64,000 nucleotides of DNA, taken from assembly GCA_964357255.1 (NCBI GenBank), contig CAYHKQ010000002.1:727-64726 (forward strand), read 5' to 3'. The translations under genes and the position numbers were made by a program. Shown here piece after piece: positions 1-64,000 of the stretch. How positions within the stretch are numbered: position 1 is the stretch's first letter; every line of letters begins with the position of its first letter. The notes beneath the pieces are model-generated. The model ran no database searches, had not been told where the DNA came from, and saw nothing but the letters and a program-made list of their open reading frames with translations. The stretch comes from an uncultured Elusimicrobia bacterium. GTDB lineage: Bacteria; Elusimicrobiota; Elusimicrobia; JACQPE01.

Positions 1-2803
1 CAAGACCGAACGGTATCGCCTGGCGGAAGCCCTGGCAGGAGCTTCGGGGCATGATGATGATCAATGGAGACTTCCTTGGAGCGCCCATCACCTGCTTCTC
101 CTAACGGCCACGCCGCATATGGGAAAGGACTATCCCTACTACGCCATCTGGCGGCTTCTCGAGCCGGAGATTCTCACCACGCCGGAGGCCTTTCACGAGT
201 TTCCCGCCGACCAGCGTCGATCCCGTTTCATCCGGCGTACTAAGGAGGAGATGGTTTACCTGGATGGCCGGCCCATGTATCCCAAACGGGTTTCCGATAC
301 TTTGGGCTACGACTTGACTCAAGGTGATGTCAGTGAGCAAAAACTTTATGACGAAACCACAGACTATCTACGGTTTGTCTACAACAAGGCGAAGCTGTTG
401 AATCGCGAGGCCGCACGATTGGCCATGAGCGTTTTTCAGCGCCGATTGGCCAGCTCGACCTACTCCCTCCTGCGCTCGTTTGAGCGCCGGATCGAAAAGC
501 TGGACAAATTCGTCGCCGACGTGCAGGACGGCAAGCTAACCCCAGACCAGCTTGTCACGCTGCAGCAGCGAATTCACGAGGACCATGACGTTCTGGAATC
601 TAAGACCGCGGATGATGAAGCCGGGGATGAAGGCCGCGAAGAAAACGAAATTGCCGAAGAAAAACTCCTTCAAGGCGTGGTCGCAGCCTCGCTTGCTGAT
701 TTGCTGGCTGAAAGAGAGCATGTCCAGCGGCTTCTCGATTTAGCGAAAAGGGTCCAGGATTCCGGCCAGGAGTCAAAATTCGAGAAGTTACGCGAGGTCT
801 TAACTGCATCCAAATTCAACGGCGAGAAGTTCATCGTTTTTACCGAGCATCGCGATACGCTCGACTTTATCGTTAGTCGGTTGGAAGGCATGGGCTACAC
901 AGGCCAAGTTGCACGAATCCATGGTGGCATGAGCACTCAACCCGACTCTGCGGCGGGTCTAAGCGAGCGCGAACGGCAGGTTGAATTCTTCCGTCGTTCT
1001 TTATCCGAAGGCGGCGCGCGGTTCCTTATATGCACGGATGCCGCAGGCGAAGGAATAAACCTCCAGTTCTGCTGGATCATGATCAACTATGACGTTCCCT
1101 GGAACCCGGCCCGCTTGGAGCAGCGCATGGGACGCATCCACCGGTACCTCCAAAAGCACGATCCCGTTATCATTGTGAACCTAGTCGCTCCCTCTACCCG
1201 CGAGGGGAAGGTCCTCAAGGTTTTGCTCGACAAACTTGAGAAAATTCGCAAGGAGCTCCAATCGGATAAGGTTTATGACTGCATCGGCCGGGTTTTTGAA
1301 GGCGTCTCCATCAAGCGGTATATGGAGTTAGCGGTGACCGAGGACGCCCAATCCGTGGCCCGCGAGTTGGATGGCCGGTTGACTAAGGAGCAGGTTGAGG
1401 CTATTGCCGCGCGGGAGAAGACCCTGTATGGGACCGGCGGCGACGTGGCCCAAGAACTCCCTCGTCTGCGGACCAATCTGGAGCACGATGTCTATTTTCA
1501 CCTTCTGCCCGGGTATGTGCGGCAATATGTCCAACAGGCTGCGCCGTTGGCAGGACTTGAAGTTGAAGGCGACATGGGGGGCGTTTTTTCTTTCCGGCCG
1601 GTCCGGCCCGGCGCCATTGATCCGCTGCTGTCTGTGCTTCAAATCTATCCCGAGAACTCCTGGGAGCGCCTTTCTGTTGCGCGCCCTATAGATCGCAAGG
1701 ACACCATCTGGCTCCACCCGGGAGAACCCATATTTGAACGATTCCGCGCGATTGTAAGCGAGCGATTGGCGGACGAGGGCAAACGTGGCGCAATATTTGT
1801 GGACCCGACAACGGAGAAGCCCTATCTGTTCCACCTGGCGCTCCTCTCCATTGTCCGGAAAGCGGACTCGGAAATCCCGGACCTTGCCCAAGAAGAATTG
1901 CTTGACTGCCGCCTCGTTGGGGTCAAGCAGTACGAAGGCTCGGAAATTACTCTCTGCCAGGTTGAACATCTCCTACTCTTGAAGGGTGGGCAAGGACTCC
2001 CTGCTTCTGCGCAGCGTCTAGCCGCAACTGCGAGTGAACAAAAAGAGTTTGCCCACGCTTATCTAGCTGAGCGTATGGCCCGGGAATTGGCACTCGAACG
2101 CAGAACGCGACTGCTGGATAGCCTGCCTGAACGGGAAAATTTCATTCTGCGGGGATTCGATTACCAAGAGATGGACTTGACCGCTGCCCGGGCCAAACAT
2201 ACTGGGAAAGCGCGTACCGGCAATCGCAAGGCCATCGAATCCCTGGAGGAAGTTAAGCGCCAACAGAAACTCCTAACTGGCCGCCGTGAAAATGCTCTGG
2301 CCTTGCTACGCCGCGAGCCAGAACTAATCGCGCCTGGACAGGTTACATTCATTGCCCATGCCTTGGTCGTGCCGTCCAGCGATCCAGTGGACATTGAACA
2401 GCATGAGGCTAATGTCGAGTTGGCCGCCATGAATCTGGCCCAGGCTTTCGAGGAGACGGCCGGGGCTACGGTTCATGATGTACATACCCCGGAGCTCGCC
2501 CGTTTGGCCGGGCTCCCGGACAATCCCGGATTTGACCTTCTCTCCGTTAGGCCCGGCAACGATAAGCGCGCCATAGAAGTCAAAGGCCGATCTGGCGCCG
2601 GAGAAATCGAGGTTTCCGCCAACGAGTGGGCCAAAGCCTGCAACATGCGCCAGGATTATTGGCTCTACACTGTTTATGATTGCGCCACCCCAAGCCCGCG
2701 ACTCATCCGGGTACAGGACCCTTTCGGCAGTCTCCTCGTGAAAGCCAAAGGGAGCATGCTAATTTCGTCATCGGAAATCACGGCGGCAGCACAAGCACAA
2801 TGA
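1..2803 (+). CDS. SNF2-family helicase (C-terminal half; 5' end truncated by the window edge) with a C-terminal DUF3883-like domain
   Basis: The frame is open from nt 2 with no stop before the first ATG at 119. Residues encoded at 92-190 read LLLTATPHMGKDYPYYAIWRLLEP, which is SNF2 motif III plus the ELWsLLnFL box. The helicase-C motifs IV-VI follow (FIVFTEHRDTL, LICTDAAGEGINLQ, QRMGRIHRYLQ). The C-terminus (GRSGAGEIEVSANEWAKACNMRQDYWLYTVYDC) resembles DUF3883. Confidence 0.75.
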   Translation, partial: KTERYRLAEALAGASGHDDDQWRLPWSAHHLLLLTATPHMGKDYPYYAIWRLLEPEILTTPEAFHEFPADQRRSRFIRRTKEEMVYLDGRPMYPKRVSDTLGYDLTQGDVSEQKLYDETTDYLRFVYNKAKLLNREAARLAMSVFQRRLASSTYSLLRSFERRIEKLDKFVADVQDGKLTPDQLVTLQQRIHEDHDVLESKTADDEAGDEGREENEIAEEKLLQGVVAASLADLLAEREHVQRLLDLAKRVQDSGQESKFEKLREVLTASKFNGEKFIVFTEHRDTLDFIVSRLEGMGYTGQVARIHGGMSTQPDSAAGLSERERQVEFFRRSLSEGGARFLICTDAAGEGINLQFCWIMINYDVPWNPARLEQRMGRIHRYLQKHDPVIIVNLVAPSTREGKVLKVLLDKLEKIRKELQSDKVYDCIGRVFEGVSIKRYMELAVTEDAQSVARELDGRLTKEQVEAIAAREKTLYGTGGDVAQELPRLRTNLEHDVYFHLLPGYVRQYVQQAAPLAGLEVEGDMGGVFSFRPVRPGAIDPLLSVLQIYPENSWERLSVARPIDRKDTIWLHPGEPIFERFRAIVSERLADEGKRGAIFVDPTTEKPYLFHLALLSIVRKADSEIPDLAQEELLDCRLVGVKQYEGSEITLCQVEHLLLLKGGQGLPASAQRLAATASEQKEFAHAYLAERMARELALERRTRLLDSLPERENFILRGFDYQEMDLTAARAKHTGKARTGNRKAIESLEEVKRQQKLLTGRRENALALLRREPELIAPGQVTFIAHALVVPSSDPVDIEQHEANVELAAMNLAQAFEETAGATVHDVHTPELARLAGLPDNPGFDLLSVRPGNDKRAIEVKGRSGAGEIEVSANEWAKACNMRQDYWLYTVYDCATPSPRLIRVQDPFGSLLVKAKGSMLISSSEITAAAQAQ

Positions 2804-2825
2804 ACCATTTGAAAGGAGATTATAA

Positions 2826-4019
2826 ATGACCGATAAAGAACTTGAAGCGCTCCTCGATGACATTGAATCGGACCGCGCGGAGCGTAAAGAATCACCATCG
2901 GACACGGGCAAAATCAGGCAAGCCATCTGCGCTTTCGCCAACGATATGCCAAATCATCGCCAGCCCGGCGTTTTATTCATCGGAGCCGACGATCTGGGAA
3001 ATCCCGTTGGACTCTCGGTAACAGAACAATTGATCCAAACGCTCTCGTCCATACGCTCGGATGGAAATATCCTGCCGCTTCCCGTCATGACCGTGCAAAA
3101 GCGAAAGCTTAAAGGGAAAGATTTGGCTGTGGTCGTGGTGCAGCCTTCAGACGCGCCGCCCGTTAAATTTAAGGGAACAATTTGGATTCGAGTTGGTTCG
3201 AGCCGGGCCATAGCGAGTCCCGATGAAGAGCGGCGACTGAGCGAGAAACGTCGGCACAAAGACCTTCCATTCGACGTTCGTCCAGTGGAAAGCGCGAAGA
3301 TGAATGTATTGGATGAGTTGGCCTTTCGCCAAATTTATCTTCCGTTGGCCGTTGCCGAAGATGTGCTGCGGCAGAACCAGCGCACGCTCGAAGACCAGAT
3401 GCTCGCATCAAAGTTCGCGCATACGGGTCCTCCCGTATGTCCGACGAACCTTGGAATTCTTTCCATCGGTAAAACCCCGACGGATTGGATCCCGTGCGCC
3501 TATATCCAGTTCGTGCGCTTTGCGGGCGGAACCCTTACAGATCCCATTAAGACGTCAAATGAGATCCGCGGTCCATTGCCGGAACTGCTTAGGAAGCTTG
3601 ACGAGATACTCAAGATCAACATTCAGGAAGCCCTGGATATCACCTCCGCAGACAAGGAGATCCGCAGGCCCGACTATCCGCTGGAGGCGCTCCAACAGCT
3701 TGCCCGCAATGCCGTTCTGCACCGCTCTTATGAGAATACAAACGCCCCCATACACCTGTATTGGTTTGAAGATCGCGTGGAAATTCAGAATCCTGGGGGG
3801 CCCTTCGGAGAAGTCAATCGAATAAACTTCGGCAAGACGGGAGTATACGATTATCGGAATCTCCATATTGCTACGGTCATGAAGGAATTGGGCTATGTTC
3901 AGCGATTTGGCATTGGGATTGAATTAGCGCGTAAGGCCTGCAGGGTCAATGGAAATCCGGATCCGGATTTCGCTGTAGAGGATACGTTCATAAGCGTAAC
4001 GTTGAGGAGGGCTTCATGA
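2826..4019 (+). CDS. AlbA_2/Schlafen-like putative DNA-binding protein with a C-terminal HATPase_c_4 (RecG-like C-terminal) domain
   Basis: The N-terminus is typical of AlbA_2 (KIRQAICAFANDMPNHRQPGVLFIGADDLGNPVGL). The C-terminus is RecG-C/HATPase_c_4-like (LARNAVLHRSYEN, RVEIQNPGGPFGEV). A GGAG ribosome-binding site precedes the start. The stop overlaps the next start (ATGA at 4016-4019). Confidence 0.6.
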   Translation: MTDKELEALLDDIESDRAERKESPSDTGKIRQAICAFANDMPNHRQPGVLFIGADDLGNPVGLSVTEQLIQTLSSIRSDGNILPLPVMTVQKRKLKGKDLAVVVVQPSDAPPVKFKGTIWIRVGSSRAIASPDEERRLSEKRRHKDLPFDVRPVESAKMNVLDELAFRQIYLPLAVAEDVLRQNQRTLEDQMLASKFAHTGPPVCPTNLGILSIGKTPTDWIPCAYIQFVRFAGGTLTDPIKTSNEIRGPLPELLRKLDEILKINIQEALDITSADKEIRRPDYPLEALQQLARNAVLHRSYENTNAPIHLYWFEDRVEIQNPGGPFGEVNRINFGKTGVYDYRNLHIATVMKELGYVQRFGIGIELARKACRVNGNPDPDFAVEDTFISVTLRRAS

Positions 4020-5008
4020 GCATTCCGGTTATCACATTCTTCAACAACAAGGGCGGCGTCGGCAAAACATCCATGATCTATCACCTCTCGCATATGTTCG
4101 CTGACAACGGCATGCGCGTGTTGTCGGCCGACCTTGATCCACAATGCAATTTGACGGCGGCGTTCATTGACGAAGACCGCTTGGAGGAAATATTCAAGGA
4201 CGGGTCGCACGACAAGACCATCTTAGGCGCCATTGGACCTATAAAAAGTGGAACGGGTGATATCGCCATGCCCTACGTCGAGCCAATAAATGACAATTTG
4301 AAAGTGATCATCGGGGATTTGGGTCTTTCCTCATTCGAAGATCATTTATCAGAATGCTGGCCGAAATGCCTTGCGGGTGACGAACGCTCCTTCCGGGTAA
4401 CATCCGCCTTCTGGCGCGTTTTGCAAATGGCCGGAAAGGACTGGGCGGATGTGGCGCTTATTGACGTTGGTCCCAATTTGGGCGCGACCAATCGTGCTGC
4501 CCTGATCGCATCCGATTACGTGGTGATCCCTCTCGGACCGGACATGTTTTCCCTGCAAGGATTAGACAATTTGGGTCCTGCCCTGCGAATCTGGAGGGCT
4601 GACTGGCGAGATAGACTTAGCCGCAAGCCCCAGATTAATTTTAATCTGCCTTCCGGCAAGATTGAACCGGTTGGCTATATGGTTTTAAGACACTCTATCA
4701 GGTTGGACCGTCCCGTTAAAGCCTTCGAGAAATGGATGGCGCGTATTCCGGAAACGTATGCCCGATCCGTACTCGATACTCCATCTGCGCGGACAGTGGC
4801 CTTGGATAATGACCCGCAATGCATCGCCAAGCTGCGCGACTACCGAAGCCTCATGCCGCTGGCCCAGGAAGCCAGAAAGCCGATGTTTCTTCTAAAGCCC
4901 GCTGATGGCGCATTGGGAGCGCACGCCAACGCCGTCCATGAGGTTTACAAAGAATTTTTTGCCGTTGCTAAGACTATCGCCAAGCGGACCAATCTCAAGA
5001 TGGAGTGA
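4016..5008 (+). CDS. ParA/MinD-family ATPase
   Basis: It carries a deviant Walker A (FFNNKGGVGKTSMIYHLS) and the ParA-type DLDPQCNLT box. It is translationally coupled to the upstream gene, and the downstream gene starts 4 nt after its stop. Confidence 0.7.
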   Translation: MSIPVITFFNNKGGVGKTSMIYHLSHMFADNGMRVLSADLDPQCNLTAAFIDEDRLEEIFKDGSHDKTILGAIGPIKSGTGDIAMPYVEPINDNLKVIIGDLGLSSFEDHLSECWPKCLAGDERSFRVTSAFWRVLQMAGKDWADVALIDVGPNLGATNRAALIASDYVVIPLGPDMFSLQGLDNLGPALRIWRADWRDRLSRKPQINFNLPSGKIEPVGYMVLRHSIRLDRPVKAFEKWMARIPETYARSVLDTPSARTVALDNDPQCIAKLRDYRSLMPLAQEARKPMFLLKPADGALGAHANAVHEVYKEFFAVAKTIAKRTNLKME

Positions 5009-5011
5009 ATC

Positions 5012-8000
5012 ATGTCCGATACATCACGTTTGATTGAACACGCTTTCCCCTTGAAGCAGACTTCTTTGGACTCGGTCCACGAGAAGAACGTTCGACATGG
5101 GCACATCTCTACCCTTCATATTTGGCCTGCGAGGCGACCGCTAGCAGCCTCACGGGCCGCCCTGATCGCCACGCTGTTGCCGGACCCGGGCACACCCGAG
5201 AAGCGAAAGGAGCTCTGCGAGAAGATCGGTGGTCAATTGGTCAAGAGCATCGAGAAGAAGAAGATGCCCAACGGGGAGGTCATTGAGCGCGAGAAGGAGA
5301 GTACCGAGGGCGGCATCCTCCATTGGGGTCGGGAGACCGAGAACAAAGCACTCTTGGAGTGGTTCCGAAAGGAAATCCGCAAGGCGTACGGAGGCCGAGC
5401 CCCCAAGGTCCTCGATCCTTTCGCCGGCGGCGGGGCGATCCCTCTCGAAGCGATGCGGCTGGGCTGCGAAGTCACGGCAGTGGACATCAACCCCGTGGCG
5501 TGGTTCATACTGAAGTGTACCCTGGAATATCCGCAGAAGCTCGCCGGCCAGACGCATCCATTACCGAAATTCATCCTTGACAACGACGAGTTCATGGAGG
5601 CGTTCTACAAGGCGCATCCGCAACTCGTTGGTCGGACGAGGTGGACCAAGAAACAGAAGGAGGACTTCTCTCAGGACCTTTTCATGCAAGAGAAGGAGGA
5701 CTCGGGCCGAGCCCCCAAGGCGGACTTAGCCTGGCATGTAAGGGCCTGGGGCCAGTGGGTGCTCGACCGGGCGCGGAAGGACTTGGCGAATTTTTATCCT
5801 ACCTATGCGGATTTCGAGCCAGTAGACAAGCTCAGCATGAAACCTTACGAGAAACAGCCCATGCGCTTGGTTCCTCTCAAAAAGGACGGGACACCGGGCA
5901 TCGAGTCGCTGAACAAGGACTTCAGCAAAGATTACTTGGCCGACAAACGCAATCCGCGATGGGTCGCCAAACCCACGGCAGCCTATTTTTGGGCGCGAGC
6001 GGTTAAGTGCAAGAATTGTCGGGCTGTGGTGCCTCTTCTCAAGACCCGTTGGCTCTGCAAAAAGGATCGGAAGCGCGTTCTCCTTGTGATGGAGCCAAAT
6101 GCGAAGAAGACTGGTGTAGTCTTTGGCATTGAGACGAACGTACCCGTGAAAGGCGGGAACGCTGCGCAGCGCCGCGAAGCCGACAAGCGGCTTGGTGCCG
6201 GCACGATGTCCCGCTCAGGTGCAAAGTGCCCTTGTTGCGGCGCCATCATGGAGATGGAAGCTCTCCGGCTTGAAGGCCAAGCTGGCCGGCTGTCTGACAT
6301 TAACACGGCGGTGCTCGTGGAGGGCCAGAATGGCAAGAAATATCGTCTTCCCACCAGCCATGAAACCAGCATGGTCGAAGAGGCGGCCAAGGCCCTTCAG
6401 TCGGTATTCAGTAATTTGCCTTTCGGCAGGCCGGACGACCCGATGCCTACCAAAGAGGCCCTGGGTTTTCGGGTCCCACTCTACGGCTTTGACAAATGGA
6501 GCAAACTATTTTCTGTCCGGCAGATGCTAAGCCTCGGTGTCCTCGTAAGCTGTCCACGAGAAATCGCAAGGACTCAGAAGCGCGCATATAACGATGAATG
6601 GCTGGCTGCCATCGTTTCCTACCTTGCGTTGGTCTGCGACAAGGTGGCCGACTACAACTCTTCGTTTTGCACGTGGCATAACTCCAAAGAACAGATGCGC
6701 CAAACTTTTGCGCGTTTTGCCATGCCCATGACATGGGACTGGGCAGAGCTATGCCCCGTCAACAATGTGGGGGGGTCGCTCCTGGCTCAGTTAGATTGGG
6801 TCGCCCGCTACGTCGATCATGCTCTTGTCGCCGGAGATGGGGCGCAACCCGTATCGGTGAGCCGACAATCGTCCACCTCTTTGGCCCTGGGTGGAGTGGA
6901 TGTAGTCGTGACCGACCCGCCGTACTATGATGCGATCACTTACTCAGACCTGATGGACTTCTTCTACGTCTGGTTGCGCAGGACCCTCAAGGGACTATCT
7001 CCGTCCTTCGATGAGGTGTTCGCGTTGCCACTCGCGCCAAAGTGGGATCATGAACGAAACGATGGCGAGCTGATCGACGATAAGAGCAGGCATGGCGGCG
7101 ACCGTCAGAAGTCTAAGGCGGTATACGAGGAAGGCATGGCCCGTGTGTTCCAAGCATGCCATGCCGCTCTGGTCCCTGACGGCAAACTGGTCGTCGTCTT
7201 CGCCCATAAACATCCAGATGCCTGGGAGACCCTTGTTTCGGCGATTATCCGTGCAGGCTTCACAGTGAACGGAAGCTGGCCGATCCAGACTGAGATGGGA
7301 ACCCGTATGCGGGCGTTGTCTTCGGCTGCCTTAGCATCCTCGGTCTGGCTTGTCTGCAAGAAGCGGCCCGCTTCGGCACGTCCGGGCTGGGACAACCAAG
7401 TTCTAGATGACATGCGCCGGAACATCCGCGAGAAACTGCGAGAGTTTTGGGATGCAGGGATTCGGGGCCCGGATTTCGTTTGGGCGGCAACCGGGCCAGC
7501 GCTGGAGGCCTACAGTAAGCATCCTGTCGTGAAGAAGGCTAACGAACCTGGGCCGATGTTGGTGGGTGAATTCCTGACGCATGTGCGCCGGATGGTTGTG
7601 GATTTTGTGGTTGGCCGGGTGCTTGCAGGGGAACAGGGAGGGGATGCAGAGCTTGCCGCTACGGACCGGCTGGATGAGCCAACGGCTTATTACCTGCTCC
7701 ACCGGCATGATTTTGGCATGGAAGAGGCTCCGGCGGGAGCCTGTATTCTCTACGCAATTTCGTGCGGTGTTTCGGATAAAGAGCTGTCCGACACCTGGGA
7801 CCTCATCGGATTCACGAAAGGCAAATTAGAAGAGGACGATGAAGAAGAGAAGGCTGACGTGGACGCAAAGACCGATTCGGATTCCGAGGAAGATTCCGGC
7901 AGTAAAGTAAAGCTCAAAACATGGGCGCAGCGTAAGGGCAAGTCTCTCGGCTACGAGGCTCCGGGTGGCAAGCCCATCCCGCTCATTGATCGCATCCATT

Positions 8001-8242
8001 GCCTAATGCACCTTTGGAAGGCTGGCGATCTGCCCAAGGTGGACGAATACCTGGATGACAACGGCCTGCGCCGACAGGAGCTATTTAAGCGGCTCCTACA
8101 GTCGCTCATCGAACTGTCCCCTCACGCAAGCGAGGAGCGTTCTTTGCTTGAATCTATCAGTAATCATGTCCAGGCAAAAGGAGCTGCGCCGGTTAAGGGG
8201 CCGGAACTGTTCGCCGCCGCAAGCCAGGAGGACGAGAGATGA
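5012..8242 (+). CDS. DUF1156-family DNA methyltransferase (N6A/N4C class; helicase- and DUF499-associated)
   Basis: The N-terminus is DUF1156-like (IEHAFPLKQTSLDSVHEKNVRHGHISTLHIWPARRP). It has the AdoMet motif LDPFAGGGAIPLEA and the catalytic motif IV VVVTDPPYYDAITY. There are Cys clusters (CKNCRAV, CPCCGA) and an acidic D/E/S-rich C-terminal linker. Confidence 0.75.
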   Translation: MSDTSRLIEHAFPLKQTSLDSVHEKNVRHGHISTLHIWPARRPLAASRAALIATLLPDPGTPEKRKELCEKIGGQLVKSIEKKKMPNGEVIEREKESTEGGILHWGRETENKALLEWFRKEIRKAYGGRAPKVLDPFAGGGAIPLEAMRLGCEVTAVDINPVAWFILKCTLEYPQKLAGQTHPLPKFILDNDEFMEAFYKAHPQLVGRTRWTKKQKEDFSQDLFMQEKEDSGRAPKADLAWHVRAWGQWVLDRARKDLANFYPTYADFEPVDKLSMKPYEKQPMRLVPLKKDGTPGIESLNKDFSKDYLADKRNPRWVAKPTAAYFWARAVKCKNCRAVVPLLKTRWLCKKDRKRVLLVMEPNAKKTGVVFGIETNVPVKGGNAAQRREADKRLGAGTMSRSGAKCPCCGAIMEMEALRLEGQAGRLSDINTAVLVEGQNGKKYRLPTSHETSMVEEAAKALQSVFSNLPFGRPDDPMPTKEALGFRVPLYGFDKWSKLFSVRQMLSLGVLVSCPREIARTQKRAYNDEWLAAIVSYLALVCDKVADYNSSFCTWHNSKEQMRQTFARFAMPMTWDWAELCPVNNVGGSLLAQLDWVARYVDHALVAGDGAQPVSVSRQSSTSLALGGVDVVVTDPPYYDAITYSDLMDFFYVWLRRTLKGLSPSFDEVFALPLAPKWDHERNDGELIDDKSRHGGDRQKSKAVYEEGMARVFQACHAALVPDGKLVVVFAHKHPDAWETLVSAIIRAGFTVNGSWPIQTEMGTRMRALSSAALASSVWLVCKKRPASARPGWDNQVLDDMRRNIREKLREFWDAGIRGPDFVWAATGPALEAYSKHPVVKKANEPGPMLVGEFLTHVRRMVVDFVVGRVLAGEQGGDAELAATDRLDEPTAYYLLHRHDFGMEEAPAGACILYAISCGVSDKELSDTWDLIGFTKGKLEEDDEEEKADVDAKTDSDSEEDSGSKVKLKTWAQRKGKSLGYEAPGGKPIPLIDRIHCLMHLWKAGDLPKVDEYLDDNGLRRQELFKRLLQSLIELSPHASEERSLLESISNHVQAKGAAPVKGPELFAAASQEDER

Positions 8243-8315
8243 ATTTTGGCCAGCTAATTTATAAACTTCTCTATGCTGCGCCGAGTATTCGATATAAAAG
8301 GGAATTTCCGGCGCC

Positions 8316-8714
8316 GTGACTGACGACTTTAGGGCCGTAGCGCCGCGCCATCTGAACGATGCGCATGTTTTATCTCAATCCAATCGTTGGGCTGCGGCTG
8401 CCTATATCGGGGGTTATGCGATTGAATGCGGTCTTAAGGCGTTTTTTCTAAAGTGGCAAGATGCGCGGGAATTTAGTCACGATATCCAGTGGTTGCACAA
8501 AGCAATAACGCTTCTTCATGTTGACTCAAGCTATGCAAAGTATGCTGTGCAATTGACCCCGCTTAGACCAGGCACGCTCTGCTGGAGCGAAAAACTGCGA
8601 TATAAAAAGGCCCATCCCGCATTTGATCCAAAATCTGTGAGCGATATCCTTGAAGACGCCTCGGCCATTGTTTGCTTAATGCAGGAGGCCATGTTGGACG
8701 GTAAGATTGCATGA
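8316..8714 (+). CDS. HEPN-domain protein
   Basis: The first helix is HEPN-like (AAAAYIGGYAIECGLKAFFLK). An Rx4H motif is present (EKLRYKKAHP). The gene sits in the lower-GC segment. Its stop overlaps the next start (ATGA at 8711-8714). Confidence 0.5.
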   Translation: MTDDFRAVAPRHLNDAHVLSQSNRWAAAAYIGGYAIECGLKAFFLKWQDAREFSHDIQWLHKAITLLHVDSSYAKYAVQLTPLRPGTLCWSEKLRYKKAHPAFDPKSVSDILEDASAIVCLMQEAMLDGKIA

Positions 8715-10042
8715 AATTGCATTTCTCTGAAACCCTGCTGGCCTCTGAAAAAGCTGCCTTGGCTTCGGGTATTGACAAATTCGCTGATGCCATCACCATT
8801 GTGCGTGACGTCTCCGGCAGGATTCGGTTGATTGTGGAAATAAAATTTGGAGTAGCCCTCGAAGGTCTTGCGGAATGCCAAAGGGCAAAGGATGAGCTGA
8901 AACTCAAGCTGGAAGATTATTTTGGAGGAATTGAATTTTTAACAATAAAAGAAACACGCAGTGATAAAATTATCCTGGATTTAATCGCTAAAACCCGCCA
9001 GAAACGAGAAGCTCCACCCGGTTCCCCCTGTTCCCAGTGGTATCTGCTAGAACGGCGTTTATCAAAAAATAGCTGGTTTGAAAAGCAAAATCCGCCTTGG
9101 CCCCTGCCAACATTGCAAAAACCTGCCCCCTTAATAGCATCCTTTTATTCATTTAAAGGCGGGGTTGGGCGAACCACGGCACTTGCCGCTGTAGCCATCA
9201 ATTTGTCGCGAGTCGGCAAACGCGTTGTGATTATTGATTTGGATCTTGAGGCCCCAGGGCTTGGCAGCTTGATGCAAGGAAGGACAACCTACGGGGCGCT
9301 CGATTATCTTTTTGAACATCCTGTTTTGGGAAGAGCGGAAACCCTGGATCCCTATTGTTCACTCCAAACAGAGCAAAAATTCATATTGACCGGCGAAGCT
9401 ATCCGCGTCATACCGGCAGGCGTCCTGAACGAGGAATATATTGAGAAACTTTCAAGGCTTAATTTTCTAACTCAACAACAAGATAATGGTGGTTCCGTGG
9501 CATCCGCGCTTTCCGATCTGTTGATTCAATGCCGCGACGCCTTTGGGGCGGAATACATTTTGCTCGACGCACGCGCAGGAATCCACGATATTGGGGGCCT
9601 AGCTTTGCATGGAATGTCCCATGTCAATATTCTATTTGGCAGAGCCAGTCCTCAATCGTACGAAGGATACTCCCTCATACTGCCAGAATTGGGCCGTTTG
9701 AATGTACAGCAAGGCGAGGATGCTCCCTTATGCCTGCCAGTTCACGCTTTCGCCCCCCCCGCAGGCGATCAAAACCGGGAAACGGAGATTGAGAATTTTC
9801 GTAGCACAATTTACGATCTTTTCGTTAATAACTACTATCCAAGTGAAGATGACATCCCGGATATTAATGATTCCGAGGCTGAACATTTTCCTTCGGTTTT
9901 GAGCTGGAATCCCTCGCTTGCCCGTTTTACGGATTTAACGGATGTCGTTGAATATTTAACGCAAGGGGAATACTCTGACTTAGCAGAGCGTCTCGCCGGC
10001 ATAAGAGGCGATTCTCTTTCCAGGAGGCAATCTTCCCCGTGA
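8711..10042 (+). CDS. ParA/MinD-like protein with a degenerate Walker A (KGGVGRT) and an about 150-aa N-terminal extension
   Basis: It has SFKGGVGRTTALAAVAINLS followed by VVIIDLDLEAPGL and ILLDARAGIHD (Walker B-like). The conserved P-loop Lys is replaced by Arg. The stop overlaps the GTG start of the next gene. Confidence 0.5.
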   Translation: MKLHFSETLLASEKAALASGIDKFADAITIVRDVSGRIRLIVEIKFGVALEGLAECQRAKDELKLKLEDYFGGIEFLTIKETRSDKIILDLIAKTRQKREAPPGSPCSQWYLLERRLSKNSWFEKQNPPWPLPTLQKPAPLIASFYSFKGGVGRTTALAAVAINLSRVGKRVVIIDLDLEAPGLGSLMQGRTTYGALDYLFEHPVLGRAETLDPYCSLQTEQKFILTGEAIRVIPAGVLNEEYIEKLSRLNFLTQQQDNGGSVASALSDLLIQCRDAFGAEYILLDARAGIHDIGGLALHGMSHVNILFGRASPQSYEGYSLILPELGRLNVQQGEDAPLCLPVHAFAPPAGDQNRETEIENFRSTIYDLFVNNYYPSEDDIPDINDSEAEHFPSVLSWNPSLARFTDLTDVVEYLTQGEYSDLAERLAGIRGDSLSRRQSSP

Positions 10043-11532
10043 GTTCTCTGAAATTAGAAAAACATAGCGCCTTGAATTCCGAGGAACGTCGCAACCTTCT
10101 AAATTCATTACTCGCGCTTTGTAAGCGAGATGCCGAAGATCCCAGCGAATCATCTCAGGATTTTCTTCGCCGTTTCTATAAGCACCCCCAATGCGATCAA
10201 GTCATGACGCCTGAGATTGTGCTCATTCTTGGCGTTCGGGGTGCCGGCAAAAGCGCCCTTTTTAAATATCTCCAGGCTGTGCGCGATTTTCCCGGTGGGA
10301 GCACCCTGATTTTACCCGCCTCGCAAAAAGATCTCTGGACACAAGGGCATGGTACTGGAGAAAATTTTCCACAGTCCGGCGTTCTTGGTCCGTTGGTCGC
10401 GCAAAAAAATACAAAGGATACGGCGGAGATGTTTTGGCTGGGACGATTGTTGGTAGCACTAATGAGGGTCCCGCGGATTGCTCCTATTCTTGAGAGTTCG
10501 CTAGGCCCGCTTTATTCGCAATTGAAAAATTTTGGAAACAGTCCCTCTAGCTGGCTTGACAATATTGCGTCAAAACGGGAAGAGGCGTATGGCGCGTTGG
10601 ATCAAATTGAGCGGAACCTCAAACAAGATAGCCTGCGGCTTTTTGTTGCCTATGATAATTTGGACGTCTTAACGCCGGATATCGAAGCCAGCAAGCGTTT
10701 GATCAGGCAGCTACTTCGCCAGTGGCTCGGTTTTTCCAATAGATACGCTTTTTTTCGCGGCAAGATTTTTTTAAGGGTTGATTTGTTTAAATCGAGCGAA
10801 CTTGATTTTCCTGACAGTTCCAAGCTTGCTGGAAAATCTATAAATCTAACCTGGGGCAAATCCCAGCTCTACGCCTTGCTTTTTAAGCGAATGGCTAATT
10901 TGTCCGGGGAGTGGGCCGAGTACCTAAAAAGCCTCTGCCCTGCCTTAATTTTAGAGAAAAAGGAAGCCCTTGGTTTTGTCCCCCAAAACGTAGGCGAACA
11001 AGAGCAAGCCGATATCATCAATGGTCTTGTTTCAGAAATGATGGGCAAAACAGCAAAAAAGGGCCGAACGGTTAAATGGATTCCTAACAATCTTCAAGAT
11101 GGCAATGGCGTGAGCGTTCCGCGCTCAATTTTTTCCCTGTTTGGAAACGCGGCGACGCACGAAACGACTGACCCAAAAGCAAAAAGGCGCCAACTATTGA
11201 CGCCGGATGATTTACGCTATGGTCTTGTCGAGGCCAGCAAGGCAAGGGTCAGCGAAATAGGAGAAGAAATGCCTTGGGTTGAAAGGGCTTGCAAAATACT
11301 CGAAGGGAAACGCGTTCCCCTTAAAAGGCACGAGTGTGAAAAATATTTTACCCAACTTCAGCTCAATGAAAATGATAACGAATGCCCCGCACACAACCCT
11401 TCAGAGTTGATTGATTGGCTGCACAATGTGGGTGTTTTGCGCTTGACAAAGGACGGCCGGATTCATATGCCGGATATTTACCGCTTGGCTTTTGGCGTCA
11501 AAAGAATAGGCGGGGTTCCGCTGCCAAAATAG
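10039..11532 (+). CDS. P-loop NTPase, family unassigned (Walker A GVRGAGKS)
   Basis: Motifs are ILGVRGAGKSALFKYL and a Walker B-like LFVAYDNLD. The GTG start at 10039 overlaps the upstream stop (GTGA). The region is lower-GC and A/T-rich. Confidence 0.45.
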   Translation: MSSLKLEKHSALNSEERRNLLNSLLALCKRDAEDPSESSQDFLRRFYKHPQCDQVMTPEIVLILGVRGAGKSALFKYLQAVRDFPGGSTLILPASQKDLWTQGHGTGENFPQSGVLGPLVAQKNTKDTAEMFWLGRLLVALMRVPRIAPILESSLGPLYSQLKNFGNSPSSWLDNIASKREEAYGALDQIERNLKQDSLRLFVAYDNLDVLTPDIEASKRLIRQLLRQWLGFSNRYAFFRGKIFLRVDLFKSSELDFPDSSKLAGKSINLTWGKSQLYALLFKRMANLSGEWAEYLKSLCPALILEKKEALGFVPQNVGEQEQADIINGLVSEMMGKTAKKGRTVKWIPNNLQDGNGVSVPRSIFSLFGNAATHETTDPKAKRRQLLTPDDLRYGLVEASKARVSEIGEEMPWVERACKILEGKRVPLKRHECEKYFTQLQLNENDNECPAHNPSELIDWLHNVGVLRLTKDGRIHMPDIYRLAFGVKRIGGVPLPK

Positions 11533-11572
11533 AGGGGAAAGACCATGACAAAAGAATTGGAAGGTAATTTCA

Positions 11573-14500
11573 ATGCCTAAACTGCCCTGGAAACCCTGGC
11601 ACGAGGTCGTAAAACTTCGCGAGGATTTACGTTCGGGTGAACTTTCGCTCAATATGTTCGCAGCGGACCTCTATGAGGTCCTGATGCAACGCGGGAAGAT
11701 GCCTGTTTATGAGAAGCCGGAGAATTTTTTCGCGCTGACATTCCCCACCTACAACCTGCGCCACCTCGTGCGCGACGTGGCGTTGCGCTTGGCGGGTAAA
11801 AACGACAAGGCCGTGCGCCAGTTGGAACTTACTTACGGCGGTGGCAAGACTCATACGCTCATCACTCTGCGCCACCTTGTCCATGAACCCGAAAAATTGC
11901 CAGATTTGCCGTCGGTGGCTGAATTCGTCCAGGAAATCGGCCAGAAGCCTCCCAAGTGCCGAGTCGCGGGCATCTGTTTTGACAAACTGGATGTAGAGAA
12001 GGGTATGGAAGTGCGCTCACCGGATGGCAAAGTCCGGACCTTGAAGCACCCTTGGAGCGTGCTGGCCTATCAAATAGCTGGCGATGCCGGCCTGAAGATT
12101 TTGCACGCTAACAACAAGGCCGAAGAACGCGAATCCGCGCCCGCTGAGAACCTGCTCACAGAGCTTCTGGAACTGCCGAATAAAGATGGATTGAGCACAC
12201 TTATCCTAATTGACGAAGTGCTGATGTATGCCAGAGAGAAGGTTGCCCAGGATAAGGAATGGAGGAGCAAGCTGGCGAACTTTTTTCATTATCTTACCGG
12301 GGCAGTGACTAAGGTAGACCGTTGTTGTCTGGTCGCCTCTCTCTTGGCCACCGACACGAGCAAAAGCGACTCTTTGGGACGCGAGATTCAAGCCGAGCTT
12401 TACAACATCTTTCAACGCCAACGCGAAGAAGCCGTCGAGCCGGTGGTGAAGGAAGACGTAGCTGAAGTCCTGCGCCGCAGATTTTTTGCGCCGGAGTCAT
12501 TGAAGGATCGAGATGCCTTCCGCCAGCATGTGATGGCTGCGCTCAAGGGTATCGGCGCGGTTGATGAACAAACTGCAAAGCAGGGTTCCGAGGCGGAGGA
12601 GCGTTTCCTTAAGAGTTACCCGTTCCATCCCGACCTGACAGAGGTTCTATATTCAAAGTGGACCCAGTTGCGCGGTTTTCAGCGCACCCGTGGCGTGTTG
12701 CGGACGTTCGCTTTGGCCTTGCGCGAGGCTGCGACTTGGGACGAGAATCCCCTGATCGGGCCTGCGATATTCCTTTCCGGGCCAGGGAAGGAGGGTCTTT
12801 CGGAGTCGTTGCGCGAATTGGTCACTGTCGCGGATACCGAGGAATGGGAGGGCAAAAAGCAGGCTTGGACAGGAATCCTGGACAATGAACTCTCTCAGGC
12901 CAGACGCATCCAGACCGAATCCGTCGCTCTGAGATTCCACGAGGTTGAGCAAGCGATTGTGGCGACCTTCCTGCATTCACAGCCCATTGGCCAAACAGCA
13001 AGAACCCGTGATCTTGCAGTGCTCCTCGGAGCCTCCCGCACGGATAAAATCGAGCTTGAGAAGGGTCTCTTGCGATGGGTGCAGACAAGCTACTGGCTTG
13101 ACGACCTATACACCGCTGTTTCCGAAGGGGCTTTGCCTGGCACTTGGCGGCTGGGCAACCGGCCGAACCTGACCCAGATGCATGCTGTCGTGGTCAAGAA
13201 TATGTCCGAGGATATGGTCCGGGCCCGCCTTTTCGATGAGGTCACGAAGGTAAAAACGCTTACTGCCAACGCCTCGGCGGCAGGCGTACGTGTCCACTCG
13301 CTTCCAGCAAGACCCAAAGATGTGGAAGACGAAGGCGCGTTTCATTATGCGGTTCTGGGGCCAAATGCGGCTTGCGAATCCGGTAAACCCAGTTCGGAGG
13401 CGGCACGATTTCTGGATGAGACGACAGGTCCAGACAAGCCCCGCGTCTATCGCAACTGCGTTCTGTTGCTTGCCCCGTCGAAGGATGGTTTAGAGCTCAC
13501 AATAGCCAGGATACGAGATTACCTCGCCTGGGAGGTGGTCCGCGAGGATATCAAAAAGCAGCAGAAGGACGGGAATGTCGATCCCGCCCGGGCCCAGACA
13601 TTGCAGATTAACATTGACAGAGCCAAGGCCCGCATCCCGGAAGCCATCAAGCAAGCCTACTGTATCGTAGTGACGGTTTCGGAAAAGGACGAGGTGCAGG
13701 CTTTTAAGATCACCATCTCGGAAGATACCCACTTCAATATTATCAAGACGGACCGGCGCTCTCGCGTCCAGGAGACGGCTGTCACAGCCGAGGCTCTGCT
13801 ACCGGAGGGCCCTTATAACCTCTGGCGTTCCGGCGAAAAGTCACGTCGCGTCAAGGATTTGGCCGGGGCTTTTGCCCAACTGCCACATCTGCCCAAGATG
13901 CTCAAAGCGAGCGCCATCCTCGAAACGCTCGTGGATGGGTGCGAGAAAGGAACATTTGTTTTACGACTTGTCCGCCCGGATGGAACGTCCCGGACGTGGT
14001 GGATGTCACGTCCGGACGATAACGCGCTCAATGATCCGGCGATGGAGTTGGTCCTTCCTAATACGGCAGAACTTGCAGATCTTTCTCCAGAGCTCTTGGT
14101 CCCCGGGAAGCTCCCTGACCTGTGGACTGAAAGTGAAATTATGGCCAAGACAGTCACCGAATATTTTGGCGGCTCGAAGGTCGTGCAAGTTGATCGTGGA
14201 GGCTACCGAGAGCCGATGCACATCCCAAAAGCCGGACAGACTATTGTGGATAAGGCCATCGGTGTGGCGGTAGAAAGCGGATCTATCTGGCTGCTTTCTG
14301 GCCCTTCCAGCATCCTTGGGGAACCTATGCCGGCAGGTATCCTCAACGCCAGCGCAAAGCTTTGCGCGCCTCCGGCCGTGATCGCCGCCGCGGAAATCCT
14401 GCCGGAGAATCTGCCGGCAGCCTGGAAGGACGTATCTGCTTCCGGACTTGCCATCTCAACTGCTTTGTCCGTGAAGGTTGGAAAGACATTGCCGTGGAAG

Positions 14501-14890
14501 ACTGTGAGGGGTGTAATTAGCAGCGCATTGCAGGCGCGATTCTTGGAGCTTACCCCTGATTCTAAGATTTGGCCCTGCGATCTGGCCGTCGCACAGTTCG
14601 CCAAATTCAAAGTCGCCATCCCAATCGCGGCCGGAGGATTTACCGTCGCCAGCGCAACAGGCAGCGGGTCAAAAGCGCTTATTGCAGCCGCCAATCTAGA
14701 GCCTTCGCAGGTTCAAGAGCTCGGCGATATCGTGCCAAAGCTACTGGCGATCAAGACCAAGGCAAACGTGCCCATACGATTCCACGTTCAGGTCGAGATG
14801 GGGGATGGTAAAACCCCGCCTCCACCCGAGACGGTGACTCAGGCGAACACCTTGCTCAAAAATGTGAATGCAGATCTGCAACTGCGATAA
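11573..14890 (+). CDS. DUF499-family ATPase (BrxC/PglY-like)
   Basis: The N-terminus is a DUF499 signature (PWHEVVKLREDLRSGELSLNMFAADLYEV ... TYNLRHLVRDV ... ELTYGGGKTHTLITL). The protein is 1105 aa. Confidence 0.75.
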   Translation: MPKLPWKPWHEVVKLREDLRSGELSLNMFAADLYEVLMQRGKMPVYEKPENFFALTFPTYNLRHLVRDVALRLAGKNDKAVRQLELTYGGGKTHTLITLRHLVHEPEKLPDLPSVAEFVQEIGQKPPKCRVAGICFDKLDVEKGMEVRSPDGKVRTLKHPWSVLAYQIAGDAGLKILHANNKAEERESAPAENLLTELLELPNKDGLSTLILIDEVLMYAREKVAQDKEWRSKLANFFHYLTGAVTKVDRCCLVASLLATDTSKSDSLGREIQAELYNIFQRQREEAVEPVVKEDVAEVLRRRFFAPESLKDRDAFRQHVMAALKGIGAVDEQTAKQGSEAEERFLKSYPFHPDLTEVLYSKWTQLRGFQRTRGVLRTFALALREAATWDENPLIGPAIFLSGPGKEGLSESLRELVTVADTEEWEGKKQAWTGILDNELSQARRIQTESVALRFHEVEQAIVATFLHSQPIGQTARTRDLAVLLGASRTDKIELEKGLLRWVQTSYWLDDLYTAVSEGALPGTWRLGNRPNLTQMHAVVVKNMSEDMVRARLFDEVTKVKTLTANASAAGVRVHSLPARPKDVEDEGAFHYAVLGPNAACESGKPSSEAARFLDETTGPDKPRVYRNCVLLLAPSKDGLELTIARIRDYLAWEVVREDIKKQQKDGNVDPARAQTLQINIDRAKARIPEAIKQAYCIVVTVSEKDEVQAFKITISEDTHFNIIKTDRRSRVQETAVTAEALLPEGPYNLWRSGEKSRRVKDLAGAFAQLPHLPKMLKASAILETLVDGCEKGTFVLRLVRPDGTSRTWWMSRPDDNALNDPAMELVLPNTAELADLSPELLVPGKLPDLWTESEIMAKTVTEYFGGSKVVQVDRGGYREPMHIPKAGQTIVDKAIGVAVESGSIWLLSGPSSILGEPMPAGILNASAKLCAPPAVIAAAEILPENLPAAWKDVSASGLAISTALSVKVGKTLPWKTVRGVISSALQARFLELTPDSKIWPCDLAVAQFAKFKVAIPIAAGGFTVASATGSGSKALIAAANLEPSQVQELGDIVPKLLAIKTKANVPIRFHVQVEMGDGKTPPPPETVTQANTLLKNVNADLQLR

Positions 14891-15424
14891 TCTGGTAACC
14901 ACGTTAACGCGATGAATCTATTTCGGGGGACACTATACAGTACGTATTTTCAGAGTTCCGGGGACACACACTTAATTTCCCGATTGTACCTCAGGACAAG
15001 AATTCTAGCGGAAGCGCATGGGCTTGGGTGGTACTGGGATCGGTAGGACGCCGTACTTCTCGGCGTTTAGCGCCGTTGCCGGTTTGACCGTCAGGGCGCC
15101 GCACTTACGGTTTCTGAGGTCCACCGCCTTGGTTAAATCGTCCCGGCGTCTGATGCCTTCCAGGAGGTAACCCGCGTTGCCCTCAGCCCGGCACAACCCC
15201 GAGACACTGATGCCAAGAAATCTTACCGTCAGTCTCGGCGGCCAGTATCGGCTCAGGATGCAACCGACTGTTCAAGGTTAGACTTAAAGTTGCGGTTGTG
15301 CGGTAGCGCTGTAGGCGGCTGTTAGGCTTGTCGGGAACCCCCTCAGCTTCAGGCGGTGATGATTTTTTTGTGTTTGAACAAAGTGCTGTGTACAATCGTG
15401 CGGCAGAATCGAACGGAGCTATTC

Positions 15425-16312
15425 TTATTTCAACAAGCTTCGCTTTAATTGCTCCGGGGAGGGAAGCTCTCCTGCGAACTGTTTGGGCAACTTTCGGGAC
15501 AGGATGTATTGGGCGACGCTCATGAGTTTATTAACCCCTCGCAGGGCGTATTCGACCTCAAGGCTATCTTTCGATTTGCAGAGGATGATCCCGATAGATG
15601 GATTTTCGTCTGGCAGCCGCACTTGGTCGTCCAGTAAATTGAGGTAAAAGTTCATTTTACCGGCGTACTCCGGCAAGAAATCGGTCATTTTTAGCTCCAG
15701 GGCCACCAGGCATTTTAAATGGCGATGGAAAAAGAGTAGGTCTATGAAATACTCTTTGTCCTTGAGAGTCAGCCGGTACTGACTTCCTACAAAACAGAAA
15801 CCTAGGCCCAACTCAATCAGAAAATTGCGGATGTGATCCAAAAGCCCGCGCTCTAACTCTCGCTCCCGCGCGCCCTTTGTTAACGTCAAAAAGTCAAAAG
15901 TGTACGGGTCCTTAACAATCTCCTGGGCAAGATCGGATTGGGGCTCCGGCAGGGTGCGCCTAAAATTGGTGGCGGCCTTGCCCTGGCGCTCGCAAAGGCC
16001 GGATTCGATTTGATGGACAAGAACGGTGCGGCTCCAGCCGTTTTCCAGGGTCTGGCGGATATACCATTCGCGCTGGGCCATGCTTTTGACCGAATTGAGC
16101 AAAGTGAGGTTTTGTCCCCAGGGTATTTCTGCGACAAGCCCTCGCAGTTTTGGGTAATTCTGGTATTCATCGCGGAACCTGCGCATGTCCCATAGATTGC
16201 GAGGAGAAAATCCTTGCATATCGGGAAAGTCGCGGCGCAAATCCACAGAAAGCCGCTCCACCACAGCCAGCCCCCAACCCTGCGTCTTCTGGGATCGGGG
16301 GACACCATACAT
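15425..16312 (-). CDS. YhcG-like PD-(D/E)xK nuclease (DUF1016 family)
   Basis: The C-terminal core (KEYFIDLLFFHRHLKCLVALELK) fits the D...E-x-K architecture of DUF1016/YhcG. It is convergent with the DUF499 gene. Confidence 0.6.
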   Translation of the reverse strand: MYGVPRSQKTQGWGLAVVERLSVDLRRDFPDMQGFSPRNLWDMRRFRDEYQNYPKLRGLVAEIPWGQNLTLLNSVKSMAQREWYIRQTLENGWSRTVLVHQIESGLCERQGKAATNFRRTLPEPQSDLAQEIVKDPYTFDFLTLTKGARERELERGLLDHIRNFLIELGLGFCFVGSQYRLTLKDKEYFIDLLFFHRHLKCLVALELKMTDFLPEYAGKMNFYLNLLDDQVRLPDENPSIGIILCKSKDSLEVEYALRGVNKLMSVAQYILSRKLPKQFAGELPSPEQLKRSLLK

Positions 16313-16800
16313 AATTCAATCGCCCCGTCCCTCGTTTGAATGGGATTCCAGGGGGGACAGTTTTTGGGTCTCTTTGTCTAGGATTTCTACTTTTTTGCGG
16401 ATGTTCAAAGCCTTCCGGCTCAAACTCGAAGAGATGCCTGTCTGGAGAGACTGGGGAGTGAAGAAAACCAAGAAACTGCTGGCTCAAGTGATTCTGTTTG
16501 GTATTGATTGTGAAGCGTTAAACAGGGCCCCACCCTAGCGGGGCTTCATGAGCGGGGAACATGAGAGGGAAAAGGCTGTGGGCAACTCCCGATGAAACAA
16601 CCCCCTTTGGGGGTAAGGGGGAGGTATGTCACAACAGAAAAGAATTCAGAGTCTGGATACCCGCCTGCGCGGGTATGACGGAACTTGGGGAACTTCTAGA
16701 GGTTAACATTGCTTGAGCCGAACGCGAGCATTAGATGTAAAATTGGGCATTCCAGAAGAGACTGATGATTCGTTTTGGTTTGAAGATTTGTGAATTGATT

Positions 16801-16858
16801 GGCCAGGTGGCAGAGTGGTCAAATGCACCGGTCTGTAAAGCCGGTGCGGGCCGAGTCG
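16801..16858 (+). pseudogene. tRNA-Tyr(GTA)-like 5' fragment with no T-arm or 3' acceptor strand
   Basis: Acceptor strand GGCCAGG, a 3-bp D-stem (GCA/TGC), anticodon stem CCGGT/GCCGG and loop CTGTAAA are all recognisable. Downstream sequence cannot form a T-arm or pair with the acceptor 5' strand. Confidence 0.35.
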
Positions 16859-16901
16859 CCAAAGAAAAAGTCCGGGGCGCAAGCCTTGGCGGGAGTGTAA
16901 T

Positions 16902-18401
16902 ATGCCGGTAGCAGAACTCAAAACAACAACCCTTAAACAATTTGTCAGCGGCCGATGGGTGGAAGGACGGGGGGACCGCGAGATTCTTTCTTTAAATCCG
17001 GCTGATACGAATGAAATCATCGCCGTTTTCAAAGGCGCGGATCGCCAGGATGCGCTGGCCGCCTTGGACGCGGCGGAACGCGCGTGGCCGGCCTGGAAAA
17101 AGACCCCTGCTCCCAAGCGCGGACGGATTGTGCAACGGGCTTTGGAAATCGCCCGTTCCCGCGTTGACGAACTCGCCCGGTTGCTCACGCGCGAGGAAGG
17201 CAAAATCCTCGGGGAGGCGCGCGGCGAAGTGGACAAGGGCATGAATCTGATGGAATGGTATGCCGGGGAGGGAATGCGCTTGATGGGCCAGACCGCCCCT
17301 TCGGAGCTTCCTTCCAACTTCCTTTATACAGTGCGCGAGCCATTGGGCGTGGTCTCGATTATTACGCCCTGGAATTTCCCTTGGGCCATTCCCTGCTGGA
17401 AAATCGCTCCGGCCTTAGTCGGCGGCAATGCCGTGATTTTTAAGCCGGCCTCCCTTGTGCCGGCCATGGCCGTGGAGTTGGTCAAAATATTTGAGGAAGC
17501 GGGACTTCCTCCCGGCGTGTTAAACCTGGTGCTGGGCTCGGGTTCCAGCGTTGGCGACGCGCTGGTTCGCGACCCCAGAATCCGCGCCGTGTCCTTTACC
17601 GGCTCCAATGAAATCGGCTCCGGCGTTCATAAAACGGCGGGGGAGCGGGGCATTAAAGTCACTTGTGAAATGGGCGGCAAAAATCCCTGTATTATCTGGG
17701 ATGACGCGGATTTAAACTTGGCTCTGGGCGGAGTCGTCAAGGGGGCTTTTGGCTCCACCGGTCAGCGTTGCACCGCCACCAGCCGCCTTGTCCTGCATGA
17801 AAAGATCGCGAGCCGATTTATAGAAATGGTTTTGGCTGAAGCGAAAAAGATCAAACTCGGAAACGGGCTTGATCCTGAGGTTGGAATGGGTCCACTGGTG
17901 GACAGCCGCCAACTTGAAACCGTGATGAACTATATTGAAATCGGCAAGAAAGAAGGGGCCAGGCTTCTCTTGGGCGGAGGAAAGCCGCAAGGCGCGGCTT
18001 ATCAAAACGGCTATTTTGTCGAACCCACGGTTTTTGGCGGCGTGATTTCTTCTATGAGAATTTTCCAGGAGGAAATTTTTGGCCCGGTTTTAACCCTCAC
18101 CACTGTGAAAACATTTGAAGAGGCCGTGGCCACGGCCAACGGCGTGCGCTTTGGACTCACAAGCGCGGTATACACGCAAGATTTGACTCTTGCCATGCGA
18201 TTCGTTGAGGATCTGCAAGTCGGCATGGTGCATGTGAATTCCCCCACAATCGGAGGGGAGGCCCAGATGCCCTTCGGCGGGATTAAAGCCTCCGGCGTGG
18301 GTGAACGTGAAATGGCTAAAGAAGGAATTAACTTCTTTACCGAACCCAAAACCGTATTTTTGGATTATACCGGCGTCCGCCGCGAATCCAATGTTTATTA
18401 A
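16902..18401 (+). CDS. NAD(P)-dependent aldehyde dehydrogenase
   Basis: The ALDH fold shows the catalytic Cys region (GQRCTATSRL), FTGS, and ELGGKNP (here EMGGKNP). Confidence 0.8.
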   Translation: MPVAELKTTTLKQFVSGRWVEGRGDREILSLNPADTNEIIAVFKGADRQDALAALDAAERAWPAWKKTPAPKRGRIVQRALEIARSRVDELARLLTREEGKILGEARGEVDKGMNLMEWYAGEGMRLMGQTAPSELPSNFLYTVREPLGVVSIITPWNFPWAIPCWKIAPALVGGNAVIFKPASLVPAMAVELVKIFEEAGLPPGVLNLVLGSGSSVGDALVRDPRIRAVSFTGSNEIGSGVHKTAGERGIKVTCEMGGKNPCIIWDDADLNLALGGVVKGAFGSTGQRCTATSRLVLHEKIASRFIEMVLAEAKKIKLGNGLDPEVGMGPLVDSRQLETVMNYIEIGKKEGARLLLGGGKPQGAAYQNGYFVEPTVFGGVISSMRIFQEEIFGPVLTLTTVKTFEEAVATANGVRFGLTSAVYTQDLTLAMRFVEDLQVGMVHVNSPTIGGEAQMPFGGIKASGVGEREMAKEGINFFTEPKTVFLDYTGVRRESNVY

Positions 18402-18435
18402 GGGACCGTTGCAACGATCCCCAAAAAGGCGCCTC

Positions 18436-19779
18436 ATGGCAAAAACGGCAGTCTTGGATGAAACCGAAGAAATAACGCAGGGCTTGACGACGCAAGAAAT
18501 TTTGGCTTTAAGAGCCAAGCATCTTCTTCCTTCGACCACGGCGTATTACTCCCGGCCTATTCAAATTGTCAAAGGGCGCGGCCAATATGTTTTTGACGAA
18601 AAGGGCAAAAAGTACATTGACGGATTTGCCGGCGTGGTGACCATCTCGATCGGCCATTGCCACCCCCATTTCGTCAAAAAGCTCCAGGCGCAAATCGCCG
18701 AGCTTTATCACACGACGACCATCTACCTTCAGCCACAATTGGTGCAGTACGCGCAACGCTTGGTTGGGCACGCCAAAGCCGCCAATCCCGATCTCGAAGT
18801 TTGTTTTTTCACTAACGCGGGTTGCGAGGCCAATGAATTGGCCGCCATCATCGCCAAAAATTACACGGGCCGCCAAGAATTCGTGGCGCTCCGCCATTCC
18901 TTCCACGGACGCACCTTAATGGCCATGTCGTTTACCGGCCAATCCGTTTGGCGCCATTCCATGCCATACGCGTTCGGCGTCTACCATGCCCCGGCTGATT
19001 ACACCTATCGCAGGCCCGAGGGCACGACGCCCGTTCAATATGCCGGGCTTTGCGTTCGGGAACTCGAAGAAATTATCAAGTATTCCACCTCCGGAAAAAT
19101 CGCGGCTTTCATCGCAGAGCCGATTTCCGGCTTCGGCGGCGTGATTGATCCTGAACCCGAGTATTATCCCGAGGCTTACCAAATCGTCAAGAAATACGGC
19201 GGGCTGTTCATTTCCGACGAGGTTCAAACCGGGGTAGGACGCACGGGCGGAAAATTTCTGGGCATCGAACAGTGGGGGGTTAAGCCCGATATCGTGACTA
19301 TGGCCAAGGGGCTCGGCAACGGGTATCCGCTGGGGGCTGTTATCACGACCAAGGAAATCGCCTCGGCCATGGCCGGCAAGGTTCACTTCAACACCTTTGG
19401 CGGGAGCCCCGTGGCCATGACCGCCGGTCTGGCGGTTTTGGATGTTTTGGAAAAAGAAAAATTAGCCTTTAACGCGGCCAATGTCGGCGGGTATCTCAAG
19501 AAAAAATTACAAGCCCTGGGGGAAAAATCTCGCTGGATCGGCGATGTTCGCGGCAAGGGCCTAATGCTGGGCGTCGAACTCGTCAAAAATAAAAAAACGA
19601 AGGAACCGGCTCCCCAAGAGCTTCTTAAGGTGATGGAGCTCGCCAAGGATCGCGGCGTCCTCTTGGGCAAGGGCGCAATGGACGCTAATGTGATACGGAT
19701 CAAGCCGCCTCTTTGCCTGACAAAAGCTGACGCGGACTCCATCGCCGATGTTTTAGAGGAATCGCTTAAAACGCTTTAA
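18436..19779 (+). CDS. Class III (omega) aminotransferase, PLP-dependent
   Basis: It has FISDEVQTGVGRTG and a TMAKGLGNG lysine motif. The true start is MAKTAVL at 18436, because the track's 18301 start overlaps the ALDH gene. Confidence 0.8.
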   Translation: MAKTAVLDETEEITQGLTTQEILALRAKHLLPSTTAYYSRPIQIVKGRGQYVFDEKGKKYIDGFAGVVTISIGHCHPHFVKKLQAQIAELYHTTTIYLQPQLVQYAQRLVGHAKAANPDLEVCFFTNAGCEANELAAIIAKNYTGRQEFVALRHSFHGRTLMAMSFTGQSVWRHSMPYAFGVYHAPADYTYRRPEGTTPVQYAGLCVRELEEIIKYSTSGKIAAFIAEPISGFGGVIDPEPEYYPEAYQIVKKYGGLFISDEVQTGVGRTGGKFLGIEQWGVKPDIVTMAKGLGNGYPLGAVITTKEIASAMAGKVHFNTFGGSPVAMTAGLAVLDVLEKEKLAFNAANVGGYLKKKLQALGEKSRWIGDVRGKGLMLGVELVKNKKTKEPAPQELLKVMELAKDRGVLLGKGAMDANVIRIKPPLCLTKADADSIADVLEESLKTL

Positions 19780-19963
19780 AGCGGCAACAATAAGATATAA
19801 TAACTACGAAGTTGAAGATATGAGTGAGTCCTTCCGTAAAGATCCTTTCTAGAAACTTGCCTACAAGCGGTTGCAGAAGGTTGGTTTGACTGGCAGGTAC
19901 CCATCGAAGTCGCAAGACTGTCTTCAACAATAAAAAAGTGAAAGTAAAGGAGTAACTGTAGAA

Positions 19964-20284
19964 ATGGGAAAACGACTGTATGTGGGGAGCCTCCCCTTCG
20001 ATACCACCGAGGAGCAATTGCAGACCCTCTTTAGTCCGCACGGGACGGTGGAGAGCGCAAAAATCATCATGGACCGTTACACGAGCCGTTCCAAAGGATT
20101 CGGCTTCGTAGAGATGGCAGATGACGCATCGGCCCAACAGGCTGTTCAGAAAATGAACGGCGCTCAGATTGGTAGCCGTAAAATTGTGGTGAGCGAGGCT
20201 CGACCCATGGAAAGCCGGGACAACGGCGGTGGAAACCGCGGTGGGTTCAGCGGCGAACGGAAATATAGCGCGAGCCGCTATTAA
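19964..20284 (+). CDS. RRM-type RNA-binding protein with a Gly-rich tail
   Basis: RNP2 is LYVGSL, RNP1 is KGFGFVEM, and the C-terminus is Gly/Arg-rich. A long A/T-rich 5' leader precedes it. Confidence 0.8.
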   Translation: MGKRLYVGSLPFDTTEEQLQTLFSPHGTVESAKIIMDRYTSRSKGFGFVEMADDASAQQAVQKMNGAQIGSRKIVVSEARPMESRDNGGGNRGGFSGERKYSASRY

Positions 20285-20318
20285 TTCTTGAGCTTGCAAA
20301 ATTGCAAGCTCAATTCAA

Positions 20319-20358
20319 CGAGAACCAGTTGCCCAAAGTAGCTGGTTCTCTTGTTTTG
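20319..20358 (+). terminator. Rho-independent terminator
   Basis: A hairpin (gagaaccag...ctggttctc) is followed by a ttgtttt T-run. It lies downstream of a second perfect hairpin (gagcttgc aaaatt gcaagctc) at 20290-20311. Confidence 0.5.
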
Positions 20359-20379
20359 AAAAAAATTAAATAATAACCA

Positions 20380-21600
20380 ATGCCTTTCACTAAGCTAGGA
20401 CTTCATCCGGATATTCTCAAGGTGGTCAAAGCCATGGGCTTTGAACAGCCGACGCCGATTCAGGCCCAAACAATTCCTTTGGCGTTAAAAAATATTGATG
20501 TGATGGGTTGCGCCCAGACAGGAAGCGGTAAGACCGCGGCCTTTGTCCTGCCCATTCTCCAACGCCTGATCACCAACCGCCGACCGGGTTTAAGGGCGCT
20601 GGTTTTAGTTCCCACCAGGGAATTGGCCGCCCAGGTGAGCGGGGTCTTTCAGGAGTGCGGCCACTTTTTAAATATTCGCGTGGCTACGATCATCGGCGGA
20701 GTGGGCTATCACGGCCAGAGGCAATCCGTGTCGCAAGGGGCACAGGTCATGGTGGCCACGCCGGGCCGGCTCCTTGACCATCTCAAACAGGGAAATTTCC
20801 GGCTGGAGGCTCTTGAGCATCTCGTGCTCGATGAGGCGGACCGGATGCTGGACATGGGATTTCTGCCGGATATCCGCGCTATTATCGGACGCCTACCGCG
20901 CGAACGCCAAACCATGTTATTTTCCGCCACATTGTCGTCTGAAATCGAACGTGTGGCCGCATTCACCTTAAGACATCCCCAGCGCGTCGAGGTATCCGCG
21001 CCGACAGCCCCGGCCGAAGGAATCAGCCAGATCGTTTATCCTGTTACCCAGGACCAAAAAGCGGATTTAACGGTCGCGTTGCTAAAAGCGATTCAAATGC
21101 GTTCGGTTTTGATTTTCTGCCGCACGCGACACGGGGCCGACCGGCTCGCGCGGAGACTCTCTCACTTGGGATTCTCCCCCGGGGTCTTACATGCCTCCAA
21201 GACGCAAGGCCAAAGAACATCGGTGATGGACGACTTTCGCCGGGGAAAAGTCAAAATTCTTGTAGCCACCGATATCGCGGCGCGCGGTATTGACGTGCGC
21301 CAGATCAGCCATGTGATCAATTACGACGTTCCCAGGCACCCGGAGGATTATGTGCACCGGGTCGGCCGCACAGCCAGGGCATACAGCGTTGGCGACGCTA
21401 TTACTCTGATGGATATGAACGAGCTAAGTTTTCTTAAAGCCATTGAACGATTTATTGGAGTCATCTTTCCAAGGGCCATGCTGCCAGGGTTCAATTATCG
21501 CATCCCGCCTCAATTGGAACCTCCCAAACCGCAGGTTGGCACAATCCGCTCCGGCCGCCGAATGTACGCGCGCTCATACAAAGCTCTATTCGGTCTCTAA
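20380..21600 (+). CDS. DEAD-box ATP-dependent RNA helicase
   Basis: Motifs present are the Q motif, AQTGSGKTAAF, PTRELA, DEAD, SAT and HRVGRTAR. Confidence 0.85.
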   Translation: MPFTKLGLHPDILKVVKAMGFEQPTPIQAQTIPLALKNIDVMGCAQTGSGKTAAFVLPILQRLITNRRPGLRALVLVPTRELAAQVSGVFQECGHFLNIRVATIIGGVGYHGQRQSVSQGAQVMVATPGRLLDHLKQGNFRLEALEHLVLDEADRMLDMGFLPDIRAIIGRLPRERQTMLFSATLSSEIERVAAFTLRHPQRVEVSAPTAPAEGISQIVYPVTQDQKADLTVALLKAIQMRSVLIFCRTRHGADRLARRLSHLGFSPGVLHASKTQGQRTSVMDDFRRGKVKILVATDIAARGIDVRQISHVINYDVPRHPEDYVHRVGRTARAYSVGDAITLMDMNELSFLKAIERFIGVIFPRAMLPGFNYRIPPQLEPPKPQVGTIRSGRRMYARSYKALFGL

Positions 21601-21612
21601 CCTAAAAAATTC

Positions 21613-21728
21613 GTAACTACTCAGGTCCTCCCTCCTCGTCATTCCGGCGTAGGCCGGAATCCAGACCCTCTTAATCTGGATACCGGCTTTCGCCGGTATG
21701 ACAAACGCAGAGGGACCTGAGTAGTTAC
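21613..21728. repeat. Compound palindromic element: 16-nt outer inverted repeat enclosing three internal hairpins
   Basis: The outer arm gtaactactcaggtcc pairs with ggacctgagtagttac. Inside are attccggc-gta-gccggaat, ccagac..ctgg and taccggc-ttt-cgccggta. It sits between convergent genes. Confidence 0.4.
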
Positions 21729-21759
21729 AAAAATTCAATTAAAGGCGAAGAAATGAAAT

Positions 21760-22266
21760 TTAAACTTTTTTCGTTAGGAAGGCTTTAACTCGATTGATCA
21801 AGTTGGATTTTGTCGCCCCGGACTGCGCGTCCAATGCCTTAGCGCCCTTGCGACTGGCTATGCGCTCAGCGATTTTGACCGCCAGATTCGGATTTGCCTG
21901 AGCCAATCTTTTCATGCCTTGAGCGGGCACAACAAAAAGCTCAATATCGTTTTTCGCCGTGACCGTGGCGTTGCAAACATCGCCGGTTAAAATAGAAATC
22001 TCCCCGAACAAGCTCCCCTCGCCGATGGTGACAAGCTTCTCGCGTCCGTTGGAAGTATCGGCCCACACATCAGCCTCCCCCGTGCAAATCATATAGGACG
22101 CGCCGCATTTCTGGCCTTGCCTAATGATGGTTTGGCCGGCAAAAACGCTCAATGGACTGATCGTCTGGATTAAAACGGACAAATCATCCCCGTTAAGATC
22201 AGTCAAAAAATCAACCGCCTTGAGCTTGTCTCTCAACCATTTAGTTTGCCCGGAAGACATCGCCAT
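21760..22266 (-). CDS. Cyclic nucleotide-binding domain protein
   Basis: It has a cNMP-binding beta-roll (FGEISILTGDVCNATVTA) and no DNA-binding domain. Confidence 0.7.
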   Translation of the reverse strand: MAMSSGQTKWLRDKLKAVDFLTDLNGDDLSVLIQTISPLSVFAGQTIIRQGQKCGASYMICTGEADVWADTSNGREKLVTIGEGSLFGEISILTGDVCNATVTAKNDIELFVVPAQGMKRLAQANPNLAVKIAERIASRKGAKALDAQSGATKSNLINRVKAFLTKKV

Positions 22267-22278
22267 ACTTTAATTTTA

Positions 22279-23802
22279 TTACTTGGCGGCCAAGATTTTA
22301 AGATAGTCCTCGCGTAGTTTGAGTTTTTGAATTTTGCCTGTGGCTGTTTTTGGCAAGGCTGGGACAAATTCAACTTTTCTTGGGCATTTATAGTCGGCCA
22401 CGAACGCGCGACAATGAACGATGATATCTTTGGGCGCGACGGTTTGGCCATCTTTAAGAACCAGGAAAGCGGCGACCTCTTCCCCCCATCGCTGATCAGG
22501 CAGTCCAATCACCGCGGCTTCGGCCACGGCCGGGTGTTTATATAAAACCCCTTCGATCTCAGCGGGGTAAATATTCTCCCCGGCACGGATGATCATTTCC
22601 TTTTTGCGGCCGACAATGAAAAAATAGCCGTCCGTATCCTTGTAGCCCAGGTCTCCGGTGTAGAGCCATCCGTCCCGAATCGTTTCGGCCGTGGCTTGCG
22701 GGTTATTGAAATAACCCTTCATGACGTTATCTCCCTTGACGACAATCTCGCCCACCTGGCCGATCGGGGATTCCCCGCCGCTGTCATTGACAATTTTCAT
22801 GGGCTGATGCTCCAAGGGCAGGCCGATGGAGCCTATTTTTCTGGCCCCGTCCCAGGGGTTGACCGAGGAGACGCAAGTGCCTTCGGAAAGGCCGTAGCCT
22901 TCCAAAATTTTAGCCTTAAATTTTTTCTCAAACTGCTCGAAGACCGGGACCGGCATGGGAGCCGCGCCGCAAATACAAAAACGCAAAGAACTTAAATCAT
23001 AATTTTGGCTGTCAGGGATATTCAATAACACCGCGTAAAGCGAGGGGACCGCGCTGAAGGCTGTGGCCTTGTAACGGGCCAAGGCCGGCAAAAATTCCTT
23101 GGGGCTGAATCGCTCCAAAAGAATCATGCTACCCCCGACCGAAAGAGGCCCCAAGGTGGTCACCACCTGGGCATTGACATGAAAGAGGGGCAGGATGCAG
23201 ACAAAGCGATCCTGTTCATTCATGAATCGCGGGGCAAATCCCGCCACGTCAAAAAGATAATTCTTATGGGTCAAGACCGCGCCCTTGGGGAAACCCGTGG
23301 TGCCCGATGTGTAGATGATGGCCGCGGGGTCGCGCGCCTCAACAAGGACTCTCGAGGCCTGGGCATGATTAGCCGCGATTTCCAAGGCCAGTTCTTTGGG
23401 CCTTGCCTCTTGAACGGTTTTCATCCAACGAATTGAGCCGCATTTTTGGCGCATTTGATCGCCAAGATCGCCGAACATCGCCCCCACAACAAATCCACCG
23501 GCATGGCAGTTGTTGAGCACGAACTCAACCTCGGGCGGTTTAAACGCGGCATTGATGGGAACGGCGATCGCCCCTGCTTTCATAACGCCGAAGAAAGCGT
23601 AGAGAAACTCCGGACAATTAGCCAGCATAATGGCTACGCGGTCTCCTTTCTTGATGCCATTGGCCAGAGCCTCCTGGGCAAACGCGTCCGTGATGCGGTC
23701 TAACTCCGCAAAACTGATTTCCTGATCGCGAAAGTAAAGAAAAGTTTTAGACGAATGTTTTCCGGCCTGCTCTTTTAACAACTCATTAATAGTTAAGGGC
23801 AT
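22279..23802 (-). CDS. AMP-dependent acyl-CoA synthetase (long-chain fatty acid-CoA ligase-like)
   Basis: The AMP-binding motif is IIYTSGTTGFPKGAVLTHKN, with a YGLSE box. The start was chosen at MPLTIN, preceded by AGGAGG. Confidence 0.8.
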   Translation of the reverse strand: MPLTINELLKEQAGKHSSKTFLYFRDQEISFAELDRITDAFAQEALANGIKKGDRVAIMLANCPEFLYAFFGVMKAGAIAVPINAAFKPPEVEFVLNNCHAGGFVVGAMFGDLGDQMRQKCGSIRWMKTVQEARPKELALEIAANHAQASRVLVEARDPAAIIYTSGTTGFPKGAVLTHKNYLFDVAGFAPRFMNEQDRFVCILPLFHVNAQVVTTLGPLSVGGSMILLERFSPKEFLPALARYKATAFSAVPSLYAVLLNIPDSQNYDLSSLRFCICGAAPMPVPVFEQFEKKFKAKILEGYGLSEGTCVSSVNPWDGARKIGSIGLPLEHQPMKIVNDSGGESPIGQVGEIVVKGDNVMKGYFNNPQATAETIRDGWLYTGDLGYKDTDGYFFIVGRKKEMIIRAGENIYPAEIEGVLYKHPAVAEAAVIGLPDQRWGEEVAAFLVLKDGQTVAPKDIIVHCRAFVADYKCPRKVEFVPALPKTATGKIQKLKLREDYLKILAAK

Positions 23803-23828
23803 TGAACCTCCTAAATTTAGCGATTTTT

Positions 23829-24977
23829 TTAATTCCTGCTTAAAATCCAGACGCAATGAGACTGGCCGGCTAGGCCGTTTTGCCCGTGGGCCAAAGCGAG
23901 CCTGGGCTCGCGGACTTGGGTTGCGGCTTCACCGCGCAATTGAAGCGTGGCCTCGATGATGCGCACTAGGCCGGCCACCAGCGGAGCGCAGGCTCCCAAA
24001 CAACCGCCCGAGGGATTAATGGGCAGGGCCCCGGTCGCTTGGGTTTGCCCGCTCTGCAAGAGGCGGCCCCCTTCGCCCTGCGCGCAAAATCCTAAATTTT
24101 CACTCCACAAAAGCTCCTGATGGGCAAAAAACTCGGAAATTTCAGCCACCTGGATTTCCTTGCTTGGTTCGCGCACGCCCGCAACGGCATAGGCGCGTTG
24201 GGCCGCCTCGCTTAAGGAAGGACTCTTCCAAAGCGTCCGCTCGCCAAGCCGGTAGTCTTCAGCCGAGGATCCAACGCCGGCCACCCACGCCGGACGCCGG
24301 GCCAATTTCTTGGCGAAATTCTCAGACGCCAGAATGATGGCGGCGGCGCCATCGGAAAGAGGCCTGGCTTCTAAAGCGTTAATCGGCGGCGCCAAATCAG
24401 GAGAGTTCATGACCTCGCTAAGGCTCAGCTCTTTTTGATGATGGGCGCAGGGATTTTTGGCCGCATTTTTTCGATTTTTAACCGCGACCCCGGCGAAATC
24501 CTCGCGCGCAAGTCCAAAGCGGCATTGATAAACCTGGGCTTGAAGCGCCGCTGCCGTGACATCGTCCACGCCCAGGGCGCGCTCGAAAATTGGATCAAAA
24601 AACGCGTTAGTGATCAGCCGATTATCCCCTTCCGATGCTTTGGCATGGGCCACAACCAAGGTGTTTTGGTAGGAACCTGAAAGAATTCTAGTTAAACCGT
24701 AAAGCGCGCCGAGCGTGCCATCGCCCTCTACGGTTGATATATTTTTTCCCCGTCCAAAGGCCGCGCCGGCCGCATCCCCGACTGCCATGGAGGAAATCGT
24801 GCGTCCGTCCCAAAAATCGTTGGACACGGTAACGATATTATCAATGTCCGCGATTTCCAAGCCCGCGTCTTTTAAGGCCCCGGTCGTAACCTCATAGACC
24901 AAATCCGCGAAGGTTTTGTCCACCCTGGGGGCGGAAAATTTTGTTTGGGCGACTCCGACAATGGCGATGCGTTCCAT
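23829..24977 (-). CDS. Thiolase-like protein (SCP-x/nsLTP-type, DUF35-partnered)
   Basis: It has the thiolase fold, including an N-terminal IAIVGVAQTKF and a C-terminal GGCLGACAPLV. Confidence 0.7.
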   Translation of the reverse strand: MERIAIVGVAQTKFSAPRVDKTFADLVYEVTTGALKDAGLEIADIDNIVTVSNDFWDGRTISSMAVGDAAGAAFGRGKNISTVEGDGTLGALYGLTRILSGSYQNTLVVAHAKASEGDNRLITNAFFDPIFERALGVDDVTAAALQAQVYQCRFGLAREDFAGVAVKNRKNAAKNPCAHHQKELSLSEVMNSPDLAPPINALEARPLSDGAAAIILASENFAKKLARRPAWVAGVGSSAEDYRLGERTLWKSPSLSEAAQRAYAVAGVREPSKEIQVAEISEFFAHQELLWSENLGFCAQGEGGRLLQSGQTQATGALPINPSGGCLGACAPLVAGLVRIIEATLQLRGEAATQVREPRLALAHGQNGLAGQSHCVWILSRN

Positions 24978-25441
24978 CAGGGCGCCGGCCTAAAATATTC
25001 AATGTCCAAGATGCTGCCTTTGCGTTCCTCGCGAAAAACAGGAGTAAGCTTCATGCCGGTCTTAAGGTTGCCCAAGGGCGATCCCCCGATCAAATGCAAC
25101 AAGGCCGTGCCGGCGCCGGAGAGCAGAATCAAACCGTAAATGGGTTGCTCGACGGGGTGGACAGGGCTTGGAGCGCGAGCCTGAGTAAAGGCTACGAGGG
25201 TTCCCTCGGGGCCCACCTCGACCCACTCCTGACACCGGACAAAACAGGCGCCGCAGGTTTTCTTGGGCGGGACATAAACCTTGTTGCATTCGGGGCAACG
25301 AAGTCCCAAGATTTTTTTGTGATCGCGAAGCTGGATCAAAAAATGGCTCCCCACTTCCCCTGCGGACCAGGAATAGGGCACCTTGATCCGGCTTTCCAGA
25401 ATTTGCGGTTTGATTTCATTTACCGTGTCCGACGTTTTCAT
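24977..25441 (-). CDS. DUF35 Zn-ribbon/OB-fold protein
   Basis: It has a CPECNKVYVPPKKTCGAC rubredoxin-like knuckle followed by an OB fold. Confidence 0.65.
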   Translation of the reverse strand: MKTSDTVNEIKPQILESRIKVPYSWSAGEVGSHFLIQLRDHKKILGLRCPECNKVYVPPKKTCGACFVRCQEWVEVGPEGTLVAFTQARAPSPVHPVEQPIYGLILLSGAGTALLHLIGGSPLGNLKTGMKLTPVFREERKGSILDIEYFRPAP

Positions 25442-25905
25442 ATTTTTTCAAAATGCGCTATATCTTGAAGATTGCCGCGTCTTATCTGGGCAAAAACCGG
25501 CGCCACGCGATCGCCGACCCGAAGGCCGCCGCCCTCCGGAATCTTGACGAAATGAAGAAGATTGGTGTCGGCTCCGTCCAAGCGGACAACGCCATAGCCG
25601 TACGGCACCGGCCTTTTTAAACCGGTTTCAGGATCAAGAAAAGCAAAACGGATAACGGTGAAAGTGGTCAGGGTTCCCTCCGGGCCCACCTCAACCCATT
25701 CATCCATTCCCTTAAAACAGGGCCCGCATATGAAGCGCGGGGGGACATAAACATTCCGGCAAGACGCGCAACGCACGCCGAAAAAACGGCCGCGCGATTT
25801 TAGTTCTTCCAAAAACCGGCTACCATACAGGCCGATGCTGTAATGGAAAGGCTGTTGAGCCTCGCCGCTCGATATTGTCAAAAGATTAGGGTTTTTGACT
25901 GCCAT
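25438..25905 (-). CDS. DUF35 Zn-ribbon/OB-fold protein (second copy)
   Basis: It has CASCRNVYVPPRFICGPC. It is a paralog of the adjacent gene. Confidence 0.65.
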   Translation of the reverse strand: MAVKNPNLLTISSGEAQQPFHYSIGLYGSRFLEELKSRGRFFGVRCASCRNVYVPPRFICGPCFKGMDEWVEVGPEGTLTTFTVIRFAFLDPETGLKRPVPYGYGVVRLDGADTNLLHFVKIPEGGGLRVGDRVAPVFAQIRRGNLQDIAHFEKI

Positions 25906-27040
25906 AAATCAGAAGATCGGACCAAAAACAACCGCCAAATCCGGTGGACAGCGCCGTTTTAACATCAGGCACCTGCCGCGCTCCGGCCTGGCCTGAAATC
26001 TGAAGCGCGCATTCCGCGGCCCGAATCAGCCCCGTGGCCCCGATAGGATTAGTCGAGATGACTCCGCCTGAGGGATTCATGGGAAGTTCCCCACCCATAT
26101 CCGTGACCCCGTCCCAAATTAACTTAGCGCCCTCGCCGGGCTTGGCCAGTCCTAAAGCCTCGATCCAGGAAAGATTGGCGTAAGAATAAGGCGTGTACAG
26201 TTCCATCACGTCAATTTCTTTTAACGGTTCGCGAATGCCGATTTTCGCGTAGGCTTCCTGCGCGGCCCAGACCAAGGCTTGCAAAGGATAAAAATCTATA
26301 TCCGAAGCATAGGAATAAGGGTGCCGGTTGGCCGTGGCCAAAATCCAGGCCGGTTTGGGACAAATTTTTTCCGCCACGTCTTCGCAGGCATAAATCACGG
26401 CGCAGGCGCCGTCGGAGCGAGGGCACATGTCCCAGATGTGCAAAGGATCAGACACTAATGGAGAGCGCAATACGTCCTCCACCGCAATTTCTTTTTTCAA
26501 ATGGGCATGCGGATTGTTGAGGGCATGCTTGCGATCGCGCACCGCGGCGCGAGCCGCGTCCTTGGGAGTAACGCCGAATTTGGCGCTATAGGCCGTGGCC
26601 TCCAAGGCCAGGCCGGAAATGGCTCCGGCAAATACCATACGATCCCAAACCGGATCAAAGGCCGTGGTAATAGCCGCTGTGGTGTCGGACTCGGAATTTT
26701 TTTCCCAACCAATGACAAGGAGCCTCTTAAAAAGGCCTGATGCCACGAAATGATACCCTGCAATGGCGAGCGTCGAACCCGTGGTGCCGCCCGTGGTGAG
26801 TTTGATCGTGGGTTTGCCCAGCCCGCCGTTGCCGTCGAGGCTCCAGAGCTCGACCCCGTTGATTCCCTCGAAGTGATCCATATTGCCCAGGATGACACCG
26901 TCAATGTCTTGGCGCTTGAGGTTGGTGTTCGCTAAGGCCCGACTCACGGCCTCATGGATAAGCTCAACGCCCGTGACATCCAGACGCGACCCCGTATGAT
27001 CCGTCTGCCCGGAGCCCACAATCGCCACCCGACTGGCCAT
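25886..27040 (-). CDS. Thiolase-like protein (second copy)
   Basis: It is homologous to the 23829-24977 product, with VAIVGSGQT at the N-terminus. Confidence 0.7.
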   Translation of the reverse strand: MASRVAIVGSGQTDHTGSRLDVTGVELIHEAVSRALANTNLKRQDIDGVILGNMDHFEGINGVELWSLDGNGGLGKPTIKLTTGGTTGSTLAIAGYHFVASGLFKRLLVIGWEKNSESDTTAAITTAFDPVWDRMVFAGAISGLALEATAYSAKFGVTPKDAARAAVRDRKHALNNPHAHLKKEIAVEDVLRSPLVSDPLHIWDMCPRSDGACAVIYACEDVAEKICPKPAWILATANRHPYSYASDIDFYPLQALVWAAQEAYAKIGIREPLKEIDVMELYTPYSYANLSWIEALGLAKPGEGAKLIWDGVTDMGGELPMNPSGGVISTNPIGATGLIRAAECALQISGQAGARQVPDVKTALSTGFGGCFWSDLLIYGSQKP

Positions 27041-27108
27041 GTTGCATTATAGAAAGCTTGGGGGACCGTTAAGCCAGCCTGCTAAAATTTGTAAATTTAG
27101 ACTGTCCA

Positions 27109-28260
27109 ATGGATTTTGAATTAACACCCCAACAAAAAGAGGTGCAACAGGCCTGCCGGGAGTTCGCCCGCAAAAAAATCGCGCCACGGGCGGCCCATAT
27201 TGACGAGGCGGATGAATTCCCCCGTGATCTCTTTGTGGAAATGGGACGCCTGGGATATTTGGGACTGACGATCCCGGAGGACTACGGCGGCCTTGGACTG
27301 GATTTCATCACAGCCACGGTCGCAATGGAGGAAATTGCCTGGGCTTCAGCGGGATTGGGGCTGTCCTGGGGAGCCCACTCTTTTCTTTGCGCCCATAATC
27401 TCTATAGCCTTGGCAACGAGGCGCAACGGAAAAAATACCTGCCGCGGCTTTGCTCGGGCGAGTGGATCGGCGCTTTCGCTTTAACCGAACCTGGGGCCGG
27501 TTCGGATTCGACCAATTTGGCCACCAAAGCGATCCAGAAGGACGATCATTGGATTTTAAACGGGAGCAAAATTTTTATCACCAACGGTTCGCTGGCCAAT
27601 GTGATCCTGGTTTTTGCCGCCACTCCCCGAAAACCCGGTAGCCAGGGGGCCTCTCTCTTTATTGTGGACAAGGACGCGCCGGGTTTTTCCGTAAGCAGGG
27701 ATATTCCCAAGATGGGAACCCGCGGCTCGCCTCTGTCCGAGCTGATTTTTGACAACTGCCGGATACGCCAAGAAAATCTTATCGGCAAGGAAGGCCGGGG
27801 GTTGAGCTACATGTTAAAATCCTTGGACGCTGAACGGGCGCTCCTATCTTCAATCGCGATCGGCGGGGCCCAGATGGGGCTGGATTTCGCTTTGGATTAC
27901 GCCAAAAAACGACGCCAGTTTGGGGCCCCGATCGCCAGTTTTCAATTGGTTCAAGAAATGCTGGCCCAAATGGCGACAGAGATCGAGGCGGCGCGCCTGT
28001 TGGTCCGCCAAGCCGCCTGGCGCTTGGACCAAAAACTTAATTTAAACCGCCAGGCTTCCATCGCCAAGCTTTTCGTCTCCCAAATGGTGATGCGCGTGGC
28101 CCAGCAGGCCATGCAAGTCTTAGGCGGCTACGGCTATTGCAAGGAATTTCCGGTGGAACGATTCATGAGAGACGCGGCTCTCATGAGCCTGGGGGCCGGA
28201 ACCAGCGAAATTCAAAAGCTCATCATTGCCCGCGATCTCATCAAAGAAAACGGCCGCTAA
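27109..28260 (+). CDS. Acyl-CoA dehydrogenase
   Basis: The ACAD fold shows FALTEPGAGSD and C-terminal YGYCKEFPVERFMRDA. Confidence 0.85.
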   Translation: MDFELTPQQKEVQQACREFARKKIAPRAAHIDEADEFPRDLFVEMGRLGYLGLTIPEDYGGLGLDFITATVAMEEIAWASAGLGLSWGAHSFLCAHNLYSLGNEAQRKKYLPRLCSGEWIGAFALTEPGAGSDSTNLATKAIQKDDHWILNGSKIFITNGSLANVILVFAATPRKPGSQGASLFIVDKDAPGFSVSRDIPKMGTRGSPLSELIFDNCRIRQENLIGKEGRGLSYMLKSLDAERALLSSIAIGGAQMGLDFALDYAKKRRQFGAPIASFQLVQEMLAQMATEIEAARLLVRQAAWRLDQKLNLNRQASIAKLFVSQMVMRVAQQAMQVLGGYGYCKEFPVERFMRDAALMSLGAGTSEIQKLIIARDLIKENGR

Positions 28261-29015
28261 AATTTCAACCCGGATTGGTAAATAACAAAAATTCCAAAGA
28301 GAAGGCTCAATGCCCCTGTGCCGAGAATTAAAAATCGTTCCAGGCCAATCCACCTGCGAACCAAATGCGACACGGAAAATTCGAACAAAGCGCTCATTGT
28401 CATCATTCCCATCATAGATCCCAAACTAAAAATTACCAGATAAAAAATTCCGGCGCGTGGATTAGGCAAGGCGCTCAACACTAAAAGCGCCACAGCCGCG
28501 CTTCCGGCCAAGCCGTGAACGATCCCGACGATAACTGCCCGCAGGGCTTGAAAAATCCCGATCCCATGAATCCATCGGTCAATCAAAGTGAAAGAAATCT
28601 CATGGAAATGCCAGTGAGCATGGGGGCCCTGCGCGGAAACCGGATCAATTTCATGACAATGTTCAGGGTGTTCGGGGTCGTGCTCGTGCTCATGCCCAGG
28701 CAGGCTGATCAGGCCCAAGCCCTTGCCCTTAAGGTTGGCCACGCCCAAAATCACCAAAACCACGCCCACTAAAAATTCCAGCGCCAAGCCCACGCGCGGC
28801 GCGATATGCACCTTAAAGACAATGATCGCGGCGCCGACTAGAAAAATCGTGACGGTATGCCCCAACCCCCAAAATGCCCCCAGAATCCAAGCGCGTCCTA
28901 ATTTTTTGTAGCGCGCCATCATCGCGGTCACGGCCACCACATGATCCGCGACCGTAGCATGGCGCAAGCCCAAAAGAAAACCCATAACAAGGATGGAAAA
29001 AAAGCGCGTTTCCAT
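28257..29015 (-). CDS. NicO-family nickel/cobalt transporter (RcnA/HoxN-like) with a His-rich loop
   Basis: It has GLRHATVADHVVAV (the HAxDADH-type motif), the loop HEHEHDPEHPEHCHE, and is polytopic. Confidence 0.6.
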   Translation of the reverse strand: METRFFSILVMGFLLGLRHATVADHVVAVTAMMARYKKLGRAWILGAFWGLGHTVTIFLVGAAIIVFKVHIAPRVGLALEFLVGVVLVILGVANLKGKGLGLISLPGHEHEHDPEHPEHCHEIDPVSAQGPHAHWHFHEISFTLIDRWIHGIGIFQALRAVIVGIVHGLAGSAAVALLVLSALPNPRAGIFYLVIFSLGSMMGMMTMSALFEFSVSHLVRRWIGLERFLILGTGALSLLFGIFVIYQSGLKF

Positions 29016-29120
29016 TCCTAGAGTATAAAAAAATTTGGCAACGGCTCAAGTTTACGGAATTGCCAACGATGGTTCTGCGGAATAATTGGGGGTTGATTTA
29101 TCGGCCCAATGACGAATGAG

Positions 29121-32100
29121 CTAGGCTTTCACTAACTTAACACGAGTGTCGTAAAAAACAGCGCTGGCGCCAATCATATCCGATAGGCACACGTTCCCCA
29201 AATGCGGATCTACCCGGATCGCGGCATTGGCATGAACGCCTTTGCCTCGGCGCGGATCGCCCTTGATCGTCTTGCCGTCAACAACCACGTCTGAGGCGCC
29301 ATAGGCCCAATGTCCCATGCCCAGATAAAACGCGGTGACGCCCGGGCGGATACCCTCGGTTACCTTGATCTTGCCTTCCATCGGCTTCTTAACGCCGTTT
29401 TGGAGATCCCACACGCCTTCGAGATTAGACGCTGAAACCACTTTCACTATTTCACCGTCTTTGATGCCAAGGCGCTTGGCATCATCCGGGTTAAGAAGGA
29501 AGTTGTTTTCCTCTTCTAAGTCCAGCAACCAATAGTTGGACACGGTGCGACTCTTGGTGTGCCACGCTCTTCTGTAGGTAATCATGGTTAATGGATAATC
29601 CTCGTCAGGCAGGGGCCGGCCCAGGCAGTCGAGGGCTGGCGGGACGTAGGTGGCGATCCCTGAAAATTTTTTGCCCGTCATGGAGTTCTTGGTGCCGGCT
29701 GTTTTTTCGCAATACATATTCACGAGGGCGCCGTATTTATTGGCCACCTTGGCGCCTTCGTAGGACTTTGCAAAATCCTGGAAACGCCCGCCTCTGTTAA
29801 GGACATAAACAACTTTGGGCCAAAGATCATCGCCCACAATTTTCTTCCACCGCTTGAGGTTATAGACGCTATTGGGCAGATGCCGCCGCGCCTCTTCAAA
29901 AATAGCGATCTCTTCTGCGTTGGCATCCGCAACCATGGCTGAACCATCCTCTTTTTCTCCATGGGCTAGGTTGGCGACCATGCGCAAATAAAAGTCATCT
30001 GGATGGATTAAATCCATGCCATCTTTGAGACCGTCCTTGCCGAACCCGGAAACCCCCAGCTCAAGCGCCAGGGCAATAATCATGGATTCCAAGCAGATCG
30101 GCATCTCCTGGCCTTTGATCTTGACTGTTTCCACCATCGGCATCATAGCTGGCTGGCGAACCGGCTGGACTTTTTGGGCAATTGTGGGATGCGATCCATG
30201 AAATTCCCAACGCTCCAAATAGGTCAAATCAGGGAACACATAATCAGCGTAAGCGGAGGTCTCGCCGATCAAAATGTCGCTGGTGATGAACAGGGGCAAT
30301 TTGTTGACATCCGCCAACACCTTGATATTGGTGTGGCCTGCGGGTAGCGCATACACCGGACTGCCCATATAGAGAATCATCGCCTTGAGCGGATAAGGAT
30401 ACCCGTCTCCTGCCGAAGGAATGATCTCCTGATAAATATCCGACGCCAAGGGAAACCATGGGCGTTTGGCGGGATAACCGGAGAACAGCGTGGTATCCTC
30501 GTATTTGGTGTTCGCCCGAATGATGTCAACGCCAAAAGGATTCATTTTGAGCGAATGGAGCTTTTTGAAGTTAAACGGTTTGCCCGCCTTTTCACCGGCA
30601 TGGTCATAGGTTGAGGCCTTAATCATGCCGCCGGTCCAGTCATAATTGCCGATGAGAATATTCAACGTCAACCACGCATGGCAGTTGTAATAACCATTGG
30701 TGTGTTGCGAAACGCCGCGATGGATATCAGCCGCCGCTTTTTTGCCGTGGCTGGTAAATTCCTTGGCCACTTCTTCGATAGCCGAGGCTTCCACTCCCGC
30801 CACTTCGGCCCACTGCGCAACCGTCTTAGAAGAAGCGCTGTCCCTGAGAACCTGCAAGGCGCTTTTAACTTTAATGCCGGAGATTTCCGTTTCAACAAGA
30901 AGATCTCCTTCCGCAACATTTTTTTCGTCTTTGGGATCGAAAACGACAGGCTTGCCATCCTTAAGAGTCACCATCTTGTCAAAGTCGTACTCAAAACCCA
31001 TCTTATCCAGCCGTTTTTCCTTCTTAACGCCGATTTCCGAGGCGCGCAGGAGCTCGCCGGGATGGCCGTCTTTGTCAACCTTAACCAGCCAGCAAGCATT
31101 GGTCCAGGTTGATTCACCATCCGCGGTGGATGCGGCCTTATTCGCATTCGCCAGAAACTTGGCATCATAACGATTGTTATCAATCACCCACCGGATAATG
31201 CCCAGAGCAAGCGCGCCTTCGGAGCCTGGTTTGTTCGGCATCCATTTCCATGCCTTGGAAGCCAACTCGGAAAAGCGCGGATCAATAACAGCGAATTTAA
31301 GCCGGCCATCCGCTACGCCGTTGATAATTCTTGGCGCCCGATAGGTGAGGTAGTTGCCCTCTAGAGGTGACACCCCCACATAAATCACAAACTCCGCATT
31401 GTGGTCATCCGCTTCCCAAAAAAATTTCTGGCCGCCAGTCCATTTGACCTTTCGGTCCTTTTCATCGTAATCATACTGTTCGCTCATCGCCTTGCCCGCA
31501 AAATAGAGCGAACCCTGGCAAACAGTGGTGTGGCCATGAGCATTGACAGTGCCGAACGAATCTAGCGCAAACCGTTTAATGAGATCGCCGCGGCCCGCCT
31601 TTAATCGGCCCCACACAAAAGCAAACTGATTGTTTTTGGGTCCCAGATCCGGTTTATCCGGATCAATCAAAGCGTCAAGATGCTCCGCAAATTTCTTTTT
31701 GAACGACTTGACGCTCATCTCCTTCTTGCCCACTTTTTTGGCCGCATCCGCAAGCTCTTTGCCGACACCGCCGTCGCGAATGGCGTAGATATCCTTTAAT
31801 CCTTCCACATGCCGGTTTTCCTCGCCCGGCACGTCGGAAAACAGCTTGCCCCCATGCGCAATTTCTTTAATCGCCTGGTGAAAATCAATGGTTTTCCATT
31901 TTCCCTCACCGCGCCGGCCTGCTCTCTTAAGGACCCTGACGATGCGATAAGGATCATAAGCGGTTTGCAATCCGGCCTGTCCCTTGGCGCACAAAGCGCC
32001 ATCGGTGGTGGCCGCATCTTTTAGCGGCGTTGCATAAGGAACGTGAGGCACCATGGTCCATGGACTATAGGGATTGCCGTCAATCTTGGCCGCAACGCCA

Positions 32101-32360
32101 TTGAGTGTTTTAACCTTAATGCCACAGCCCGTGTTGCATTGCAAACAAACTGTGCTGATAATATTTTTGGCTTGGGCCAGCTCGTAATTTTCAGCGGCAG
32201 AAAGGCCTCCTGTCTCCGCTTTTTCGGCCAGAGCCATCGCCTGCTCTATAAAAGGAAGCGCCAGGGCGCTGCCCCCTAAAAAAGCGCTACTTTTGAGAAA
32301 ACAACGCCGGCTGATTTTGTTATCTAAAAGCGATTGTTTTTTTTCCATGGTTCCCTCCAA
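29121..32360 (-). CDS. Molybdopterin oxidoreductase catalytic subunit, Tat-exported (TtrA/PsrA-like)
   Basis: It has a Tat motif (RRCFLKSSAFLGGSALA) and an N-terminal FeS Cys cluster (CLQCNTGCGIKV). The protein is 1079 aa. Confidence 0.75.
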   Translation of the reverse strand: MEGTMEKKQSLLDNKISRRCFLKSSAFLGGSALALPFIEQAMALAEKAETGGLSAAENYELAQAKNIISTVCLQCNTGCGIKVKTLNGVAAKIDGNPYSPWTMVPHVPYATPLKDAATTDGALCAKGQAGLQTAYDPYRIVRVLKRAGRRGEGKWKTIDFHQAIKEIAHGGKLFSDVPGEENRHVEGLKDIYAIRDGGVGKELADAAKKVGKKEMSVKSFKKKFAEHLDALIDPDKPDLGPKNNQFAFVWGRLKAGRGDLIKRFALDSFGTVNAHGHTTVCQGSLYFAGKAMSEQYDYDEKDRKVKWTGGQKFFWEADDHNAEFVIYVGVSPLEGNYLTYRAPRIINGVADGRLKFAVIDPRFSELASKAWKWMPNKPGSEGALALGIIRWVIDNNRYDAKFLANANKAASTADGESTWTNACWLVKVDKDGHPGELLRASEIGVKKEKRLDKMGFEYDFDKMVTLKDGKPVVFDPKDEKNVAEGDLLVETEISGIKVKSALQVLRDSASSKTVAQWAEVAGVEASAIEEVAKEFTSHGKKAAADIHRGVSQHTNGYYNCHAWLTLNILIGNYDWTGGMIKASTYDHAGEKAGKPFNFKKLHSLKMNPFGVDIIRANTKYEDTTLFSGYPAKRPWFPLASDIYQEIIPSAGDGYPYPLKAMILYMGSPVYALPAGHTNIKVLADVNKLPLFITSDILIGETSAYADYVFPDLTYLERWEFHGSHPTIAQKVQPVRQPAMMPMVETVKIKGQEMPICLESMIIALALELGVSGFGKDGLKDGMDLIHPDDFYLRMVANLAHGEKEDGSAMVADANAEEIAIFEEARRHLPNSVYNLKRWKKIVGDDLWPKVVYVLNRGGRFQDFAKSYEGAKVANKYGALVNMYCEKTAGTKNSMTGKKFSGIATYVPPALDCLGRPLPDEDYPLTMITYRRAWHTKSRTVSNYWLLDLEEENNFLLNPDDAKRLGIKDGEIVKVVSASNLEGVWDLQNGVKKPMEGKIKVTEGIRPGVTAFYLGMGHWAYGASDVVVDGKTIKGDPRRGKGVHANAAIRVDPHLGNVCLSDMIGASAVFYDTRVKLVKA

Positions 32361-33224
32361 TCAGACAAGGTAAAAGGTGGTGGGTTTGGTGCCCGCTTCT
32401 TCCTTGAGCTTCTTGACGCGTAGCGACCTGGCCAACTCCGCAATCAAACTAGAGCCTTCATTGAGATCGCCAAAAAATGTGGCATGGCCAATGCAAGTGG
32501 TTGCGCAGGCCGGCAACATGCCGGACTCCAGCCGATGCAAACAGTAGTGACATTTTCTCATCTTGCCAATGGGCGACCTATCGGGTGAATTGCGCTCCCT
32601 TTTGATTCCCATCTCAAAGGTTGCCGCTGTTTCAATAGTCGCCACATAAGGCGTGCCCTCGGTAAAGTAATTGCCCTCATCAAAAGCAGGCACGCCATAG
32701 GGGCAGGCAGGAATGCAGGCTTTAATACCCTGGCAAACATCGTAATCCACATACACAATGCCATCGGGCCGTCGTTTAATCGCATCGGCAGGACACGCTT
32801 GCAAGCAAGCCGGCTTTTCGCAATGCATGCAGGGCCTGGGCCGGTGGGTTCGCTTGATCGCCGGGTAGCTACCTTCTGTTTCTTCAAAAACAGGACGGTA
32901 GGTGACACCCGGCGGCGTTTTATTCTCCGCGCGGCAAGCAACGGTACAGGCTTTGCATCCAACGCACTTTTTAAGATCAATCGCCATGGCCCAATGCCGC
33001 TGCGCGGGTTGCTTTTTCAACGCGCGGCCAAGGTCTTCTTTCATGCGGTCCATCACGCTACTGGTCGCCGCAGGAGCCGCTGCAACCGCTTTGGCTAGAA
33101 CGCCAACTCCGGCTATGGCAACCAAACCGGTTCCTATTTCTTTTAAAAATTCCCGGCGAAACACTCCTCGGCTTCCTTGCTCAACCGCCTGTTTGACGGC
33201 TTCCTGCGCCTTGCCTGTGCCCAT
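32361..33224 (-). CDS. 4Fe-4S ferredoxin-type electron-transfer subunit (TtrB/PsrB/NrfC-like)
   Basis: Four Cys-rich cluster motifs are present (CVGCKACTVAC, CMHCEKPACLQACP and others). The N-terminus is Tat-like (RREFLK). Confidence 0.75.
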   Translation of the reverse strand: MGTGKAQEAVKQAVEQGSRGVFRREFLKEIGTGLVAIAGVGVLAKAVAAAPAATSSVMDRMKEDLGRALKKQPAQRHWAMAIDLKKCVGCKACTVACRAENKTPPGVTYRPVFEETEGSYPAIKRTHRPRPCMHCEKPACLQACPADAIKRRPDGIVYVDYDVCQGIKACIPACPYGVPAFDEGNYFTEGTPYVATIETAATFEMGIKRERNSPDRSPIGKMRKCHYCLHRLESGMLPACATTCIGHATFFGDLNEGSSLIAELARSLRVKKLKEEAGTKPTTFYLV

Positions 33225-33252
33225 AATATCCTCCTAAATTGCTTAGCCTCTA

Positions 33253-34284
33253 TCAGAATTTCATCTCGAGCTGGAAGAAGAGCCGATTTTCATTCGCGCT
33301 CGTATTTGTAGCCAACTGCTGACGCACGATTTGATCGTTGACTGATATCCTGACGCCCTCGGCAACCTTATAATCAACACCCCAAAGAGTGCGGGCTCGA
33401 CCATCAGAAGATGTTTCAGTGTCCGGGTCATAAAAGTCATACCGGCTAAAGGCGGAAAGGCTCAACGGCAGTTTGAGCGAACCGTGCAATGAGTATCCTT
33501 TGGACCGCGTATTTTTAACACCAGCGCCTGTTCTGGCCTTGAAACTGGATACCATGGCATGGAAACGCTTGTGCTGATAGCTCACGCCTCCCATAACACG
33601 GTCACGCAGATAGTTGTCCCCATCCTGCGCCCGGCCATTGTGAATATAGCCATGCAGTTTTAATCCGGACAGCGGCTCAAATTTAACCATCGGAGACAGC
33701 GTTAATCTGGCCATCGAATCCTTATGGCGGCCATTTTTGCCTGTTTTCTCCACTGCTGTCGTGCCTTCGCCATTGACATGCGCCGCATGGAAATCGCCAA
33801 AATCATTCGGTATCTTCAGCAACACGCCCACGCCTTTATCAGCCGATGAAACAACGCCTTCGCTATCAACAAAAACCTTCGAGATAAAGCGGCGTCCCCA
33901 AATTCCCTCTTCAAATCCGATCCAAGGGGTTCCAACTAAACCAAACTGGACATTGGCGTAATCATTCACCATGTAATCGCCAAACGCCTGTTTTAAGAAA
34001 ACAGAGTTGGAGCCATGTCCCGTATCGGTTGTTTGCGTTGTGTTGCTTTCCAAGACAACCTTGCCTTTGACTTTCGGACTGAATTTGGCTTCAGCGTTCA
34101 TATAAATACGCGTGATCCCAAACTCGCCGCGGTTCTTAGAAGACACTCCTGCTGTATCGGTCTGGCTCAAATGCCGCGCGTACTGCCCGAAGACTAATCC
34201 AGACAACTTGACATCAGCGGCCATCGCGCTACTCGCGCCCAAAGCAAATATCATTGCGCTTGCCGTAATCATTCTTGTATTCAT
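33253..34284 (-). CDS. Outer-membrane beta-barrel porin-like protein
   Basis: It has a signal peptide (ASAMIFALGASSAMA) and alternating amphipathic strands. The C-terminus is the aromatic ...QLEMKF. Confidence 0.45.
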   Translation of the reverse strand: MNTRMITASAMIFALGASSAMAADVKLSGLVFGQYARHLSQTDTAGVSSKNRGEFGITRIYMNAEAKFSPKVKGKVVLESNTTQTTDTGHGSNSVFLKQAFGDYMVNDYANVQFGLVGTPWIGFEEGIWGRRFISKVFVDSEGVVSSADKGVGVLLKIPNDFGDFHAAHVNGEGTTAVEKTGKNGRHKDSMARLTLSPMVKFEPLSGLKLHGYIHNGRAQDGDNYLRDRVMGGVSYQHKRFHAMVSSFKARTGAGVKNTRSKGYSLHGSLKLPLSLSAFSRYDFYDPDTETSSDGRARTLWGVDYKVAEGVRISVNDQIVRQQLATNTSANENRLFFQLEMKF

Positions 34285-34432
34285 TTAACAACCTCCGTGC
34301 GTTTAGGATATTGTCGCGCTTATCCCATAGCCTCCTGGGGTAGCCTTCTGCGACATCTTGGGCAAATTGTAATTTTTTTGTACTATAAATTTGCTTAAAA
34401 TCCGTTAAACATACAATTAAGTAAAAGCAATA

Positions 34433-35359
34433 ATGAAAGGTTCGCGATTACATCTGGATCTTTTCAAAACCTATCGAGATCTTGTGGAGTCAAAAAGTTT
34501 TTTAAGAACAGCGACGCTTCACTCTTTAAGCCAATCGGCCGTCAGTCAACAATTGGCTTTCCTTGAGCGACACTTCGGCAAGAAACTCGTGGATCGCGGA
34601 GGTAAACGATTTCTATTGACCGAGGATGGGAAGACTTTTCTCGAGGGGTGCGGGAATATCTTGGAGGCTTATGAGTCTATAGTCAGCAAGCTACGGAATG
34701 CCCGAAAGGAAATTCAGGGCACGGTCAGGGTGGAAACAGTTTATAGCATTGGCTTTTACAATCTTGCCCCTTATGTGCGCGCCTTTATGCGTTGCTGTCC
34801 TAGGGTAAATATCCATATTGAATATAACCGCTCGGACTGGATTTATCAAAACGTGCTTCGCGGCGAGTGCGATATGGGAATTGTCGCCTATCCATGGTCC
34901 CATCCACGGATAAGGATTGTGGATTTTCACAAAGAGCGCTTGGTTCTTGTTTGCCCGGCCCAGCATCCCTTCGCCAAGCGTTCCCGTGTTAGACTTAAGG
35001 AGTTAGATGGGGAGAATTTCATCGCCTTCGACCAGACAGTTCCAACCGGCCAAGTGATTAGTCGCATGCTTCGACAACAACGCATTCACGTGAATATCCT
35101 TCACCAATTTGACAATGTCGAGACCATTAAGCGCTCAATAGAAGTTGGAATGGGCATTAGCATCCTGCCGGATAAAACGATTCCTTCCCAGATTCGTGAC
35201 AAAACACTTGTCGGTGTCGCTATTGCAGGGAAACCCATTTACCGCCCTACCGGAATTATTCTAGATAGACAACGGTCTCTTTCAAGGGCTACGCTGGCTT
35301 TTCTTCGATGGTTGTCGGATGCCAGCAGGCGCGCGTCAAAGCATTGCCTATGCAACTAA
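34433..35359 (+). CDS. LysR-family transcriptional regulator
   Basis: It has an N-terminal HTH (LHSLSQSAVSQQLAFLERHFG) and a substrate-binding domain. It is divergent from the porin/oxidoreductase operon. Confidence 0.8.
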   Translation: MKGSRLHLDLFKTYRDLVESKSFLRTATLHSLSQSAVSQQLAFLERHFGKKLVDRGGKRFLLTEDGKTFLEGCGNILEAYESIVSKLRNARKEIQGTVRVETVYSIGFYNLAPYVRAFMRCCPRVNIHIEYNRSDWIYQNVLRGECDMGIVAYPWSHPRIRIVDFHKERLVLVCPAQHPFAKRSRVRLKELDGENFIAFDQTVPTGQVISRMLRQQRIHVNILHQFDNVETIKRSIEVGMGISILPDKTIPSQIRDKTLVGVAIAGKPIYRPTGIILDRQRSLSRATLAFLRWLSDASRRASKHCLCN

Positions 35360-35522
35360 CCTGCAACTTTTTATTTTTTTGCGAATAAATTACGCGTCCG
35401 TCGTCTGAAGCTACTGTTGCCGCGAGCTCTGCGAGCGACCTCCCTGAGGGAAAAGCGTGTGGGTAGTTTTCAAAATTTCTATAATGATAATGTCGCTTGG
35501 ATCTTTTGACCGAGACGATGCA

Positions 35523-36440
35523 ATGTTCAGCATAGAATCCGTTCTTCGCCCTCCCGTAAAAATCACGGTCCGTGATTTTGCCGGTAAAAAAAAGCGGGGC
35601 GTTCCAATTAGCATGCTCACGGCCTACGACTACCCCTCAGCCAAGGCCGTGGACGCGGCTGGGTTTGACTCCATCTTAGTGGGAGATTCGCTCGGCATGG
35701 TCGTGCTGGGCTACCCCAATACGCTCGCCGTCACCATGGACGATATGATTCATCATGCCAAGGCCGTGGCGCGCGGCGCCAAGCGCGCGTTTCTAGTCGG
35801 CGATCTTCCTTTTATGTCGTATCAGGCAAACCTCTCAGAGGCAATCCACAATTCCGGACGCTTTCTTCAGGAGGGCGGTATGGACGCAGTCAAGCTCGAG
35901 GGTGGCCAGGAAATCGCGGCCACGGCGCGGGCCATTGTAGCCGCGGGAATCCCGGTGATGGGACACTTGGGGCTTACTCCGCAATCCATCAATCAATTAG
36001 GCGGATTTAAGGTCCAAGGCCGCACAGCCGAAACCGCGGCCAAACTCCTGGCCGATGCCCAGGCCCTGGAAAAAGCCGGGTGTTTTGCCGTTGTTTTAGA
36101 ATCCATCCCGGCCCGTCTGGCCATGCTCGTTTCCAAAAAGATCAAAATTCCAACCATCGGCATCGGCGCCGGCGCAGATTGCGACGGACAGGTTCTCGTC
36201 TACCATGACCTCTTGGGCCTTTACGAGGAGTTCGCCCCAAAATTTGTCAAACGTTATGCGCGAATGAACACAATAATTGGCGATGCCCTGAGCGCCTTCC
36301 GCCAGGATGTGGAACAGCGCGCATTCCCGGCCGGCGAGCATACCTACGATATGCCGGAGGCGGAATGGAAAAAACTGATGGAAAAACTCGAGGGCAAAAC
36401 GCCGTCCGCACAACCGTTACTGCAAGAAATACTCTCATGA
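35523..36440 (+). CDS. panB: 3-methyl-2-oxobutanoate hydroxymethyltransferase
   Basis: The PanB motifs are LTAYDYPSAK and ILVGDSLGMV. The start was chosen at MFSIESV because the track's upstream extension is A/T-rich leader. Confidence 0.8.
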   Translation: MFSIESVLRPPVKITVRDFAGKKKRGVPISMLTAYDYPSAKAVDAAGFDSILVGDSLGMVVLGYPNTLAVTMDDMIHHAKAVARGAKRAFLVGDLPFMSYQANLSEAIHNSGRFLQEGGMDAVKLEGGQEIAATARAIVAAGIPVMGHLGLTPQSINQLGGFKVQGRTAETAAKLLADAQALEKAGCFAVVLESIPARLAMLVSKKIKIPTIGIGAGADCDGQVLVYHDLLGLYEEFAPKFVKRYARMNTIIGDALSAFRQDVEQRAFPAGEHTYDMPEAEWKKLMEKLEGKTPSAQPLLQEILS

Positions 36441-37372
36441 AAATCACTATTCTGGGCACAGGAGCCATGGCCTCGACATTAGGGGCTCAACTGTCCTTCC
36501 AATCTGATGTGACACTGTTGGGCACTTGGACCAAGGCAATTAACGCGATCCACGGCCATGGCCTTACCCTCAAAAGCGAACAAGGCGATTTACTGATTCC
36601 ACTTAAAGTCACGCAACGGCCCGAGGATTGCGCCGACAGCGATCTGCTGATCGTCCTGGTAAAATCCTGGCAAACTCACGAGAGAGCCCGATGGGCCGCC
36701 CCATGCTTATCGCCGGGAGGATTGGTTTTGACCCTTCAAAACGGATTGGGGAATGTCGAAACATTGGAAAAAATATTCGGGCCCAGGGTCATCGCCGGCG
36801 TCACCACGCTCGGCGCCACGCTGGTCGGGCCTGCTCTGGTCCGCTCCACGGGCCAGGCCGCTATTGAATTAGCCGGCCATCCGCGCCTGGGACTGGTCCG
36901 TTCGCTATTTACAAACATAGGGTTTGATGTCGTTGAGCGACCCTCCCTTCCTTCGCTTATATGGGGCAAACTCGTCATTAACGCGGCCATTAATCCATTG
37001 GGCGCTTTTCTTCGAAAAACTAACGGCGAACTGGCCGACTCGCCGCATCTTGCCCGATGGATGGGGGCCATTGCCGAGGAGACCGCGAGAGTGGCGACGG
37101 CTCTGGGAATTATTTTGCCTTATGAACAACCGGCCCAAGAGGCGCTACGGGTCGCCCGAGCGAGCGCAAGCAATCGTTCCTCCATGCTTCAGGATATGGA
37201 AAAGGGACGACCCACGGAAATTGACTCCATCAGCGGCGCCATTGTCCGGCATGCCCTGCGCGTCGGCCTGAAAGCGCCTCTTAATGAAACGCTTTGGCAA
37301 TTGATCCGTAATTCTTCGCCGATTCCATTAGCCAGACCCCATCGAGCCCATGCGCATCCTCAAAACGCTTGA
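36437..37372 (+). CDS. panE: 2-dehydropantoate 2-reductase
   Basis: It has the ApbA/PanE Rossmann motif MKITILGTGAMAS. The start overlaps the panB stop (ATGA). Confidence 0.7.
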   Translation: MKITILGTGAMASTLGAQLSFQSDVTLLGTWTKAINAIHGHGLTLKSEQGDLLIPLKVTQRPEDCADSDLLIVLVKSWQTHERARWAAPCLSPGGLVLTLQNGLGNVETLEKIFGPRVIAGVTTLGATLVGPALVRSTGQAAIELAGHPRLGLVRSLFTNIGFDVVERPSLPSLIWGKLVINAAINPLGAFLRKTNGELADSPHLARWMGAIAEETARVATALGIILPYEQPAQEALRVARASASNRSSMLQDMEKGRPTEIDSISGAIVRHALRVGLKAPLNETLWQLIRNSSPIPLARPHRAHAHPQNA

Positions 37373-38255
37373 AGAATTAAGGTCCTGGCGCCGGACGCTC
37401 CGTGATCCCCTTGGCTTTATTCCCACTATGGGTTACCTTCACAAAGGACATCTTTCCTTGGTACGCCACGCCCAACAGGAATGCGCTTCGACGCTGGTGA
37501 GCATCTTCGTCAATCCAACCCAATTTAGCCCCAACGAAGATTTCAGCCGATACCCAAGCGACATTAAACGGGATTTAAAACTTTTGGCCCCCTTGGGAGT
37601 GAACGGCGTTTGGATTCCGGAGGTTCAAGAGATTTATCCTGCGGGATTTCAAACCACGGTGCATGTGACTCGTTTGACTCAGCCCCTGGAAGGCCGAGTT
37701 CGGCCCGGGCACTTTGACGGGGTGGCCACCGTGATCACCAAATTATTCCATGCCGCGACGCCTCAGAGGGCTTACTTCGGACAAAAGGACGCCCAGCAGG
37801 TCCTGGCCATGCGCCAAATGTCGCGCGATCTTAATTTTCCCGTTGACATCATCGCCTGCCCCACGGTCCGCGAGCCTGACGGCCTGGCCCTCTCCTCGCG
37901 CAATTCATATTTAGCACGAGACCAGCGCGCGGTCGCCGGAATTCTGCATCGCTCACTAGTCGCGGCTAAAATTTCCTACGAAAACGGCGAGCGCAGGGCC
38001 GGCGCGCTACGCAAGACCATGCTCCGTATTCTTGCGGAAGAACCATCGGCCCGGCCCGATTATGTCTCCATTGCCAACGTGGCCACGCTTGAGGAACTCG
38101 AGGCGGTAAATGAGGAGGCGTTGTTCTCTCTGGCCGTCAGGATCGGCTCCACGCGGCTGATTGATAACTTTCTTTTGGAACGCGGCGTCTGGCAAACCGG
38201 CCGGATCGCCGGAGCCCCGACCGTAGCGCAGGAGGTTTATGCTCTTAACTATTGA
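37350..38255 (+). CDS. panC: Pantoate-beta-alanine ligase
   Basis: It has the PanC motif PTMGYLHKGHLSLV. Confidence 0.85.
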   Translation: MRILKTLEELRSWRRTLRDPLGFIPTMGYLHKGHLSLVRHAQQECASTLVSIFVNPTQFSPNEDFSRYPSDIKRDLKLLAPLGVNGVWIPEVQEIYPAGFQTTVHVTRLTQPLEGRVRPGHFDGVATVITKLFHAATPQRAYFGQKDAQQVLAMRQMSRDLNFPVDIIACPTVREPDGLALSSRNSYLARDQRAVAGILHRSLVAAKISYENGERRAGALRKTMLRILAEEPSARPDYVSIANVATLEELEAVNEEALFSLAVRIGSTRLIDNFLLERGVWQTGRIAGAPTVAQEVYALNY

Positions 38256-39054
38256 TATCGGCAATACCAATATCACGATTGGCCTTTACGAGGGCCAAAG
38301 TCTCGGGCCTCGATGGAGACTCGCCACCAATCACGACAGAATGCCCGATGAGTTTGGGCTAGACCTTTTAGGGCTTTTGTCGCATCAAAAAATCCCGTTC
38401 ACACTGATCAACAACGTCATTATCGCCTCAGTGGTGCCGCAACTAACCGGCAAATTTAAGGAAGCGTGCCAAAAATACCTCAACTGTGATCCCTTAATCG
38501 TGGACGCAGGGGTCCGCACGGGAATCCGCATCCGCTATGACGATCCCAAAGCGGTCGGCGCGGACCGCGTGGTGGACGCCGTGGCCGCGCATCAACTCTA
38601 CGGCGGCCCGGCCTGCATTGTGGATTTCGGCACAGCCACGACTTTTGACGCTATTTCAGGAGAAGGCGATTATTTAGGCGGCGCTATCGCCCCGGGAATC
38701 TCCGTTGCGGCCGATGCCCTGTTTCTTCGAACCGCCAAACTACCCCGCGTAGATTTTTCCAAGCCGCCCTCGGTGATCGGCAAAAACACGGCTCATTCTC
38801 TGCAATCCGGATTGTTCAACGGGTATATCGCCCTGGTGGAAGGAATGGTTGAGCGCTTCCGCCGTGAATTGGGAGCCCAGATGAAAGTCATCGCCACCGG
38901 CGGCTTGGCCGAGCTCCTGGCCCCGGAAACAACGGCTATTCAAATCGTGGCCCCCTGGCTGACGCTCGAGGGCTTACGGCTGATTCATGAAATGAACCGC
39001 GTCCATCAACCGGTTCTTAAATCCAATAAAACCAGAACCGCGGCTCTTGCATGA
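38239..39054 (+). CDS. coaX: Type III pantothenate kinase
   Basis: It has the CoaX motif LLTIDIGNTNITIGL. Confidence 0.8.
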   Translation: MLLTIDIGNTNITIGLYEGQSLGPRWRLATNHDRMPDEFGLDLLGLLSHQKIPFTLINNVIIASVVPQLTGKFKEACQKYLNCDPLIVDAGVRTGIRIRYDDPKAVGADRVVDAVAAHQLYGGPACIVDFGTATTFDAISGEGDYLGGAIAPGISVAADALFLRTAKLPRVDFSKPPSVIGKNTAHSLQSGLFNGYIALVEGMVERFRRELGAQMKVIATGGLAELLAPETTAIQIVAPWLTLEGLRLIHEMNRVHQPVLKSNKTRTAALA

Positions 39055-40268
39055 TTTTAAAAAACAAGCGCATTATTCTTGGCGTCACCGGCAGCATCGC
39101 CGCGTATAAAGCCGCGGACTTAGCCAGCAAGCTAGCTCAAGCCGGAGCCTTGGTGGATACGGTTTTAACCCAAGCCGCCGAGCGTTTTATCTCACCGCTC
39201 ACATTCCAGTCCGTCACAGGACGTCCGGCCTTCACAGACGGCGATCTTTGGAACGGACAATCCCATGTGCTCCATCAGCAACTGGCCGCAGGCGCCGGTC
39301 TTCTCATTATTGCTCCGCTCACGGCTCACACGCTGGCCAAGTTGACCCAGGGCTTGGGCAACGATTTGCTAAGCCTGGTCGCTTTAAGCGCCGATTGCCC
39401 CCTTCTTATTGCGCCGGCCATGGACGGCGGTATGTGCAAACATCCGGCGGTTCAAGAAAATTTACGCCTTTTAAGGGAGCGCGGCGCCGTCATTGTCGGG
39501 CCCGAGCATGGACACCTGGCCTCAGGTTTAGAGGCCGTGGGCCGCATGAGCGAACCTTCGGAAATTTTAGGTCAGGCCCGCTATCTTTTGTCGCGCTCCG
39601 GCCCTTTAAAAAACCGGGTCGCGGTGATCACGGCCGGAGGCACTCAAGAGCCCGTGGACCCGGTGCGAGTTTTGGCTAATCGTTCCTCCGGCAAACAAGG
39701 GTTTGCCTTGGCGCAAGCCGCTCTTGACGCCGGAGCCCAGGTAATTTTGATTGCCGGCCCAACCGCCTTGTCGACTCCCATTGGAGCCCAGCGAAAAAAC
39801 GTCCACACGGCAGAGGAAATGGCCCATGCCGTGCTCCATGCCTGCCATGAGGCGGACGCCTTGATTATGACGGCCGCTGTCGCTGATTTTAAGCCCTCCC
39901 AACCCGCGCGCCAAAAAATCAAAAAAGACAATGGTTTGGCCGCTATTGACCTGGAACCAACGCCGGATATTTTAAAGCTTATCGAACGCCAGCGCCGCCA
40001 AACAGGATTCCCAAAAATTGTGATCGGCTTTGCCGCGGAAAGCGAATGCCTTATCGAAAACGCCATGGCTAAACTTAAGAATAAAAATCTTTCCCTCATC
40101 GCGGCCAACAACGTCTCTGACGAAAATTCCGGCTTCGGCGCGGATGTCAATCAAGTCACCTTAATCGGCGCAGACGGCGCCGTAGAACCTCTCCCCAGGC
40201 TCCCCAAAACCGAAATCGCCCAAAAAATTATCCAACGATTGCTCGGGCTCCTGGCCAATTCCTCTTGA
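39051..40268 (+). CDS. coaBC: Bifunctional phosphopantothenoylcysteine decarboxylase / phosphopantothenate-cysteine ligase
   Basis: It has a flavoprotein N-domain (ILGVTGSIAAYKA) and a CoaB C-domain (ITAGGTQEPVDPVR). Confidence 0.85.
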   Translation: MILKNKRIILGVTGSIAAYKAADLASKLAQAGALVDTVLTQAAERFISPLTFQSVTGRPAFTDGDLWNGQSHVLHQQLAAGAGLLIIAPLTAHTLAKLTQGLGNDLLSLVALSADCPLLIAPAMDGGMCKHPAVQENLRLLRERGAVIVGPEHGHLASGLEAVGRMSEPSEILGQARYLLSRSGPLKNRVAVITAGGTQEPVDPVRVLANRSSGKQGFALAQAALDAGAQVILIAGPTALSTPIGAQRKNVHTAEEMAHAVLHACHEADALIMTAAVADFKPSQPARQKIKKDNGLAAIDLEPTPDILKLIERQRRQTGFPKIVIGFAAESECLIENAMAKLKNKNLSLIAANNVSDENSGFGADVNQVTLIGADGAVEPLPRLPKTEIAQKIIQRLLGLLANSS

Positions 40269-40337
40269 AAGCCTCCTCTGGAGGTAGCGGCCCCCAATCA
40301 AACCCTTTTCAATAAGTAAATTTTTCTAATTTATGTC

Positions 40338-40856
40338 CTACTTGCCTCCCGAATGGAAAGAGCTCAGGCAGTTGATTCTCCAAAGAGACTTCAGGCGTCG
40401 TATAAATTCATTAAAAACCGGGGGGGTCTTGAATTTCAGTAAGCCGGGGACGTTTTCCATCGAAACTATATCGGGCTGAATCTTTTCAATGAGATCGGCG
40501 AAGTTATAAAGAAGGCTCCATTTGTCGCCCTTAGGCTTCTTGCTAGTGTAGCCAGAAAACGGTTGACACGGAGCGCATCCGACCAATATTCGCGTGTGTC
40601 CTTTCGGATACAGAGCGTTAATTTCGCTGGCCTTTATGTCCCGCACGTCGCACTTAATGAATTTTGCGACGTTATTTTTTTCATAGGAATATTTGCACGT
40701 GGGATCATTATCGATACCGGCCGCGATATTAAATCCTTCCTTAACGAAGCCATGTGTCATGCCGCCAGCTCCACAAAACAGATCAATGACGCTGACTGGA
40801 TGAGGTGGGCTGCCAGCACGTTTACGAACATCCCTTCTCTTTCTAAAAATAGTCAT
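40338..40856 (-). pseudogene. C-terminally truncated DNA cytosine-5 methyltransferase fragment (motifs I, IV and VI only)
   Basis: It has DLFCGAGGM (motif I), GCAPCQPFS (motif IV) and ENVPGLL (motif VI). The ORF stops after about 172 aa. Only 70 nt remain before coaBC, so the target-recognition domain and motifs VIII-X are absent. Confidence 0.6.
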
Positions 40857-40857
40857 G

Positions 40858-41280
40858 CTAAAAACAGCGTATCGCACTCCAAATCCTAAAAATATGGCTT
40901 TCCGGGTCGTTTTTAACGTCATGTTCCCAGATTCTTATAACTTTCCAACCCAAATTTCGAAGCCGACGATTTATCTGGCGATCCCTTCTTCTGTTCGCTG
41001 TGATCTTTTGAATCCAAAATGCCGCGTTGGTCGATGGAGTCAAATTGCGGGAGCACTTCGTGCATCCATGCCAAAAGCAACCATCAATAAATAGGCTCAA
41101 CCGATGTGCAGGGAAAACAAAGTCGGGGGTACCTGGAAGACCTGGAAGATGTGATCTCCATCCACTTATATGATGAACACGTAGTAAGCGGCGAATGGCC
41201 ATTTCCGTAGATTTTGTTCCACGCCCCTTGATTGCGACCATGATCTTGGAGCGTTTTTTTGCGGTAAAAACGTCTGCCAT
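40858..41280 (-). CDS. vsr: Very-short-patch repair endonuclease
   Basis: It has the MADVFT...RSKIM N-terminus, LPGTPDFVF and FIDGCFWHGC. The start was chosen at MADVFT. Confidence 0.8.
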   Translation of the reverse strand: MADVFTAKKRSKIMVAIKGRGTKSTEMAIRRLLRVHHISGWRSHLPGLPGTPDFVFPAHRLSLFIDGCFWHGCTKCSRNLTPSTNAAFWIQKITANRRRDRQINRRLRNLGWKVIRIWEHDVKNDPESHIFRIWSAIRCF

Positions 41281-41391
41281 CTTATTTCTCCAACCCTGAA
41301 TATTTCCCGTTCCCATAAATATTCTCACGCATTAAGTAGTTACCCAATTTTATTTTTTGACTTTGCGGCCAATCGTATCCATTTTGATCTC

Positions 41392-42501
41392 TCATCTGGC
41401 AATGACGAGGATACCTGCCGGACGTCGATTGGCGAGCAGTTTTACCAAAGAAGACTTCGGGGGGCACACCCCTAGACGAATGATGTCCTGAAACGACGGT
41501 TTGTTTGGAGTCCCGTCGGGGCGAATTGGCCCCGCGAACAATTTTCCTTGGGCTAATTCCACAACGCCATGTTTCTTCTCCATATCGGTCCCGTAAGACA
41601 ACGCCATTACGTTGACTTCGGAGGTTCGCTCGGCCAGAAATTGGCGCAGGTCCAGCGCCGTCGATCTCGATATGTAATCCACGAGCACGTCCTGCAGAAT
41701 CCAAAAAGCTGTTCCGCCCCAACGAATGGCTATCTCTGACTTAACCACCAGCTGGCTGACCATCCGTGCCCACACCTGCCGGTAATTGATGCCTGGTGCT
41801 TCGTGCTCCTTCCCAAGGATTGCATCCTCGAAGGACATTGGGATGGTATTTCTTTTGGTCTTGTTGCCTCCCGATGTGCTGCAGGTCATGATTTCAACAA
41901 GCATCGGTTCTCCGTAGGGAAAGTCCTCTACAAAATACTTGCCTTCTCTTCGCGCCATTGAGTACCCCGCGCTTTCGGCGGCATCCCTGACGAGCCCCCA
42001 TTTTTGCCCAGTATCACTTTCAACGTCGCGCTGGGAACGCCGGCCAAGCGGCATCACGATATAATCGAAAGCGTAGTCGAAGGTCCTCCTTGTCCCATCA
42101 TCGGACATTTCGAATTTCAATTTTACTTCGGGCCAGACGCCTAGCCTCGTCCCGGGGCGGTACTTGCTGTGCTTCAGGAGAAAGGATTTGGTCGCGTCCT
42201 GGTGGCGAGGCGCTTTTCCTCCATGCGACGCCAAGACCATGAGGCGTCTTGGACAAACGATCCAGGGGGCTTCATTGGGGCGGGGCTGGATCGAGCATAC
42301 GCCAGAAGGGACGACCTTTTTGCTTGGAAAGTAGCGTTGCAACCCCGGCTTGCCGGCAAGGGTGACATTTGAAAGATAGCGATTCCCGCCGCCGTCGCAA
42401 TCGAGACCTGAAAACGGACATAGCGCCGCCTTGCGGCAGGCCTCCGCCTCGGGCGACCTGTCGGTTATGCGGTGACCAAAGAGTTCGTAGATTTTCGGCA
42501 C
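41392..42501 (-). CDS. Putative type II restriction endonuclease with an N-terminal Cys-rich region (possibly NotI-like)
   Basis: It overlaps the upstream C5-methyltransferase by 37 nt. The N-terminus is FGHR...CPFSGLDCDGG, with WIVCPRR and the candidate catalytic segments DYIVMP and EIMTCS. The NotI resemblance is from memory only. Confidence 0.45.
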   Translation of the reverse strand: MPKIYELFGHRITDRSPEAEACRKAALCPFSGLDCDGGGNRYLSNVTLAGKPGLQRYFPSKKVVPSGVCSIQPRPNEAPWIVCPRRLMVLASHGGKAPRHQDATKSFLLKHSKYRPGTRLGVWPEVKLKFEMSDDGTRRTFDYAFDYIVMPLGRRSQRDVESDTGQKWGLVRDAAESAGYSMARREGKYFVEDFPYGEPMLVEIMTCSTSGGNKTKRNTIPMSFEDAILGKEHEAPGINYRQVWARMVSQLVVKSEIAIRWGGTAFWILQDVLVDYISRSTALDLRQFLAERTSEVNVMALSYGTDMEKKHGVVELAQGKLFAGPIRPDGTPNKPSFQDIIRLGVCPPKSSLVKLLANRRPAGILVIAR

Positions 42502-43613
42502 GTGATAACCTTGACGATCTGTTGAGCAATGGCCCGAGCTACTGGGGGAGGAACAGAATTCGCTACCTGCCGGTGCTGATCCAGGTCTCGAACGGTTCCG
42601 GTTCTCCTTCTAATCGGCCCCTTCAATACATACGAGTCAGGATATCCATGAAGCCGCAGGTACTCTCGCGGCGTAAGGTAGCGGTCCTTGATTGGATGGA
42701 AGAAAATCTCACCGCATCTAAGCGTGTTTGAGGCCTTGTTTCTAGCCAAACGCCGAAACTTCGTCGAATCTTTTAGCTTCAGATTCATCACCTGATCTTT
42801 TGGCAAATGCAATTGCGCGCCAAGGTAGCTCCCCTCAGGCACGCCCTGCATCCTCTCTATCTCTCTTTTCGGCGTAACGTCCACGTGGCTGTCCTCGCGG
42901 AGCTTGCCGCTCTTGATCTTTTTTCCAGGCTTCCCCAAATCCCTGATCGCCTCGTCTACCGTCACATAGGGCATCAGAGGGAATAACGAGTCAACGCGGT
43001 CTTCCGGCCCATGAGTCGGCGAAGGAAACTCAAATCCATTCGGCTTTTCTGTCGCAACGATGAACACGCGTTCTCGCAATTGGGGCACGCCAAAATCTGC
43101 GGCCTTTATTACTCGCCACTTGGGAACATAGTCTATGTCCTCAAGTTTCGATAGGACAAGATCGAACACTCCGCCCCTGCGGCCTTTCTGATCCGGAGCC
43201 GTCATTAGCCCTTTAACTTGCTCGAAGAGAATCGCCTTTGGCCTAAGTGCTTCGGCAAATCGGATGAGTTCGAAAATCAACAAACCACGCGGATCGGAGA
43301 GCGAGCCCTGCTTGCCGATTTGAGAAAACGGTTGGCAGGGCGGACCGCCAAATAGTAGGGCGAGCTCACCACGCACAAGTCCAACCTCCTTCCTAATTTC
43401 CTCTGGGTTTGCGTTCCTGACGTCGCCTTCGAACACCTTCGTTCTGCGATTCTCTCTAACAATATTTGTCCGGAGAGTATCGCAGCAGTGACGATCTAGC
43501 TCGAAGCAGGCAAGCACATCAAACCCAGCGCCTGTGACCCCAATATCCATTCCACCGGCACCCGTGAACAGCGAGATCGCCGACATTCTTTTCATCACAT
43601 TTCTACTATTCAT
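42465..43613 (-). CDS. DNA cytosine-5 methyltransferase (complete)
   Basis: It has LFTGAGG (motif I), GGPPCQPFS (motif IV), EQVKGL (motif VI), QLRERVFIV (motif VIII) and ANSVPPPVARAIA (motif X). Confidence 0.85.
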   Translation of the reverse strand: MNSRNVMKRMSAISLFTGAGGMDIGVTGAGFDVLACFELDRHCCDTLRTNIVRENRRTKVFEGDVRNANPEEIRKEVGLVRGELALLFGGPPCQPFSQIGKQGSLSDPRGLLIFELIRFAEALRPKAILFEQVKGLMTAPDQKGRRGGVFDLVLSKLEDIDYVPKWRVIKAADFGVPQLRERVFIVATEKPNGFEFPSPTHGPEDRVDSLFPLMPYVTVDEAIRDLGKPGKKIKSGKLREDSHVDVTPKREIERMQGVPEGSYLGAQLHLPKDQVMNLKLKDSTKFRRLARNKASNTLRCGEIFFHPIKDRYLTPREYLRLHGYPDSYVLKGPIRRRTGTVRDLDQHRQVANSVPPPVARAIAQQIVKVITCRKSTNSLVTA

Positions 43614-43824
43614 GGAAATTTTTAGGACACTTTGCCTATCTTTAACATGTGAGTAAACATTCTATTGAATTATGTGGGGCATCATCCGGATTGCGGTATT
43701 TATTTTATCGTACGCACGCAGGAGTCTGCTTCCCTCGCATCTATTTGATCGTTGGGGTTCAGCTTAAAACTTGAACTTTTCCTCAAACGAAGGTAGCACC
43801 TCTAGCTCGGCCTTGGGCTGGGCG

Positions 43825-44295
43825 ATGGAGGTACTTATGGAAAAATCGAAAAAATATCTGCCGGAGATAACCCCAGAAGAAAGGGGAGCGCAGATCGTTG
43901 AATTACTGGCGGCAGCCGCTGTGCGGCTTGCCAGAAAACAGAAAGCCACGGGGAAGGAGGTTTCGGCTACTGAACCGAGAGTTTCCGGGGAGGTTGTTAA
44001 AATCACTGTTTCAAAACCTATCCCCAAAGAGATCGTTATTGACCTTCCCCCATTTCAAAAAGGACGTATACCCTTTGGGGAAAGTCGGGCCGGTCAAGGC
44101 ATAAGGAAAATAAACGCCACCGAATTGTCCTGGATGAAACGAATCCTGGCCTGGGCCTCCGAGGGTCACTCGCTGGCCAAGATTGTGGGAAGGCTGAATA
44201 AAGAAGATCATGAGACTAGATACGCCGGTAAATGGAATAGAGCCAAGGTCTGGTGGGTCTTAAAAAGGGCAAAAGAGCAGGGCACCACAGAATAA
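43825..44295 (+). CDS. Small HTH-domain protein (resolvase-type HTH-like), paralog A
   Basis: The C-terminus is SLAKIVGRLNKEDHETRYAGKWNRAKVWWVLKR. It is about 45% identical to the 49430-49858 product, and the two share a leader. Confidence 0.4.
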   Translation: MEVLMEKSKKYLPEITPEERGAQIVELLAAAAVRLARKQKATGKEVSATEPRVSGEVVKITVSKPIPKEIVIDLPPFQKGRIPFGESRAGQGIRKINATELSWMKRILAWASEGHSLAKIVGRLNKEDHETRYAGKWNRAKVWWVLKRAKEQGTTE

Positions 44296-44504
44296 CCCCG
44301 TAGCGACTTACCCATCTTACCTGGATTAAATTGGCCAAGGCTTGGGTTGTTCATTTCAAAATAGTCCCATTCGTCAAATAATCCTCCTGGCCGCTAAAAA
44401 AGATATGAGCGCCAAAAATCCTGCCCGGGTCCAACGGTAATAGAAAAAGTTTCGCTGACCGTCCAACATCTGACCCCGAGTCCAACGGTATCAGAAACCG
44501 ATTA

Positions 44505-44993
44505 TTGCAATTAAACCCACTTTTATTCCTGGAAAACGATCCCGACGGGCCTTTGCTGTGGGATGAATCCCATTTTGAAATCGTTAGGCTTGCCAAGGGC
44601 CAAAAAGTCATGTTGTCGCCCGATGAAGCCCAAGCCATAAAACAACACCAGCGCCGCTACCGGGAACCGCGCCCGCCTCGGATTCAGCTTCTTCTAAGGC
44701 AAACTTATCGCCTGAAGGGCCGCCTGGACGGGACCCCTGGCTTAACCCGCGATGCTTTGGCTGGGGAGGCTGACATTAGCCCCTCCTACCTGACTCGAAT
44801 CTTAAATCTTCTTAACTTGGCACCGGAAATCCAGCGGCACATTTTGGCCATACCACCATCCGCAAAACAGGGGTCGATCACGGAGCATCGGATAAAACAT
44901 TTAACCCGAAACGGAAATTGGAAGTTTCAGATCAAAGAGTTTGATCATCTCCTCGACCTAAACGGCAAAAGTAGGCCCGCCGTCCCCATCTAA
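44505..44993 (+). CDS. ParB-HTH-like DNA-binding protein (no ParB N-terminal domain)
   Basis: It has ISPSYLTRILNLLNLAPEIQRHIL, which resembles the ParB HTH region. It is preceded by a direct-repeat array. Confidence 0.4.
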   Translation: MQLNPLLFLENDPDGPLLWDESHFEIVRLAKGQKVMLSPDEAQAIKQHQRRYREPRPPRIQLLLRQTYRLKGRLDGTPGLTRDALAGEADISPSYLTRILNLLNLAPEIQRHILAIPPSAKQGSITEHRIKHLTRNGNWKFQIKEFDHLLDLNGKSRPAVPI

Positions 44994-45002
44994 TTTTTGG
45001 AT

Positions 45003-45040
45003 ATAGAACAATTTATTGAACACTTGACATATCGTTCTAT
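45003..45040 (+). promoter_or_regulatory. Palindromic operator overlapping a TTGACA -35 box upstream of the LexA-like gene
   Basis: atagaac (45003-45009) and gttctat (45034-40) are exact reverse complements separated by 24 nt. TTGACA lies at 45024-29 and taacat about 18 nt downstream. Confidence 0.4.
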
Positions 45041-45060
45041 CATCTGGTAACATTATCTCA

Positions 45061-45672
45061 ATGGCGCAAGTCCAGTTAAACCCAATTCAAAATAAAATTT
45101 TGAAACTCATGGAGCGGAATATCGAGGAGCCGCTTTCTTACCGCGATCTGGCTAGAGAAGTTGATGTTGCGTCAACCAACACCATCGCTTATCACCTCCG
45201 CCTGCTTGAAAAAAAGGGATACCTTAAACGCGATCCGGTCAATCCGCATGGCTATGCTGTGCTAATCAAGCCGGAAACCGGCGTGGCTTACCTTAATCTT
45301 TACGGGTTAGCCCATTGCGGACCAAGGGGGTCATTGTTGGATGGCCATCCCATTGATAGGCTGCCTGTCGCGGCGCGCATGATTCCTTTTTCCGTAGCCG
45401 ATGCTTTTTTAGTTAAAGCCAAAGGGAATTCGATGGAACCGCGAATTTATGACGGGGATATTGTCGTGGCCAAAAAACAAAATATCGCCGAAACAGGCGA
45501 CCTTGTCGTTTGCGTAAATCAAGGCGAATCTCTGATCAAAAAAATCAAGCGAGAAAAGCATGGAATTATTCTTAGCTCGCTAAACACAAAATACGAACCC
45601 TTTTTGGCCTCCAAGGAAGATTTTCGAATCGAAGGAACAGTGAAGGCAATAATTTCCAAAACGGTGGCATAA
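45061..45672 (+). CDS. LexA-like repressor (winged-helix domain plus S24 peptidase domain)
   Basis: The N-terminal wHTH is LSYRDLAREVDVASTNTIAYHLRLLEKKGYL. The C-terminal S24 Ser/Lys dyad region is KAKGNSMEP...VVAKK. Confidence 0.7.
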   Translation: MAQVQLNPIQNKILKLMERNIEEPLSYRDLAREVDVASTNTIAYHLRLLEKKGYLKRDPVNPHGYAVLIKPETGVAYLNLYGLAHCGPRGSLLDGHPIDRLPVAARMIPFSVADAFLVKAKGNSMEPRIYDGDIVVAKKQNIAETGDLVVCVNQGESLIKKIKREKHGIILSSLNTKYEPFLASKEDFRIEGTVKAIISKTVA

Positions 45673-45674
45673 TA

Positions 45675-46631
45675 ATGGAAGATATGGCAGGAACGCTTTT
45701 CTCTAAAGTTAATCCAGTTGGGAAAATTATGCGGAATTATAATCCCGATGCCGCCGCAACGCTTTATCTTGGCGATCGCCTTGAATTGCTTAAACAAATT
45801 CCTTCCAAATCAGCCAGACTTATCGTAACGTCACCGCCTTACAATATCGGCAAGCAATACGAAAAAAGAACAAGCCTTGAGGATTACCTGCGGGGCCAAG
45901 AGGAAACCATAACGGCATGTTATGAAGTGCTTGCTGACGATGGTAGTTTATGCTGGCAGGTCGGTAACCATATCAGTCTTGACGGCGAAGTTTATCCGCT
46001 CGACATTTTGATTTACCCCATCTGCAAAAAATTAGGCCTTAAACTCCGCAATCGTATCGTCTGGACCTTTGAGCATGGCTTGCACTGCACCAGGCGGTTT
46101 TCCGGCCGCCACGAAACGATCTTGTGGTTTGCGAAATCAGATCAGCACATTTTTAATCTGGATCCGGTTAGAATTCCACAAAAATATCCAGGTAAAAAAT
46201 CGTTCAAGGGTCCTGATAAAGGAAAATTTACGTGCAACCCCCTTGGGAAAAACCCCGGAGACGTTTGGGTAATTCCAAACGTAAAAAATAACCATATCGA
46301 AAAAACCATTCATCCTTGCCAATTCCCAATAGAACTCATTGAGCGTTTGGTGCTAAGTATGACCAGTCGGGGCGACTTGGTGATTGATCCATATATGGGT
46401 GTGGGCAGCGCCCTTTGTGCGGCTGTCCGGCATGGCCGGCGTGGAGCGGGTGCTGATATTAATAAGGACTACCTGGATGTTGCCAGGCAGAGGGTTACAT
46501 TAGCGGTTCAGGGTTTGCTAAAAACTCGACCAATGGGGAAACCTGTTTATACCCCTAACGGCAATTGCAAGTTGGCCAAGCCGCCTAAAGAGTTTGAGTT
46601 GCTCCGCAAGGAAGCCTTGCTGATTTCCTAA
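45675..46631 (+). CDS. DNA methyltransferase, N4-cytosine or N6-adenine (beta class)
   Basis: It has the catalytic TSPPY and the AdoMet-binding region DPYMGVGSA. It starts 3 nt after the LexA-like gene. Confidence 0.8.
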   Translation: MEDMAGTLFSKVNPVGKIMRNYNPDAAATLYLGDRLELLKQIPSKSARLIVTSPPYNIGKQYEKRTSLEDYLRGQEETITACYEVLADDGSLCWQVGNHISLDGEVYPLDILIYPICKKLGLKLRNRIVWTFEHGLHCTRRFSGRHETILWFAKSDQHIFNLDPVRIPQKYPGKKSFKGPDKGKFTCNPLGKNPGDVWVIPNVKNNHIEKTIHPCQFPIELIERLVLSMTSRGDLVIDPYMGVGSALCAAVRHGRRGAGADINKDYLDVARQRVTLAVQGLLKTRPMGKPVYTPNGNCKLAKPPKEFELLRKEALLIS

Positions 46632-46637
46632 TCCCGT

Positions 46638-47348
46638 CTATTTCGGACCAGGCTTAGTTTTCTTCCGAGGCCGGTCGGCCTCTTTCGCAGCATAAAGTGC
46701 CTGGGGATTCTCAAGAAACCGGCGTTGTTTTTCCTCTTTGGCTTTTTCTTCTGCGTCGGTTAAGCCAATTCCAAGAACTAATACCGGAATGTCAATGTTG
46801 GAAACGCCGCGCTCCTTGAAATCAATTAAAATTTGCTCGAACTCAGAGACGCCAGTAGACATTTCGTGAGCTAGAGAACTATAGGCCACGATCTCGATGC
46901 CGCAGTCAATAAAACCCCTTTTATGAAAAATGATCATCTTTGAAAAAATGTCATATCCCATGAAAGCGTATTTGCCGAACTGGATTTCAAGACCCACTTT
47001 GTTTTTAATACCATCCATTTCGCGGAAACGGTTTTCGCCAAAGCCAATGCGAGGTTCCTTGAATTTTTTCTTTTTACCAGTCGCGGCTTCCGTCCATCCT
47101 AATGGGTGCAGGAAAGTTTTGATTTCTTCGTTCAGAATCGCCGGCGCAAACAACAGGTGGTTCGGCATGGTTTTTTCCTCGCTGACCTTGCGCAGGCATT
47201 CAATGGCTTTCGTTTGAGTTATGGCATTAACCACGTCTTGATATTCAGCGGGATGAGTCGAGCGGATAAACTTTTCTCCGCCATTGAAGGAATAGGTTTC
47301 GATAATTTTCACAGCCCATAGTTTACATAGTAAAAACTTTGAGACCAA
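46638..47348 (-). CDS. BglII/BstYI-family type II restriction endonuclease (tentative)
   Basis: It has DGIKNKVGLEIQFGK, a D-x8-E-x-Q arrangement like the BglII active site. It is convergent with the methyltransferase. Confidence 0.5.
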   Translation of the reverse strand: MVSKFLLCKLWAVKIIETYSFNGGEKFIRSTHPAEYQDVVNAITQTKAIECLRKVSEEKTMPNHLLFAPAILNEEIKTFLHPLGWTEAATGKKKKFKEPRIGFGENRFREMDGIKNKVGLEIQFGKYAFMGYDIFSKMIIFHKRGFIDCGIEIVAYSSLAHEMSTGVSEFEQILIDFKERGVSNIDIPVLVLGIGLTDAEEKAKEEKQRRFLENPQALYAAKEADRPRKKTKPGPK

Positions 47349-47451
47349 AAACTAAAATGGGGGAATAATCCCTCGTTTCCTCTTAGAATGCCTGGGGTTA
47401 TAGGCAGAGGTTTCGTAGGTTGCCAGATACGGTCGTTTTGGACAGAAAGGA

Positions 47452-47997
47452 TTAAAAGGAAAGAGAGGACTGCAGGCCGCGTGAACCGGCGGGAAATTTA
47501 CGCTTGTAGATTCCCTTATACAGCACGGCCACGACGTCGATAATGGCTTGTAGGCCTCGCGAAACGCTTCGCTCATCAATAACCGGAGCATCCTTGGGAT
47601 GCGCCAACTTATTTCTGAGCAATTGAGCAGATTGGAGGTCGGACCACCAACTTGAACTTCGATCAATCGACTTCCCTGAGAATCGGCGATAAAGAAATTG
47701 GATTCTGTCATCCAAACGGTATATCTTCAACTTGGCTTTTTCGATAACAAATTCTCCATGGCTCAATTGAATATCCTTTTCAGTAAGAATAGAGCGGTCG
47801 GTGAGGCTGAGGTCTTTTCGAGTAAGAAAATCGTCGGCGATTGCGTTGACATGTGCCTCGAGGCTGCAGAATCCTAGATTCAGCGCAGCGTGAAGATACG
47901 CCGCTTTTCCATCTACGCTCATCTCAGACTGGGCCTTTTCTAGAAAACGTTTGGCTTCTTCCAGGAGAACGCCAGAAATTTCGTCGACGGCTGCCAT
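47452..47997 (-). CDS. HEPN-domain protein
   Basis: An Rx4H motif (LLRNKLAHP) lies in the C-terminal helix. It sits immediately downstream of the DGQHR gene. Confidence 0.5.
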   Translation of the reverse strand: MAAVDEISGVLLEEAKRFLEKAQSEMSVDGKAAYLHAALNLGFCSLEAHVNAIADDFLTRKDLSLTDRSILTEKDIQLSHGEFVIEKAKLKIYRLDDRIQFLYRRFSGKSIDRSSSWWSDLQSAQLLRNKLAHPKDAPVIDERSVSRGLQAIIDVVAVLYKGIYKRKFPAGSRGLQSSLSF

Positions 47998-47998
47998 C

Positions 47999-49321
47999 TT
48001 AGGCTTTTCCCTCAGCCTTCAGAACCTCTAATTGCGCCTGCTTGGCGTGGTATTTCTTTATTGCCAGATCTACCATGGTAGCGTTGATACCCTCGCCCTT
48101 TTCGGCTTGGGAACAGAATAGCTCAACAAAGCGCCCACGCTCCTTCGCATCTGTGCGGTAGCCTAAACCACGGTAGTTCTCGGGATCAGTTTTATGCTTC
48201 CCCTTCGCCAAGACGGCAGCATTCAACGGGTCCTTCCCTGTGGCTGCCTTGAGATTGTAATGCCTTACGAGGCGTGCCTGGTTCTTGTGAAGCACCCCTG
48301 TCACGTAGGCCCAAGCGGACAAGATGGCGAAGTTCAGGGTCTTCTCTGCATAATCTCTATTGCTGCCACCTTTCTTCCCCGACCATGCCGCTCTTTGGGC
48401 GAGGATCAACTGGGAAAATTCTTTACCTGCTTCCAGCAGTTTTGAGTCTTCCCAAAGCCTGGGATGCCTTTTTTTTAACATCTCCCACTCATCAGCCGCG
48501 TCGCCGGAACCGCAGATTATGGGAGTAGTATCCGTCGTGTCAAACTTGCTGTCATCTATCACCTTTCCTTGGAGATAGTTCATAATAAATGTTCGCGCGG
48601 TCTGAACCGTGACGGCCGCCCCCCGTTCACGTTTGGAAGAAAAATCCTTCCCCTCTGGGAGCAACCCGGTCATGTGACACCAGTTTCGCAATTCCGGACC
48701 TCGGACCGTCTCCTGCATCCGATCGATAAGGTCGCGCGATACGGCTATGGTGGTATTTGAAATCAACTGGACATCAAGGCGCTGATCTGTGTCGAGACCG
48801 AAGTAGACCTTGACGCCGTGATATTCGTCTACCTGTTGCTCCTCGAAGGCTATCCTAATCGCCTCAAATCGGTGCTGACCTCCAATTATCTTGAGTGGCT
48901 TCTCGGGATTGTACTGGTTCGTATATTCAGCAACGATGTTGCTAAAGCTCCGACGATTCCTAGCGTCCTCCTGCATTTTTGAAAATGCAACGTGGTCAAC
49001 TTCGATATCTCGATTTGCCCGATACTCAGCTTGCTCCTCAGGATCAAGGGGAACATCAATCGTCCCAAGGCTTATGAGCTTGCTAGCAAGAATATGGCAT
49101 TCGCAATATCGCGACAGGTTGATCGCGTCCGTCAAAACAAGAAATTCATTCCCCGCTTCTAGTGGAACGAACTGCGCGATGAATTCTTTGACGATCGGGT
49201 CAACTGTCGGGAGCGACTTATTTACCCCGACAGGTACCCGGTGCTTAATTGAAACTCCCGTGTCGTTTGGCATCAAACTCCTCCTCAATCGTGATGTTTC
49301 ATGGTCCGCCTCTTGGGCCAT
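47999..49321 (-). CDS. DGQHR-domain protein (DndB/ParB-like)
   Basis: It has KIIGGQHRFEAIRIA (a DGQHR-type motif). The protein is 440 aa. Confidence 0.55.
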   Translation of the reverse strand: MAQEADHETSRLRRSLMPNDTGVSIKHRVPVGVNKSLPTVDPIVKEFIAQFVPLEAGNEFLVLTDAINLSRYCECHILASKLISLGTIDVPLDPEEQAEYRANRDIEVDHVAFSKMQEDARNRRSFSNIVAEYTNQYNPEKPLKIIGGQHRFEAIRIAFEEQQVDEYHGVKVYFGLDTDQRLDVQLISNTTIAVSRDLIDRMQETVRGPELRNWCHMTGLLPEGKDFSSKRERGAAVTVQTARTFIMNYLQGKVIDDSKFDTTDTTPIICGSGDAADEWEMLKKRHPRLWEDSKLLEAGKEFSQLILAQRAAWSGKKGGSNRDYAEKTLNFAILSAWAYVTGVLHKNQARLVRHYNLKAATGKDPLNAAVLAKGKHKTDPENYRGLGYRTDAKERGRFVELFCSQAEKGEGINATMVDLAIKKYHAKQAQLEVLKAEGKA

Positions 49322-49429
49322 ACACCCGTTTGTCTTTATCTCAATACCAACAGTGTTGGCATGATCATAAAATCCTTGACCTGTTGCTTTAACGAAGGTA
49401 ACACCTCTGACCCGGCCTGAGGCCGGGCA

Positions 49430-49858
49430 ATGGAGGTATCTATGGAAAACTGGAGAAAATATCTTGATCCTGACGACATAACGCCCGAAGAGCGCGAAGA
49501 ACGTGTCATTGAGCTATTGGCAACCGCAGTTGTGCGGTTGATGGGGGACGAGAGAAAAGAAGAAACAAAACCACCCATCTTAGTCTCGCCTTCTCAATCG
49601 GAAATCGCTCATGCGCCGCTCGTTAAGGGACGAATTCCTTTCGGACAGGAAACCGGCGGTATGGGACGGGTTTTTAATGAAACGGAAACTCGCTGGATTA
49701 AAAGAATCCAAGAGCTGGCAGCGCAAGGCTGGTCCTCGGAAAAAATCGCGCGGCAGCTGAACCTGGAAGATCATGAGAGTAAGCGCGCCGGCAAATGGTC
49801 CAGGACAGCAGTTTGGCGAATTTTGAAAAGGCTCAAAGAAAAAGGCGTTACAGAATAA
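49430..49858 (+). CDS. Small HTH-domain protein, paralog B
   Basis: It has KGRIPFGQE...WIKRIQELAAQGWSSEKIARQLNLEDHESKRAGKWSRTAVWRILKR. The leader includes a perfect hairpin cccggcc-tga-ggccggg. Confidence 0.4.
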   Translation: MEVSMENWRKYLDPDDITPEEREERVIELLATAVVRLMGDERKEETKPPILVSPSQSEIAHAPLVKGRIPFGQETGGMGRVFNETETRWIKRIQELAAQGWSSEKIARQLNLEDHESKRAGKWSRTAVWRILKRLKEKGVTE

Positions 49859-50018
49859 TTTTGTAACGCCTGGCCTTTTTTGTCTTGCCCGCTTGAATAT
49901 TTTGCCGTGCTAGTCGTTTTATTTTTTTGTCTCATTTAGTTCATTTCTCGACGGAGTTTCTAGTACCGTCAAACCTGCTCATTCAAAAACCGTTACAAAT
50001 CAACCCTTTTAGACCAAA

Positions 50019-50089
50019 TCTGCCGGGCTAGGATTCGAACCCAGACAAAACGGTTCAGAGCCGTTTGTGCTACCGTTACACCACCCGGC
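50019..50089 (-). tRNA. tRNA-Gln (anticodon CTG)
   Basis: The reverse complement folds as a cloverleaf with acceptor UGCCGGG/CCCGGCA, anticodon loop CUCUGAA and T-loop GGTTCGAATCC. Confidence 0.8.
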
Positions 50090-50189
50090 AATTCTACGGG
50101 ACCGATCTTCGAAAAACTTTCATCGTCCTCGCCTGCCTTTTTGCCCAAAGGGAGCGAGCTTCAAAAATTTTTAACTAAGCCTGTTATTT

Positions 50190-52517
50190 TTACTTCTGTC
50201 CCCGATGGCTTTGGAATTGTTTGAGCTCATCCAGGCGTTGGGCAAAATCAGCCACGTCGGGGTAGCGGCTATTCAGGCCCTCATAAAGCTCGGTCTTTTT
50301 TTTGAGGGCGTCCGGCTGATCGCCCGGCGCCTTAAACTCTTCATAAAGCCAAAGAACCGTGTTCCAAGCCGGAGGGAGCTTGGCCGCTTCCTCCTGGGAC
50401 ACTACATTATAGAGAAAGAGCGGGGATTTGGATTTATAAAACTTCTCGGGAATGGCATCCTCGCGTAACAAGCGCACATGGCCACGCCACATCCGGCAAA
50501 ACAAGGCCAGGGTGGATTCCGGCCAATCCATTATGCCGTAGCCGAGCACGCGCCGGCCTTCCAAAAGATTGACCAGGATATGCGTGATGCCCTCCCGACG
50601 AAATCTTTGATACAACTGCTCGGGCGAAGAAAGCCCCAGGGACCATTGAGCGGGCAAAGCCACATCAAAGACACCGGATGCCAAAAAAGGAATATGACAA
50701 CTCGCCACTTTTTCATCGCCTAAAATTAAAAGCTTGCTACCGGCGGGCAAATTTTTCTTTGACCATTCATACAGCGCGGTAGAGGGCTGGGGATACATGC
50801 CGGGGTGGGTGTACGACAAGAACTCCTGCGGCGTTTCCGCGCCCAAAAGCGCTGGCCAAGGATGATAGGAGGAGGGAATTGTTTGAAAGGCCGTGAGCAT
50901 ATTAACCCCGGCCATCAGCGTTGCTAAGATATGAAAAGCCCATCGCCGAAACGGCGTAGCGGCGCCCTCCTCGCAGATCAAACCAACCGGCATCACCAAA
51001 ATTGCCAGATAGGGCAACCAGTACCGTGTCAGGCGATTAATCGCGGCCACGCCGAGGCAACCGCAAAGACCTAAAAGAAAAATCATTTTCATCGGCGTTG
51101 AAACATCCTTGCGGGCAAAGAGCCCCCACGCGGCGACCGGAAAAACCGCCAACACGAAAGGGCCGGGGAAGGAAAGCGAAGACCCCCCCTCAAAGGCGAG
51201 TCGCCACGGCAACCGGCACCACTGCCAAAATGAATCAGGGGTCATGCCCCGGTTCTCCGCGTACACGTGCGCCATGCGCGCGGGGTCAATGCTGGCGAAA
51301 AAACTGCCGCCAAACGGAAACACGGGATTGCCCGTAAAAATATAGGCGCGAATAAGCCAAGGCAGGGCCATGGCAAAAGAGACCACTCCCATAAAAAAAC
51401 ATTCCCGGATGACGCCGCGGATCGCTCGACGCGCAACAATTCCCCACGCCAAATGAAACACGGGCAACAGCGCCATGACCAAGCCCGCGGTTAATTTGGA
51501 GCCAAAACACAGGCCCCCAAAAATCCCCGCCAGCGCCAATAACGAGCGGTCCGCGGACTCCTCGGGCGAATCTATAAAACGGAACCAGCACCACGCGCCG
51601 GCCAAAGCAAAAAGACTGACTCCGACATCAGTGCCGGTGCTCCACCAATTCCACATCACCATGGGCATGCTCAAAAAAATAAGGGCGGCCCAGGGACCGG
51701 CGCGGGGGCGACGCTCCTCGTTGGACCAGGCAATCAGGCCCAGCATAATCAAGACCCCGCAGGACCAATGCACTAACTTGGCCGCGGTGTCGCCGCTTAA
51801 GGCCAAGCCAACGAGATAAAGCATGGACATGGTCAACGGATAGTTGGCATGAAGATTCGGATATTCCTTAATCCCGCCCATGAGCAAATACCAACGGGGA
51901 ACACCCAGGTGATAAACATGGGAGTCGTAAAAAATCTCGGGAACAAAAGCCAATAGGAAAGCCACGGCCACCATAATCAGGAGCGGCAGAACAAGCAAAA
52001 GCGAAGAAGCCTTGAGGCTCACCAAAAGTTCGCCAAGCGCATTTTCTATCAAGGCGCCCAACTGCGGCTTTAAGCGCCAGAAAAACAATCCGGCGAGCCC
52101 CGCCCAAAGTAGGGCAAGAATCCAGGTGCGATAAAGCCCGAGGGCGCCCAGCAAATAAACCGCATACGCGACGACTCCCAAGCCGAGCGCGTTTGCAATA
52201 ACAAGACGGCCCAAGGCTGAACGGTTGAAGCGCTCGCCCAAAATCCAGGCGCCCAGCGCCAGGGATCCCGCTAAAAGACCTGCGCCCACGGCCAAACCGC
52301 GCAGATGCCGCCCCAGAGCCGCCAGCGTTGGAAAGCCCGGCGGCCAAAATTCATTAAGCACGGGAAGGAGATTTACGGGCGCCGAACGATGGACGTAGCT
52401 CAATGCCACGAAAGCCATCCACGCAAGACCGGCCCACCAGCCAAATTCGACCCAAGGAAAGACAGCCGGACCGACGATTGTGTCCGGCATCCGGCGTTCC
52501 CGCGATTTACGGCTCAT
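50190..52517 (-). CDS. Large polytopic membrane protein, putative GT-C glycosyltransferase (ArnT/PMT-like)
   Basis: It has more than 12 predicted TM helices and a C-terminal soluble domain. It is followed by AsnB-like and GT2 genes. Confidence 0.35.
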   Translation of the reverse strand: MSRKSRERRMPDTIVGPAVFPWVEFGWWAGLAWMAFVALSYVHRSAPVNLLPVLNEFWPPGFPTLAALGRHLRGLAVGAGLLAGSLALGAWILGERFNRSALGRLVIANALGLGVVAYAVYLLGALGLYRTWILALLWAGLAGLFFWRLKPQLGALIENALGELLVSLKASSLLLVLPLLIMVAVAFLLAFVPEIFYDSHVYHLGVPRWYLLMGGIKEYPNLHANYPLTMSMLYLVGLALSGDTAAKLVHWSCGVLIMLGLIAWSNEERRPRAGPWAALIFLSMPMVMWNWWSTGTDVGVSLFALAGAWCWFRFIDSPEESADRSLLALAGIFGGLCFGSKLTAGLVMALLPVFHLAWGIVARRAIRGVIRECFFMGVVSFAMALPWLIRAYIFTGNPVFPFGGSFFASIDPARMAHVYAENRGMTPDSFWQWCRLPWRLAFEGGSSLSFPGPFVLAVFPVAAWGLFARKDVSTPMKMIFLLGLCGCLGVAAINRLTRYWLPYLAILVMPVGLICEEGAATPFRRWAFHILATLMAGVNMLTAFQTIPSSYHPWPALLGAETPQEFLSYTHPGMYPQPSTALYEWSKKNLPAGSKLLILGDEKVASCHIPFLASGVFDVALPAQWSLGLSSPEQLYQRFRREGITHILVNLLEGRRVLGYGIMDWPESTLALFCRMWRGHVRLLREDAIPEKFYKSKSPLFLYNVVSQEEAAKLPPAWNTVLWLYEEFKAPGDQPDALKKKTELYEGLNSRYPDVADFAQRLDELKQFQSHRGQK

Positions 52518-54460
52518 CGGGCCTGATCCCTTGAGAGCGGCTCGACATTCTTATGCGCGAATCTCGCGAGCGCCAAAATCGCCCACAGTCGGCGCGAATG
52601 ATCGAATTTTTTGGCGCTATGCTCACGAAGCAGATTTTCCACCGCTCCCTGACGCAAAACACCCAACTCGCGAAAGGGTTGAGCATTGGTGACATCGCGC
52701 AAAAAATCCTGAAACTTTCGCTCCGTCAGCCAAAGGGCCAAGGGCGGGGTAAACCCCTTCTTCGGCATCTTAAGCACAGACTGGGGCAGTCTCCGGCGCA
52801 TGAGATGGCGCAAAATCCATTTAGTCTGGAAGCCGCGAATTTTAAATTTCGGAGGTATGGAAAACGCGAACTCCGCCAGCTCCGGGTCAAGCAAGGCGGG
52901 CCGCAGTTCCAAGGAGTGGGCCATGCTGGTCATATCGGATTTGACCAAATAAAGATCAAGTAAATAGGCGCGCAAGTCCGCCAGCATGAGTTGGTCCTCC
53001 AGGACAATTCCTTCTAAGCGGCCCATGGCGCAAGCCATCGCGTCAAAAGGGGATCGGCCCCCGAGTGAATCCAAAAAGGCGGGTTCGTAAAGGGCCGGAC
53101 GGTCCTGCCCCAACAAAGCGCTCCGCCAAGCAAAATGCGCAGGGAGAAGCTCCGTCATATCCTTGGCCACGTCAACAAAACGCTTGATTTTATAATCCAG
53201 GCTGATGCGCTCAAAGCTGGTGGGCAAAAGCTGAGCAAGCGCCGGTAGTCGGCGCCGGCGCAAAGCCTCGGGCAGATGGCGGTAATAGGCGAGGGCTTTA
53301 GTGGCAAGCGTGGTCGGATAACCTCCAAAGAGCTCATCGCCGCCGTCCCCGGTCAAGGCCACGCTGATATAAGAGCGGGCAGACCGGCAAAGAAGGTAGG
53401 TCGGCAGGGCCGAGAGATCGCCGAAAGGCTCGTCAAAAACGCCGAGAACCTCCCAGGCGAATCCCGCCAAATCCTCCGGCAAGGACATCGGGATTTCCGT
53501 GTGCCGCGTGCCGAGTTGGCGGGCTACCTCGCCGGCTTCGCGGCGCTCGCTGTAACTGGCCTGATCAAAATAAAGCGTGAAGGTGCGGATGTCCGACAAA
53601 TGGCGGCGCGCAAAATAGGCCGTGGTTGTGGAGTCTAAACCCGCGGACAAAAAAACGCCGAGCGGCACGTCGCTTCGCAACATCAAGCGCACGCATTCCG
53701 AAATTTTTGCCTCGAGCTTCTCTTCAATTTCCTCTAAATTACCCAATCGATGCAGACCGCCTTCCCTCATGCGCTCCGCCGCGTCCCAATAACGCGCCAA
53801 GCGCGGCTCGCGAGCGGGCTCGACCGATAAAACGGTTCCGGCATCGAGTTTTTTTAAACCCTGGTAAATCGTTTTTGGCGTGGGCACAAAAAGAAGCGTT
53901 AAAAAATCATCCAACGCCTCGGGGTCCACCCGCCGCTCAAAGGCCGGATGAAGCCGGATGGCTTTGATCTCCGAGGCAAAAAGAAGATTCCCCCCAAAAA
54001 TTCCCCAAAACAGCGGCTTAATGCCGAAATGATCCCGGCCCAACAAAAGCCTGCGCTTCTTGCGGTCCCAAAGAGCAAAGGCAAACATGCCGCGCAGGCG
54101 GCGAGGGAATAGTTCCCCCTCCTCCTCATAGAGATGGACCAAAACCTCGGTATCCGAGGCGGTGGAAAAGCAGTGGCCCTTACCCTGTAGCTCACGGCGC
54201 AATTCGACGTAATTGTAAATCTCGCCGTTAAAAACTACCGAGACACTGCCGTCTTCATTGCTGATGGGTTGCTTGCCTGTGGCCAGGTCAATAATTTTTA
54301 GACGGCGCATGGCCAAATACGCCGGATCGTCCGTCAAATAACCTTCATCATCCGGCCCCCGGTGCGTCAAGGTCTGATTCATGGCGCGAAGAATGGAGGA
54401 AGTCTCGGCTGGGCCGCCGGCAGGGCCCTTGAGTCGCAGGAAGCCGGCAATGCCGCACAT
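52514..54460 (-). CDS. Asparagine synthase (glutamine-hydrolysing)-like amidotransferase
   Basis: It has the N-terminal nucleophile MCGIAG and the PP-loop SGGLDS. Confidence 0.85.
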   Translation of the reverse strand: MCGIAGFLRLKGPAGGPAETSSILRAMNQTLTHRGPDDEGYLTDDPAYLAMRRLKIIDLATGKQPISNEDGSVSVVFNGEIYNYVELRRELQGKGHCFSTASDTEVLVHLYEEEGELFPRRLRGMFAFALWDRKKRRLLLGRDHFGIKPLFWGIFGGNLLFASEIKAIRLHPAFERRVDPEALDDFLTLLFVPTPKTIYQGLKKLDAGTVLSVEPAREPRLARYWDAAERMREGGLHRLGNLEEIEEKLEAKISECVRLMLRSDVPLGVFLSAGLDSTTTAYFARRHLSDIRTFTLYFDQASYSERREAGEVARQLGTRHTEIPMSLPEDLAGFAWEVLGVFDEPFGDLSALPTYLLCRSARSYISVALTGDGGDELFGGYPTTLATKALAYYRHLPEALRRRRLPALAQLLPTSFERISLDYKIKRFVDVAKDMTELLPAHFAWRSALLGQDRPALYEPAFLDSLGGRSPFDAMACAMGRLEGIVLEDQLMLADLRAYLLDLYLVKSDMTSMAHSLELRPALLDPELAEFAFSIPPKFKIRGFQTKWILRHLMRRRLPQSVLKMPKKGFTPPLALWLTERKFQDFLRDVTNAQPFRELGVLRQGAVENLLREHSAKKFDHSRRLWAILALARFAHKNVEPLSRDQAR

Positions 54461-54466
54461 AAGCGG

Positions 54467-55375
54467 CTAAATGCGAGGGATATTCTTTCGGTGAAGCATA
54501 ACGAGGAGGTCCGCTAAAAATCCGGCAACGCCGATCAATATCCCCGTCAAAAATAGCGAGACGTCAAGCCCCCCGACATGATGGTACTTAATCCAATCGT
54601 AAACGATTTTAACGCAGGATATGCCAATAAACAAAATGGACAACGGCAAAAGAACGCGAAGGGGATTAAAATACATCACCGTTCGAATAACGAGCAAAAT
54701 CATACTGTAGGTATCCTTGAGCGGATGAAAAGTCGAATGGCCTCCCTTGCGCTTAAAATAATTTATTGGAATAAACCGAACGGGATGACCGTTGCACAAA
54801 AAGGCCAACGTGATAGTGCTCTCCCATGAATGGCCCTCGGGCAGAAGGGAAAAATACCGCACGGCCACGGATTTTTTAAAGGCCCTCAAGCCGGTATTGA
54901 GGTCCTTGATGTCAACGCCGCTTAAGCGACTGGCCAAAAGACGGATGGTGTTTTTCGGCCAAAGCCGGTAAAAAGGCTCCTGGGCCACCAGGGTTCTCGC
55001 GCCAATGGCCATGTCAAAATCAGGAAAACATTCGAGTAGTTTTGGGATGTCCTCATGAGGGTAGGTGCCGTCCGCGTCGCTTGTGACTATAATCTCGCCG
55101 GACGCCTCCAGAATCCCGGTTTTACGCGCGGCTCCCACGCCGCGATTAATCGAATGGCGGATCAACCGGACCCCCTTGGAGGCCGCGACTTCGGCGGTTC
55201 GATCTTTCGAGCCGTCATCCACCACTAAAATTTCAAAAGGCCAGGGCGTGGCCGTCATGGCCCGACGAATCGCGTCAATCTCCGCGGCCACGGTGGATTC
55301 CTCATTATAGGCCGGCAATACGACGCTCACGACGCCGCCGGGCTTAGAATCCGATTTTGTGACTTCCTGTCCCAT
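54467..55375 (-). CDS. GT2 polyprenyl-phosphate glycosyltransferase (ArnC/GtrB-like)
   Basis: It has VVLPAYNEES and ILVVDDGSKD, and C-terminal TM helices. Confidence 0.8.
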   Translation of the reverse strand: MGQEVTKSDSKPGGVVSVVLPAYNEESTVAAEIDAIRRAMTATPWPFEILVVDDGSKDRTAEVAASKGVRLIRHSINRGVGAARKTGILEASGEIIVTSDADGTYPHEDIPKLLECFPDFDMAIGARTLVAQEPFYRLWPKNTIRLLASRLSGVDIKDLNTGLRAFKKSVAVRYFSLLPEGHSWESTITLAFLCNGHPVRFIPINYFKRKGGHSTFHPLKDTYSMILLVIRTVMYFNPLRVLLPLSILFIGISCVKIVYDWIKYHHVGGLDVSLFLTGILIGVAGFLADLLVMLHRKNIPRI

Positions 55376-56907
55376 TATTCTTGAATCGGCGCCCCTGCTA
55401 AAGAATTTTTTAAGCCTGCCAAACGCGCCACTCGCCCCAACGTCCAGTCCCGGCCCAATAAAGCGATCATATGAAACAGGCTTGGGCCCTGAAGCTTGCC
55501 GGAGACGGCGAAACGAAGAGGGTGAAAGACCTCGGTGTTCTTCCAGCCGAAATCCTTGGCCAAGGCCCGCAGGCTAACCTCGACGCCGGCCACGGAAAAA
55601 TCCGCCAGGCCGCCCAGACGCTTGGCAAGTTCGGCCAACACCCGGTCGAGATCGGCCCGGGTTTTAAGATTTAGGCTTTTTGCCATCAGGCCCTCAATGT
55701 CTTCCCATCGGTAGTCAAAATTATCATTGAAAAAAAATCCAAGGAGGTCCCTGGCCTCGGCAAAGGTCCGGTACTTCTCCTGCTCCAGAGCCACGATTTC
55801 TTCTAAAATCGGCTCCAAATTGGCCGGGACCGGCCCTAAGAAAGGCCGCACCGCGGCCAAGAGTTGGGATTTGGTGAGCTTGCGAATATAAATGCCGTTC
55901 ATCCACTGGAGCTTGGCATAGTCAAAGGCCGCTGGATTTTTTTGGCAACGCTCAAGCTCAAACTTGGCGATCAACTCCTCATGAGCGAATAGATCCTGAC
56001 TGTCTTGAGTCGCCCAACCTAGAAGCGCCAAATAATTAACCACGGCTTGGGACAAGTATCCCTGATCTTTAAATTCCAAAATGCTTGTGGCGCCATGGCG
56101 CTTGGAAAGCCGCGAGCCGTCGGGTCCCAAAAGAATGGACAAGTGGGCATACTGGGGCGCCGGCCAACCGATGGCTTGGAATATCAATATCTGCTTGGGC
56201 GTGTTGGAAATATGATCTTCGCCCCGAATGACATGGGTGATCTCCATTAAATGGTCATCAACAACGCAGGCGAAATTATATGTGGGCCCGCCGCTTGATT
56301 TGACCACAATAAAATCTTCCAGCTCGAGATTGCTAAAGCTCACGCGGTCACGAATGCTATCGTCAAAAACGGTTTGGCCCTCTTCCGGCACGGCGAATCG
56401 TAGCGTGGGCGCTCGGCCCTGGGCCCGAAAGGATTCTTTTTCTTTTTCGCTTAAACGGCGGCAGAGCTTGCTGTAGCGCGGGGCGCGCTTGGCCAAGAGC
56501 GCTTGATCGCGATGGGCCTGCAACTCCTCCTCAGTGCAAAAACACTCATAAAGCGCTCCCTTGGTTAAAAGCTCCTGCGAATACTTTCGATAAATCTCCT
56601 GCCGTTCCATCTGAAAATAAGGCCCGAAATTTCCTTTCGAAGCCCATCTTTTTTTCTCGCCCCCTCGCCCACTCGCCCCCTCGCCCCCGTCGAGCGGCCC
56701 CTCGTCCCAGTCCAGTCCCAGCCAACGAAGCGAATCAAAAATCTGCCGCACGGAATCATCGCTTGAGCGAAGTTCGTCCGTGTCTTCAATGCGAAGAATA
56801 AAGGTCCCCTTAAGTTTTCTGGCTAAAAGCCAATTGTAAAGCGCCGTGCGCGCGCCGCCCACATGAAGATACCCAGTAGGGCTCGGAGCAAAACGCACGC
56901 GCATCAT
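55375..56907 (-). CDS. gltX: Glutamate-tRNA ligase
   Basis: It has RFAPSPTGYLHVGGARTAL (HIGH region) and KLSKR. Confidence 0.85.
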   Translation of the reverse strand: MMRVRFAPSPTGYLHVGGARTALYNWLLARKLKGTFILRIEDTDELRSSDDSVRQIFDSLRWLGLDWDEGPLDGGEGASGRGGEKKRWASKGNFGPYFQMERQEIYRKYSQELLTKGALYECFCTEEELQAHRDQALLAKRAPRYSKLCRRLSEKEKESFRAQGRAPTLRFAVPEEGQTVFDDSIRDRVSFSNLELEDFIVVKSSGGPTYNFACVVDDHLMEITHVIRGEDHISNTPKQILIFQAIGWPAPQYAHLSILLGPDGSRLSKRHGATSILEFKDQGYLSQAVVNYLALLGWATQDSQDLFAHEELIAKFELERCQKNPAAFDYAKLQWMNGIYIRKLTKSQLLAAVRPFLGPVPANLEPILEEIVALEQEKYRTFAEARDLLGFFFNDNFDYRWEDIEGLMAKSLNLKTRADLDRVLAELAKRLGGLADFSVAGVEVSLRALAKDFGWKNTEVFHPLRFAVSGKLQGPSLFHMIALLGRDWTLGRVARLAGLKNSLAGAPIQE

Positions 56908-56983
56908 AAAATAGAGCGGTTGAGCGGATAAGCGATTGGGCGGTTAAGTGAAGAATAAAAAAATTTCAACGCTAAACAGCTTT

Positions 56984-57907
56984 TCATAATTCAGAATAAA
57001 CCAAGCCGCATGGAATTTTAGGCCAAAAGTAGGTCGTCTTTCTCGCAAGCAAACGGCCCTCCTTGGCTCCGGCGATAATCTCCTCGAGGCCAGGCGGCTC
57101 GCCCTTCAAAGCTTTTCGCCCAGGCACGGGAGGATGTCTACCTAGAAGCCCCGCGCCGGATTTCGAACTCGTCACATAGCAGAGCGTCCTTGACATAAGC
57201 CCCTCCTGAGCCAACTCGCAAGCCGCGCTAAAACGATGGTGGCCATCCGCCACCAAAAAGCCGTCTTGAGGTTTCAAGGCCCCGGCCAGCACGCATGCGT
57301 CCCCCGGCTCGCCAATAGGATAAAGCGCGCGCTCCACGCCGTCGAACACAGAGGCGGGAAAAGAAACCCCGCCGGGGATGCCCGCGTACTTAAGCGCCAA
57401 TGCCGAAAGCAATCCGGCCAACTCTCGATTCTTATCTTCCGCAACGAGAAAAATTGGCGACAAATGAAAGCGCATCTTGAAAAAATGTCTTTTCCGCAGT
57501 TCGATAAAACGCCGGTAACAGCGCTCATGGGGCCAAATTTCAGCCGGCCGCCCCTCTTTGGAAAGCCGAATCATGGCCAAAAGCCCGATGCGCTCGCGGC
57601 CCTCAAAACGCTCAATGAGCAAATAATAGGAGGGGACGTCTTGCGTAAGAAAGCCCTGCTTTTTCCAAGCGGACCAAAGCTTAAACGCCGAAGATAGGCG
57701 CGGTTTTGGCTCTTCCAAATAAATGGCATTCAAGGACGATTTTCTGAGTTTGGCCTCAAGTTCCGGAGTTAAACAGTCGTAAGGCAGGCACAGCATCTCC
57801 TGGCCGGATCCCAGTTCGGCCCCAAAACGCAAGCCTGCGAACGGCGCTAAAAGCTCCCGGGCCGCAATCGCCGATCGAGCCGGCTGGGCCAATTCTTTAA
57901 GTGGCAT
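56984..57907 (-). CDS. DUF1015-family protein
   Basis: It has the ADGHHR motif and SYYLLIE. The start was chosen at MPLKEL because the track's 58024 start overlaps the Trm112-like ORF. Confidence 0.55.
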   Translation of the reverse strand: MPLKELAQPARSAIAARELLAPFAGLRFGAELGSGQEMLCLPYDCLTPELEAKLRKSSLNAIYLEEPKPRLSSAFKLWSAWKKQGFLTQDVPSYYLLIERFEGRERIGLLAMIRLSKEGRPAEIWPHERCYRRFIELRKRHFFKMRFHLSPIFLVAEDKNRELAGLLSALALKYAGIPGGVSFPASVFDGVERALYPIGEPGDACVLAGALKPQDGFLVADGHHRFSAACELAQEGLMSRTLCYVTSSKSGAGLLGRHPPVPGRKALKGEPPGLEEIIAGAKEGRLLARKTTYFWPKIPCGLVYSEL

Positions 57908-57945
57908 TACTTTTTCAATTTTTGTTTCACGGTTCACGTCTAGCG

Positions 57946-58116
57946 CTAGTAGCTTTTCGCCTCCTCGACCAGCATCATAGGAATGTCGTCTTTGATGGGA
58001 TAACGCAGACGATCTTGACTGCAATCAAGCCACTCCCGAGCCCCCTCCTGGACGCACACGAGCGGCCCCTTGCATTTCGGGCAGGCTAAGATGGCGAGCA
58101 ATTCTTCTTTGATCAT
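57946..58116 (-). CDS. Trm112-like small protein (56 aa; below the ORF-track size cut-off)
   Basis: The translation is MIKEELLAILACPKCKGPLVCVQEGAREWLDCSQDRLRYPIKDDIPMMLVEEAKSY, matching the Trm112/YcaR pattern (ILACPxCKGPL...YPIxDxIPxxL). Confidence 0.55.
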   Translation of the reverse strand: MIKEELLAILACPKCKGPLVCVQEGAREWLDCSQDRLRYPIKDDIPMMLVEEAKSY

Positions 58117-58163
58117 CGTTCAATGCTCCTTAAAATGTATTTTTAACAACTCTCGCGCTATTT

Positions 58164-58397
58164 TTAACGATTGAGCCAGGCAATAGCCAAAATAATCACG
58201 CCCAGTAAAATCAGCACACTGCCAATGCGATGGCGATTTAAACTGATGTAAGCATCGTTAAAAATAAAATCCTTGAGAATAGAATGGAACTCCATGATTT
58301 TTTTTGGCTTCGAAATATATAAAAACCCCACCCATAAAAAAATCCCGGCAAAAATGACTAGTAGCAAGCGGGCCAACATAACATTTGGCAAAGGCAA
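58164..58397 (-). CDS. Small hypothetical membrane protein
   Basis: It has two hydrophobic helices. The region is A/T-rich. Confidence 0.3.
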   Translation of the reverse strand: MPLPNVMLARLLLVIFAGIFLWVGFLYISKPKKIMEFHSILKDFIFNDAYISLNRHRIGSVLILLGVIILAIAWLNR

Positions 58398-58434
58398 TTA
58401 TTGCGCTTTAATAATTACCCTTGCCAAATGTATT

Positions 58435-59877
58435 CTAATTTTTTCTTTGAACTAAAGCTAAGGCGATCTTTGTTAAAACGCCGCTAAAACCTTCGTCCCT
58501 GCGCCGAAGCGCGGGGCCGGCCATGCGCTCGATCCGCGCTACAAGTGGTCCGAGCCTGGTTTTTGTTTTGAGCTGTCCGAGCCTGCCGGATTGAGCGACG
58601 GCCCGGGCGCCGGCCAAGGCCTCGGCCGCCATAATATGGGCGCTATTGCGCACAACGGCCTTGAGCTTTAAGGCCGCTCCCATAGACATGGGAACCACGT
58701 CTTCCTGACCGGCGCTTGAAGGAACGGAGTCAAGGCTCGCCGGTTGGGCCAATCGCCGGTTTTCCGCGACCAAGGCTCCCTGGGCCGTTTGTAGCATCAT
58801 TAATCCTGAACTGCGAGGAACGGCCGGCAACATGGGAGCTAAGCCACTCTTTCCGGCCAACAGATGTTCCATCCGCCGCTCGCCGGCCATGCCGACGAGA
58901 TGTAGCGCCCATGCGGCCTCATCCGCGGCCAGGGCCACGCTGATGCCGTGAAAATTAGCGCCGTGCAAGACGGCTGGAACTCGCCCCAAAATCAACGCGG
59001 GATTGTCCGTTGCGGAATCCGCCTCATCCTCCAAAAGTTTCTTAGCCGACCCCATTAAATGGCGGGAGGCGCCAAAAAGCCCGGGCGCGGCCCGAAGCGA
59101 GTACGGATCCTGAGGCAAACCACCCTGGGCATAACGGCCGAGCCAATGGGTCAAATCCTTCGCGCAAGCAATGCCCTCAGAATGCTTTTTGCATCCCACA
59201 AGCCTCGCGTCCCAAGCCTCGGTCTTTCCTTTCATGGCAAACAGCGTTAAGGCGCAAATTTGCTCGGCCGAACCGAGCAATGCCTCGGCTTCGTCAAAGG
59301 CCAATAAGGCCACGCCCAATGACGCCTGCGTGCCGTTGACCAAAGCAAGCCCATCGCGGGGTCCCAGTCGCCCCTGGGGGACGCGCCGCAAAACATCGAG
59401 CGCCGCATGAGCCAAAGGAATCAAATCTCCGCACGCTCCGACCGAACCCTGGCTTGGGATAATCGGTAGCCTGGAGCTATTGAGCGTATTGACATAAGCC
59501 TCGAATGTCCCCTTGCTCACGCCGGAGCCGCCTCGAGCGAGTTCGCGCGCGCGCAAATACATCATCCCGCGCACCTCGTCCGACGCAAGAGCCGGCCCAA
59601 CCCCACAGGCGTGGCTCGCCACTAAACAGCGCTGATGATCTTCAAATTCCGAAGGGCCAAGGCCCTGGCCCTGGAGCCCGCCAAAACCAGTGTGAACGCC
59701 ATAGACATCGGCGCCCTTGCGGCGTAACAAAAGGTTAAGAACCTCGAAGCCCTTGCGAACCCTGGCCAATGCCCGGGACGAGGACACAACCCTTGCCCGG
59801 CCTCGAGCAACGGCAAAAAAATCACTCCAGGAAAATTGTCCGGAGGATTCGATGAGGATAATTTTAGAGGCCTGCAA
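58435..59877 (-). CDS. Histidine/aromatic ammonia-lyase family protein with an Ala-Cys-Gly triad
   Basis: HAL motifs are VNGTQ, QDPYSLR, SATDNP and NFHG. The MIO position reads GSVGACGDL instead of the usual GxVGASGDL. Confidence 0.75.
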   Translation of the reverse strand: MQASKIILIESSGQFSWSDFFAVARGRARVVSSSRALARVRKGFEVLNLLLRRKGADVYGVHTGFGGLQGQGLGPSEFEDHQRCLVASHACGVGPALASDEVRGMMYLRARELARGGSGVSKGTFEAYVNTLNSSRLPIIPSQGSVGACGDLIPLAHAALDVLRRVPQGRLGPRDGLALVNGTQASLGVALLAFDEAEALLGSAEQICALTLFAMKGKTEAWDARLVGCKKHSEGIACAKDLTHWLGRYAQGGLPQDPYSLRAAPGLFGASRHLMGSAKKLLEDEADSATDNPALILGRVPAVLHGANFHGISVALAADEAAWALHLVGMAGERRMEHLLAGKSGLAPMLPAVPRSSGLMMLQTAQGALVAENRRLAQPASLDSVPSSAGQEDVVPMSMGAALKLKAVVRNSAHIMAAEALAGARAVAQSGRLGQLKTKTRLGPLVARIERMAGPALRRRDEGFSGVLTKIALALVQRKN

Positions 59878-60478
59878 TCTTCAACAACTCGTTGAGACGG
59901 ACTATGCCTTCACGTTGACGCAACTGCGCCGTCATCCGCTCAAAAACATCTCTCAGAAGCAACACGTCGGTCATGGCGCGGTGCAGGCGCGCGCCGGGCT
60001 CGGGAGCCTCTAGGCGGGGAACTGAAAGGCCCAGGGAATGCGCCACCTCGACTAAAGCGCAAGATCGCAAGGAAAATTTGCGCTTCGCCAGCCTGACGGT
60101 ATCAAGAGCCGCAACATTAAGAGGGATCATGCCAAGGCGCCGGAACTCCTCGGAGAGAAAATTCAGGTCAAAGGATACATTATGCCCCACCACCGCGGCC
60201 GAGCCGAGTCCCTCTAAAATTTCAGGGACAATCTCGATAAAACGAGGCTTACCCTCGAGCATTTCAGCGCTGATGCCGTTGACAAAATAGGCTCCCAAGG
60301 AAATCCCTCTCTCGGGATTAATCAAGGTCTCAAAACTTTTTATCACCTTTCCCTTTTCGACTCGCAACAACGCGATCTCGCAAATCCGGTCGCCATGGAA
60401 AGGATCCAAGCCCGTTGTTTCACAATCAAAAAAACATAAAGGCGCTTCCTCAATATAAATGTCGCTTAAAACTTTCAT
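59864..60478 (-). CDS. DnaQ-like 3'-5' exonuclease domain protein
   Basis: The DEDDh motifs are FFDCETTGL, VGHNVSFD and HRAMTD. Confidence 0.7.
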   Translation of the reverse strand: MKVLSDIYIEEAPLCFFDCETTGLDPFHGDRICEIALLRVEKGKVIKSFETLINPERGISLGAYFVNGISAEMLEGKPRFIEIVPEILEGLGSAAVVGHNVSFDLNFLSEEFRRLGMIPLNVAALDTVRLAKRKFSLRSCALVEVAHSLGLSVPRLEAPEPGARLHRAMTDVLLLRDVFERMTAQLRQREGIVRLNELLKIAGL

Positions 60479-60527
60479 AAGCTTATATTCTTTCTTCGAG
60501 TATACCGAACTCCGGAAGGGAAAGCCA

Positions 60528-61226
60528 TTAAGCCCCGCTACGGACGCTGATTCGATTCTTAAGAAGCACCCACAAGGCCGCTAGTCCGTCGCGCCACTTA
60601 ATTTTTTTGCCCTCTTTTATACTACGCGGATGGTAGGAAATAGGGACCTCGATAATTCGATGGCCCCCAAGCGCCGCCTTGGCCGTCACCTCCGGACAAA
60701 ACTCAAAACCCCGGCATTCCAAATTCATGCCCCGAAGAACTTCCGTTTTGAAAACCTTGTATCCGGTCGGCTCGTCCGTAATCGCCGTGCCGTAGAGCCA
60801 ATTGGTCACAAAACTCAACAAACGTCCGCCCAAATAATACGACCAGCCGGCCTTGGGATTATTGCGTCCCAGAATTCGCGAGCCGTAGACCACCTTGGTC
60901 CGGCCGGATAAAATCGGCTCAAGCAACCTAGAATATTCGGCCGGATCATACTCCAAATCAGCGTCCTGGATAATCACCACCTCGCCCCTCGCCTTTGCAA
61001 GCGCCGCGCGAATGGCCGCGCCCTTGCCCTGATTGACCTGATGGCGCAGTAAAACAACGCGCGGTTCGCCGAGAGCCTCAACGGCCTCCTGCGTCGCGTC
61101 GCTGGAGCCGTCGTTCACGACCAAAATCTCCATGTCCAAAGCGGGGTTCGCGTCCGTGACCCGACGGATCGTTTTGGCAATCGTGGCCGCCTCGTTATAA
61201 ACGGGAATAATGACGGAAATTTTCAT
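60528..61226 (-). CDS. GT2 glycosyltransferase (Dpm1/ArnC-like)
   Basis: It has ISVIIPVYNEA and ILVVNDGSSD. The start was chosen at MKIS, which overlaps the upstream stop (ATGA). Confidence 0.75.
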   Translation of the reverse strand: MKISVIIPVYNEAATIAKTIRRVTDANPALDMEILVVNDGSSDATQEAVEALGEPRVVLLRHQVNQGKGAAIRAALAKARGEVVIIQDADLEYDPAEYSRLLEPILSGRTKVVYGSRILGRNNPKAGWSYYLGGRLLSFVTNWLYGTAITDEPTGYKVFKTEVLRGMNLECRGFEFCPEVTAKAALGGHRIIEVPISYHPRSIKEGKKIKWRDGLAALWVLLKNRISVRSGA

Positions 61227-62449
61227 CCGGCCCTCTTGGACCAATAAGCGCTCAAACGCGAAAACGCCGCGGCCGCATAGATAGCCAAAATCGGATGAAG
61301 CGGGACGCGATAGCGAATTTGAACCCAAAACATAATATGAATCAAGGTGAAATAAATCAAAAATCCATTCAACAACAGCCATTGAACATCAGCCGCCACC
61401 CAGCGAAGCGACACGGCCGCTAACAGCGCCAGCGGGGCAAAATAAACAACGCTAAGAAACCGCTGGGAGCGCGAGTAGGGATAATAAGGATAAAATCTCC
61501 AGAACTTGATCAGCTTTCTTAGAGAAAGTTTCGCAAAAGCGACGGGATCACGGCGGACATGATCCTTGGATTTTTTCCAAAAATAACGGTCCATCTCCAT
61601 GACGCCTATTCCCGCGGCTTCAATCGCCTCGCGCTCACGAGCCATGGCTTGTTGCCAACGGTCTATATCTTCCTTGGTCTGAAAGTTTGGATTAAGTCCC
61701 TCCCAAAACGTCCAGCCTCCATGGGCGGTCGTGAATACCCATTGGCCTGTGACCATTTTATTACGCCAAGCCCACGGCGTCGTCAAGGCTAAAAATCCGG
61801 CCAAAAGTCCGGCGGACAGGACGGCCGCCCTTCGGCCGCCGACAATAAAAAAATATACGCCCGGGACCACCCAAACAAACATAAAAACCGACGGACGACA
61901 TAAAGCGGCCAGGGCCCACAGGCATCCCGCAACAATGGCTTTGACGGGGAACCGGCGTCGCTCCTCTAGACTGGCCTGCGTCAGCCATAGCGATGCCAGC
62001 GCCAAAAGGATGAAAAAAACCTCGGTCACCTGCTTGTTCGTATAAAAAATCTGGAAAGGGTCCAGGGCGGTCATGAACGCGGCGGCCATGGCCCATCGTT
62101 GATCCAAAAATTTTAGCCCCAACAAATAGACCACCACGCCGCAAAACGCGCCCAGGAACGCTTGAACGACGCCGACGGCCAACGGGGAAACGCCGGCCAC
62201 GGCGTACACCGCGGCCAATAGCAAGGGATAGGACGGAGGACGGTAGAGAGTGGGCCGGCCGCCGAGTGAATAGCCTTGAGCGCTCAAAAGGCTTTGGGCG
62301 ATGCCGGAATAACTTCCCTCGTCGCCCACCGGCGAGCCCGGGGCAAACACGAGAAGATACCCCAGGCGCAGACCAAGCCCGCAAAGAAAAACCGGCACGG
62401 CCGGACTGCGCAAAATTCTTCGCATGAATTCTACCGTTCGGAGCGACAC
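61223..62449 (-). CDS. GT-C membrane glycosyltransferase (GT39/ArnT-like)
   Basis: It is polytopic, with an N-terminal periplasmic-loop region (PVGDEGSYSGIAQSLL) like PMT_2/ArnT. Confidence 0.5.
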   Translation of the reverse strand: MSLRTVEFMRRILRSPAVPVFLCGLGLRLGYLLVFAPGSPVGDEGSYSGIAQSLLSAQGYSLGGRPTLYRPPSYPLLLAAVYAVAGVSPLAVGVVQAFLGAFCGVVVYLLGLKFLDQRWAMAAAFMTALDPFQIFYTNKQVTEVFFILLALASLWLTQASLEERRRFPVKAIVAGCLWALAALCRPSVFMFVWVVPGVYFFIVGGRRAAVLSAGLLAGFLALTTPWAWRNKMVTGQWVFTTAHGGWTFWEGLNPNFQTKEDIDRWQQAMAREREAIEAAGIGVMEMDRYFWKKSKDHVRRDPVAFAKLSLRKLIKFWRFYPYYPYSRSQRFLSVVYFAPLALLAAVSLRWVAADVQWLLLNGFLIYFTLIHIMFWVQIRYRVPLHPILAIYAAAAFSRLSAYWSKRAG

Positions 62450-62543
62450 GGAGTTTATTCTATGAAAGCAAAAGCCCCGTCCGCTTGCGCGGACGGGGCT
62501 TGAAAGGTCAGACTTGGAAATGACTCTAAGCCTGAAGTCCTGT

Positions 62544-64000
62544 TTAGTACATCTCGCCTGGATGGCCGCCCGGAGCGGAAAGCTTCTCTTTCTTCTCCGG
62601 AATATCAGTCACCATGCACTCGGTCGTCAGCAGGAGGCCGGCGATCGAGGAAGCGTTCTGAAGCGCTACGAGTTGGACCTTGGTCGGATCCACAATGCCG
62701 GCTTTAACGAGATCAACGTACTCGTTGGTCACCGCATTTAGACCCCAGTTGGCGTCAAGAGGCAGAACCCTCTCAATGGCCACGGAGCCATCGATGCCGG
62801 AGTTCTCCGCGATTTGCCGCAATGGCTCCTCGCAGGCCCGTTTGACGATGTTGATGCCGATCTGTTCGTCAGCGTTGCTCCCTTTGAGCGTCTCCAGGAT
62901 TCTGGAAGCTCTGAGCAGGGTCACGCCGCCGCCCGGCACAATACCGTCTTCGACCGCCGCGCGGGTCGCGTTTTTTGCGTCCTCAACCTTAAGTTTTCGA
63001 GATTTCATCTCGCTCTCGGTCGCTGCGCCAACGCTGACCACAGCCACGCCGCCGGAAATTTTCGCGAGCCGCTCTTCGAGCTTTTCGCGATCATAATCCG
63101 ATGTCGTGTCTTTAATCTGACGGCGGATTTGCTCGGCACGCTTGCCGATCTCGGCCTTCGGGCCGGCGCCGCCGACCACGGTGGTGTTCTCTTTATCGAG
63201 AACCACGCGCTTGGCGCGTCCCAACATGTCTATCGTGGCGTTCTCGAGTTTGAACCCGAGCTCTTCGGAGATGACTTTACCATCTGTTAAAACGGCAAGG
63301 TCTTGAAGCATCTCCTTGCGCCGATCACCGAATCCGGGGGCTTTTACCGCGGCGCACTTTAGCGTGCCACGCAGTTTGTTGACGACCAGGGTCGCCAATG
63401 CCTCGCCCTCGACGTCCTCAGCGATCAAGACGAAGGGTTTGCCGGTCTGCACGATTTTTTCTAAAGTCGGCAGAAGGTCATTCATCGCGGAAACTTTTTT
63501 GTCCGTGATGATAATGTAGGGGTCATCAAGGACCGTTTCCATCCGCTCGGAGTCAGTCACAAAATAAGGACTCACCCATCCGCGGTCGAACTGCATTCCT
63601 TCCACGACCTCCAGGGTCGTTTCAGCGGATTTGCCTTCCTCGACGGTAATGACGCCCTCGTGGCCGACTTTTTCCATGGCCTCGGCGATCAGACTGCCGA
63701 TCTCCTTATCGTTGGCGGAGATGGTGGCAACCTGAGCCTTCTCTTCCTTTGTTTTAACGGGCTTGGCCATGCGGCGGATTTCCTTGGCCACCGCTTCCGT
63801 CGCCTTCTCGATACCTGCGCGAATGAATATCGGATTGGCTCCGGCCGTCACGTTCTTCAAGCTCTCATTGGTGATCAACTGGGCCAGAACGGTAGCCGTG
63901 CTGGTGCCGTCGCCGGCGACGTCGTTGGTTTTAGTGGCCACTTCACGAAGAAGCTGGGCCCCCATATTCTCCATCGGGTCTTCCAGTTCGATTTCCTTGG
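62544..64000 (-). CDS. groEL: Chaperonin GroEL (60 kDa), partial; the N-terminus lies beyond the window end
   Basis: It has [19 protein letters not shown] and AAVEEGIVPGGG. The ORF is still open at the window edge. Confidence 0.9.

Follow-up and report, generated by a model that had tools for sequence, protein, structure and literature searches.

According to our analysis, the eight co-directional plus-strand open reading frames (ORFs) at positions 1-14890 of the window, that is, of the whole 64,000-nt stretch analyzed, most likely comprise an Hma core and two self-contained cassettes that occupy the slots between the core genes, share their operon and are not mechanistically wired to the core. 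Judged by homology, the triad hmaA, hmaB and hmaC is an Hma system of the type-1 “DUF499-centred BREX-related,” restriction-modification-like kind. The adenine-type methyltransferase HmaB would mark host DNA, the ORC/Cdc6-like AAA+ ATPase HmaC would serve as a sensor or scaffold, and HmaA, which joins an SNF2 translocase to a PD-(D/E)XK nickase, would attack invading DNA; all three roles are assigned by homology. The defense activity of HmaA and the requirement for its nickase have been shown only for a Halomonas homologue, and over-expression of HmaB left T4 sensitivity unchanged (PMC11232893).

Beside this core, further functions may be layered, each inter-gene slot having been colonized by one cassette. 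The Schlafen-like RNase of cassette 1 (slot A-B) is probably an abortive-infection effector triggered by ATP-driven oligomerization, and its ParA partner probably serves in DNA sensing or regulation. The HEPN RNase and two NTPases of cassette 2 (slot B-C) probably form a second, independent NTPase-gated RNase module.

Organization of the locus

The order and domains of the eight genes (Table 1) agree with those in an earlier sequence-only reading, each of whose domain calls was reproduced by Pfam. The Pfam and PADLOC profile searches that this reading had called for place the helicase, methyltransferase and large ATPase among the DUF3883, DUF1156 and DUF499 members; the catalytic DPPY motif of the methyltransferase was located, and the triad is interleaved with five extra genes, as had been described. 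Each of the eight proteins retains intact nucleotide-binding or catalytic motifs.

Table 1. Genes of the locus with window coordinates, profile matches and motifs.
Gene	Position	Strand	Product	Profile matches	Motifs
hmaA (3' 933 codons only)	1..2803 (ORF 2(119)-2803)	+	SNF2-type helicase, C-terminal NOV_C/DUF3883 PD-(D/E)XK nuclease	PADLOC HmaA 3.7e-89 (profile positions 309-1130 of 1176); Pfam Helicase_C 5.6e-21, NOV_C (former DUF3883) 1.9e-15	TATP motif III; GFD...EVK nuclease motif at C-terminus
Schlafen-GHKL (cassette 1, gene 1; 397 aa)	2826..4019	+	SLFN_AlbA_2 + HATPase_c_4; stand-alone “Schlatpase”	Pfam SLFN_AlbA_2 7.2e-16, HATPase_c_4 1.9e-16	E14, E19, D55/D56 conserved
ParA (cassette 1, gene 2; 330 aa)	4016..5008	+	ParA-type ATPase	Pfam AAA_31/CbiA 1.9e-28	Deviant Walker A KGGVGKT, K12-T18
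hmaB	5012..8242	+	DUF1156 DNA methyltransferase	PADLOC HmaB 3.7e-120; Pfam DUF1156 2.3e-17, MethyltransfD12	Motif I FAGGG at residue 137, motif IV DPPY at 635, large insert between
PDC-M28A (cassette 2; 132 aa)	8316..8714	+	Small HEPN protein	PADLOC PDC-M28A 5.5e-16; Pfam HEPN 1.1e-5, 26.1 bits (cut-off 22)	Rx4H, R95-H100
PDC-M28B (cassette 2)	8711..10042	+	MinD/ParA-like ATPase, KGGVGR variant	PADLOC PDC-M28B 2.9e-62; Pfam ParA-type P-loop; NCBIfam NF047398 AAA_KGGVGR, 164.7 bits (cut-off 90)	KGGVGR motif K149-T155, after N-terminal extension of ~140 aa
PDC-M28C (cassette 2)	10039..11532	+	Sll1717-family P-loop NTPase	PADLOC PDC-M28C 1.2e-76; Pfam P-loop NTPase; NCBIfam NF047389, 114.1 bits (cut-off 75)	Walker A GVRGAGKS, residues 65-72
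hmaC	11573..14890	+	DUF499 AAA+ ATPase	PADLOC HmaC 4.2e-76 (residues 7-793 on profile positions 4-771); Pfam DUF499 1.1e-22	Walker A GGGKT near residue 90
Neighbor, outside the operon	15425..16312	-	YhcG/DUF1016 PD-(D/E)XK nuclease, PDC-S02 candidate	PADLOC PDC-S02 1.5e-128 (from profile position 63); Pfam YhcG_C 1.8e-63	

The packing of the genes and their ATGA and GTGA overlaps had also been correctly recognized; the gaps, given previously as 4 to 74 nt, measure 22, 3, 73 and 40 nt. The 4-nt start/stop overlaps are confined to the interiors of the cassettes (ATGA at 4016 between Schlafen and ParA and at 8711 between PDC-M28A and PDC-M28B, GTGA at 10039 between PDC-M28B and PDC-M28C), whereas 3-73 nt separate core from cassette genes where the two meet. 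The single transcription unit that had been proposed is plausible from the co-directional, tight spacing, to which a promoter and terminator scan added no support: promoter-like and terminator-like matches did not exceed the shuffle expectation, and none fell inside any intergenic gap of the operon.

[quoted passage not shown] The count of eight genes is accordingly a minimum. A full-length relative in locus L005 (72% identity, 1192 aa) carries HTH_3, SNF2, Helicase_C and NOV_C. No integrase, transposase or flanking repeat was found in positions 1-16500. The YhcG/DUF1016 neighbor is convergent with hmaC and, judging by the start of its profile match, appears truncated at the N-terminus. Members of this family occupy Hma slots too, accounting for 5 of 133 slot ORFs that were scanned in relatives.

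Slot variability and cassette modularity

Comparison with 80 species-level HmaB relatives (53-87% identity) showed a conserved order A, B, C, with the A-B slot filled in 48 of 65 loci and the B-C slot in 23 of 56; both slots were filled in 15 of 48 loci and neither in 9 of 48. The cargo varied and included ABC ATPases, HEC-01, PDC-S02/YhcG, SMODS/SAVED/ThiF, TIR, NYN, Fic and Schlafen-GHKL. These counts reproduce the frequent interleaving published for Hma, in which embedded genes were reported for 62.7% of 1,485 systems (bioRxiv 10.1101/2024.01.29.577857) and for 66.5% of systems (PMC11232893). Extra genes between hma genes are a common, documented layout.

Both cassettes behave as independent modules, since start/stop overlaps occur only within them, PDC-M28 is lower in GC than the hma genes, both are found outside Hma, and cargo differs in the closest Hma relative. 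The hma genes have a GC content of 56-57% (GC3 62-67%), the Schlafen/ParA pair 52.5%, and the PDC-M28 genes 47.5-49% (GC3 45-49%), i.e., 8-10 points below the hma genes. In the closest relative, L011 (HmaB 87%, HmaC 80% and HmaA 79% identical), the A-B slot holds a Schlafen gene that differs from the window's and lacks ParA, together with other ORFs, and the B-C slot a YhcG remnant. None of the 80 related species combines Schlafen-ParA in A-B with PDC-M28 in B-C.

The sequence-only reading had proposed an elaborated, probably undescribed variant in which methylation-based marking is functionally coupled to the added genes. Given the modularity of the cassettes and the existing name of the core, this is unsupported: the triad is the named Hma, its interleaving is the norm, the trio is the catalogued candidate PDC-M28, both cassettes also occur without Hma, and cargo changes in L011. 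As for whether the identical eight-gene architecture is already catalogued, its parts are named (Hma and PDC-M28), but the exact combination was found in no other species and the literature consulted does not describe the ParA partner.

The two cassettes

The conserved, unnamed pair of Schlafen-GHKL (397 aa) and ParA (330 aa) is the residual novelty of the locus and its sole fresh lead. At least 5,390 homologues of Schlafen-GHKL were found and, among the matches listed, nearly all have 397 aa; for both partners, identity is about 65% and length is fixed across the top 120 hits that each search listed. AF2 predicts the N-terminal domain of Schlafen-GHKL with pLDDT 84-94; the top Foldseek match in the PDB is 3lmm, and the next matches are SLFN14/11/13/12/5, the tRNase domain of SAMD9 and the GHKL folds of RsbW/SpoIIAB/PDK. 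A Schlafen gene lies immediately upstream of ParA in all 12 lineages with at least 47% ParA identity, whereas ParA relatives with at most 41% identity, on viral contigs, are without this partner. The pair recurs in the A-B slot of four lineages (the window, L004-006, L019 and L089), lies in two others (L001 and L104-106) beside no more than a 5' stub of hmaB, and stands alone amid housekeeping genes in L007-010, L101-103 and L107-109. Such strong conservation in often stable housekeeping surroundings is atypical of defense genes. PADLOC gave no strong match for the pair, and the literature consulted contains no mention of the ParA partner. In at least 1,017 taxa, Schlafen-plus-minimal-kinase genes are reported beside the cores of BREX and BR systems (PMC12839542), and the nuclease-effector mechanism of SLFN plus GHKL has been shown for SLFN-pAgo (bioRxiv 10.64898/2026.05.29.728809).

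At E<=1e-3, the PDC-M28C family comprises 993 representatives, and only one of these exceeds 50% identity. The closest PDC-M28 relative (L094, 74-84% identity) lies beside parAB and an integrase, the trio stands alone on a Tistrella plasmid, and on a Calothrix plasmid a distant PDC-M28-like trio adjoins DUF499-like and HmaA-like genes. No mention of PDC-M28 was found in the text of the literature searched. Because this Calothrix trio lies beside DUF499-like genes, and because three of six ParA contexts (found from ParA itself, a sample biased to close relatives of the window's copy) are in or beside Hma or its remnants, the cassettes may possibly be linked preferentially, perhaps functionally, to DUF499 systems.

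Alternative explanations

A closer integration has to be considered, in which the Schlafen RNase, HEPN RNase and NTPases are accessory sensors or suicide effectors signaled by or assembled with the Hma core; this corresponds to the “backup effector” model of PMC12839542 and to the view of the sequence-only reading. It accords with the co-directional, tightly packed genes and the absence of a terminator from every gap, with the recurrent linkage of Schlafen and HEPN genes to BREX and BR cores (PMC12839542), with the frequent N-terminal HEPN fusion of type-1 BR ATPases, and with the recurrence of Schlafen-ParA in the A-B slot, the lineages retaining hmaB stubs and the Calothrix context. However, each cassette is also found away from Hma, PDC-M28 occurs in none of the 80 HmaB relatives and its composition is sharply unlike that of the core, slot content differs even where Hma cores share 80-87% identity, and translational coupling is seen within cassettes only. 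We consider such integration unlikely.

It is still more improbable that some of the extra genes are non-immune, with Schlafen-GHKL as a DNA-binding operon regulator and the ParA-type ATPases as partition or positioning leftovers of an inserted mobile element. Public annotations of the Schlafen-GHKL family read “putative DNA binding domain-containing protein” or “RecG,” and guilt-by-embedding curation rejected cassettes with this family as defense candidates; the housekeeping surroundings of the highly conserved pair and the parAB and integrase next to the closest PDC-M28 relative point the same way. Nevertheless, the 397-aa protein lacks the C-terminal HTH of longer family members, the Schlafen nuclease motif keeps its conserved acidic residues and HEPN its conserved Rx4H motif, and SLFN-GHKL modules are shown nuclease effectors of SLFN-pAgo. 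Neither ParA-type gene of the window has a parB partner, positions 1-16500 are free of the mobile-element features sought, and the lack of Schlafen beside distant viral ParA relatives sets the linked clade apart from ordinary partition ParA. An Hma core with independent cassettes in its slots is the reading we retain.

Comparison with known systems

Type-3 BREX (BrxC, PglXI, BrxHII, PglZ) has been described as the closest BREX relative of DUF499-centred BREX-related systems (PMC12839542), and the window helicase is homologous to the BrxHI/HII profiles (3.4e-53); however, PglZ, BrxA, BrxB and BrxF are absent from the locus, and the window HmaC hits the profiles for HmaC and DUF499, not BrxC. 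The description of DUF499 as the core domain of BrxC, given in the sequence-only reading, is outdated, as BrxC best matches DUF6079 and DUF499 only secondarily (PMC12839542). Type-2 BREX-related systems (PLD/HKD helicase, DUF1156 and DUF499) share a homologous methyltransferase and ATPase, but the window helicase carries at its C-terminus the REase that is typical of type-1, and there is no DUF3780 gene; the scores for NF042962-NF042964 lie far under the NCBIfam cut-offs (176, 83 and 113 against 1000, 1200 and 1100).

The window Schlafen-GHKL shares both Pfam domains and their order with the “Schlatpase” of SLFN-pAgo, weakly matches the N-terminal part of the PADLOC pAgo profile, and in its predicted fold resembles Schlafen nuclease domains and GHKL kinases. 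It differs in being a stand-alone protein without an Argonaute core, always paired with a ParA-type ATPase, a partner not mentioned in the SLFN-pAgo paper (bioRxiv 10.64898/2026.05.29.728809). PDC-M28 is a phage-defense candidate of PADLOC-DB v2 (cassette CAS_00115 in bioRxiv 10.1101/2024.01.29.577857); the window copy is divergent, with a single relative more than 50% identical, but matches the A, B and C profiles in the same order, and the trio is kept in L094 and on the Calothrix and Tistrella plasmids.

Hma, a three-gene anti-phage system of helicase, methylase and ATPase, was named in PADLOC (Payne et al. 2021, PMC8565338) and renamed type-1 “DUF499-centred BREX-related” in 2026 (PMC12839542). 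The window locus departs from it in a cargo pairing seen in none of the 80 related species and in an HmaC that, on inspection of its N-terminal sequence, lacks the HEPN fusion reported for many type-1 systems (PMC12839542). The likeness lies in the strong match of all three core proteins in the conserved order, the C-terminal NOV_C/PD-(D/E)XK nuclease of the helicase, the large insertion that separates motif I from motif IV in the methyltransferase, and slots holding two and three genes, where the published survey range is up to three per slot (bioRxiv 10.1101/2024.01.29.577857).

Identity and layout of the locus

The eight ORFs at positions 1-14890, all co-directional on the + strand, form an Hma (helicase/methylase/ATPase) system in which both slots between the core genes are occupied. 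According to PADLOC-DB profiles, the helicase is HmaA (3.7e-89), the methyltransferase is HmaB (3.7e-120; Pfam DUF1156, 2.3e-17) and the ATPase is HmaC (4.2e-76). An SNF2 helicase with a C-terminal NOV_C/DUF3883 nuclease, a DUF1156 methyltransferase and a DUF499 AAA+ ATPase thus lie in the order A, B, C in one locus. Two genes (cassette 1: Schlafen-GHKL and ParA) are found in the A-B slot and three (cassette 2: PDC-M28A, B and C) in the B-C slot; up to three embedded genes per slot were allowed in the published embedding survey.

The domains named in a sequence-only reading of this DNA were all recovered by Pfam: Helicase_C and NOV_C (the current name of DUF3883) in the helicase; SLFN_AlbA_2 with HATPase_c_4, and a ParA-type AAA_31/CbiA ATPase, in cassette 1; DUF1156 in the hmaB product, which matched as a methyltransferase only weakly; another ParA-type P-loop protein, a P-loop NTPase and a small HEPN protein, the last scoring 26.1 bits (cut-off 22), in cassette 2; and DUF499 in the hmaC product (1.1e-22). 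The same reading had interpreted the locus as an expanded, probably new restriction-like system. Its assignment of the triad to DUF3883, DUF1156 and DUF499 was confirmed by Pfam and the PADLOC Hma profiles, but the evidence points instead to a described system (Hma, type-1 BREX-related) with a described embedding behavior.

Hma was named in 2021 as a candidate helicase, methylase and ATPase system from 26 phyla (PMC8565338). The family received the new name "DUF499-centred BREX-related (BR) systems" in a 2026 survey, which divided it into three types, type 1 being the plain triad of ATPase, N6-methyltransferase and helicase-REase (PMC12839542). No record of the exact HmaB sequence was found by look-up, and PDB sequence searches with HmaC and HmaB gave no match.

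The hmaA frame has no stop codon from base 2 to the first ATG at 119, and its product aligns to 309-1130 of the 1176-position PADLOC HmaA profile; hmaA therefore extends past the window edge, with roughly its first 260-300 codons missing, and the start of the operon lies outside the visible window. Co-transcription of the eight genes is presumed, because promoter-like and terminator-like matches in a scan of the locus were at or below shuffle expectation and so uninformative on the transcription unit. Rfam and tRNA scans gave no match within the locus.

Features of the window, in order along the sequence; residue numbers refer to the gene products, and all listed motifs are intact
Feature	Position (nt)	Strand	Motif	Remark
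hmaA		+	GFD...EVK nuclease motif, C-terminus	helicase
Schlafen-GHKL gene	2826-4019	+		cassette 1
ParA gene	4016-5008	+	KGGVGKT at 12-18	cassette 1
hmaB		+	FAGGG at 137, DPPY at 635	methyltransferase
PDC-M28A		+	Rx4H (RYKKAH) at 95-100	cassette 2, HEPN protein
PDC-M28B		+	KGGVGRT at 149-155	cassette 2, second ParA-like protein
PDC-M28C		+	GVRGAGKS at 65-72	cassette 2, NTPase
hmaC		+	Walker A GGGKT near residue 90	ATPase
Gap after hmaC	14891-15424			535 nt, to YhcG gene
17-nt repeat, first copy	14923-14939			
YhcG/DUF1016 PD-(D/E)XK nuclease gene	15425-16312	-		PADLOC PDC-S02, 1.5e-128; convergent with hmaC
17-nt repeat, second copy	16295-16311			
Second low-GC patch	~40300-49400			GC 46-48%
369-aa ORF	41392-42501	-		no Pfam match
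C5-cytosine methylase gene	42465-43613	-		overlaps 369-aa ORF
N6/N4 methylase gene	45675-46631	+		surrounded by small or unannotated ORFs
440-aa ORF	47999-49321	-		among the small or unannotated ORFs around the N6/N4 methylase gene
tRNA-Gln(ctg)	50019-50091	-		end of low-GC patch

Embedded genes across Hma relatives

Embedded genes have been reported in 931 of 1,485 Hma systems (62.7%), comprising 376 different cassettes (bioRxiv 10.1101/2024.01.29.577857), and a Halomonas study, which called the hma region an insertion hotspot, gave a figure of 66.5% (PMC11232893). For our own check, one genome per species was scanned with the HmaB of the window, which yielded 80 loci from many phyla at 53-87% identity; the proteins of the window were mapped onto these loci, and gaps of more than 400 nt were scored as filled slots. 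Gene order (A, B, C) was conserved. The A-B slot was filled in 48 of 65 loci and the B-C slot in 23 of 56; both slots were filled in 15 of 48 loci and neither in nine of the same number. Interleaving is the rule for the Hma family.

The cargo of these slots is heterogeneous. Pfam and PADLOC scans of 133 slot ORFs from the relatives revealed ABC-type ATPases (AAA_21, AAA_15; HEC-01 and AriA-like), Schlafen plus GHKL proteins (n = 7), YhcG/PDC-S02 nucleases (n = 5), SMODS, SAVED and ThiF, as well as TIR, NYN and Fic. The Schlafen-ParA pair occupied the A-B slot of two of the 80 loci (L019 and L089), and PDC-M28 was found in none of them.

The closest Hma relative, locus L011 of an Elusimicrobia MAG (HmaB 87%, HmaC 80% and HmaA 79% identity), has in its A-B slot a Schlafen gene other than that of the window (54% identity) and unaccompanied by ParA, together with two other ORFs, and in its B-C slot a degraded YhcG gene. 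A Latescibacteria MAG (GCA_016187725.1; locus L004, 4714-20336) shares the hmaA, Schlafen, ParA arrangement. In this locus the Schlafen gene is shortened, hmaB lies in pieces around an IS200/IS605-type Y1 transposase gene, and the B-C slot holds YhcG, a DEAD-helicase fragment and a DprA-like gene.

The Schlafen-GHKL and ParA pair

The 397-aa protein of cassette 1 is a stand-alone "Schlatpase" (SLFN_AlbA_2 plus GHKL). In its AF2 model the N-terminal domain has a pLDDT of 84-94; whole-chain TM-scores were low because the model is reliable only for residues 1-140. The best PDB match of the whole model was 3lmm, a structural-genomics protein of Corynebacterium diphtheriae, followed by Schlafen nuclease domains, the SAMD9 tRNase domain and GHKL kinases; a PDB sequence search gave no match. 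Among the homologues E14 never varies, E19 hardly ever does, and D55/D56 are majority residues; we take all of these to correspond to the acidic catalytic residues of Schlafen nucleases. The AF2 model of ParA (mean pLDDT 53.6) was too poor for a fold search.

A metagenome scan with the single ParA sequence returned only five loci; the contexts of ParA were gathered by targeted look-ups and a scan of viral contigs. The pair was found in 12 lineages with a ParA at least 47% identical to that of the window, and the Schlafen gene lay immediately upstream in all 12. Among 78 ParA relatives on viral contigs at 41% identity or less, none had a Schlafen neighbor. In four lineages the pair occupies the slot between hmaA and hmaB (the window with L091-093; L004-006; L019; L089). 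In two others (L001-003 and L104-106) the ParA gene is followed by a 5' stub of hmaB, and hmaA and hmaC are absent. The stub encodes 46 aa at 89% identity in L001 (5601-5738) and about 139 aa in L104 (6996-7570), as also in L105 and L106. The L001 and L104-106 loci look like relics of decayed Hma systems, the embedded pair having lasted longer than the system around it. In three lineages (L007-010, L101-103, L107-109) the pair visibly stands alone among housekeeping or toxin-antitoxin-like neighbors, and L096/097, L110 and L111 gave no Hma hits in the DNA retrieved, the L096 and L097 contigs being shorter than 5 kb.

Protein searches revealed at least 5,390 homologues of Schlafen-GHKL and at least 7,996 of ParA. 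Among the best 120 matches of each, identity was about 63-70%, nearly all Schlafen-GHKL proteins were 397 aa long, most ParA proteins were 330-338 aa long, and many of the named ones belonged to Planctomycetota. About 20 of the 120 in each list share the same longest-contig size, a rough sign that both genes travel together. The NCBI protein identical to the Schlafen of the window is annotated "MAG: ATP-binding protein [Elusimicrobiota bacterium]." Short contigs identical to the window (L091-093, L095) presumably come from Hainich groundwater: the contig names of ENA ERZ1292624, a metagenome assembly with identical fragments, start with "Hain_H41."

Schlafen plus minimal-kinase genes beside BREX and BR cores have already been described (PMC12839542). 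The ParA partner is absent from the text of that survey and of the SLFN-pAgo paper (bioRxiv 10.64898/2026.05.29.728809), and the pair had no strong match in PADLOC v2. As far as PADLOC v2 and the cited papers show, the obligate pairing of Schlafen-GHKL with ParA is uncatalogued, although FAM_00002>>FAM_01381, a cassette rejected in the embedding survey (bioRxiv 10.1101/2024.01.29.577857), might correspond to it.

The PDC-M28 trio

Cassette 2 consists of contiguous genes that match PDC-M28A (5.5e-16), B (2.9e-62) and C (1.2e-76) of PADLOC in this order. In NCBIfam, PDC-M28B scores 164.7 bits (cut-off 90) as a "KGGVGR-motif variant AAA ATPase" and PDC-M28C 114.1 bits (cut-off 75) as a "Sll1717-family P-loop ATPase." PDC-M28 is known as cassette CAS_00115 (count 121), a defense candidate only, nominated through guilt-by-embedding (bioRxiv 10.1101/2024.01.29.577857), and no mention of PDC-M28 or the KGGVGR motif was found in the text of the literature searched. 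With 993 cluster representatives at E<=1e-3, PDC-M28C belongs to a family of moderate size; the copy in the window has just one relative above 50% identity, and a PDB sequence search with it gave no match.

A trio 74-84% identical to that of the window (L094) adjoins parA-parB and an integrase, with no Hma, and the trio of a Tistrella plasmid lies among urea and formamide metabolism genes. The Calothrix sp. PCC 7716 plasmid AP025020.1 (L190, 1-8446) carries a distant trio that resembles PDC-M28 (35% identity). Divergently beside it are genes for an HmaA-like helicase and for a DUF499-like ATPase that shares 24% identity with HmaC over 834 aa, a second and independent case of such a cassette next to a DUF499-type system.

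Two separate modules

The three 4-nt start/stop overlaps of the locus (ATGA, ATGA and GTGA) all lie inside the cassettes, at Schlafen/ParA, M28A/M28B and M28B/M28C, and each of the four core-cassette junctions is a gap (22, 3, 73 and 40 nt). Composition follows the same division: GC is 56-57% (GC3 62-67%) in hmaA, hmaB and hmaC, 52.5% (57-61%) in Schlafen and ParA, and 47.5-49% (45-49%) in PDC-M28A, B and C. Based on this translational coupling and composition, on the turnover visible in L011 and on the autonomy of each cassette, the five extra genes fall into two distinct modules, each of which clearly also survives where Hma is absent. An insertion scar was not identified, since the repeat search revealed no direct or inverted repeats around either cassette.

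Surroundings of the locus

Relative to the family profiles, the YhcG gene downstream of hmaC is missing some 40-60 residues at the N-terminus and may be truncated or frameshifted. The YhcG family is also present in Hma slots of relatives, including the degraded B-C copy in L011. A 17-nt direct repeat, TCGGGGGACAC(T/C)ATACA, with 16 of 17 positions identical, brackets the post-hmaC gap and the YhcG gene, its second copy sitting right where the truncated ORF begins. Chance alone would give about 0.4 pairs of this kind per 16.5 kb, and the pair may be a coincidence or a rearrangement scar. Ordinary metabolic genes follow the locus in the window. The second low-GC patch, which ends at a tRNA gene, contains two DNA methyltransferase genes and probably represents two type II restriction-modification systems forming a small island beside the tRNA gene.

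Proposed functions and alternative explanations

By homology, HmaB would mark host DNA, the DPPY motif indicating an amino-methyltransferase; HmaC would be an ORC/Cdc6-like AAA+ sensor or scaffold, and HmaA an SNF2 translocase-nickase effector. A Halomonas HmaA homologue alone defends and requires its PD-(D/E)XK nickase; these are the only Hma properties demonstrated experimentally, in another species, and one test with HmaB, in which its over-expression left T4 sensitivity unchanged, was negative (PMC11232893).

For both cassettes we infer every mechanistic step. By its likeness to SLFN-pAgo, Schlafen-GHKL may act as an RNase gated by ATP, and the ParA-type ATPase would be its DNA-sensing or regulatory partner; by analogy, PDC-M28 would be a HEPN RNase gated by two NTPases. 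We tentatively propose, as a possibility that we hold with less than even confidence, that the 397-aa Schlafen-GHKL and the 330-aa ParA form an autonomous, very widespread and unnamed immune pair, in which a DNA-binding ParA senses infection and gates a Schlafen tRNase/RNase, and that PDC-M28 is a second case of a SIMIBI ATPase controlling an RNase.

The extra genes might instead be functionally integrated with Hma, as the "backup effectors" of the 2026 survey (PMC12839542). In agreement with this, three of the six ParA homologues with contexts looked up from ParA itself lie in or beside Hma or its remnants, although this sample is biased toward close relatives of the copy in the window, and the Calothrix trio also adjoins a DUF499 system. 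The persistence of both cassettes without Hma argues against integration, and we consider it unlikely. Weaker still is a non-defense origin, with a regulator plus partition leftovers: the Schlafen-ParA pair is highly conserved and has housekeeping neighbors, both unusual for immune genes, but parB, integrase and transposase are absent from the locus, the cassettes lack flanking repeats and the nuclease motifs are conserved, which makes such an origin very improbable.

The triad, its embedding behavior and the HEPN / ParA-like / NTPase cassette are already described; the exact cargo combination of the window is uncatalogued as far as PADLOC v2 and the cited papers show. The locus offers a clear natural case of an Hma operon with both slots occupied, and guilt-by-embedding nominates two cargo modules in it: PDC-M28, a catalogued candidate, and Schlafen-GHKL with ParA, which is conserved across thousands of metagenomic sequences. 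If our proposal of ParA-gated RNases is true, ParA/MinD-type ATPases would be a general class of defense regulators, and if both modules work, this would point to these ATPases as regulators of RNase effectors in bacterial immunity.

Comparison with known systems

Type-1 BR is defined by a PD-(D/E)XK REase on the helicase as primary effector, the absence of an N-terminal HKD domain, DUF3780 and PglZ, and a DUF499 ATPase that ends in wHTH units and an RRM-like domain. The helicase of the locus carries a C-terminal REase, and its N-terminus lies outside the window; a full-length relative (72% identical) contains HTH_3 and SNF2 domains but lacks a PLD. Pfam revealed neither DUF3780 nor PglZ among the eight genes. 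As in type 1, the methyltransferase has motifs I and IV about 500 aa apart, a spacing that fits the nested target-recognition domain described for the family (PMC12839542). Type-2 BR, the NCBIfam "antiphage" trio, was rejected with scores far below the cut-offs. BREX (types 1-6) was also rejected, as no PglZ or BrxC (DUF6079-type) match was obtained for any of the eight proteins with Pfam and PADLOC. DUF499 had been regarded in the sequence-only reading as the core domain of BrxC; however, BrxC is best described by DUF6079 (PMC12839542). An assignment to ParABS partition, which pairs ParA with ParB or another centromere-binding protein, was not supported, with no ParB domain detected in the locus by Pfam. 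The cassette 1 ParA clade has a Schlafen-GHKL gene as its constant neighbor, in 12 of 12 lineages.

Follow-up and report, generated by a model that had tools for sequence, protein, structure and literature searches.

A Schlafen-type gene and a ParA-like ATPase gene form a portable two-gene cassette inside an Hma operon

The cassette and its host operon

The window analysed here, a stretch of 64,000 nucleotides from an uncultured Elusimicrobia bacterium, contains at its left end an Hma system, also known as a type-1 DUF499-centred BREX-related (BR) system, with HmaA, HmaB and HmaC (Table 1). The HmaA gene is cut by the left edge of the window, with the C-terminal ~930 aa of the protein inside and the N-terminal ~300 aa upstream. 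The SNF2 motif LLLLTATP lies in frame 2, which is open from base 2 onwards, and a full-length HmaA homologue of 1192 aa is present in two related loci (L005/L006). A helicase with a PD-(D/E)XK-type domain, like the NOV_C-bearing HmaA found here, has been described for type-1 BR systems (PMC12839542). Between HmaA and HmaB, a Schlafen-type gene and a ParA-like ATPase gene form one self-contained, portable two-gene cassette. A second cassette, PDC-M28, is embedded between HmaB and HmaC and has a GC content of 0.475-0.49, compared to 0.56-0.57 in the Hma genes.

The setting and the junctions were found as described in the first-pass annotation, with the HmaA helicase and the DUF1156 methylase flanking the two genes in a tightly packed operon. 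The TGA stop codon of HmaA ends at 2803, and the ATG of the Schlafen gene follows at 2826, 23 nt past that last base. The intervening spacer is too short to hold a promoter of its own. The Schlafen stop codon overlaps the start of the ParA-like gene in an ATGA at 4016-4019, and the ParA-like stop codon, which ends at 5008, is separated from the methylase ATG at 5012 by a 3-nt gap. Since a promoter and terminator scan of the junctions gave no signal above the shuffled expectation, we infer that co-transcription is plausible. The ATGA overlap of 4 nt is identical in 29 of 71 loci, and a further 35 of the 71, which form a class offset by two codons, probably have the same overlap. Both cassette genes are probably translationally coupled.

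Table 1. Features of the cassette and its host operon, in window coordinates
Feature	Position	Strand	Description and evidence
HmaA	1..2803	+	SNF2-type helicase with C-terminal NOV_C / PD-(D/E)XK domain; PADLOC E=3.7e-89, profile positions 309-1130; Pfam Helicase_C, NOV_C
Spacer HmaA / Schlafen gene	2804..2825	+	22 nt; Shine-Dalgarno-like GGAGA at 2815-2819
Stand-alone 'Schlatpase' (Schlafen-GHKL protein)	2826..4019	+	397 aa; Schlafen/AlbA_2 nuclease domain and GHKL (HATPase_c_4) ATP-binding domain, without C-terminal wHTH
Predicted Schlafen catalytic motif	2865..2888	+	E14-x4-E19-x-K21 (E14-SDRA-E19-R-K21); family alignment
SAFAN-like motif	2928-2945	+	C35-A-F-A-N-D40; conserved in family
GHKL N-box	3696..3710	+	Q291-L-A-R-N295; Mg/ATP-binding Asn retained, Gln at RzAgo E314 site
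ParA/MinD-class ATPase	4016..5008	+	330 aa; deviant Walker A aa 11-18, nt 4046-4069
Family-specific C-terminal extension of ParA-like protein	4613-5005	+	aa ~200-330; conserved
HmaB	5012..8242	+	DUF1156 N6-adenine DNA methyltransferase; PADLOC E=3.7e-120; Pfam DUF1156, MethyltransfD12
PDC-M28	8316..11532	+	second embedded cassette; PADLOC PDC-M28A/B/C E=5.5e-16, 2.9e-62, 1.2e-76
PDC-M28 HEPN gene	8316-8714	+	PADLOC
PDC-M28 KGGVGR-motif ParA-superfamily ATPase	8711-10042	+	NCBIfam AAA_KGGVGR above cut-off
PDC-M28 Sll1717-family P-loop ATPase	10039-11532	+	NCBIfam ATPase_Sll1717 above cut-off
HmaC	11573..14890	+	DUF499 AAA+ ATPase, last core gene of Hma; PADLOC E=4.2e-76; Pfam DUF499

Properties of the two cassette proteins

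Pfam profile searches upheld the domain assignments proposed for both proteins in the first-pass annotation. The Schlafen-GHKL protein matches SLFN_AlbA_2 (PF04326) at residues 14-127 with 59.2 bits (cut-off 25.3) and HATPase_c_4 (PF13749) at residues 307-393 with 60.3 bits (cut-off 26). A profile match to 3lmm (E=2.4e-12) was also obtained, histidine-kinase CA domains were among the profile and fold matches, and a Foldseek search with a low-confidence model (pLDDT 61.5) returned 2kyy and the SLFN11 N-domain (7fex), which lends weak support. An Elusimicrobiota MAG encodes a protein of identical sequence (100 %), listed at NCBI as 'ATP-binding protein'. No full-length system match was found for the Schlafen-GHKL protein in PADLOC-DB v2.0.0, where it gave only partial matches, to pAgo and Aga domain regions, among them the pAgo model PDLC02394, which aligns to residues 27-325.

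The catalytic motif of pSlfn is defined as Ex4(E/D)xK (PMC13056530), and the catalytic residues of Cash are E17-D22-K24 (PMC13462974). In the predicted catalytic motif of the family described here, E14 and E19 are invariant (71/71 members), and position 21 is K in 49/71 and T in 22/71, with K21 in the window protein. For RzAgo, the N-box residues E314/N318, the effect of an E314 mutation and the SAFAN motif are given in the SLFN-pAgo preprint (bioRxiv 10.64898/2026.05.29.728809). N295 is invariant in the family (71/71), and position 291 is occupied by Q in 50 and by E in 21 of the 71 members; the equation of Q291/N295 with RzAgo E314/N318 is based on the ExxxN spacing and not on a structural alignment. 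Since Q291 replaces the catalytic Glu, the protein is predicted to bind ATP and to hydrolyse it weakly or not at all, and the GHKL domain is probably an ATP-binding domain that is poor at hydrolysis. Judging from Gln in place of the GHKL Glu in the clade of the window and T in place of K in ~30 % of members, the clades may differ in activity.

The ParA-class assignment is based on matches to AAA_31 (100.1 bits, cut-off 27) and CbiA (47.8 bits, cut-off 25.4) and on a deviant Walker A motif. This motif, NKGGVGKT, conforms to the KGGxxK[ST] pattern of partition ParA proteins and is invariant (71/71), as are the Walker A, A' and B residues K12, K17, D39, D41 and D150 (71/71). The nearest solved structure is 3pg5 (E=9e-34, residues 5-201), that of DIP2308 of C. 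diphtheriae, an uncharacterised protein. The ParA-like protein remained under the cut-off of every NCBIfam partition, MinD or BcsQ equivalog, with 56 bits against 180 for NF041546 (ParA_partition) and 64.7 bits against 348 for TIGR03453 (RepA), and judging from its sequence it is not a partition ParA. It matches a PHROG annotated as 'ParA-like partition protein', and in PADLOC-DB v2.0.0 it matches only the P-loop of PDC-M28B, over residues 3-41. Its AlphaFold model is poor (pLDDT 45.7) and was built from a shallow alignment of close homologues, as was that of the Schlafen-GHKL protein.

Distribution of the pair and of its ParA-like relatives

A search with the ParA-like protein alone retrieved 80 GTDB loci from >15 phyla. 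An AlbA_2 coding sequence, or at least a trace of one, lies directly upstream on the same strand in 80/80 of them, with the Schlafen gene full length in 67/80 and partial, split or reduced to a remnant in 13/80. The same arrangement was found in 42 of the 43 metagenome loci that had room for it. Chance is very far from accounting for this adjacency. Clustering of ~1,000 flanking ORFs found no recurrent third gene: the clusters contained only common families (sigma-54 activators, ABC transporters, P-type ATPases) and some antisense ORF artefacts, and the sole conserved neighbour of the ParA-like gene was the upstream Schlafen-GHKL gene. No model in PADLOC v2.0.0 covers the pair. Two further candidates were discarded. 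A 536-aa protein (P0002), considered as a Schlafen-ParA fusion and thus as evidence of interaction, proved to be a product of misassembly with an internally duplicated stretch. Large upstream neighbours of ~1,160-1,190 aa (L021, L031, L044, L072) had no PADLOC match and were mutually unrelated.

The 'obligatory' coupling to the helicase and the methyltransferase that had been assumed for the window was not confirmed. The pair is found in hundreds of other bacteria, mostly on its own, and ~84-90 % of its copies have no adjoining Hma, BREX or restriction-modification genes. Therefore, the conserved unit is the pair itself. A core component of Hma should co-occur with hma genes wherever its family is found, and such genes adjoin the pair in only 8/80 GTDB loci (~10 % of pairs). 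The closest relatives (L005-L007, L089-L091), and likewise distant Hma systems (L013, L017, L024, L049), carry the pair in the same HmaA|HmaB slot as in the window. On a neighbour-joining tree without support values, the Hma-embedded pairs occupy scattered positions. In L010 and L011, the Schlafen gene is reduced to a remnant and the Hma genes are still present. The pair also occurs inside BREX (L028, BrxC|pair|PglX), adjoining BrxC (L083) and near N6_N4 methylases (L051, L053, L087). Stand-alone pairs (e.g. L001-L004 and L008, with no adjoining hma genes) have neighbours such as UvrA (3 loci), UvrB, MutS, gyrase, RNR and tRNA synthetases, and most copies have no recognisable defence gene directly beside them.

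A link to methylation-based defence, as proposed in the first-pass annotation, is thus present in the Hma systems of close and distant relatives and in BREX. The Schlafen link to methylation systems, called notable there, was not new, since cassettes embedded in Hma and Schlafen-histidine-kinase RNases in BREX/Hma loci were already published between 2024 and 2026 (Payne et al. 2024; PMC12839542; PMC13462974; PMC13056530).

The identity of the pair across phyla is 50-70 %. Its patchy distribution over many phyla, together with an identity of >50 % between them, fits horizontal transfer. Immune genes are rarely conserved to this degree. Among 72,556 plasmids and 50,697 phages no close homologue of the pair was found, with best matches of 35 % and 27 % identity, respectively. 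For this reason, a partition or phage origin was rejected.

Relatives of the ParA-like protein align with it end to end and are coupled to SIR2 effectors instead in 22 of 23 loci with room for a partner, the SIR2 NADase-type gene lying downstream (Actinobacteria, metagenomes). Sister proteins sit in defence islands or prophage immunity regions, and a phage relative adjoins PDC-S43 in the immunity region. For 10 more distant loci (31-40 % identity), no shared partner was found. The pairing of relatives with SIR2 suggests one ATPase with swappable effectors. We tentatively propose, as a possibility short of a probable conclusion, that the C-terminally extended ParA-like ATPases represent an undescribed family of two-gene immune modules, in which a ParA/MinD-type (SIMIBI) sensor or switch is combined with interchangeable effectors. 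These effectors would comprise a Schlafen-GHKL RNase upstream and SIR2 downstream; in the immunity regions of P22-like prophages, DUF3024/PDC-S43 may be a further one. If this pattern holds, it would add a new NTPase class to bacterial immune sensor designs, and ParA-class ATPases would take their place beside STAND, ABC/OLD and AAA+ NTPases, on which prokaryotic immune sensors are repeatedly built. PDC-M28 of this operon, which combines HEPN with a KGGVGR-ATPase, would then be a parallel. The literature searched contained nothing relevant on a ParA-Schlafen or ParA-SIR2 system or on DIP2308/3pg5.

Proposed role and comparison with known systems

In studies from 2025-2026, Schlafen nucleases proved to be antiviral tRNases in bacteria as in humans. 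To our knowledge, the combination of a Schlafen domain with a histidine-kinase-like ATPase is the commonest bacterial Schlafen architecture, and we know of no trigger or partner for it. With moderate confidence, the cassette is interpreted as an autonomous second-line module of the abortive-infection type that is nested in the HmaA|HmaB slot and does not take part in the work of the methylase machinery. Upon infection, tRNA or other RNA would be cleaved by the Schlafen domain, and ATP binding to the GHKL domain would drive the protein to oligomerise into the active nuclease. The ParA-like protein, a dimerising ATPase of the ParA/MinD type, would serve as sensor or gatekeeper, holding or releasing the nuclease, and may replace the DNA-binding wHTH that is part of most Schlafen-histidine-kinase proteins themselves. 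The recurrent embedding in Hma, in BREX and near N6_N4 methylases suggests a defence role by guilt-by-embedding. For this supradomain, a mechanism has been published. The tRNase of SLFN-pAgo is a tetramer that forms when the GHKL domain binds ATP (bioRxiv 10.64898/2026.05.29.728809). Bacterial Schlafens (PMC13056530) and Cash (PMC13462974) cleave tRNA in defence, and a link between Schlafen+HisK RNases and BREX/BR cores is recorded for at least 1017 taxa (PMC12839542). According to the Hma survey, 62.7 % of Hma systems contain embedded genes, 376 Hma-embedded cassettes were recorded and, of the 9 embedded cassettes tested, 7 provided defence (Payne et al. 2024, bioRxiv 10.1101/2024.01.29.577857). 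Contrary evidence comes from Schlafen-HisKinase fusions, which gave no protection against the coliphage panel of the respective study (PMC13056530).

Several other explanations were considered. The pair could be non-immune, acting as a stress-responsive RNase or regulator or in nucleoid-associated RNA/DNA surveillance, and could have hitch-hiked into a permissive Hma slot. The mostly housekeeping neighbours, the high conservation and the lack of close homologues among the plasmids and phages searched speak for this explanation, as do the 30 % of bacterial Schlafens that lie away from defence genes and the inactive HisKinase fusions (PMC13056530). However, it is considered unlikely in view of the patchy spread over many phyla, which resembles horizontal transfer, the repeated embedding in three kinds of methylase-based defence loci, and the sister ParA-like proteins that are found with SIR2 effectors and in defence islands or prophage immunity regions. 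It is highly improbable that the pair serves DNA partition or maintenance, as a module in which a ParA motor and a DNA-binding adaptor segregate a mobile element. Although the Walker A motif, the AAA_31 and CbiA matches and the PHROG annotation are of the ParA type, and AlbA-type domains are able to bind nucleic acid, the scores against the NCBIfam partition models are far below their cut-offs, the gene order is opposite to that of par operons, no recurrent third gene was found among the clustered flanking ORFs, and the partner has an intact nuclease motif. In addition, the copies are chromosomal, on contigs of up to megabases, and the plasmid matches are distant.

A closer relation to the host operon was assumed in the first-pass annotation, which saw the two proteins as foreign-DNA sensors or localisation factors for the helicase and the methyltransferase. 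The pair would then be a working accessory of Hma that senses foreign DNA or positions the complex, and its function would depend on Hma. The tight packing, with gaps of 22 nt before and 3 nt behind the pair and the ATGA overlap within it, is in line with this, as are the scattered tree positions of the Hma-embedded pairs and their common HmaA|HmaB slot in Hma systems with core proteins that share only 28-72 % identity with the window's. Moreover, 8/80 loci in Hma is far above the expectation from the rarity of this system, which Payne et al. 2024 put at 1,485 systems in >230,000 genomes, and a functional integration of 'backup effectors' has been argued (PMC12839542). Nevertheless, such a dependence on Hma is judged quite unlikely and the sensor or localisation role found no support, as the pair itself is the conserved unit and Hma, BREX or restriction-modification genes are missing next to most copies. 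The pair also occurs in BREX, Hma without the pair is the norm, the other slot of the operon holds an unrelated cassette, and in L010 and L011 Hma genes persist beside a Schlafen remnant. Genes that are tightly packed in a restriction-like operon need not be its parts, which matters for the annotation of Hma and BREX.

The strict pairing speaks for the interpretation as an autonomous module. One large, very widely transferred Schlafen-GHKL clade never travels without a specific ParA-like ATPase. With this ATPase, a specific and testable candidate is at hand for the sensor or regulator that has been missing for Schlafen-GHKL proteins. An obligate ParA-like partner of a Schlafen-GHKL protein appears to be undescribed. 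With the deviant-Walker-A ATPases ParA, Soj and MinD, the protein shares the signature lysine of KGGVGKT, the Walker A' and B residues and, at residues 5-200, the AAA_31 fold region. It differs from them by its extra conserved C-terminal ~130 aa (…YRSLMPLAQEARKPMF…), by the lack of a recurrent ParB-like partner among the neighbours of its gene and by the pairing of its clade with SIR2 or Schlafen effectors.

Like the Hma-embedded candidate defence cassettes of Payne et al. 2024, to which PDC-M28 of this operon belongs, the pair is short, nested between core hma genes and also found outside Hma and in BREX. The tables of BREX-, DISARM- and RM-I-embedded genes in that study include AlbA_2/HATPase_c_4/HTH proteins (FAM_00002, COG2865). 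In contrast, a pair with a ParA-like ATPase is not named in the available part of the study and matches no PADLOC v2.0.0 model. The 'backup effectors' of BREX and DUF499-centred BR systems (PMC12839542) combine a Schlafen-family RNase with a minimal histidine kinase, with or without a wHTH. They share the Schlafen and GHKL architecture and the type of host locus, type-1 BR/Hma with a C-terminal PD-(D/E)XK helicase. Unlike these effectors, the protein described here has no wHTH and is invariably coupled to a separate ParA-like gene. ParA is absent from that study, and most copies of the pair lie outside BREX/BR. With the 'Schlatpase' of SLFN-pAgo (RzAgo), pSlfn and Cash, the protein shares the Ex4(E/D)xK and SAFAN-like motifs and the fusion of SLFN to a PF13749 GHKL domain. 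This likeness makes ATP-driven oligomerisation and a tRNase output plausible here as well. Compared to RzAgo, the catalytic Glu of the GHKL domain is Gln in the clade of the window. Compared to all three systems, the protein carries no Argonaute, CARF-like or Ig-like sensor of its own, and the sensor or regulator would instead be a ParA-like ATPase encoded in trans.

The Hma operon around the pair

The positive strand of the window carries a single tightly packed gene array from 1 to 14890, and the framework of this operon is an Hma system, with PADLOC E-values of 3.7e-89 for the helicase HmaA, 3.7e-120 for the methylase HmaB and 4.2e-76 for the ATPase HmaC. Hma has been renamed a type-1 DUF499-centred BREX-related system, the helicase of which has a C-terminal PD-(D/E)XK domain (PMC12839542); this domain is also present in the window helicase, as NOV_C (Pfam). 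The helicase ORF is truncated by the window edge only, frame 2 being open from base 2 and the SNF2 motif LLLLTATP being readable. The AlbA_2 protein of the pair is 100% identical to an NCBI 'ATP-binding protein', and the contig belongs to an Elusimicrobiota MAG.

The gene junctions are as described in the first-pass annotation: a 22-nt spacer with GGAGA precedes the ATG at 2826, the first stop is joined to the second start in the ATGA overlap at 4016-4019, and the methylase ATG closely follows the ParA stop with three bases between them. Its assignments to AlbA_2, HATPase_c_4, ParA (AAA_31/CbiA) and the DUF1156 methyltransferase were likewise confirmed by Pfam.

Coordinates of the window genes and of loci in relatives (L numbers)
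Feature	Location	Strand	Details
Helicase gene (HmaA)	…-2803	+	truncated by the left window edge
Schlafen-GHKL protein	2826-4019	+	397 aa; Pfam SLFN_AlbA_2 59.2 bits, HATPase_c_4 60.3 bits
ParA-like ATPase	4016-5008	+	330 aa; Pfam AAA_31 100.1 bits, CbiA
Methylase (HmaB)	5012-8242	+	1076 aa; Pfam DUF1156 and methylase domains
Short gene, PDC-M28	8316-8714	+
Short gene, PDC-M28	8711-10042	+
Short gene, PDC-M28	10039-11532	+
ATPase (HmaC)	11573-14890	+	1105 aa
YhcG/DUF1016 PD-(D/E)XK nuclease gene	15425-16312	-	directly past HmaC
Schlafen-GHKL remnant	L010 9440-9610		Hma-embedded
Schlafen-GHKL remnant	L011 1154-1270		Hma-embedded
Pair in BREX	L028 5330-14511		Pirellulaceae MAG
ParA-like ATPase relative and DUF3024 protein	L094 3509-5062		Salmonella phage ST160, NC_014900.1
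SIR2-paired branch loci	L096-L102, L104-L128		example L097 7001-8898

The three genes of PDC-M28, a PADLOC candidate system, encode a HEPN protein, a KGGVGR-motif ParA-superfamily ATPase and a Sll1717-type ATPase, and occupy the HmaB|HmaC slot. With the pair in the other slot, the Hma operon therefore holds two nested cassettes, one per inter-core slot. The GC content of the pair (0.52) is near the window mean (0.53), with the Hma core genes at 0.56-0.57. PDC-M28 lies clearly below the Hma genes (GC 0.475-0.49, GC3 0.45-0.49), which suggests that it was inserted more recently. Like the pair, PDC-M28 has a ParA/MinD-superfamily ATPase alongside a predicted RNase. A YhcG/DUF1016-family gene, which in the window lies beyond the operon on the opposite strand, is found within the operon of a related Hma locus (L005), alongside a Y1 transposase and fragmented hma genes.

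Conservation and genomic settings of the pair

The family search, for which the window ParA protein alone was used as the query, revealed a very large and unusually conserved ParA family, with at least 7,994 database matches at E<1e-10, many of which share 65-70% identity. A GTDB scan with one genome per species gave at least 516 confirmed relatives. The best 80 of these loci, which were analysed, are 51-67% identical to the window ParA protein and cover more than 15 phyla, including Planctomycetota, Cyanobacteriota, Acidobacteriota, Chloroflexota, Actinomycetota, Nitrospirota, Pseudomonadota, Spirochaetota, Campylobacterota and Omnitrophota. An AlbA_2/HATPase_c_4 coding sequence lies directly upstream on the same strand in all 80; it is full length in 67, and the other 13 have a contig end within it, a frameshift that splits it or only a remnant. 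The same gene was present in 42 of 43 loci with room upstream in an independent metagenome sample. The exact 4-nt start/stop overlap occurs in 29 of the 71 analysed loci, and a further 35 form a class offset by two codons, the ParA start being two residues shorter, which would keep the same 4-nt overlap. Pairwise distances in the two proteins show a moderate correlation (Pearson r=0.51, Spearman 0.33), in only loose agreement with joint inheritance.

Loss affects the Schlafen-GHKL gene. In two Hma-embedded loci (L010, L011), only a remnant of 39-57 aa is left next to intact ParA-like and hma genes, and the gene is frameshift-split in several others (L018, L047, L084). Such decay would fit the loss of a putative toxic effector.

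Only eight of the best 80 GTDB loci have hma genes around the pair (L010, L011, L013, L017, L024, L043, L049, L076). Wherever both flanks are visible in Hma loci, the pair is in the HmaA|HmaB slot, as in the window, and the closest metagenomic relatives (71-100% identity) are likewise in Hma. The Hma-embedded copies fall at five or more separate places in a neighbour-joining tree of the concatenated pair calculated without support values; taken at face value, this indicates repeated movement into or out of Hma. In other loci, the pair is found between BrxC and PglX (L028), adjoins BrxC (L083) or has N6_N4 DNA methylases nearby (L051, L053, L087), with a weak type III restriction-enzyme match downstream in L051. 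The BREX locus L028 also has a second AlbA_2-family paralogue (~435 aa) further downstream. Overall, linkage to methylase-based systems was observed in ~13 of the 80 GTDB loci, and ~84% of the copies stand alone. The immediate co-directional neighbours of stand-alone copies include UvrA, UvrB, MutS, gyrase/topoisomerase IV and ribonucleotide reductase, as well as tRNA synthetases, Kdp proteins and metabolic enzymes. No recurrent third gene was found among the neighbours of the GTDB loci. Searches of 72,556 plasmids and of 50,697 phage records gave no close homologue.

The earlier view, that the pair is obligatory to the helicase-methylase machinery and functionally wired into it, is not supported, since it is the pair itself that forms the conserved unit. 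There remains of this view a real statistical and positional affinity of the pair for Hma, BREX and methylase loci, which fits the published guilt-by-embedding pattern.

Properties of the two proteins

The residues E14-x4-E19-x-K21 in the Schlafen domain of the window protein form the Ex4(E/D)xK catalytic motif, which has been defined in Schlafens of both bacteria and humans (PMC13056530), and correspond to the E-D-K centre of Cash, a bacterial Schlafen (PMC13462974). C35-AFAN-D40 is the counterpart of the 'SAFAN' motif (bioRxiv 10.64898/2026.05.29.728809). Both E14 and E19 are invariant in 71 of 71 family members, as is the Mg-ATP asparagine N295 of the C-terminal domain, a PF13749 GHKL fold. 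The protein stops at this domain and is without the wHTH of most COG2865-type Schlafen-histidine-kinase proteins (PMC12839542).

Judged by ExxxN spacing only, the position of the catalytic Glu (E314) of the SLFN-pAgo protein RzAgo is Gln in the window and in 50 of the 71 members. Mutation of E314 in RzAgo abolished hydrolysis and retained ATP binding and oligomerisation (bioRxiv 10.64898/2026.05.29.728809). By this residue equivalence, the Schlafen-GHKL protein would act as a switch that binds ATP and hydrolyses little of it. Residues 21 and 291 (nt 2886-2888 and 3696-3698) covary near-perfectly, K21 occurring with Q291 in 49 members, including the window, and T21 with E291 in 21, with one exception. 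Two subclades are thereby defined, Ex4ExK with Gln at the GHKL catalytic-base position versus Ex4ExT with Glu, which may differ in activity, with a possible trade-off of nuclease against ATPase competence.

In the ParA-like protein, K12, K17, D39, D41 and D150 are invariant among the 71 members. Its conserved extension of ~130 aa (…RHSIRLDRPVKAF…YRSLMPLAQEARKPMFxLKPADGALGAH…) matched no Pfam family, and the scores of the protein with the partition, MinD and BcsQ equivalog models are all far under the cut-offs. The nearest solved structure is the uncharacterised 3pg5 (DIP2308; E=9e-34), and the profile of the Schlafen-GHKL protein matched another structure of that organism, 3lmm (DIP2311). The AlphaFold models of both proteins are poor; in a fold search, the poor model of the Schlafen-GHKL protein nevertheless matched 3lmm, 2kyy, the SLFN11 N-domain and histidine-kinase CA domains. 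Both 3pg5 and 3lmm come from structural genomics of Corynebacterium diphtheriae and are uncharacterised; their locus tags differ by only three. DIP2308 and DIP2311 may represent a distantly related neighbourhood of ParA-like and Schlafen-GHKL-HTH genes.

Partner swapping, proposed function and known systems

DIP2308-like proteins align end to end with the window ParA, including the C-terminal motif (27% identity, E=9e-40). Outside Corynebacterium, a SIR2_2 gene directly followed the DIP2308-like gene in four of four look-ups, with a 4-nt overlap (L097, L101/L102), a 7-nt gap (L098) or an 80-nt gap (L096), and a SIR2 gene was present in 22 of 23 metagenome loci with room. These SIR2 partners match the SIR2 modules of ThsA, LmuA and Dsr; PADLOC v2 has no model for the SIR2-paired ATPase. 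The islands that contain the corynebacterial members also hold MmeI-type restriction-modification, GmrSD, Fic and DUF4420/DUF6339 genes. In the P22-like phages ST160 and SE1, a full-length relative with 25% identity lies between the c2 repressor and gene 24, adjoining a DUF3024 protein, which PADLOC lists as the candidate PDC-S43. This interval is the classic position of prophage-encoded exclusion genes. Plasmid relatives occur among toxin-antitoxin genes, RES-domain proteins, 'mobile mystery proteins' and a type I restriction-modification system, and no shared partner was found among ten more distant clade members. Overall, a single ATPase clade is combined with different partners of effector type. 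Such partner swapping is typical of immune systems, and this pattern is the main reason for assigning a sensor or regulator role to the ParA-like protein.

Judging from homology and genomic context only, the best-supported mechanism is an autonomous abortive-infection module, a role that we consider somewhat probable for the pair. The Schlafen RNase would be its effector, the GHKL domain its ATP switch and the ParA-like protein its sensor or gatekeeper.

Several elements of this module and its setting have been published. According to Payne 2024 (bioRxiv 10.1101/2024.01.29.577857), embedded genes occur in 62.7% of Hma systems, 7 of 9 tested cassettes were active, and COG2865 AlbA_2/HATPase_c_4/HTH proteins rank as a top family among the genes nested in BREX, DISARM and type I restriction-modification systems. 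Schlafen RNases that carry a minimal histidine kinase have been described as 'backup effectors' closely linked to BREX/DUF499 systems in at least 1017 taxa (PMC12839542). Schlafen-ATPase clusters have already been tied to BREX, restriction-modification and CRISPR, and the SLFN+GHKL 'Schlatpase' supradomain with its ATP-driven activation has been published (bioRxiv 10.64898/2026.05.29.728809). Bacterial Schlafens are phage-activated tRNases, and the Schlafen-HisKinase architecture, which accounts for 34% of them, gave no protection in the tested examples (PMC13056530). A ParA partner is unmentioned in these publications, including the accessible part of that on embedded cassettes, and no account of a ParA-Schlafen or ParA-SIR2 module emerged from full-text searches of the literature covered. 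Compared to these systems, what appears to be new, and is testable, is the obligate ParA-like partner, together with the exchange of Schlafen and SIR2 partners across the clade.

Follow-up and report, generated by a model that had tools for sequence, protein, structure and literature searches.

The window analysed here, a DNA stretch of 64,000 nt, carries three tightly packed genes between a DUF1156 methyltransferase and a DUF499 ATPase, which raises the question whether this trio belongs to the surrounding operon or is a separate module set into it, and what it might do there. An earlier note had placed three open reading frames with overlapping stop and start codons between these two genes, and the frames, the flanks and the overlaps (ATGA at 8711-8714 between M28A and M28B, GTGA at 10039-10042 between M28B and M28C) are exactly as it described them. 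The features of the locus are as follows, L001 being a copy of the trio on another contig:

1 to 2803, forward strand: HmaA, SNF2 helicase with a NOV_C nuclease domain (PADLOC HmaA 3.7e-89; Pfam Helicase_C and NOV_C)
5012 to 8242, forward strand: HmaB, DUF1156 N6-adenine methyltransferase, left edge of the cargo slot (Pfam DUF1156; PADLOC HmaB 3.7e-120)
8255 to 11534, forward strand: transferred unit, consisting of a 61-nt leader and three overlapping genes (single blastn alignment to L001)
8255 to 8315, forward strand: leader, A/T-rich and conserved, moving with the cassette (L001 alignment)
8316 to 8714, forward strand: M28A, HEPN-fold protein of 132 aa, GTG start (Pfam HEPN; PADLOC PDC-M28A)
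8711 to 10042, forward strand: M28B, MinD/ParA/FleN-type NTPase of 443 aa, ATG start
10039 to 11532, forward strand: M28C, ORC/Cdc6-STAND-type AAA+ ATPase of 497 aa, GTG start
11573 to 14890, forward strand: HmaC, DUF499 ATPase, right edge of the cargo slot (Pfam DUF499; PADLOC HmaC 4.2e-76)

The published definition of an Hma system comprises three genes, namely an SNF2-nuclease helicase, a DUF1156 methyltransferase and a DUF499 ATPase. This triad corresponds to the flanking genes, and the cassette genes match none of its models. HmaA is not truncated; its gene crosses the left edge of the window, where the reading frame is already open at base 2, and its LLLTATP motif is present. On the right side of the cassette, the ribosome-binding region just 5' of hmaC is intact.

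The base composition of the cassette differs from that of its flanks. The cassette (8316-11532) has a GC content of 0.478, which falls as low as 0.452 in 500-nt windows, compared with 0.573 for HmaB and 0.558 for HmaC and local peaks of 0.59-0.60. The earlier description of an A/T-rich cassette therefore holds with regard to the flanks, although its figure of roughly 45% was slightly low. Sliding windows and GC3 agree on this non-uniformity, and third codon positions bring out the contrast more strongly: there the three cassette genes have values of 0.49, 0.45 and 0.48 versus 0.67 (HmaB) and 0.63 (HmaC). Windows of the same size that are equally GC-poor make up 4.8% of the 64 kb (mean 0.529, sd 0.025); they consist of the cassette and of a second horizontally acquired patch at ~44-48 kb. 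The trio is also lower in GC than its own flanks in 85% of the loci in which it was found.

The boundaries of the module are given by L001, where parA-parB come before the trio and an integrase after it, on a contig of 46% GC without Hma genes. Positions 2105-5387 of L001 align with the window at 84.9% nucleotide identity over 3,290 nt (blastn), and this homology begins 13 nt past the HmaB stop and stops 2 nt past the M28C stop. The leader is about as similar to L001 as the coding part, and similarity ends upstream of ~8255. It may contain weak, putative promoter or ribosome-binding signals; a consensus scan found no sigma-70 promoter in the leader and no terminator at either cassette junction. 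Nucleotide homology to Hma relatives picks up again at 11566.

Three of these relatives, with flanking genes 78-87% identical in protein to those of the window, lack the trio. In L089 the slot is empty, with HmaB and HmaC 72 nt apart and nothing between them (HmaC 79% identical to that of the window). In L088 it holds a YhcG/DUF1016 nuclease (HmaB 87% identical), and in L090 an AAA_15/21 ATPase and a 227-aa protein. The hmaB-hmaC spacer is a variable cargo slot whose content of defence genes differs among close relatives of this operon. The secondary insertion of an independent module, as proposed in the earlier note, is borne out by the L001 copy, the empty slot and the alternative cargoes, and insertion by horizontal transfer into the Hma operon is strongly supported. 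The accompanying statement that DUF1156 and DUF499 genes are normally adjacent is true of L089, but among the 1,485 Hma systems of a published census, 62.7% have genes embedded in them (bioRxiv 10.1101/2024.01.29.577857). A transposon- or integron-like insertion was rejected because neither direct nor inverted repeats were seen at the cassette ends; the locus bears no signature of transposition or integration as the mechanism of movement.

The trio had at first been taken for a combination without a name. In fact, three adjacent, co-directional genes match the PADLOC system PDC-M28: PDC-M28A with 5.5e-16 (residues 1-129 on profile positions 1-136 of 138), PDC-M28B with 2.9e-62 (1-417 on 1-413 of 438) and PDC-M28C with 1.2e-76 (34-494 on 21-477 of 480). 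The cassette also has two NCBIfam matches, NF047398 and NF047389. Literature searches for PDC-M28, KGGVGR and Sll1717 turned up no pertinent paper, and hence neither an experiment on the trio nor a mechanism put forward for it. The PDC set was collected through 'guilt-by-embedding' in BREX, DISARM and type I R-M systems and consists of untested candidates (Payne et al., bioRxiv 10.1101/2024.01.29.577857). The trio of the window agrees with PDC-M28 in its three proteins, their order and orientation, the approximately full-length matches and the embedding in a methylation-based defence operon, and differs in that the host here is Hma.

For a view of the family, 85 loci were compared, 80 of which came from a genome scan with a 5-sequence M28C alignment as the query. 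Only three protein families recur among them: C in all 85, B in 73 and A in at least 55. Among the 75 loci from species genomes with enough upstream sequence, B is present in 71 (95%) and A adjoins B in 65 (87%), and a 4-nt overlap is the commonest junction between the genes. Copies of the cassette outside Hma are known as well: besides L001, it was found on a Paenibacillus chromosome among metabolic genes, in Methylococcales between mnmA and purB, and on 24 plasmids, including one of Calothrix and a conjugative IncF plasmid of Enterobacter, where recombinases and GNAT/DUF1778 toxin-antitoxin pairs adjoin it. Most copies are chromosomal, and many lie among housekeeping genes with no defence neighbours. 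Further neighbours are DrmMI, PglX, type IIG enzymes and mad3. No match to the trio was obtained in 50,697 phage records.

Seven of the 80 genome loci (L031, L049, L053, L063, L069, L071 and L073) carry the trio inside DUF499/DUF3780/DUF1156/PLD-helicase systems. An assignment of these loci to Hma was rejected; they are of Type-2 architecture because the helicase has an N-terminal PLD domain and DUF3780 is present. Together with the Type-1 case in the window, the trio has been embedded in DUF499-centred systems independently at least twice.

The domain calls made earlier for the three proteins, a HEPN protein, a degenerate ParA and a P-loop NTPase, were all recovered. M28A matches PF05168 (HEPN; gathering cutoff 22 bits) with 26.1 bits, its residues 9-123 covering positions 8-115 of the 117 in the profile; among its relatives HEPN_AbiV is matched in 9/31 and HEPN in 3/31. 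Across 31 homologues there is no variation at R11, H12, G33, E37, C38, K41, R95, Y96 and G129, and R95-Y96 is found in 58 of 59 sequences. The candidate active-site motif is R95-x4-H100 (RYKKAH, Rx4H), which is the same in L001 and confined to the subclade of the window; about half of the family has a histidine at +3 instead (RYAH, Rx2H), and others have none at either position. Because the canonical HEPN Rx4-6H is not conserved across the family, RNase activity of M28A is uncertain, and we regard the protein as a presumed RNase effector. An alternative HEPN motif, REFSH at residues 51-55, was rejected, as it is not conserved and the conserved arginine is R95. A sequence-profile search of the PDB with the M28A family matched no solved HEPN structure.

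M28B consists of an N-terminal alpha/beta domain of ~115 aa followed by an NTPase of the MinD/ParA (SIMIBI) fold. Its Walker A motif deviates from the canonical ParA/MinD form KGGxGK[ST] with both lysines: in KGGVGRT the signature Lys149 is kept and the P-loop lysine is replaced by Arg154, and KGGVGR[ST] is found in all 73 of 73 homologues. The P-loop lysine is required for ParA-type ATP hydrolysis. NCBIfam assigns M28B to a 'KGGVGR-motif variant AAA ATPase' family separate from ParA/MinD. No ParB-family match was found in the cassette, and the only conserved neighbours of M28B are M28A and M28C. In two proteins, P0027 and P0055, B and C are fused, which points to a B-C complex.

M28C belongs to NF047389 ('P-loop ATPase, Sll1717 family') with a score over the curated cutoff. 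It has an AAA+ fold, and both Walker motifs are intact: Walker A reads GVRGAGKS, the canonical form, and Walker B follows hhhhDxLD. It was placed by fold comparison alone, with the small archaeal ATPases 2qen and 2fna as best structural matches; a sequence-profile search of the PDB returned nothing meaningful. We presume that it is a sensor or switch. Five matches in a word-indexed search had made M28C appear near-unique, a view that was rejected after an exhaustive profile search yielded 579 clusters at E<=1e-30. The window copy groups with L001, Hormoscilla and Calothrix in a clade that branches deeply and has few members, and its M28C shares only 24-28% identity with most of the family.

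Embedding as such is not unusual, contrary to the earlier assessment, since published work shows that defence cassettes are often nested among hma genes. In Halomonas, Septu sits between HmaA and HmaB (PMC11232893), and Septu and HEC-01 to HEC-09 have been termed auxiliary or backup effectors of Type-1 BREX-related systems. The trio resembles these cassettes as an independent defence module between hma genes, but no tested HEC has its composition. HEC-08, a HEPN protein whose Rx4-6H histidine is needed for defence, is a single DUF3644-type protein with zinc ribbons, and the commonest Hma-embedded cassettes combine ABC ATPases with nucleases, versus a ParA-like and an ORC/STAND-like ATPase in the trio.

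Similar in build are HEPN-MNT (HepT/MntA) and the dyad of HEPN (MAE_18760) and ParA/Soj, the latter predicted in 2013 to be toxin-antitoxin-like with the ATPase as antitoxin (Anantharaman et al., PMC3710099). They share with the trio a small HEPN protein next to a nucleotide-binding partner and probable translational coupling, whereas the trio has the HEPN gene first and an obligatory third, AAA+ gene. Profile searches of M28B and M28C gave no match to a nucleotidyltransferase family, the type of the MNT antitoxin, and the core of M28B is MinD/ParA-like. The HEPN plus ParA-like architecture of the dyad is present, but M28A and its family match PF05168 and AbiV-type models only, and the ParA-like protein differs in its KGGVGR variant and extra N-terminal domain. 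In comparison with the STAND/ORC-like sensors Avs, RADAR RdrA and BrxC, M28C is short (497 aa) and lacks both a repeat-type sensor domain and a fused effector; no membership in these families was found at the sequence level.

Taken as a whole, 8255-11534 is probably a self-contained mobile module matching PDC-M28, set into the hmaB-hmaC spacer of a chromosomal Hma (Type-1 BREX-related) system, with a HEPN effector mechanism of the following kind. The most likely function we infer, in agreement with the guess of the earlier note, is that of an abortive-infection or toxin-antitoxin-like module in which a HEPN RNase effector would be held under two NTPases, the regulator and sensor roles of M28B and M28C being putative. 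M28C would sense infection, and M28B, working in complex with it, would act as a MinD/ParA-type nucleotide-dependent dimerisation switch; with its lysine-to-arginine exchange it probably binds ATP and hydrolyses it poorly. HEPN RNases normally need dimerisation to form the active site. M28B and M28C might thus restrain, or assemble, the small M28A, which once released or activated would cleave RNA and abort the infection. The module may in addition promote its own persistence in any new location, in the manner of a toxin-antitoxin-like addiction unit. In a more far-reaching version, which we consider rather unlikely, PDC-M28 would be an abortive-infection system with an undescribed mechanism, an ATP-locked KGGVGR switch coupling an ORC/STAND-like sensor to HEPN RNase assembly, and its repeated capture directly downstream of the DUF1156 methyltransferase, in Type-1 and Type-2 DUF499 systems alike, would reflect functional coupling, the trio serving as a reserve that fires once the restriction-like system has been put out of action.

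Instead of being self-contained, the trio might be an integrated accessory of DUF499-centred systems that reads the Hma/BR state, for example inhibition by phage anti-restriction, and then triggers HEPN-mediated suicide. A backup-effector role has been proposed for embedded stand-alone HEPN and Schlafen genes in a 2026 BREX/BR survey (PMC12839542), and both in the window and in the seven Type-2 loci the DUF1156 methyltransferase is followed immediately by the trio. The junctions in the Type-2 loci measure a few nucleotides only and leave no space for a promoter; the window likewise has no terminator or consensus promoter between cassette and hma genes. The embedded copies are scattered in the M28C tree with non-embedded sisters and share only 24-27% identity with the copy of the window, therefore capture happened repeatedly. 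Reuse of the slot is nevertheless weak evidence because a three-gene operon has only two internal slots, and this slot takes unrelated cargo as well. Moreover, in ~90% of the loci with the trio no DUF499 system lies within 10 kb, stand-alone copies exist on chromosomes and plasmids, and the nearest relative of the window copy (L001) is outside Hma. We therefore consider an integrated accessory possible but unlikely.

A role in the maintenance of plasmids or other mobile elements, by partition or post-segregational addiction based on the ParA-like ATPase, would need no phage defence at all, the trio having hitch-hiked into Hma. It is suggested by the fold of M28B, the parA-parB and integrase neighbours in L001, the plasmid copies with their recombinases and toxin-antitoxin pairs, and the predicted pairing of a HEPN toxin with an ATPase antitoxin. 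The invariant P-loop arginine argues against it, as do the lack of a ParB-like or centromere-binding partner in the conserved unit (L001 has its own canonical ParA/ParB), the chromosomal location of most copies and the repeated embedding in methylation-based defence operons, the criterion by which PDCs were catalogued. With these points we hold the maintenance role to be improbable; addiction and abortive infection are, however, not mutually exclusive. Finally, the trio could be an ancestral part of this Hma lineage, its low GC stemming from amino-acid composition or relaxed selection, and it is indeed co-directional with the hma genes, tightly packed and devoid of a recognisable promoter or terminator of its own. 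This is scarcely credible, being refuted by the concentration of the GC difference at third codon positions, the empty and alternatively filled slots of close relatives, the copy in a non-Hma context and the three-gene definition of Hma.

The self-contained module that we favour adds no new kind of system, as both Hma embedding and the cassette itself are already known. What the locus provides is a clean natural cassette exchange in an Hma operon, in which the insert has exact borders, one relative shows the empty site, two others hold different cargo and a donor-like copy exists elsewhere. PDC-M28 in turn gains an anatomy: an invariant KGGVGR P-loop, B-C fusions, an ORC/STAND-type third part and a HEPN motif that varies by clade. 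If the trio defends against phage, a ParA/MinD-type switch would join the known ways of controlling HEPN effectors. Tests in E. coli-like hosts should be easy because one copy resides on the conjugative Enterobacter plasmid.

The genes flanking the trio form an Hma system, that is, a Type-1 'BREX-related' DUF499 system (naming follows PMC12839542). Family matches of the Pfam and PADLOC type place the three cassette genes between the DUF1156 methyltransferase and the DUF499 ATPase, as the earlier note had proposed, and coordinates and sequence confirm three open reading frames joined by 4-nt overlaps, ATGA at 8711 (M28A/M28B) and GTGA at 10039 (M28B/M28C). The genes of the locus are as follows (window coordinates):

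ending at 2803 and extending past the left edge of the window: HmaA, SNF2 helicase with NOV_C nuclease
2826-4019: Schlafen/AlbA_2 gene with HATPase_c_4, HmaA-HmaB slot, about 52.5% GC
4016-5008: ParA-like ATPase gene, 330 aa, canonical KGGVGKT P-loop, HmaA-HmaB slot, about 52.5% GC
5012-8242: HmaB, DUF1156 methyltransferase
8316-8714, forward strand: M28A, 132 aa, GTG start
8711-10042, forward strand: M28B, 443 aa, ATG start
10039-11532, forward strand: M28C, 497 aa, GTG start
11573-14890: HmaC, DUF499 ATPase
15425-16312, reverse strand: YhcG/DUF1016 PD-(D/E)XK nuclease (PADLOC PDC-S02, 1.5e-128), just downstream of HmaC

Because the genes beyond the YhcG nuclease are ordinary metabolic genes, the locus is chromosomal.

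Base composition is not uniform across this region. The cassette has a GC content of 47.8%, with a minimum of 45.2% in 500-nt windows, compared with 57.3% for HmaB and 55.8% for HmaC. The contrast reported earlier is thus real; the value of roughly 45% for the cassette was slightly low, and the 58-60% given for the flanks is reached at local peaks only. The gap is concentrated at third codon positions (GC3 of 0.49, 0.45 and 0.48 for the cassette genes versus 0.67 and 0.63 for the flanks), which argues for foreign origin rather than an effect of amino acid content. Equally GC-poor windows of the same size make up only 4.8% of the 64-kb window, namely the cassette and a patch near 44-48 kb. The genes of this second patch (about 0.46 GC, 45061-47348) specify a LexA-like S24 repressor together with an N6/N4 DNA methyltransferase and a BglII-like endonuclease; the patch resembles an independently acquired type II restriction-modification module that has a LexA-type regulator.

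A closely related trio was found on a metagenomic contig, L001, that carries no Hma genes. The proteins are 78-84% identical, and a single 3.29-kb alignment (window 8255-11534 versus L001 2105-5387) shows 84.9% nucleotide identity. On L001 the trio is neighbored by parA/parB and an integrase, and the contig has a GC content of 46%, like the cassette. The homology starts 13 nt past the HmaB stop codon, so that a conserved leader of 61 nt belongs to the transferred unit, and it ends 2 nt past the M28C stop codon. HmaC has 4,177 relatives at E<=1e-30. For comparison of the empty site we used close Hma relatives with HmaC 78-83% identical to that of the window, and all three lack the trio. In L089 the slot is empty, with nothing in the 72 nt between methyltransferase and DUF499 ATPase; L088, whose HmaB is 87% identical, carries a YhcG/DUF1016 nuclease there, and L090 an AAA_15/21 ATPase together with a 227-aa protein. 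Nucleotide homology among the Hma relatives restarts at 11566, 7 nt upstream of the HmaC start codon, and the ribosome-binding region of HmaC is kept at this right junction. No repeats flanking the cassette were found. An ancestral origin of the trio within Hma is refuted by the empty or otherwise occupied slots of the relatives and by the non-Hma copy. The same evidence bears out the earlier reading of a secondary insertion, and we regard the cassette as very probably both inserted and mobile.

The 38 nt between cassette and hmaC (11535-11572) have no match to L001, and only their last 7 nt match the Hma relatives. A short ATG-initiated open reading frame of 11 codons (11546-11581) overlaps the hmaC start codon. 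The in-slot protein of L088 (9223-10008) has the same Pfam domains (DUF1016_N and YhcG_C) as the nuclease found downstream of HmaC in the window, indicating that the same kind of cargo occupies different positions around related Hma operons.

The cassette is widespread and also occurs on its own. An exhaustive profile search returned 579 M28C clusters at 50% identity (E<=1e-30), and scanning a single genome for each species yielded 136 loci from many phyla, 80 of which were analyzed. The only recurring neighbor families were M28A, M28B and M28C themselves. Among the loci with enough upstream sequence, M28B was present in 71 of 75 and M28A adjacent to it in 65 of 75; the commonest junction type was a 4-nt overlap. 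In 85% of loci the cassette was less GC-rich than its flanks, with a median difference of 4.5 points. The trio stands alone amid metabolic genes on a Paenibacillus chromosome, and it also lies on plasmids, 24 in all, among them one from Calothrix and a conjugative IncF plasmid of Enterobacter; it was absent from the phage collection. The copy on Enterobacter bugandensis pSurvcare220 has the locus tags FBF69_RS23925-23935. In the Methylococcales loci L010, L017 and probably L028 the trio lies amid housekeeping genes, with mnmA (tRNA methyltransferase) upstream in L017 and purB (adenylosuccinate lyase) downstream in L010, which suggests a chromosomal hotspot unrelated to defense islands.

DUF499 systems have captured the trio more than once. 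In 7 of the 80 loci it lies directly 3' of a DUF1156 methyltransferase, in the order DUF499 - DUF3780 - (Macro-domain protein) - DUF1156 - [A-B-C] - PLD-SNF2 helicase, which is a Type-2 architecture, unlike the Type-1 system of the window. These embedded copies are spread across the M28C tree, with non-embedded copies as sisters, while the window copy, to which they are only 24-27% identical, falls in a separate deep clade; embedding therefore occurred several times. Other trio neighbors include DISARM DrmMI, BREX PglX, type IIG enzymes and MADS mad3. In four trio-hosting Type-2 operons, including L031 (3010-4839), a 609-aa Macro-domain protein lies between DUF3780 and the DUF1156 methyltransferase. 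In L049 (7816-10541) just M28B and M28C follow the methyltransferase and M28A is not detectable, showing that the HEPN gene can be lost or replaced.

The earlier assignment of the proteins as HEPN, degenerate ParA and P-loop NTPase agrees with the family matches, whereas its statement that the combination corresponds to no named system does not stand: all three match PADLOC PDC-M28 models over their full length (A 5.5e-16, B 2.9e-62, C 1.2e-76). M28A scores 26.1 bits against Pfam HEPN, above the gathering threshold of 22, and of 31 relatives 9 match HEPN_AbiV and 3 match HEPN. Residues R11-H12, E37-C38-x2-K41 and R95-Y96 are essentially invariant (31-59 homologues). The window protein carries a canonical R95-x4-H100, where most relatives have RYAH instead. 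Judged from sequence, a HEPN fold is a reasonable assignment, with R95-x4-H100 as candidate catalytic motif. M28B matches the NCBIfam family 'KGGVGR-motif variant AAA ATPase' (164.7 bits, cutoff 90); in all 73 homologues the P-loop lysine is replaced by arginine, the 'signature' lysine of MinD/ParA proteins is retained, and the first 115 or so residues form an alpha/beta domain with conserved D33, G36 and R39. M28C matches 'P-loop ATPase, Sll1717 family' (114.1 bits, cutoff 75), with both Walker A and Walker B intact. M28A is the sole candidate effector, because a fold search of M28C gave no nuclease-like domain and the family matches of M28B suggested none. Natural M28B-M28C fusions of about 930 aa (P0027 and P0055, from the M28C profile search) argue that the two act as a complex.

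We slightly favor the view that the trio is a defense or toxin-antitoxin-like module in which the HEPN protein acts as the effector. In such a module M28C would detect infection, and M28B, in complex with it, would act as a nucleotide-dependent dimerization switch that should bind ATP and hydrolyze it poorly owing to its K-to-R P-loop. Together they would restrain or assemble M28A, whose active site may form upon dimerization, with RNA cleavage leading to aborted infection; the specific division of labor between M28B and M28C is a guess. A HEPN and ParA/Soj dyad was already predicted in 2013 to be toxin-antitoxin-like, with the ATPase as antitoxin (PMC3710099). The main rival is functional coupling to the DUF499 system, in line with a 2026 BREX survey in which HEPN or Schlafen genes standing alone within such loci were termed 'backup effectors' (PMC12839542). 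The repeated embedding next to DUF1156 fits this possibility and the solitary and plasmid-borne copies do not, and we consider it rather unlikely. Still less probable is a role in plasmid maintenance alone; most copies are chromosomal.

Embedding of this kind is already known, and so is the cassette, which is listed in a catalogue; our finding is an instance of each. Payne et al. reported embedded genes in 62.7% of 1,485 Hma systems, comprising 376 distinct cassettes; seven embedded systems were validated, and 145 PDC candidates, not validated, were put into PADLOC (bioRxiv 10.1101/2024.01.29.577857). In a Halomonas Hma system, Septu lies between HmaA and HmaB (PMC11232893). Our literature search turned up no publication on PDC-M28, on KGGVGR ATPases or on the Sll1717 family. 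The value of the present locus lies in an exactly delimited insert with empty-site and alternative-cargo relatives. It also offers leads to the mechanism: the KGGVGR motif is invariant, M28B and M28C are fused in some proteins, the third component is of the ORC/STAND type, and the HEPN motif varies.

The Schlafen and ParA-like genes of the HmaA-HmaB slot (2826-5008), overlapping by ATGA, constitute a second embedded pair, which recalls the Schlafen-fused HEPN families 'in operon with ParA/Soj' (PMC3710099). Hma relatives keep the Schlafen gene (54% identical in L088 and 27% in L090) but not the ParA-like gene. Among the M28C relatives, the P-loop of the P0055 fusion reads KGGVGCST, farther from a catalytic P-loop than KGGVGR. 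The 1,328-aa protein P0040 combines an M28C-like N-terminal half with a calcineurin-like phosphoesterase (Metallophos) and then a NACHT NTPase, and may represent an alternative effector/sensor arrangement on the same ATPase.
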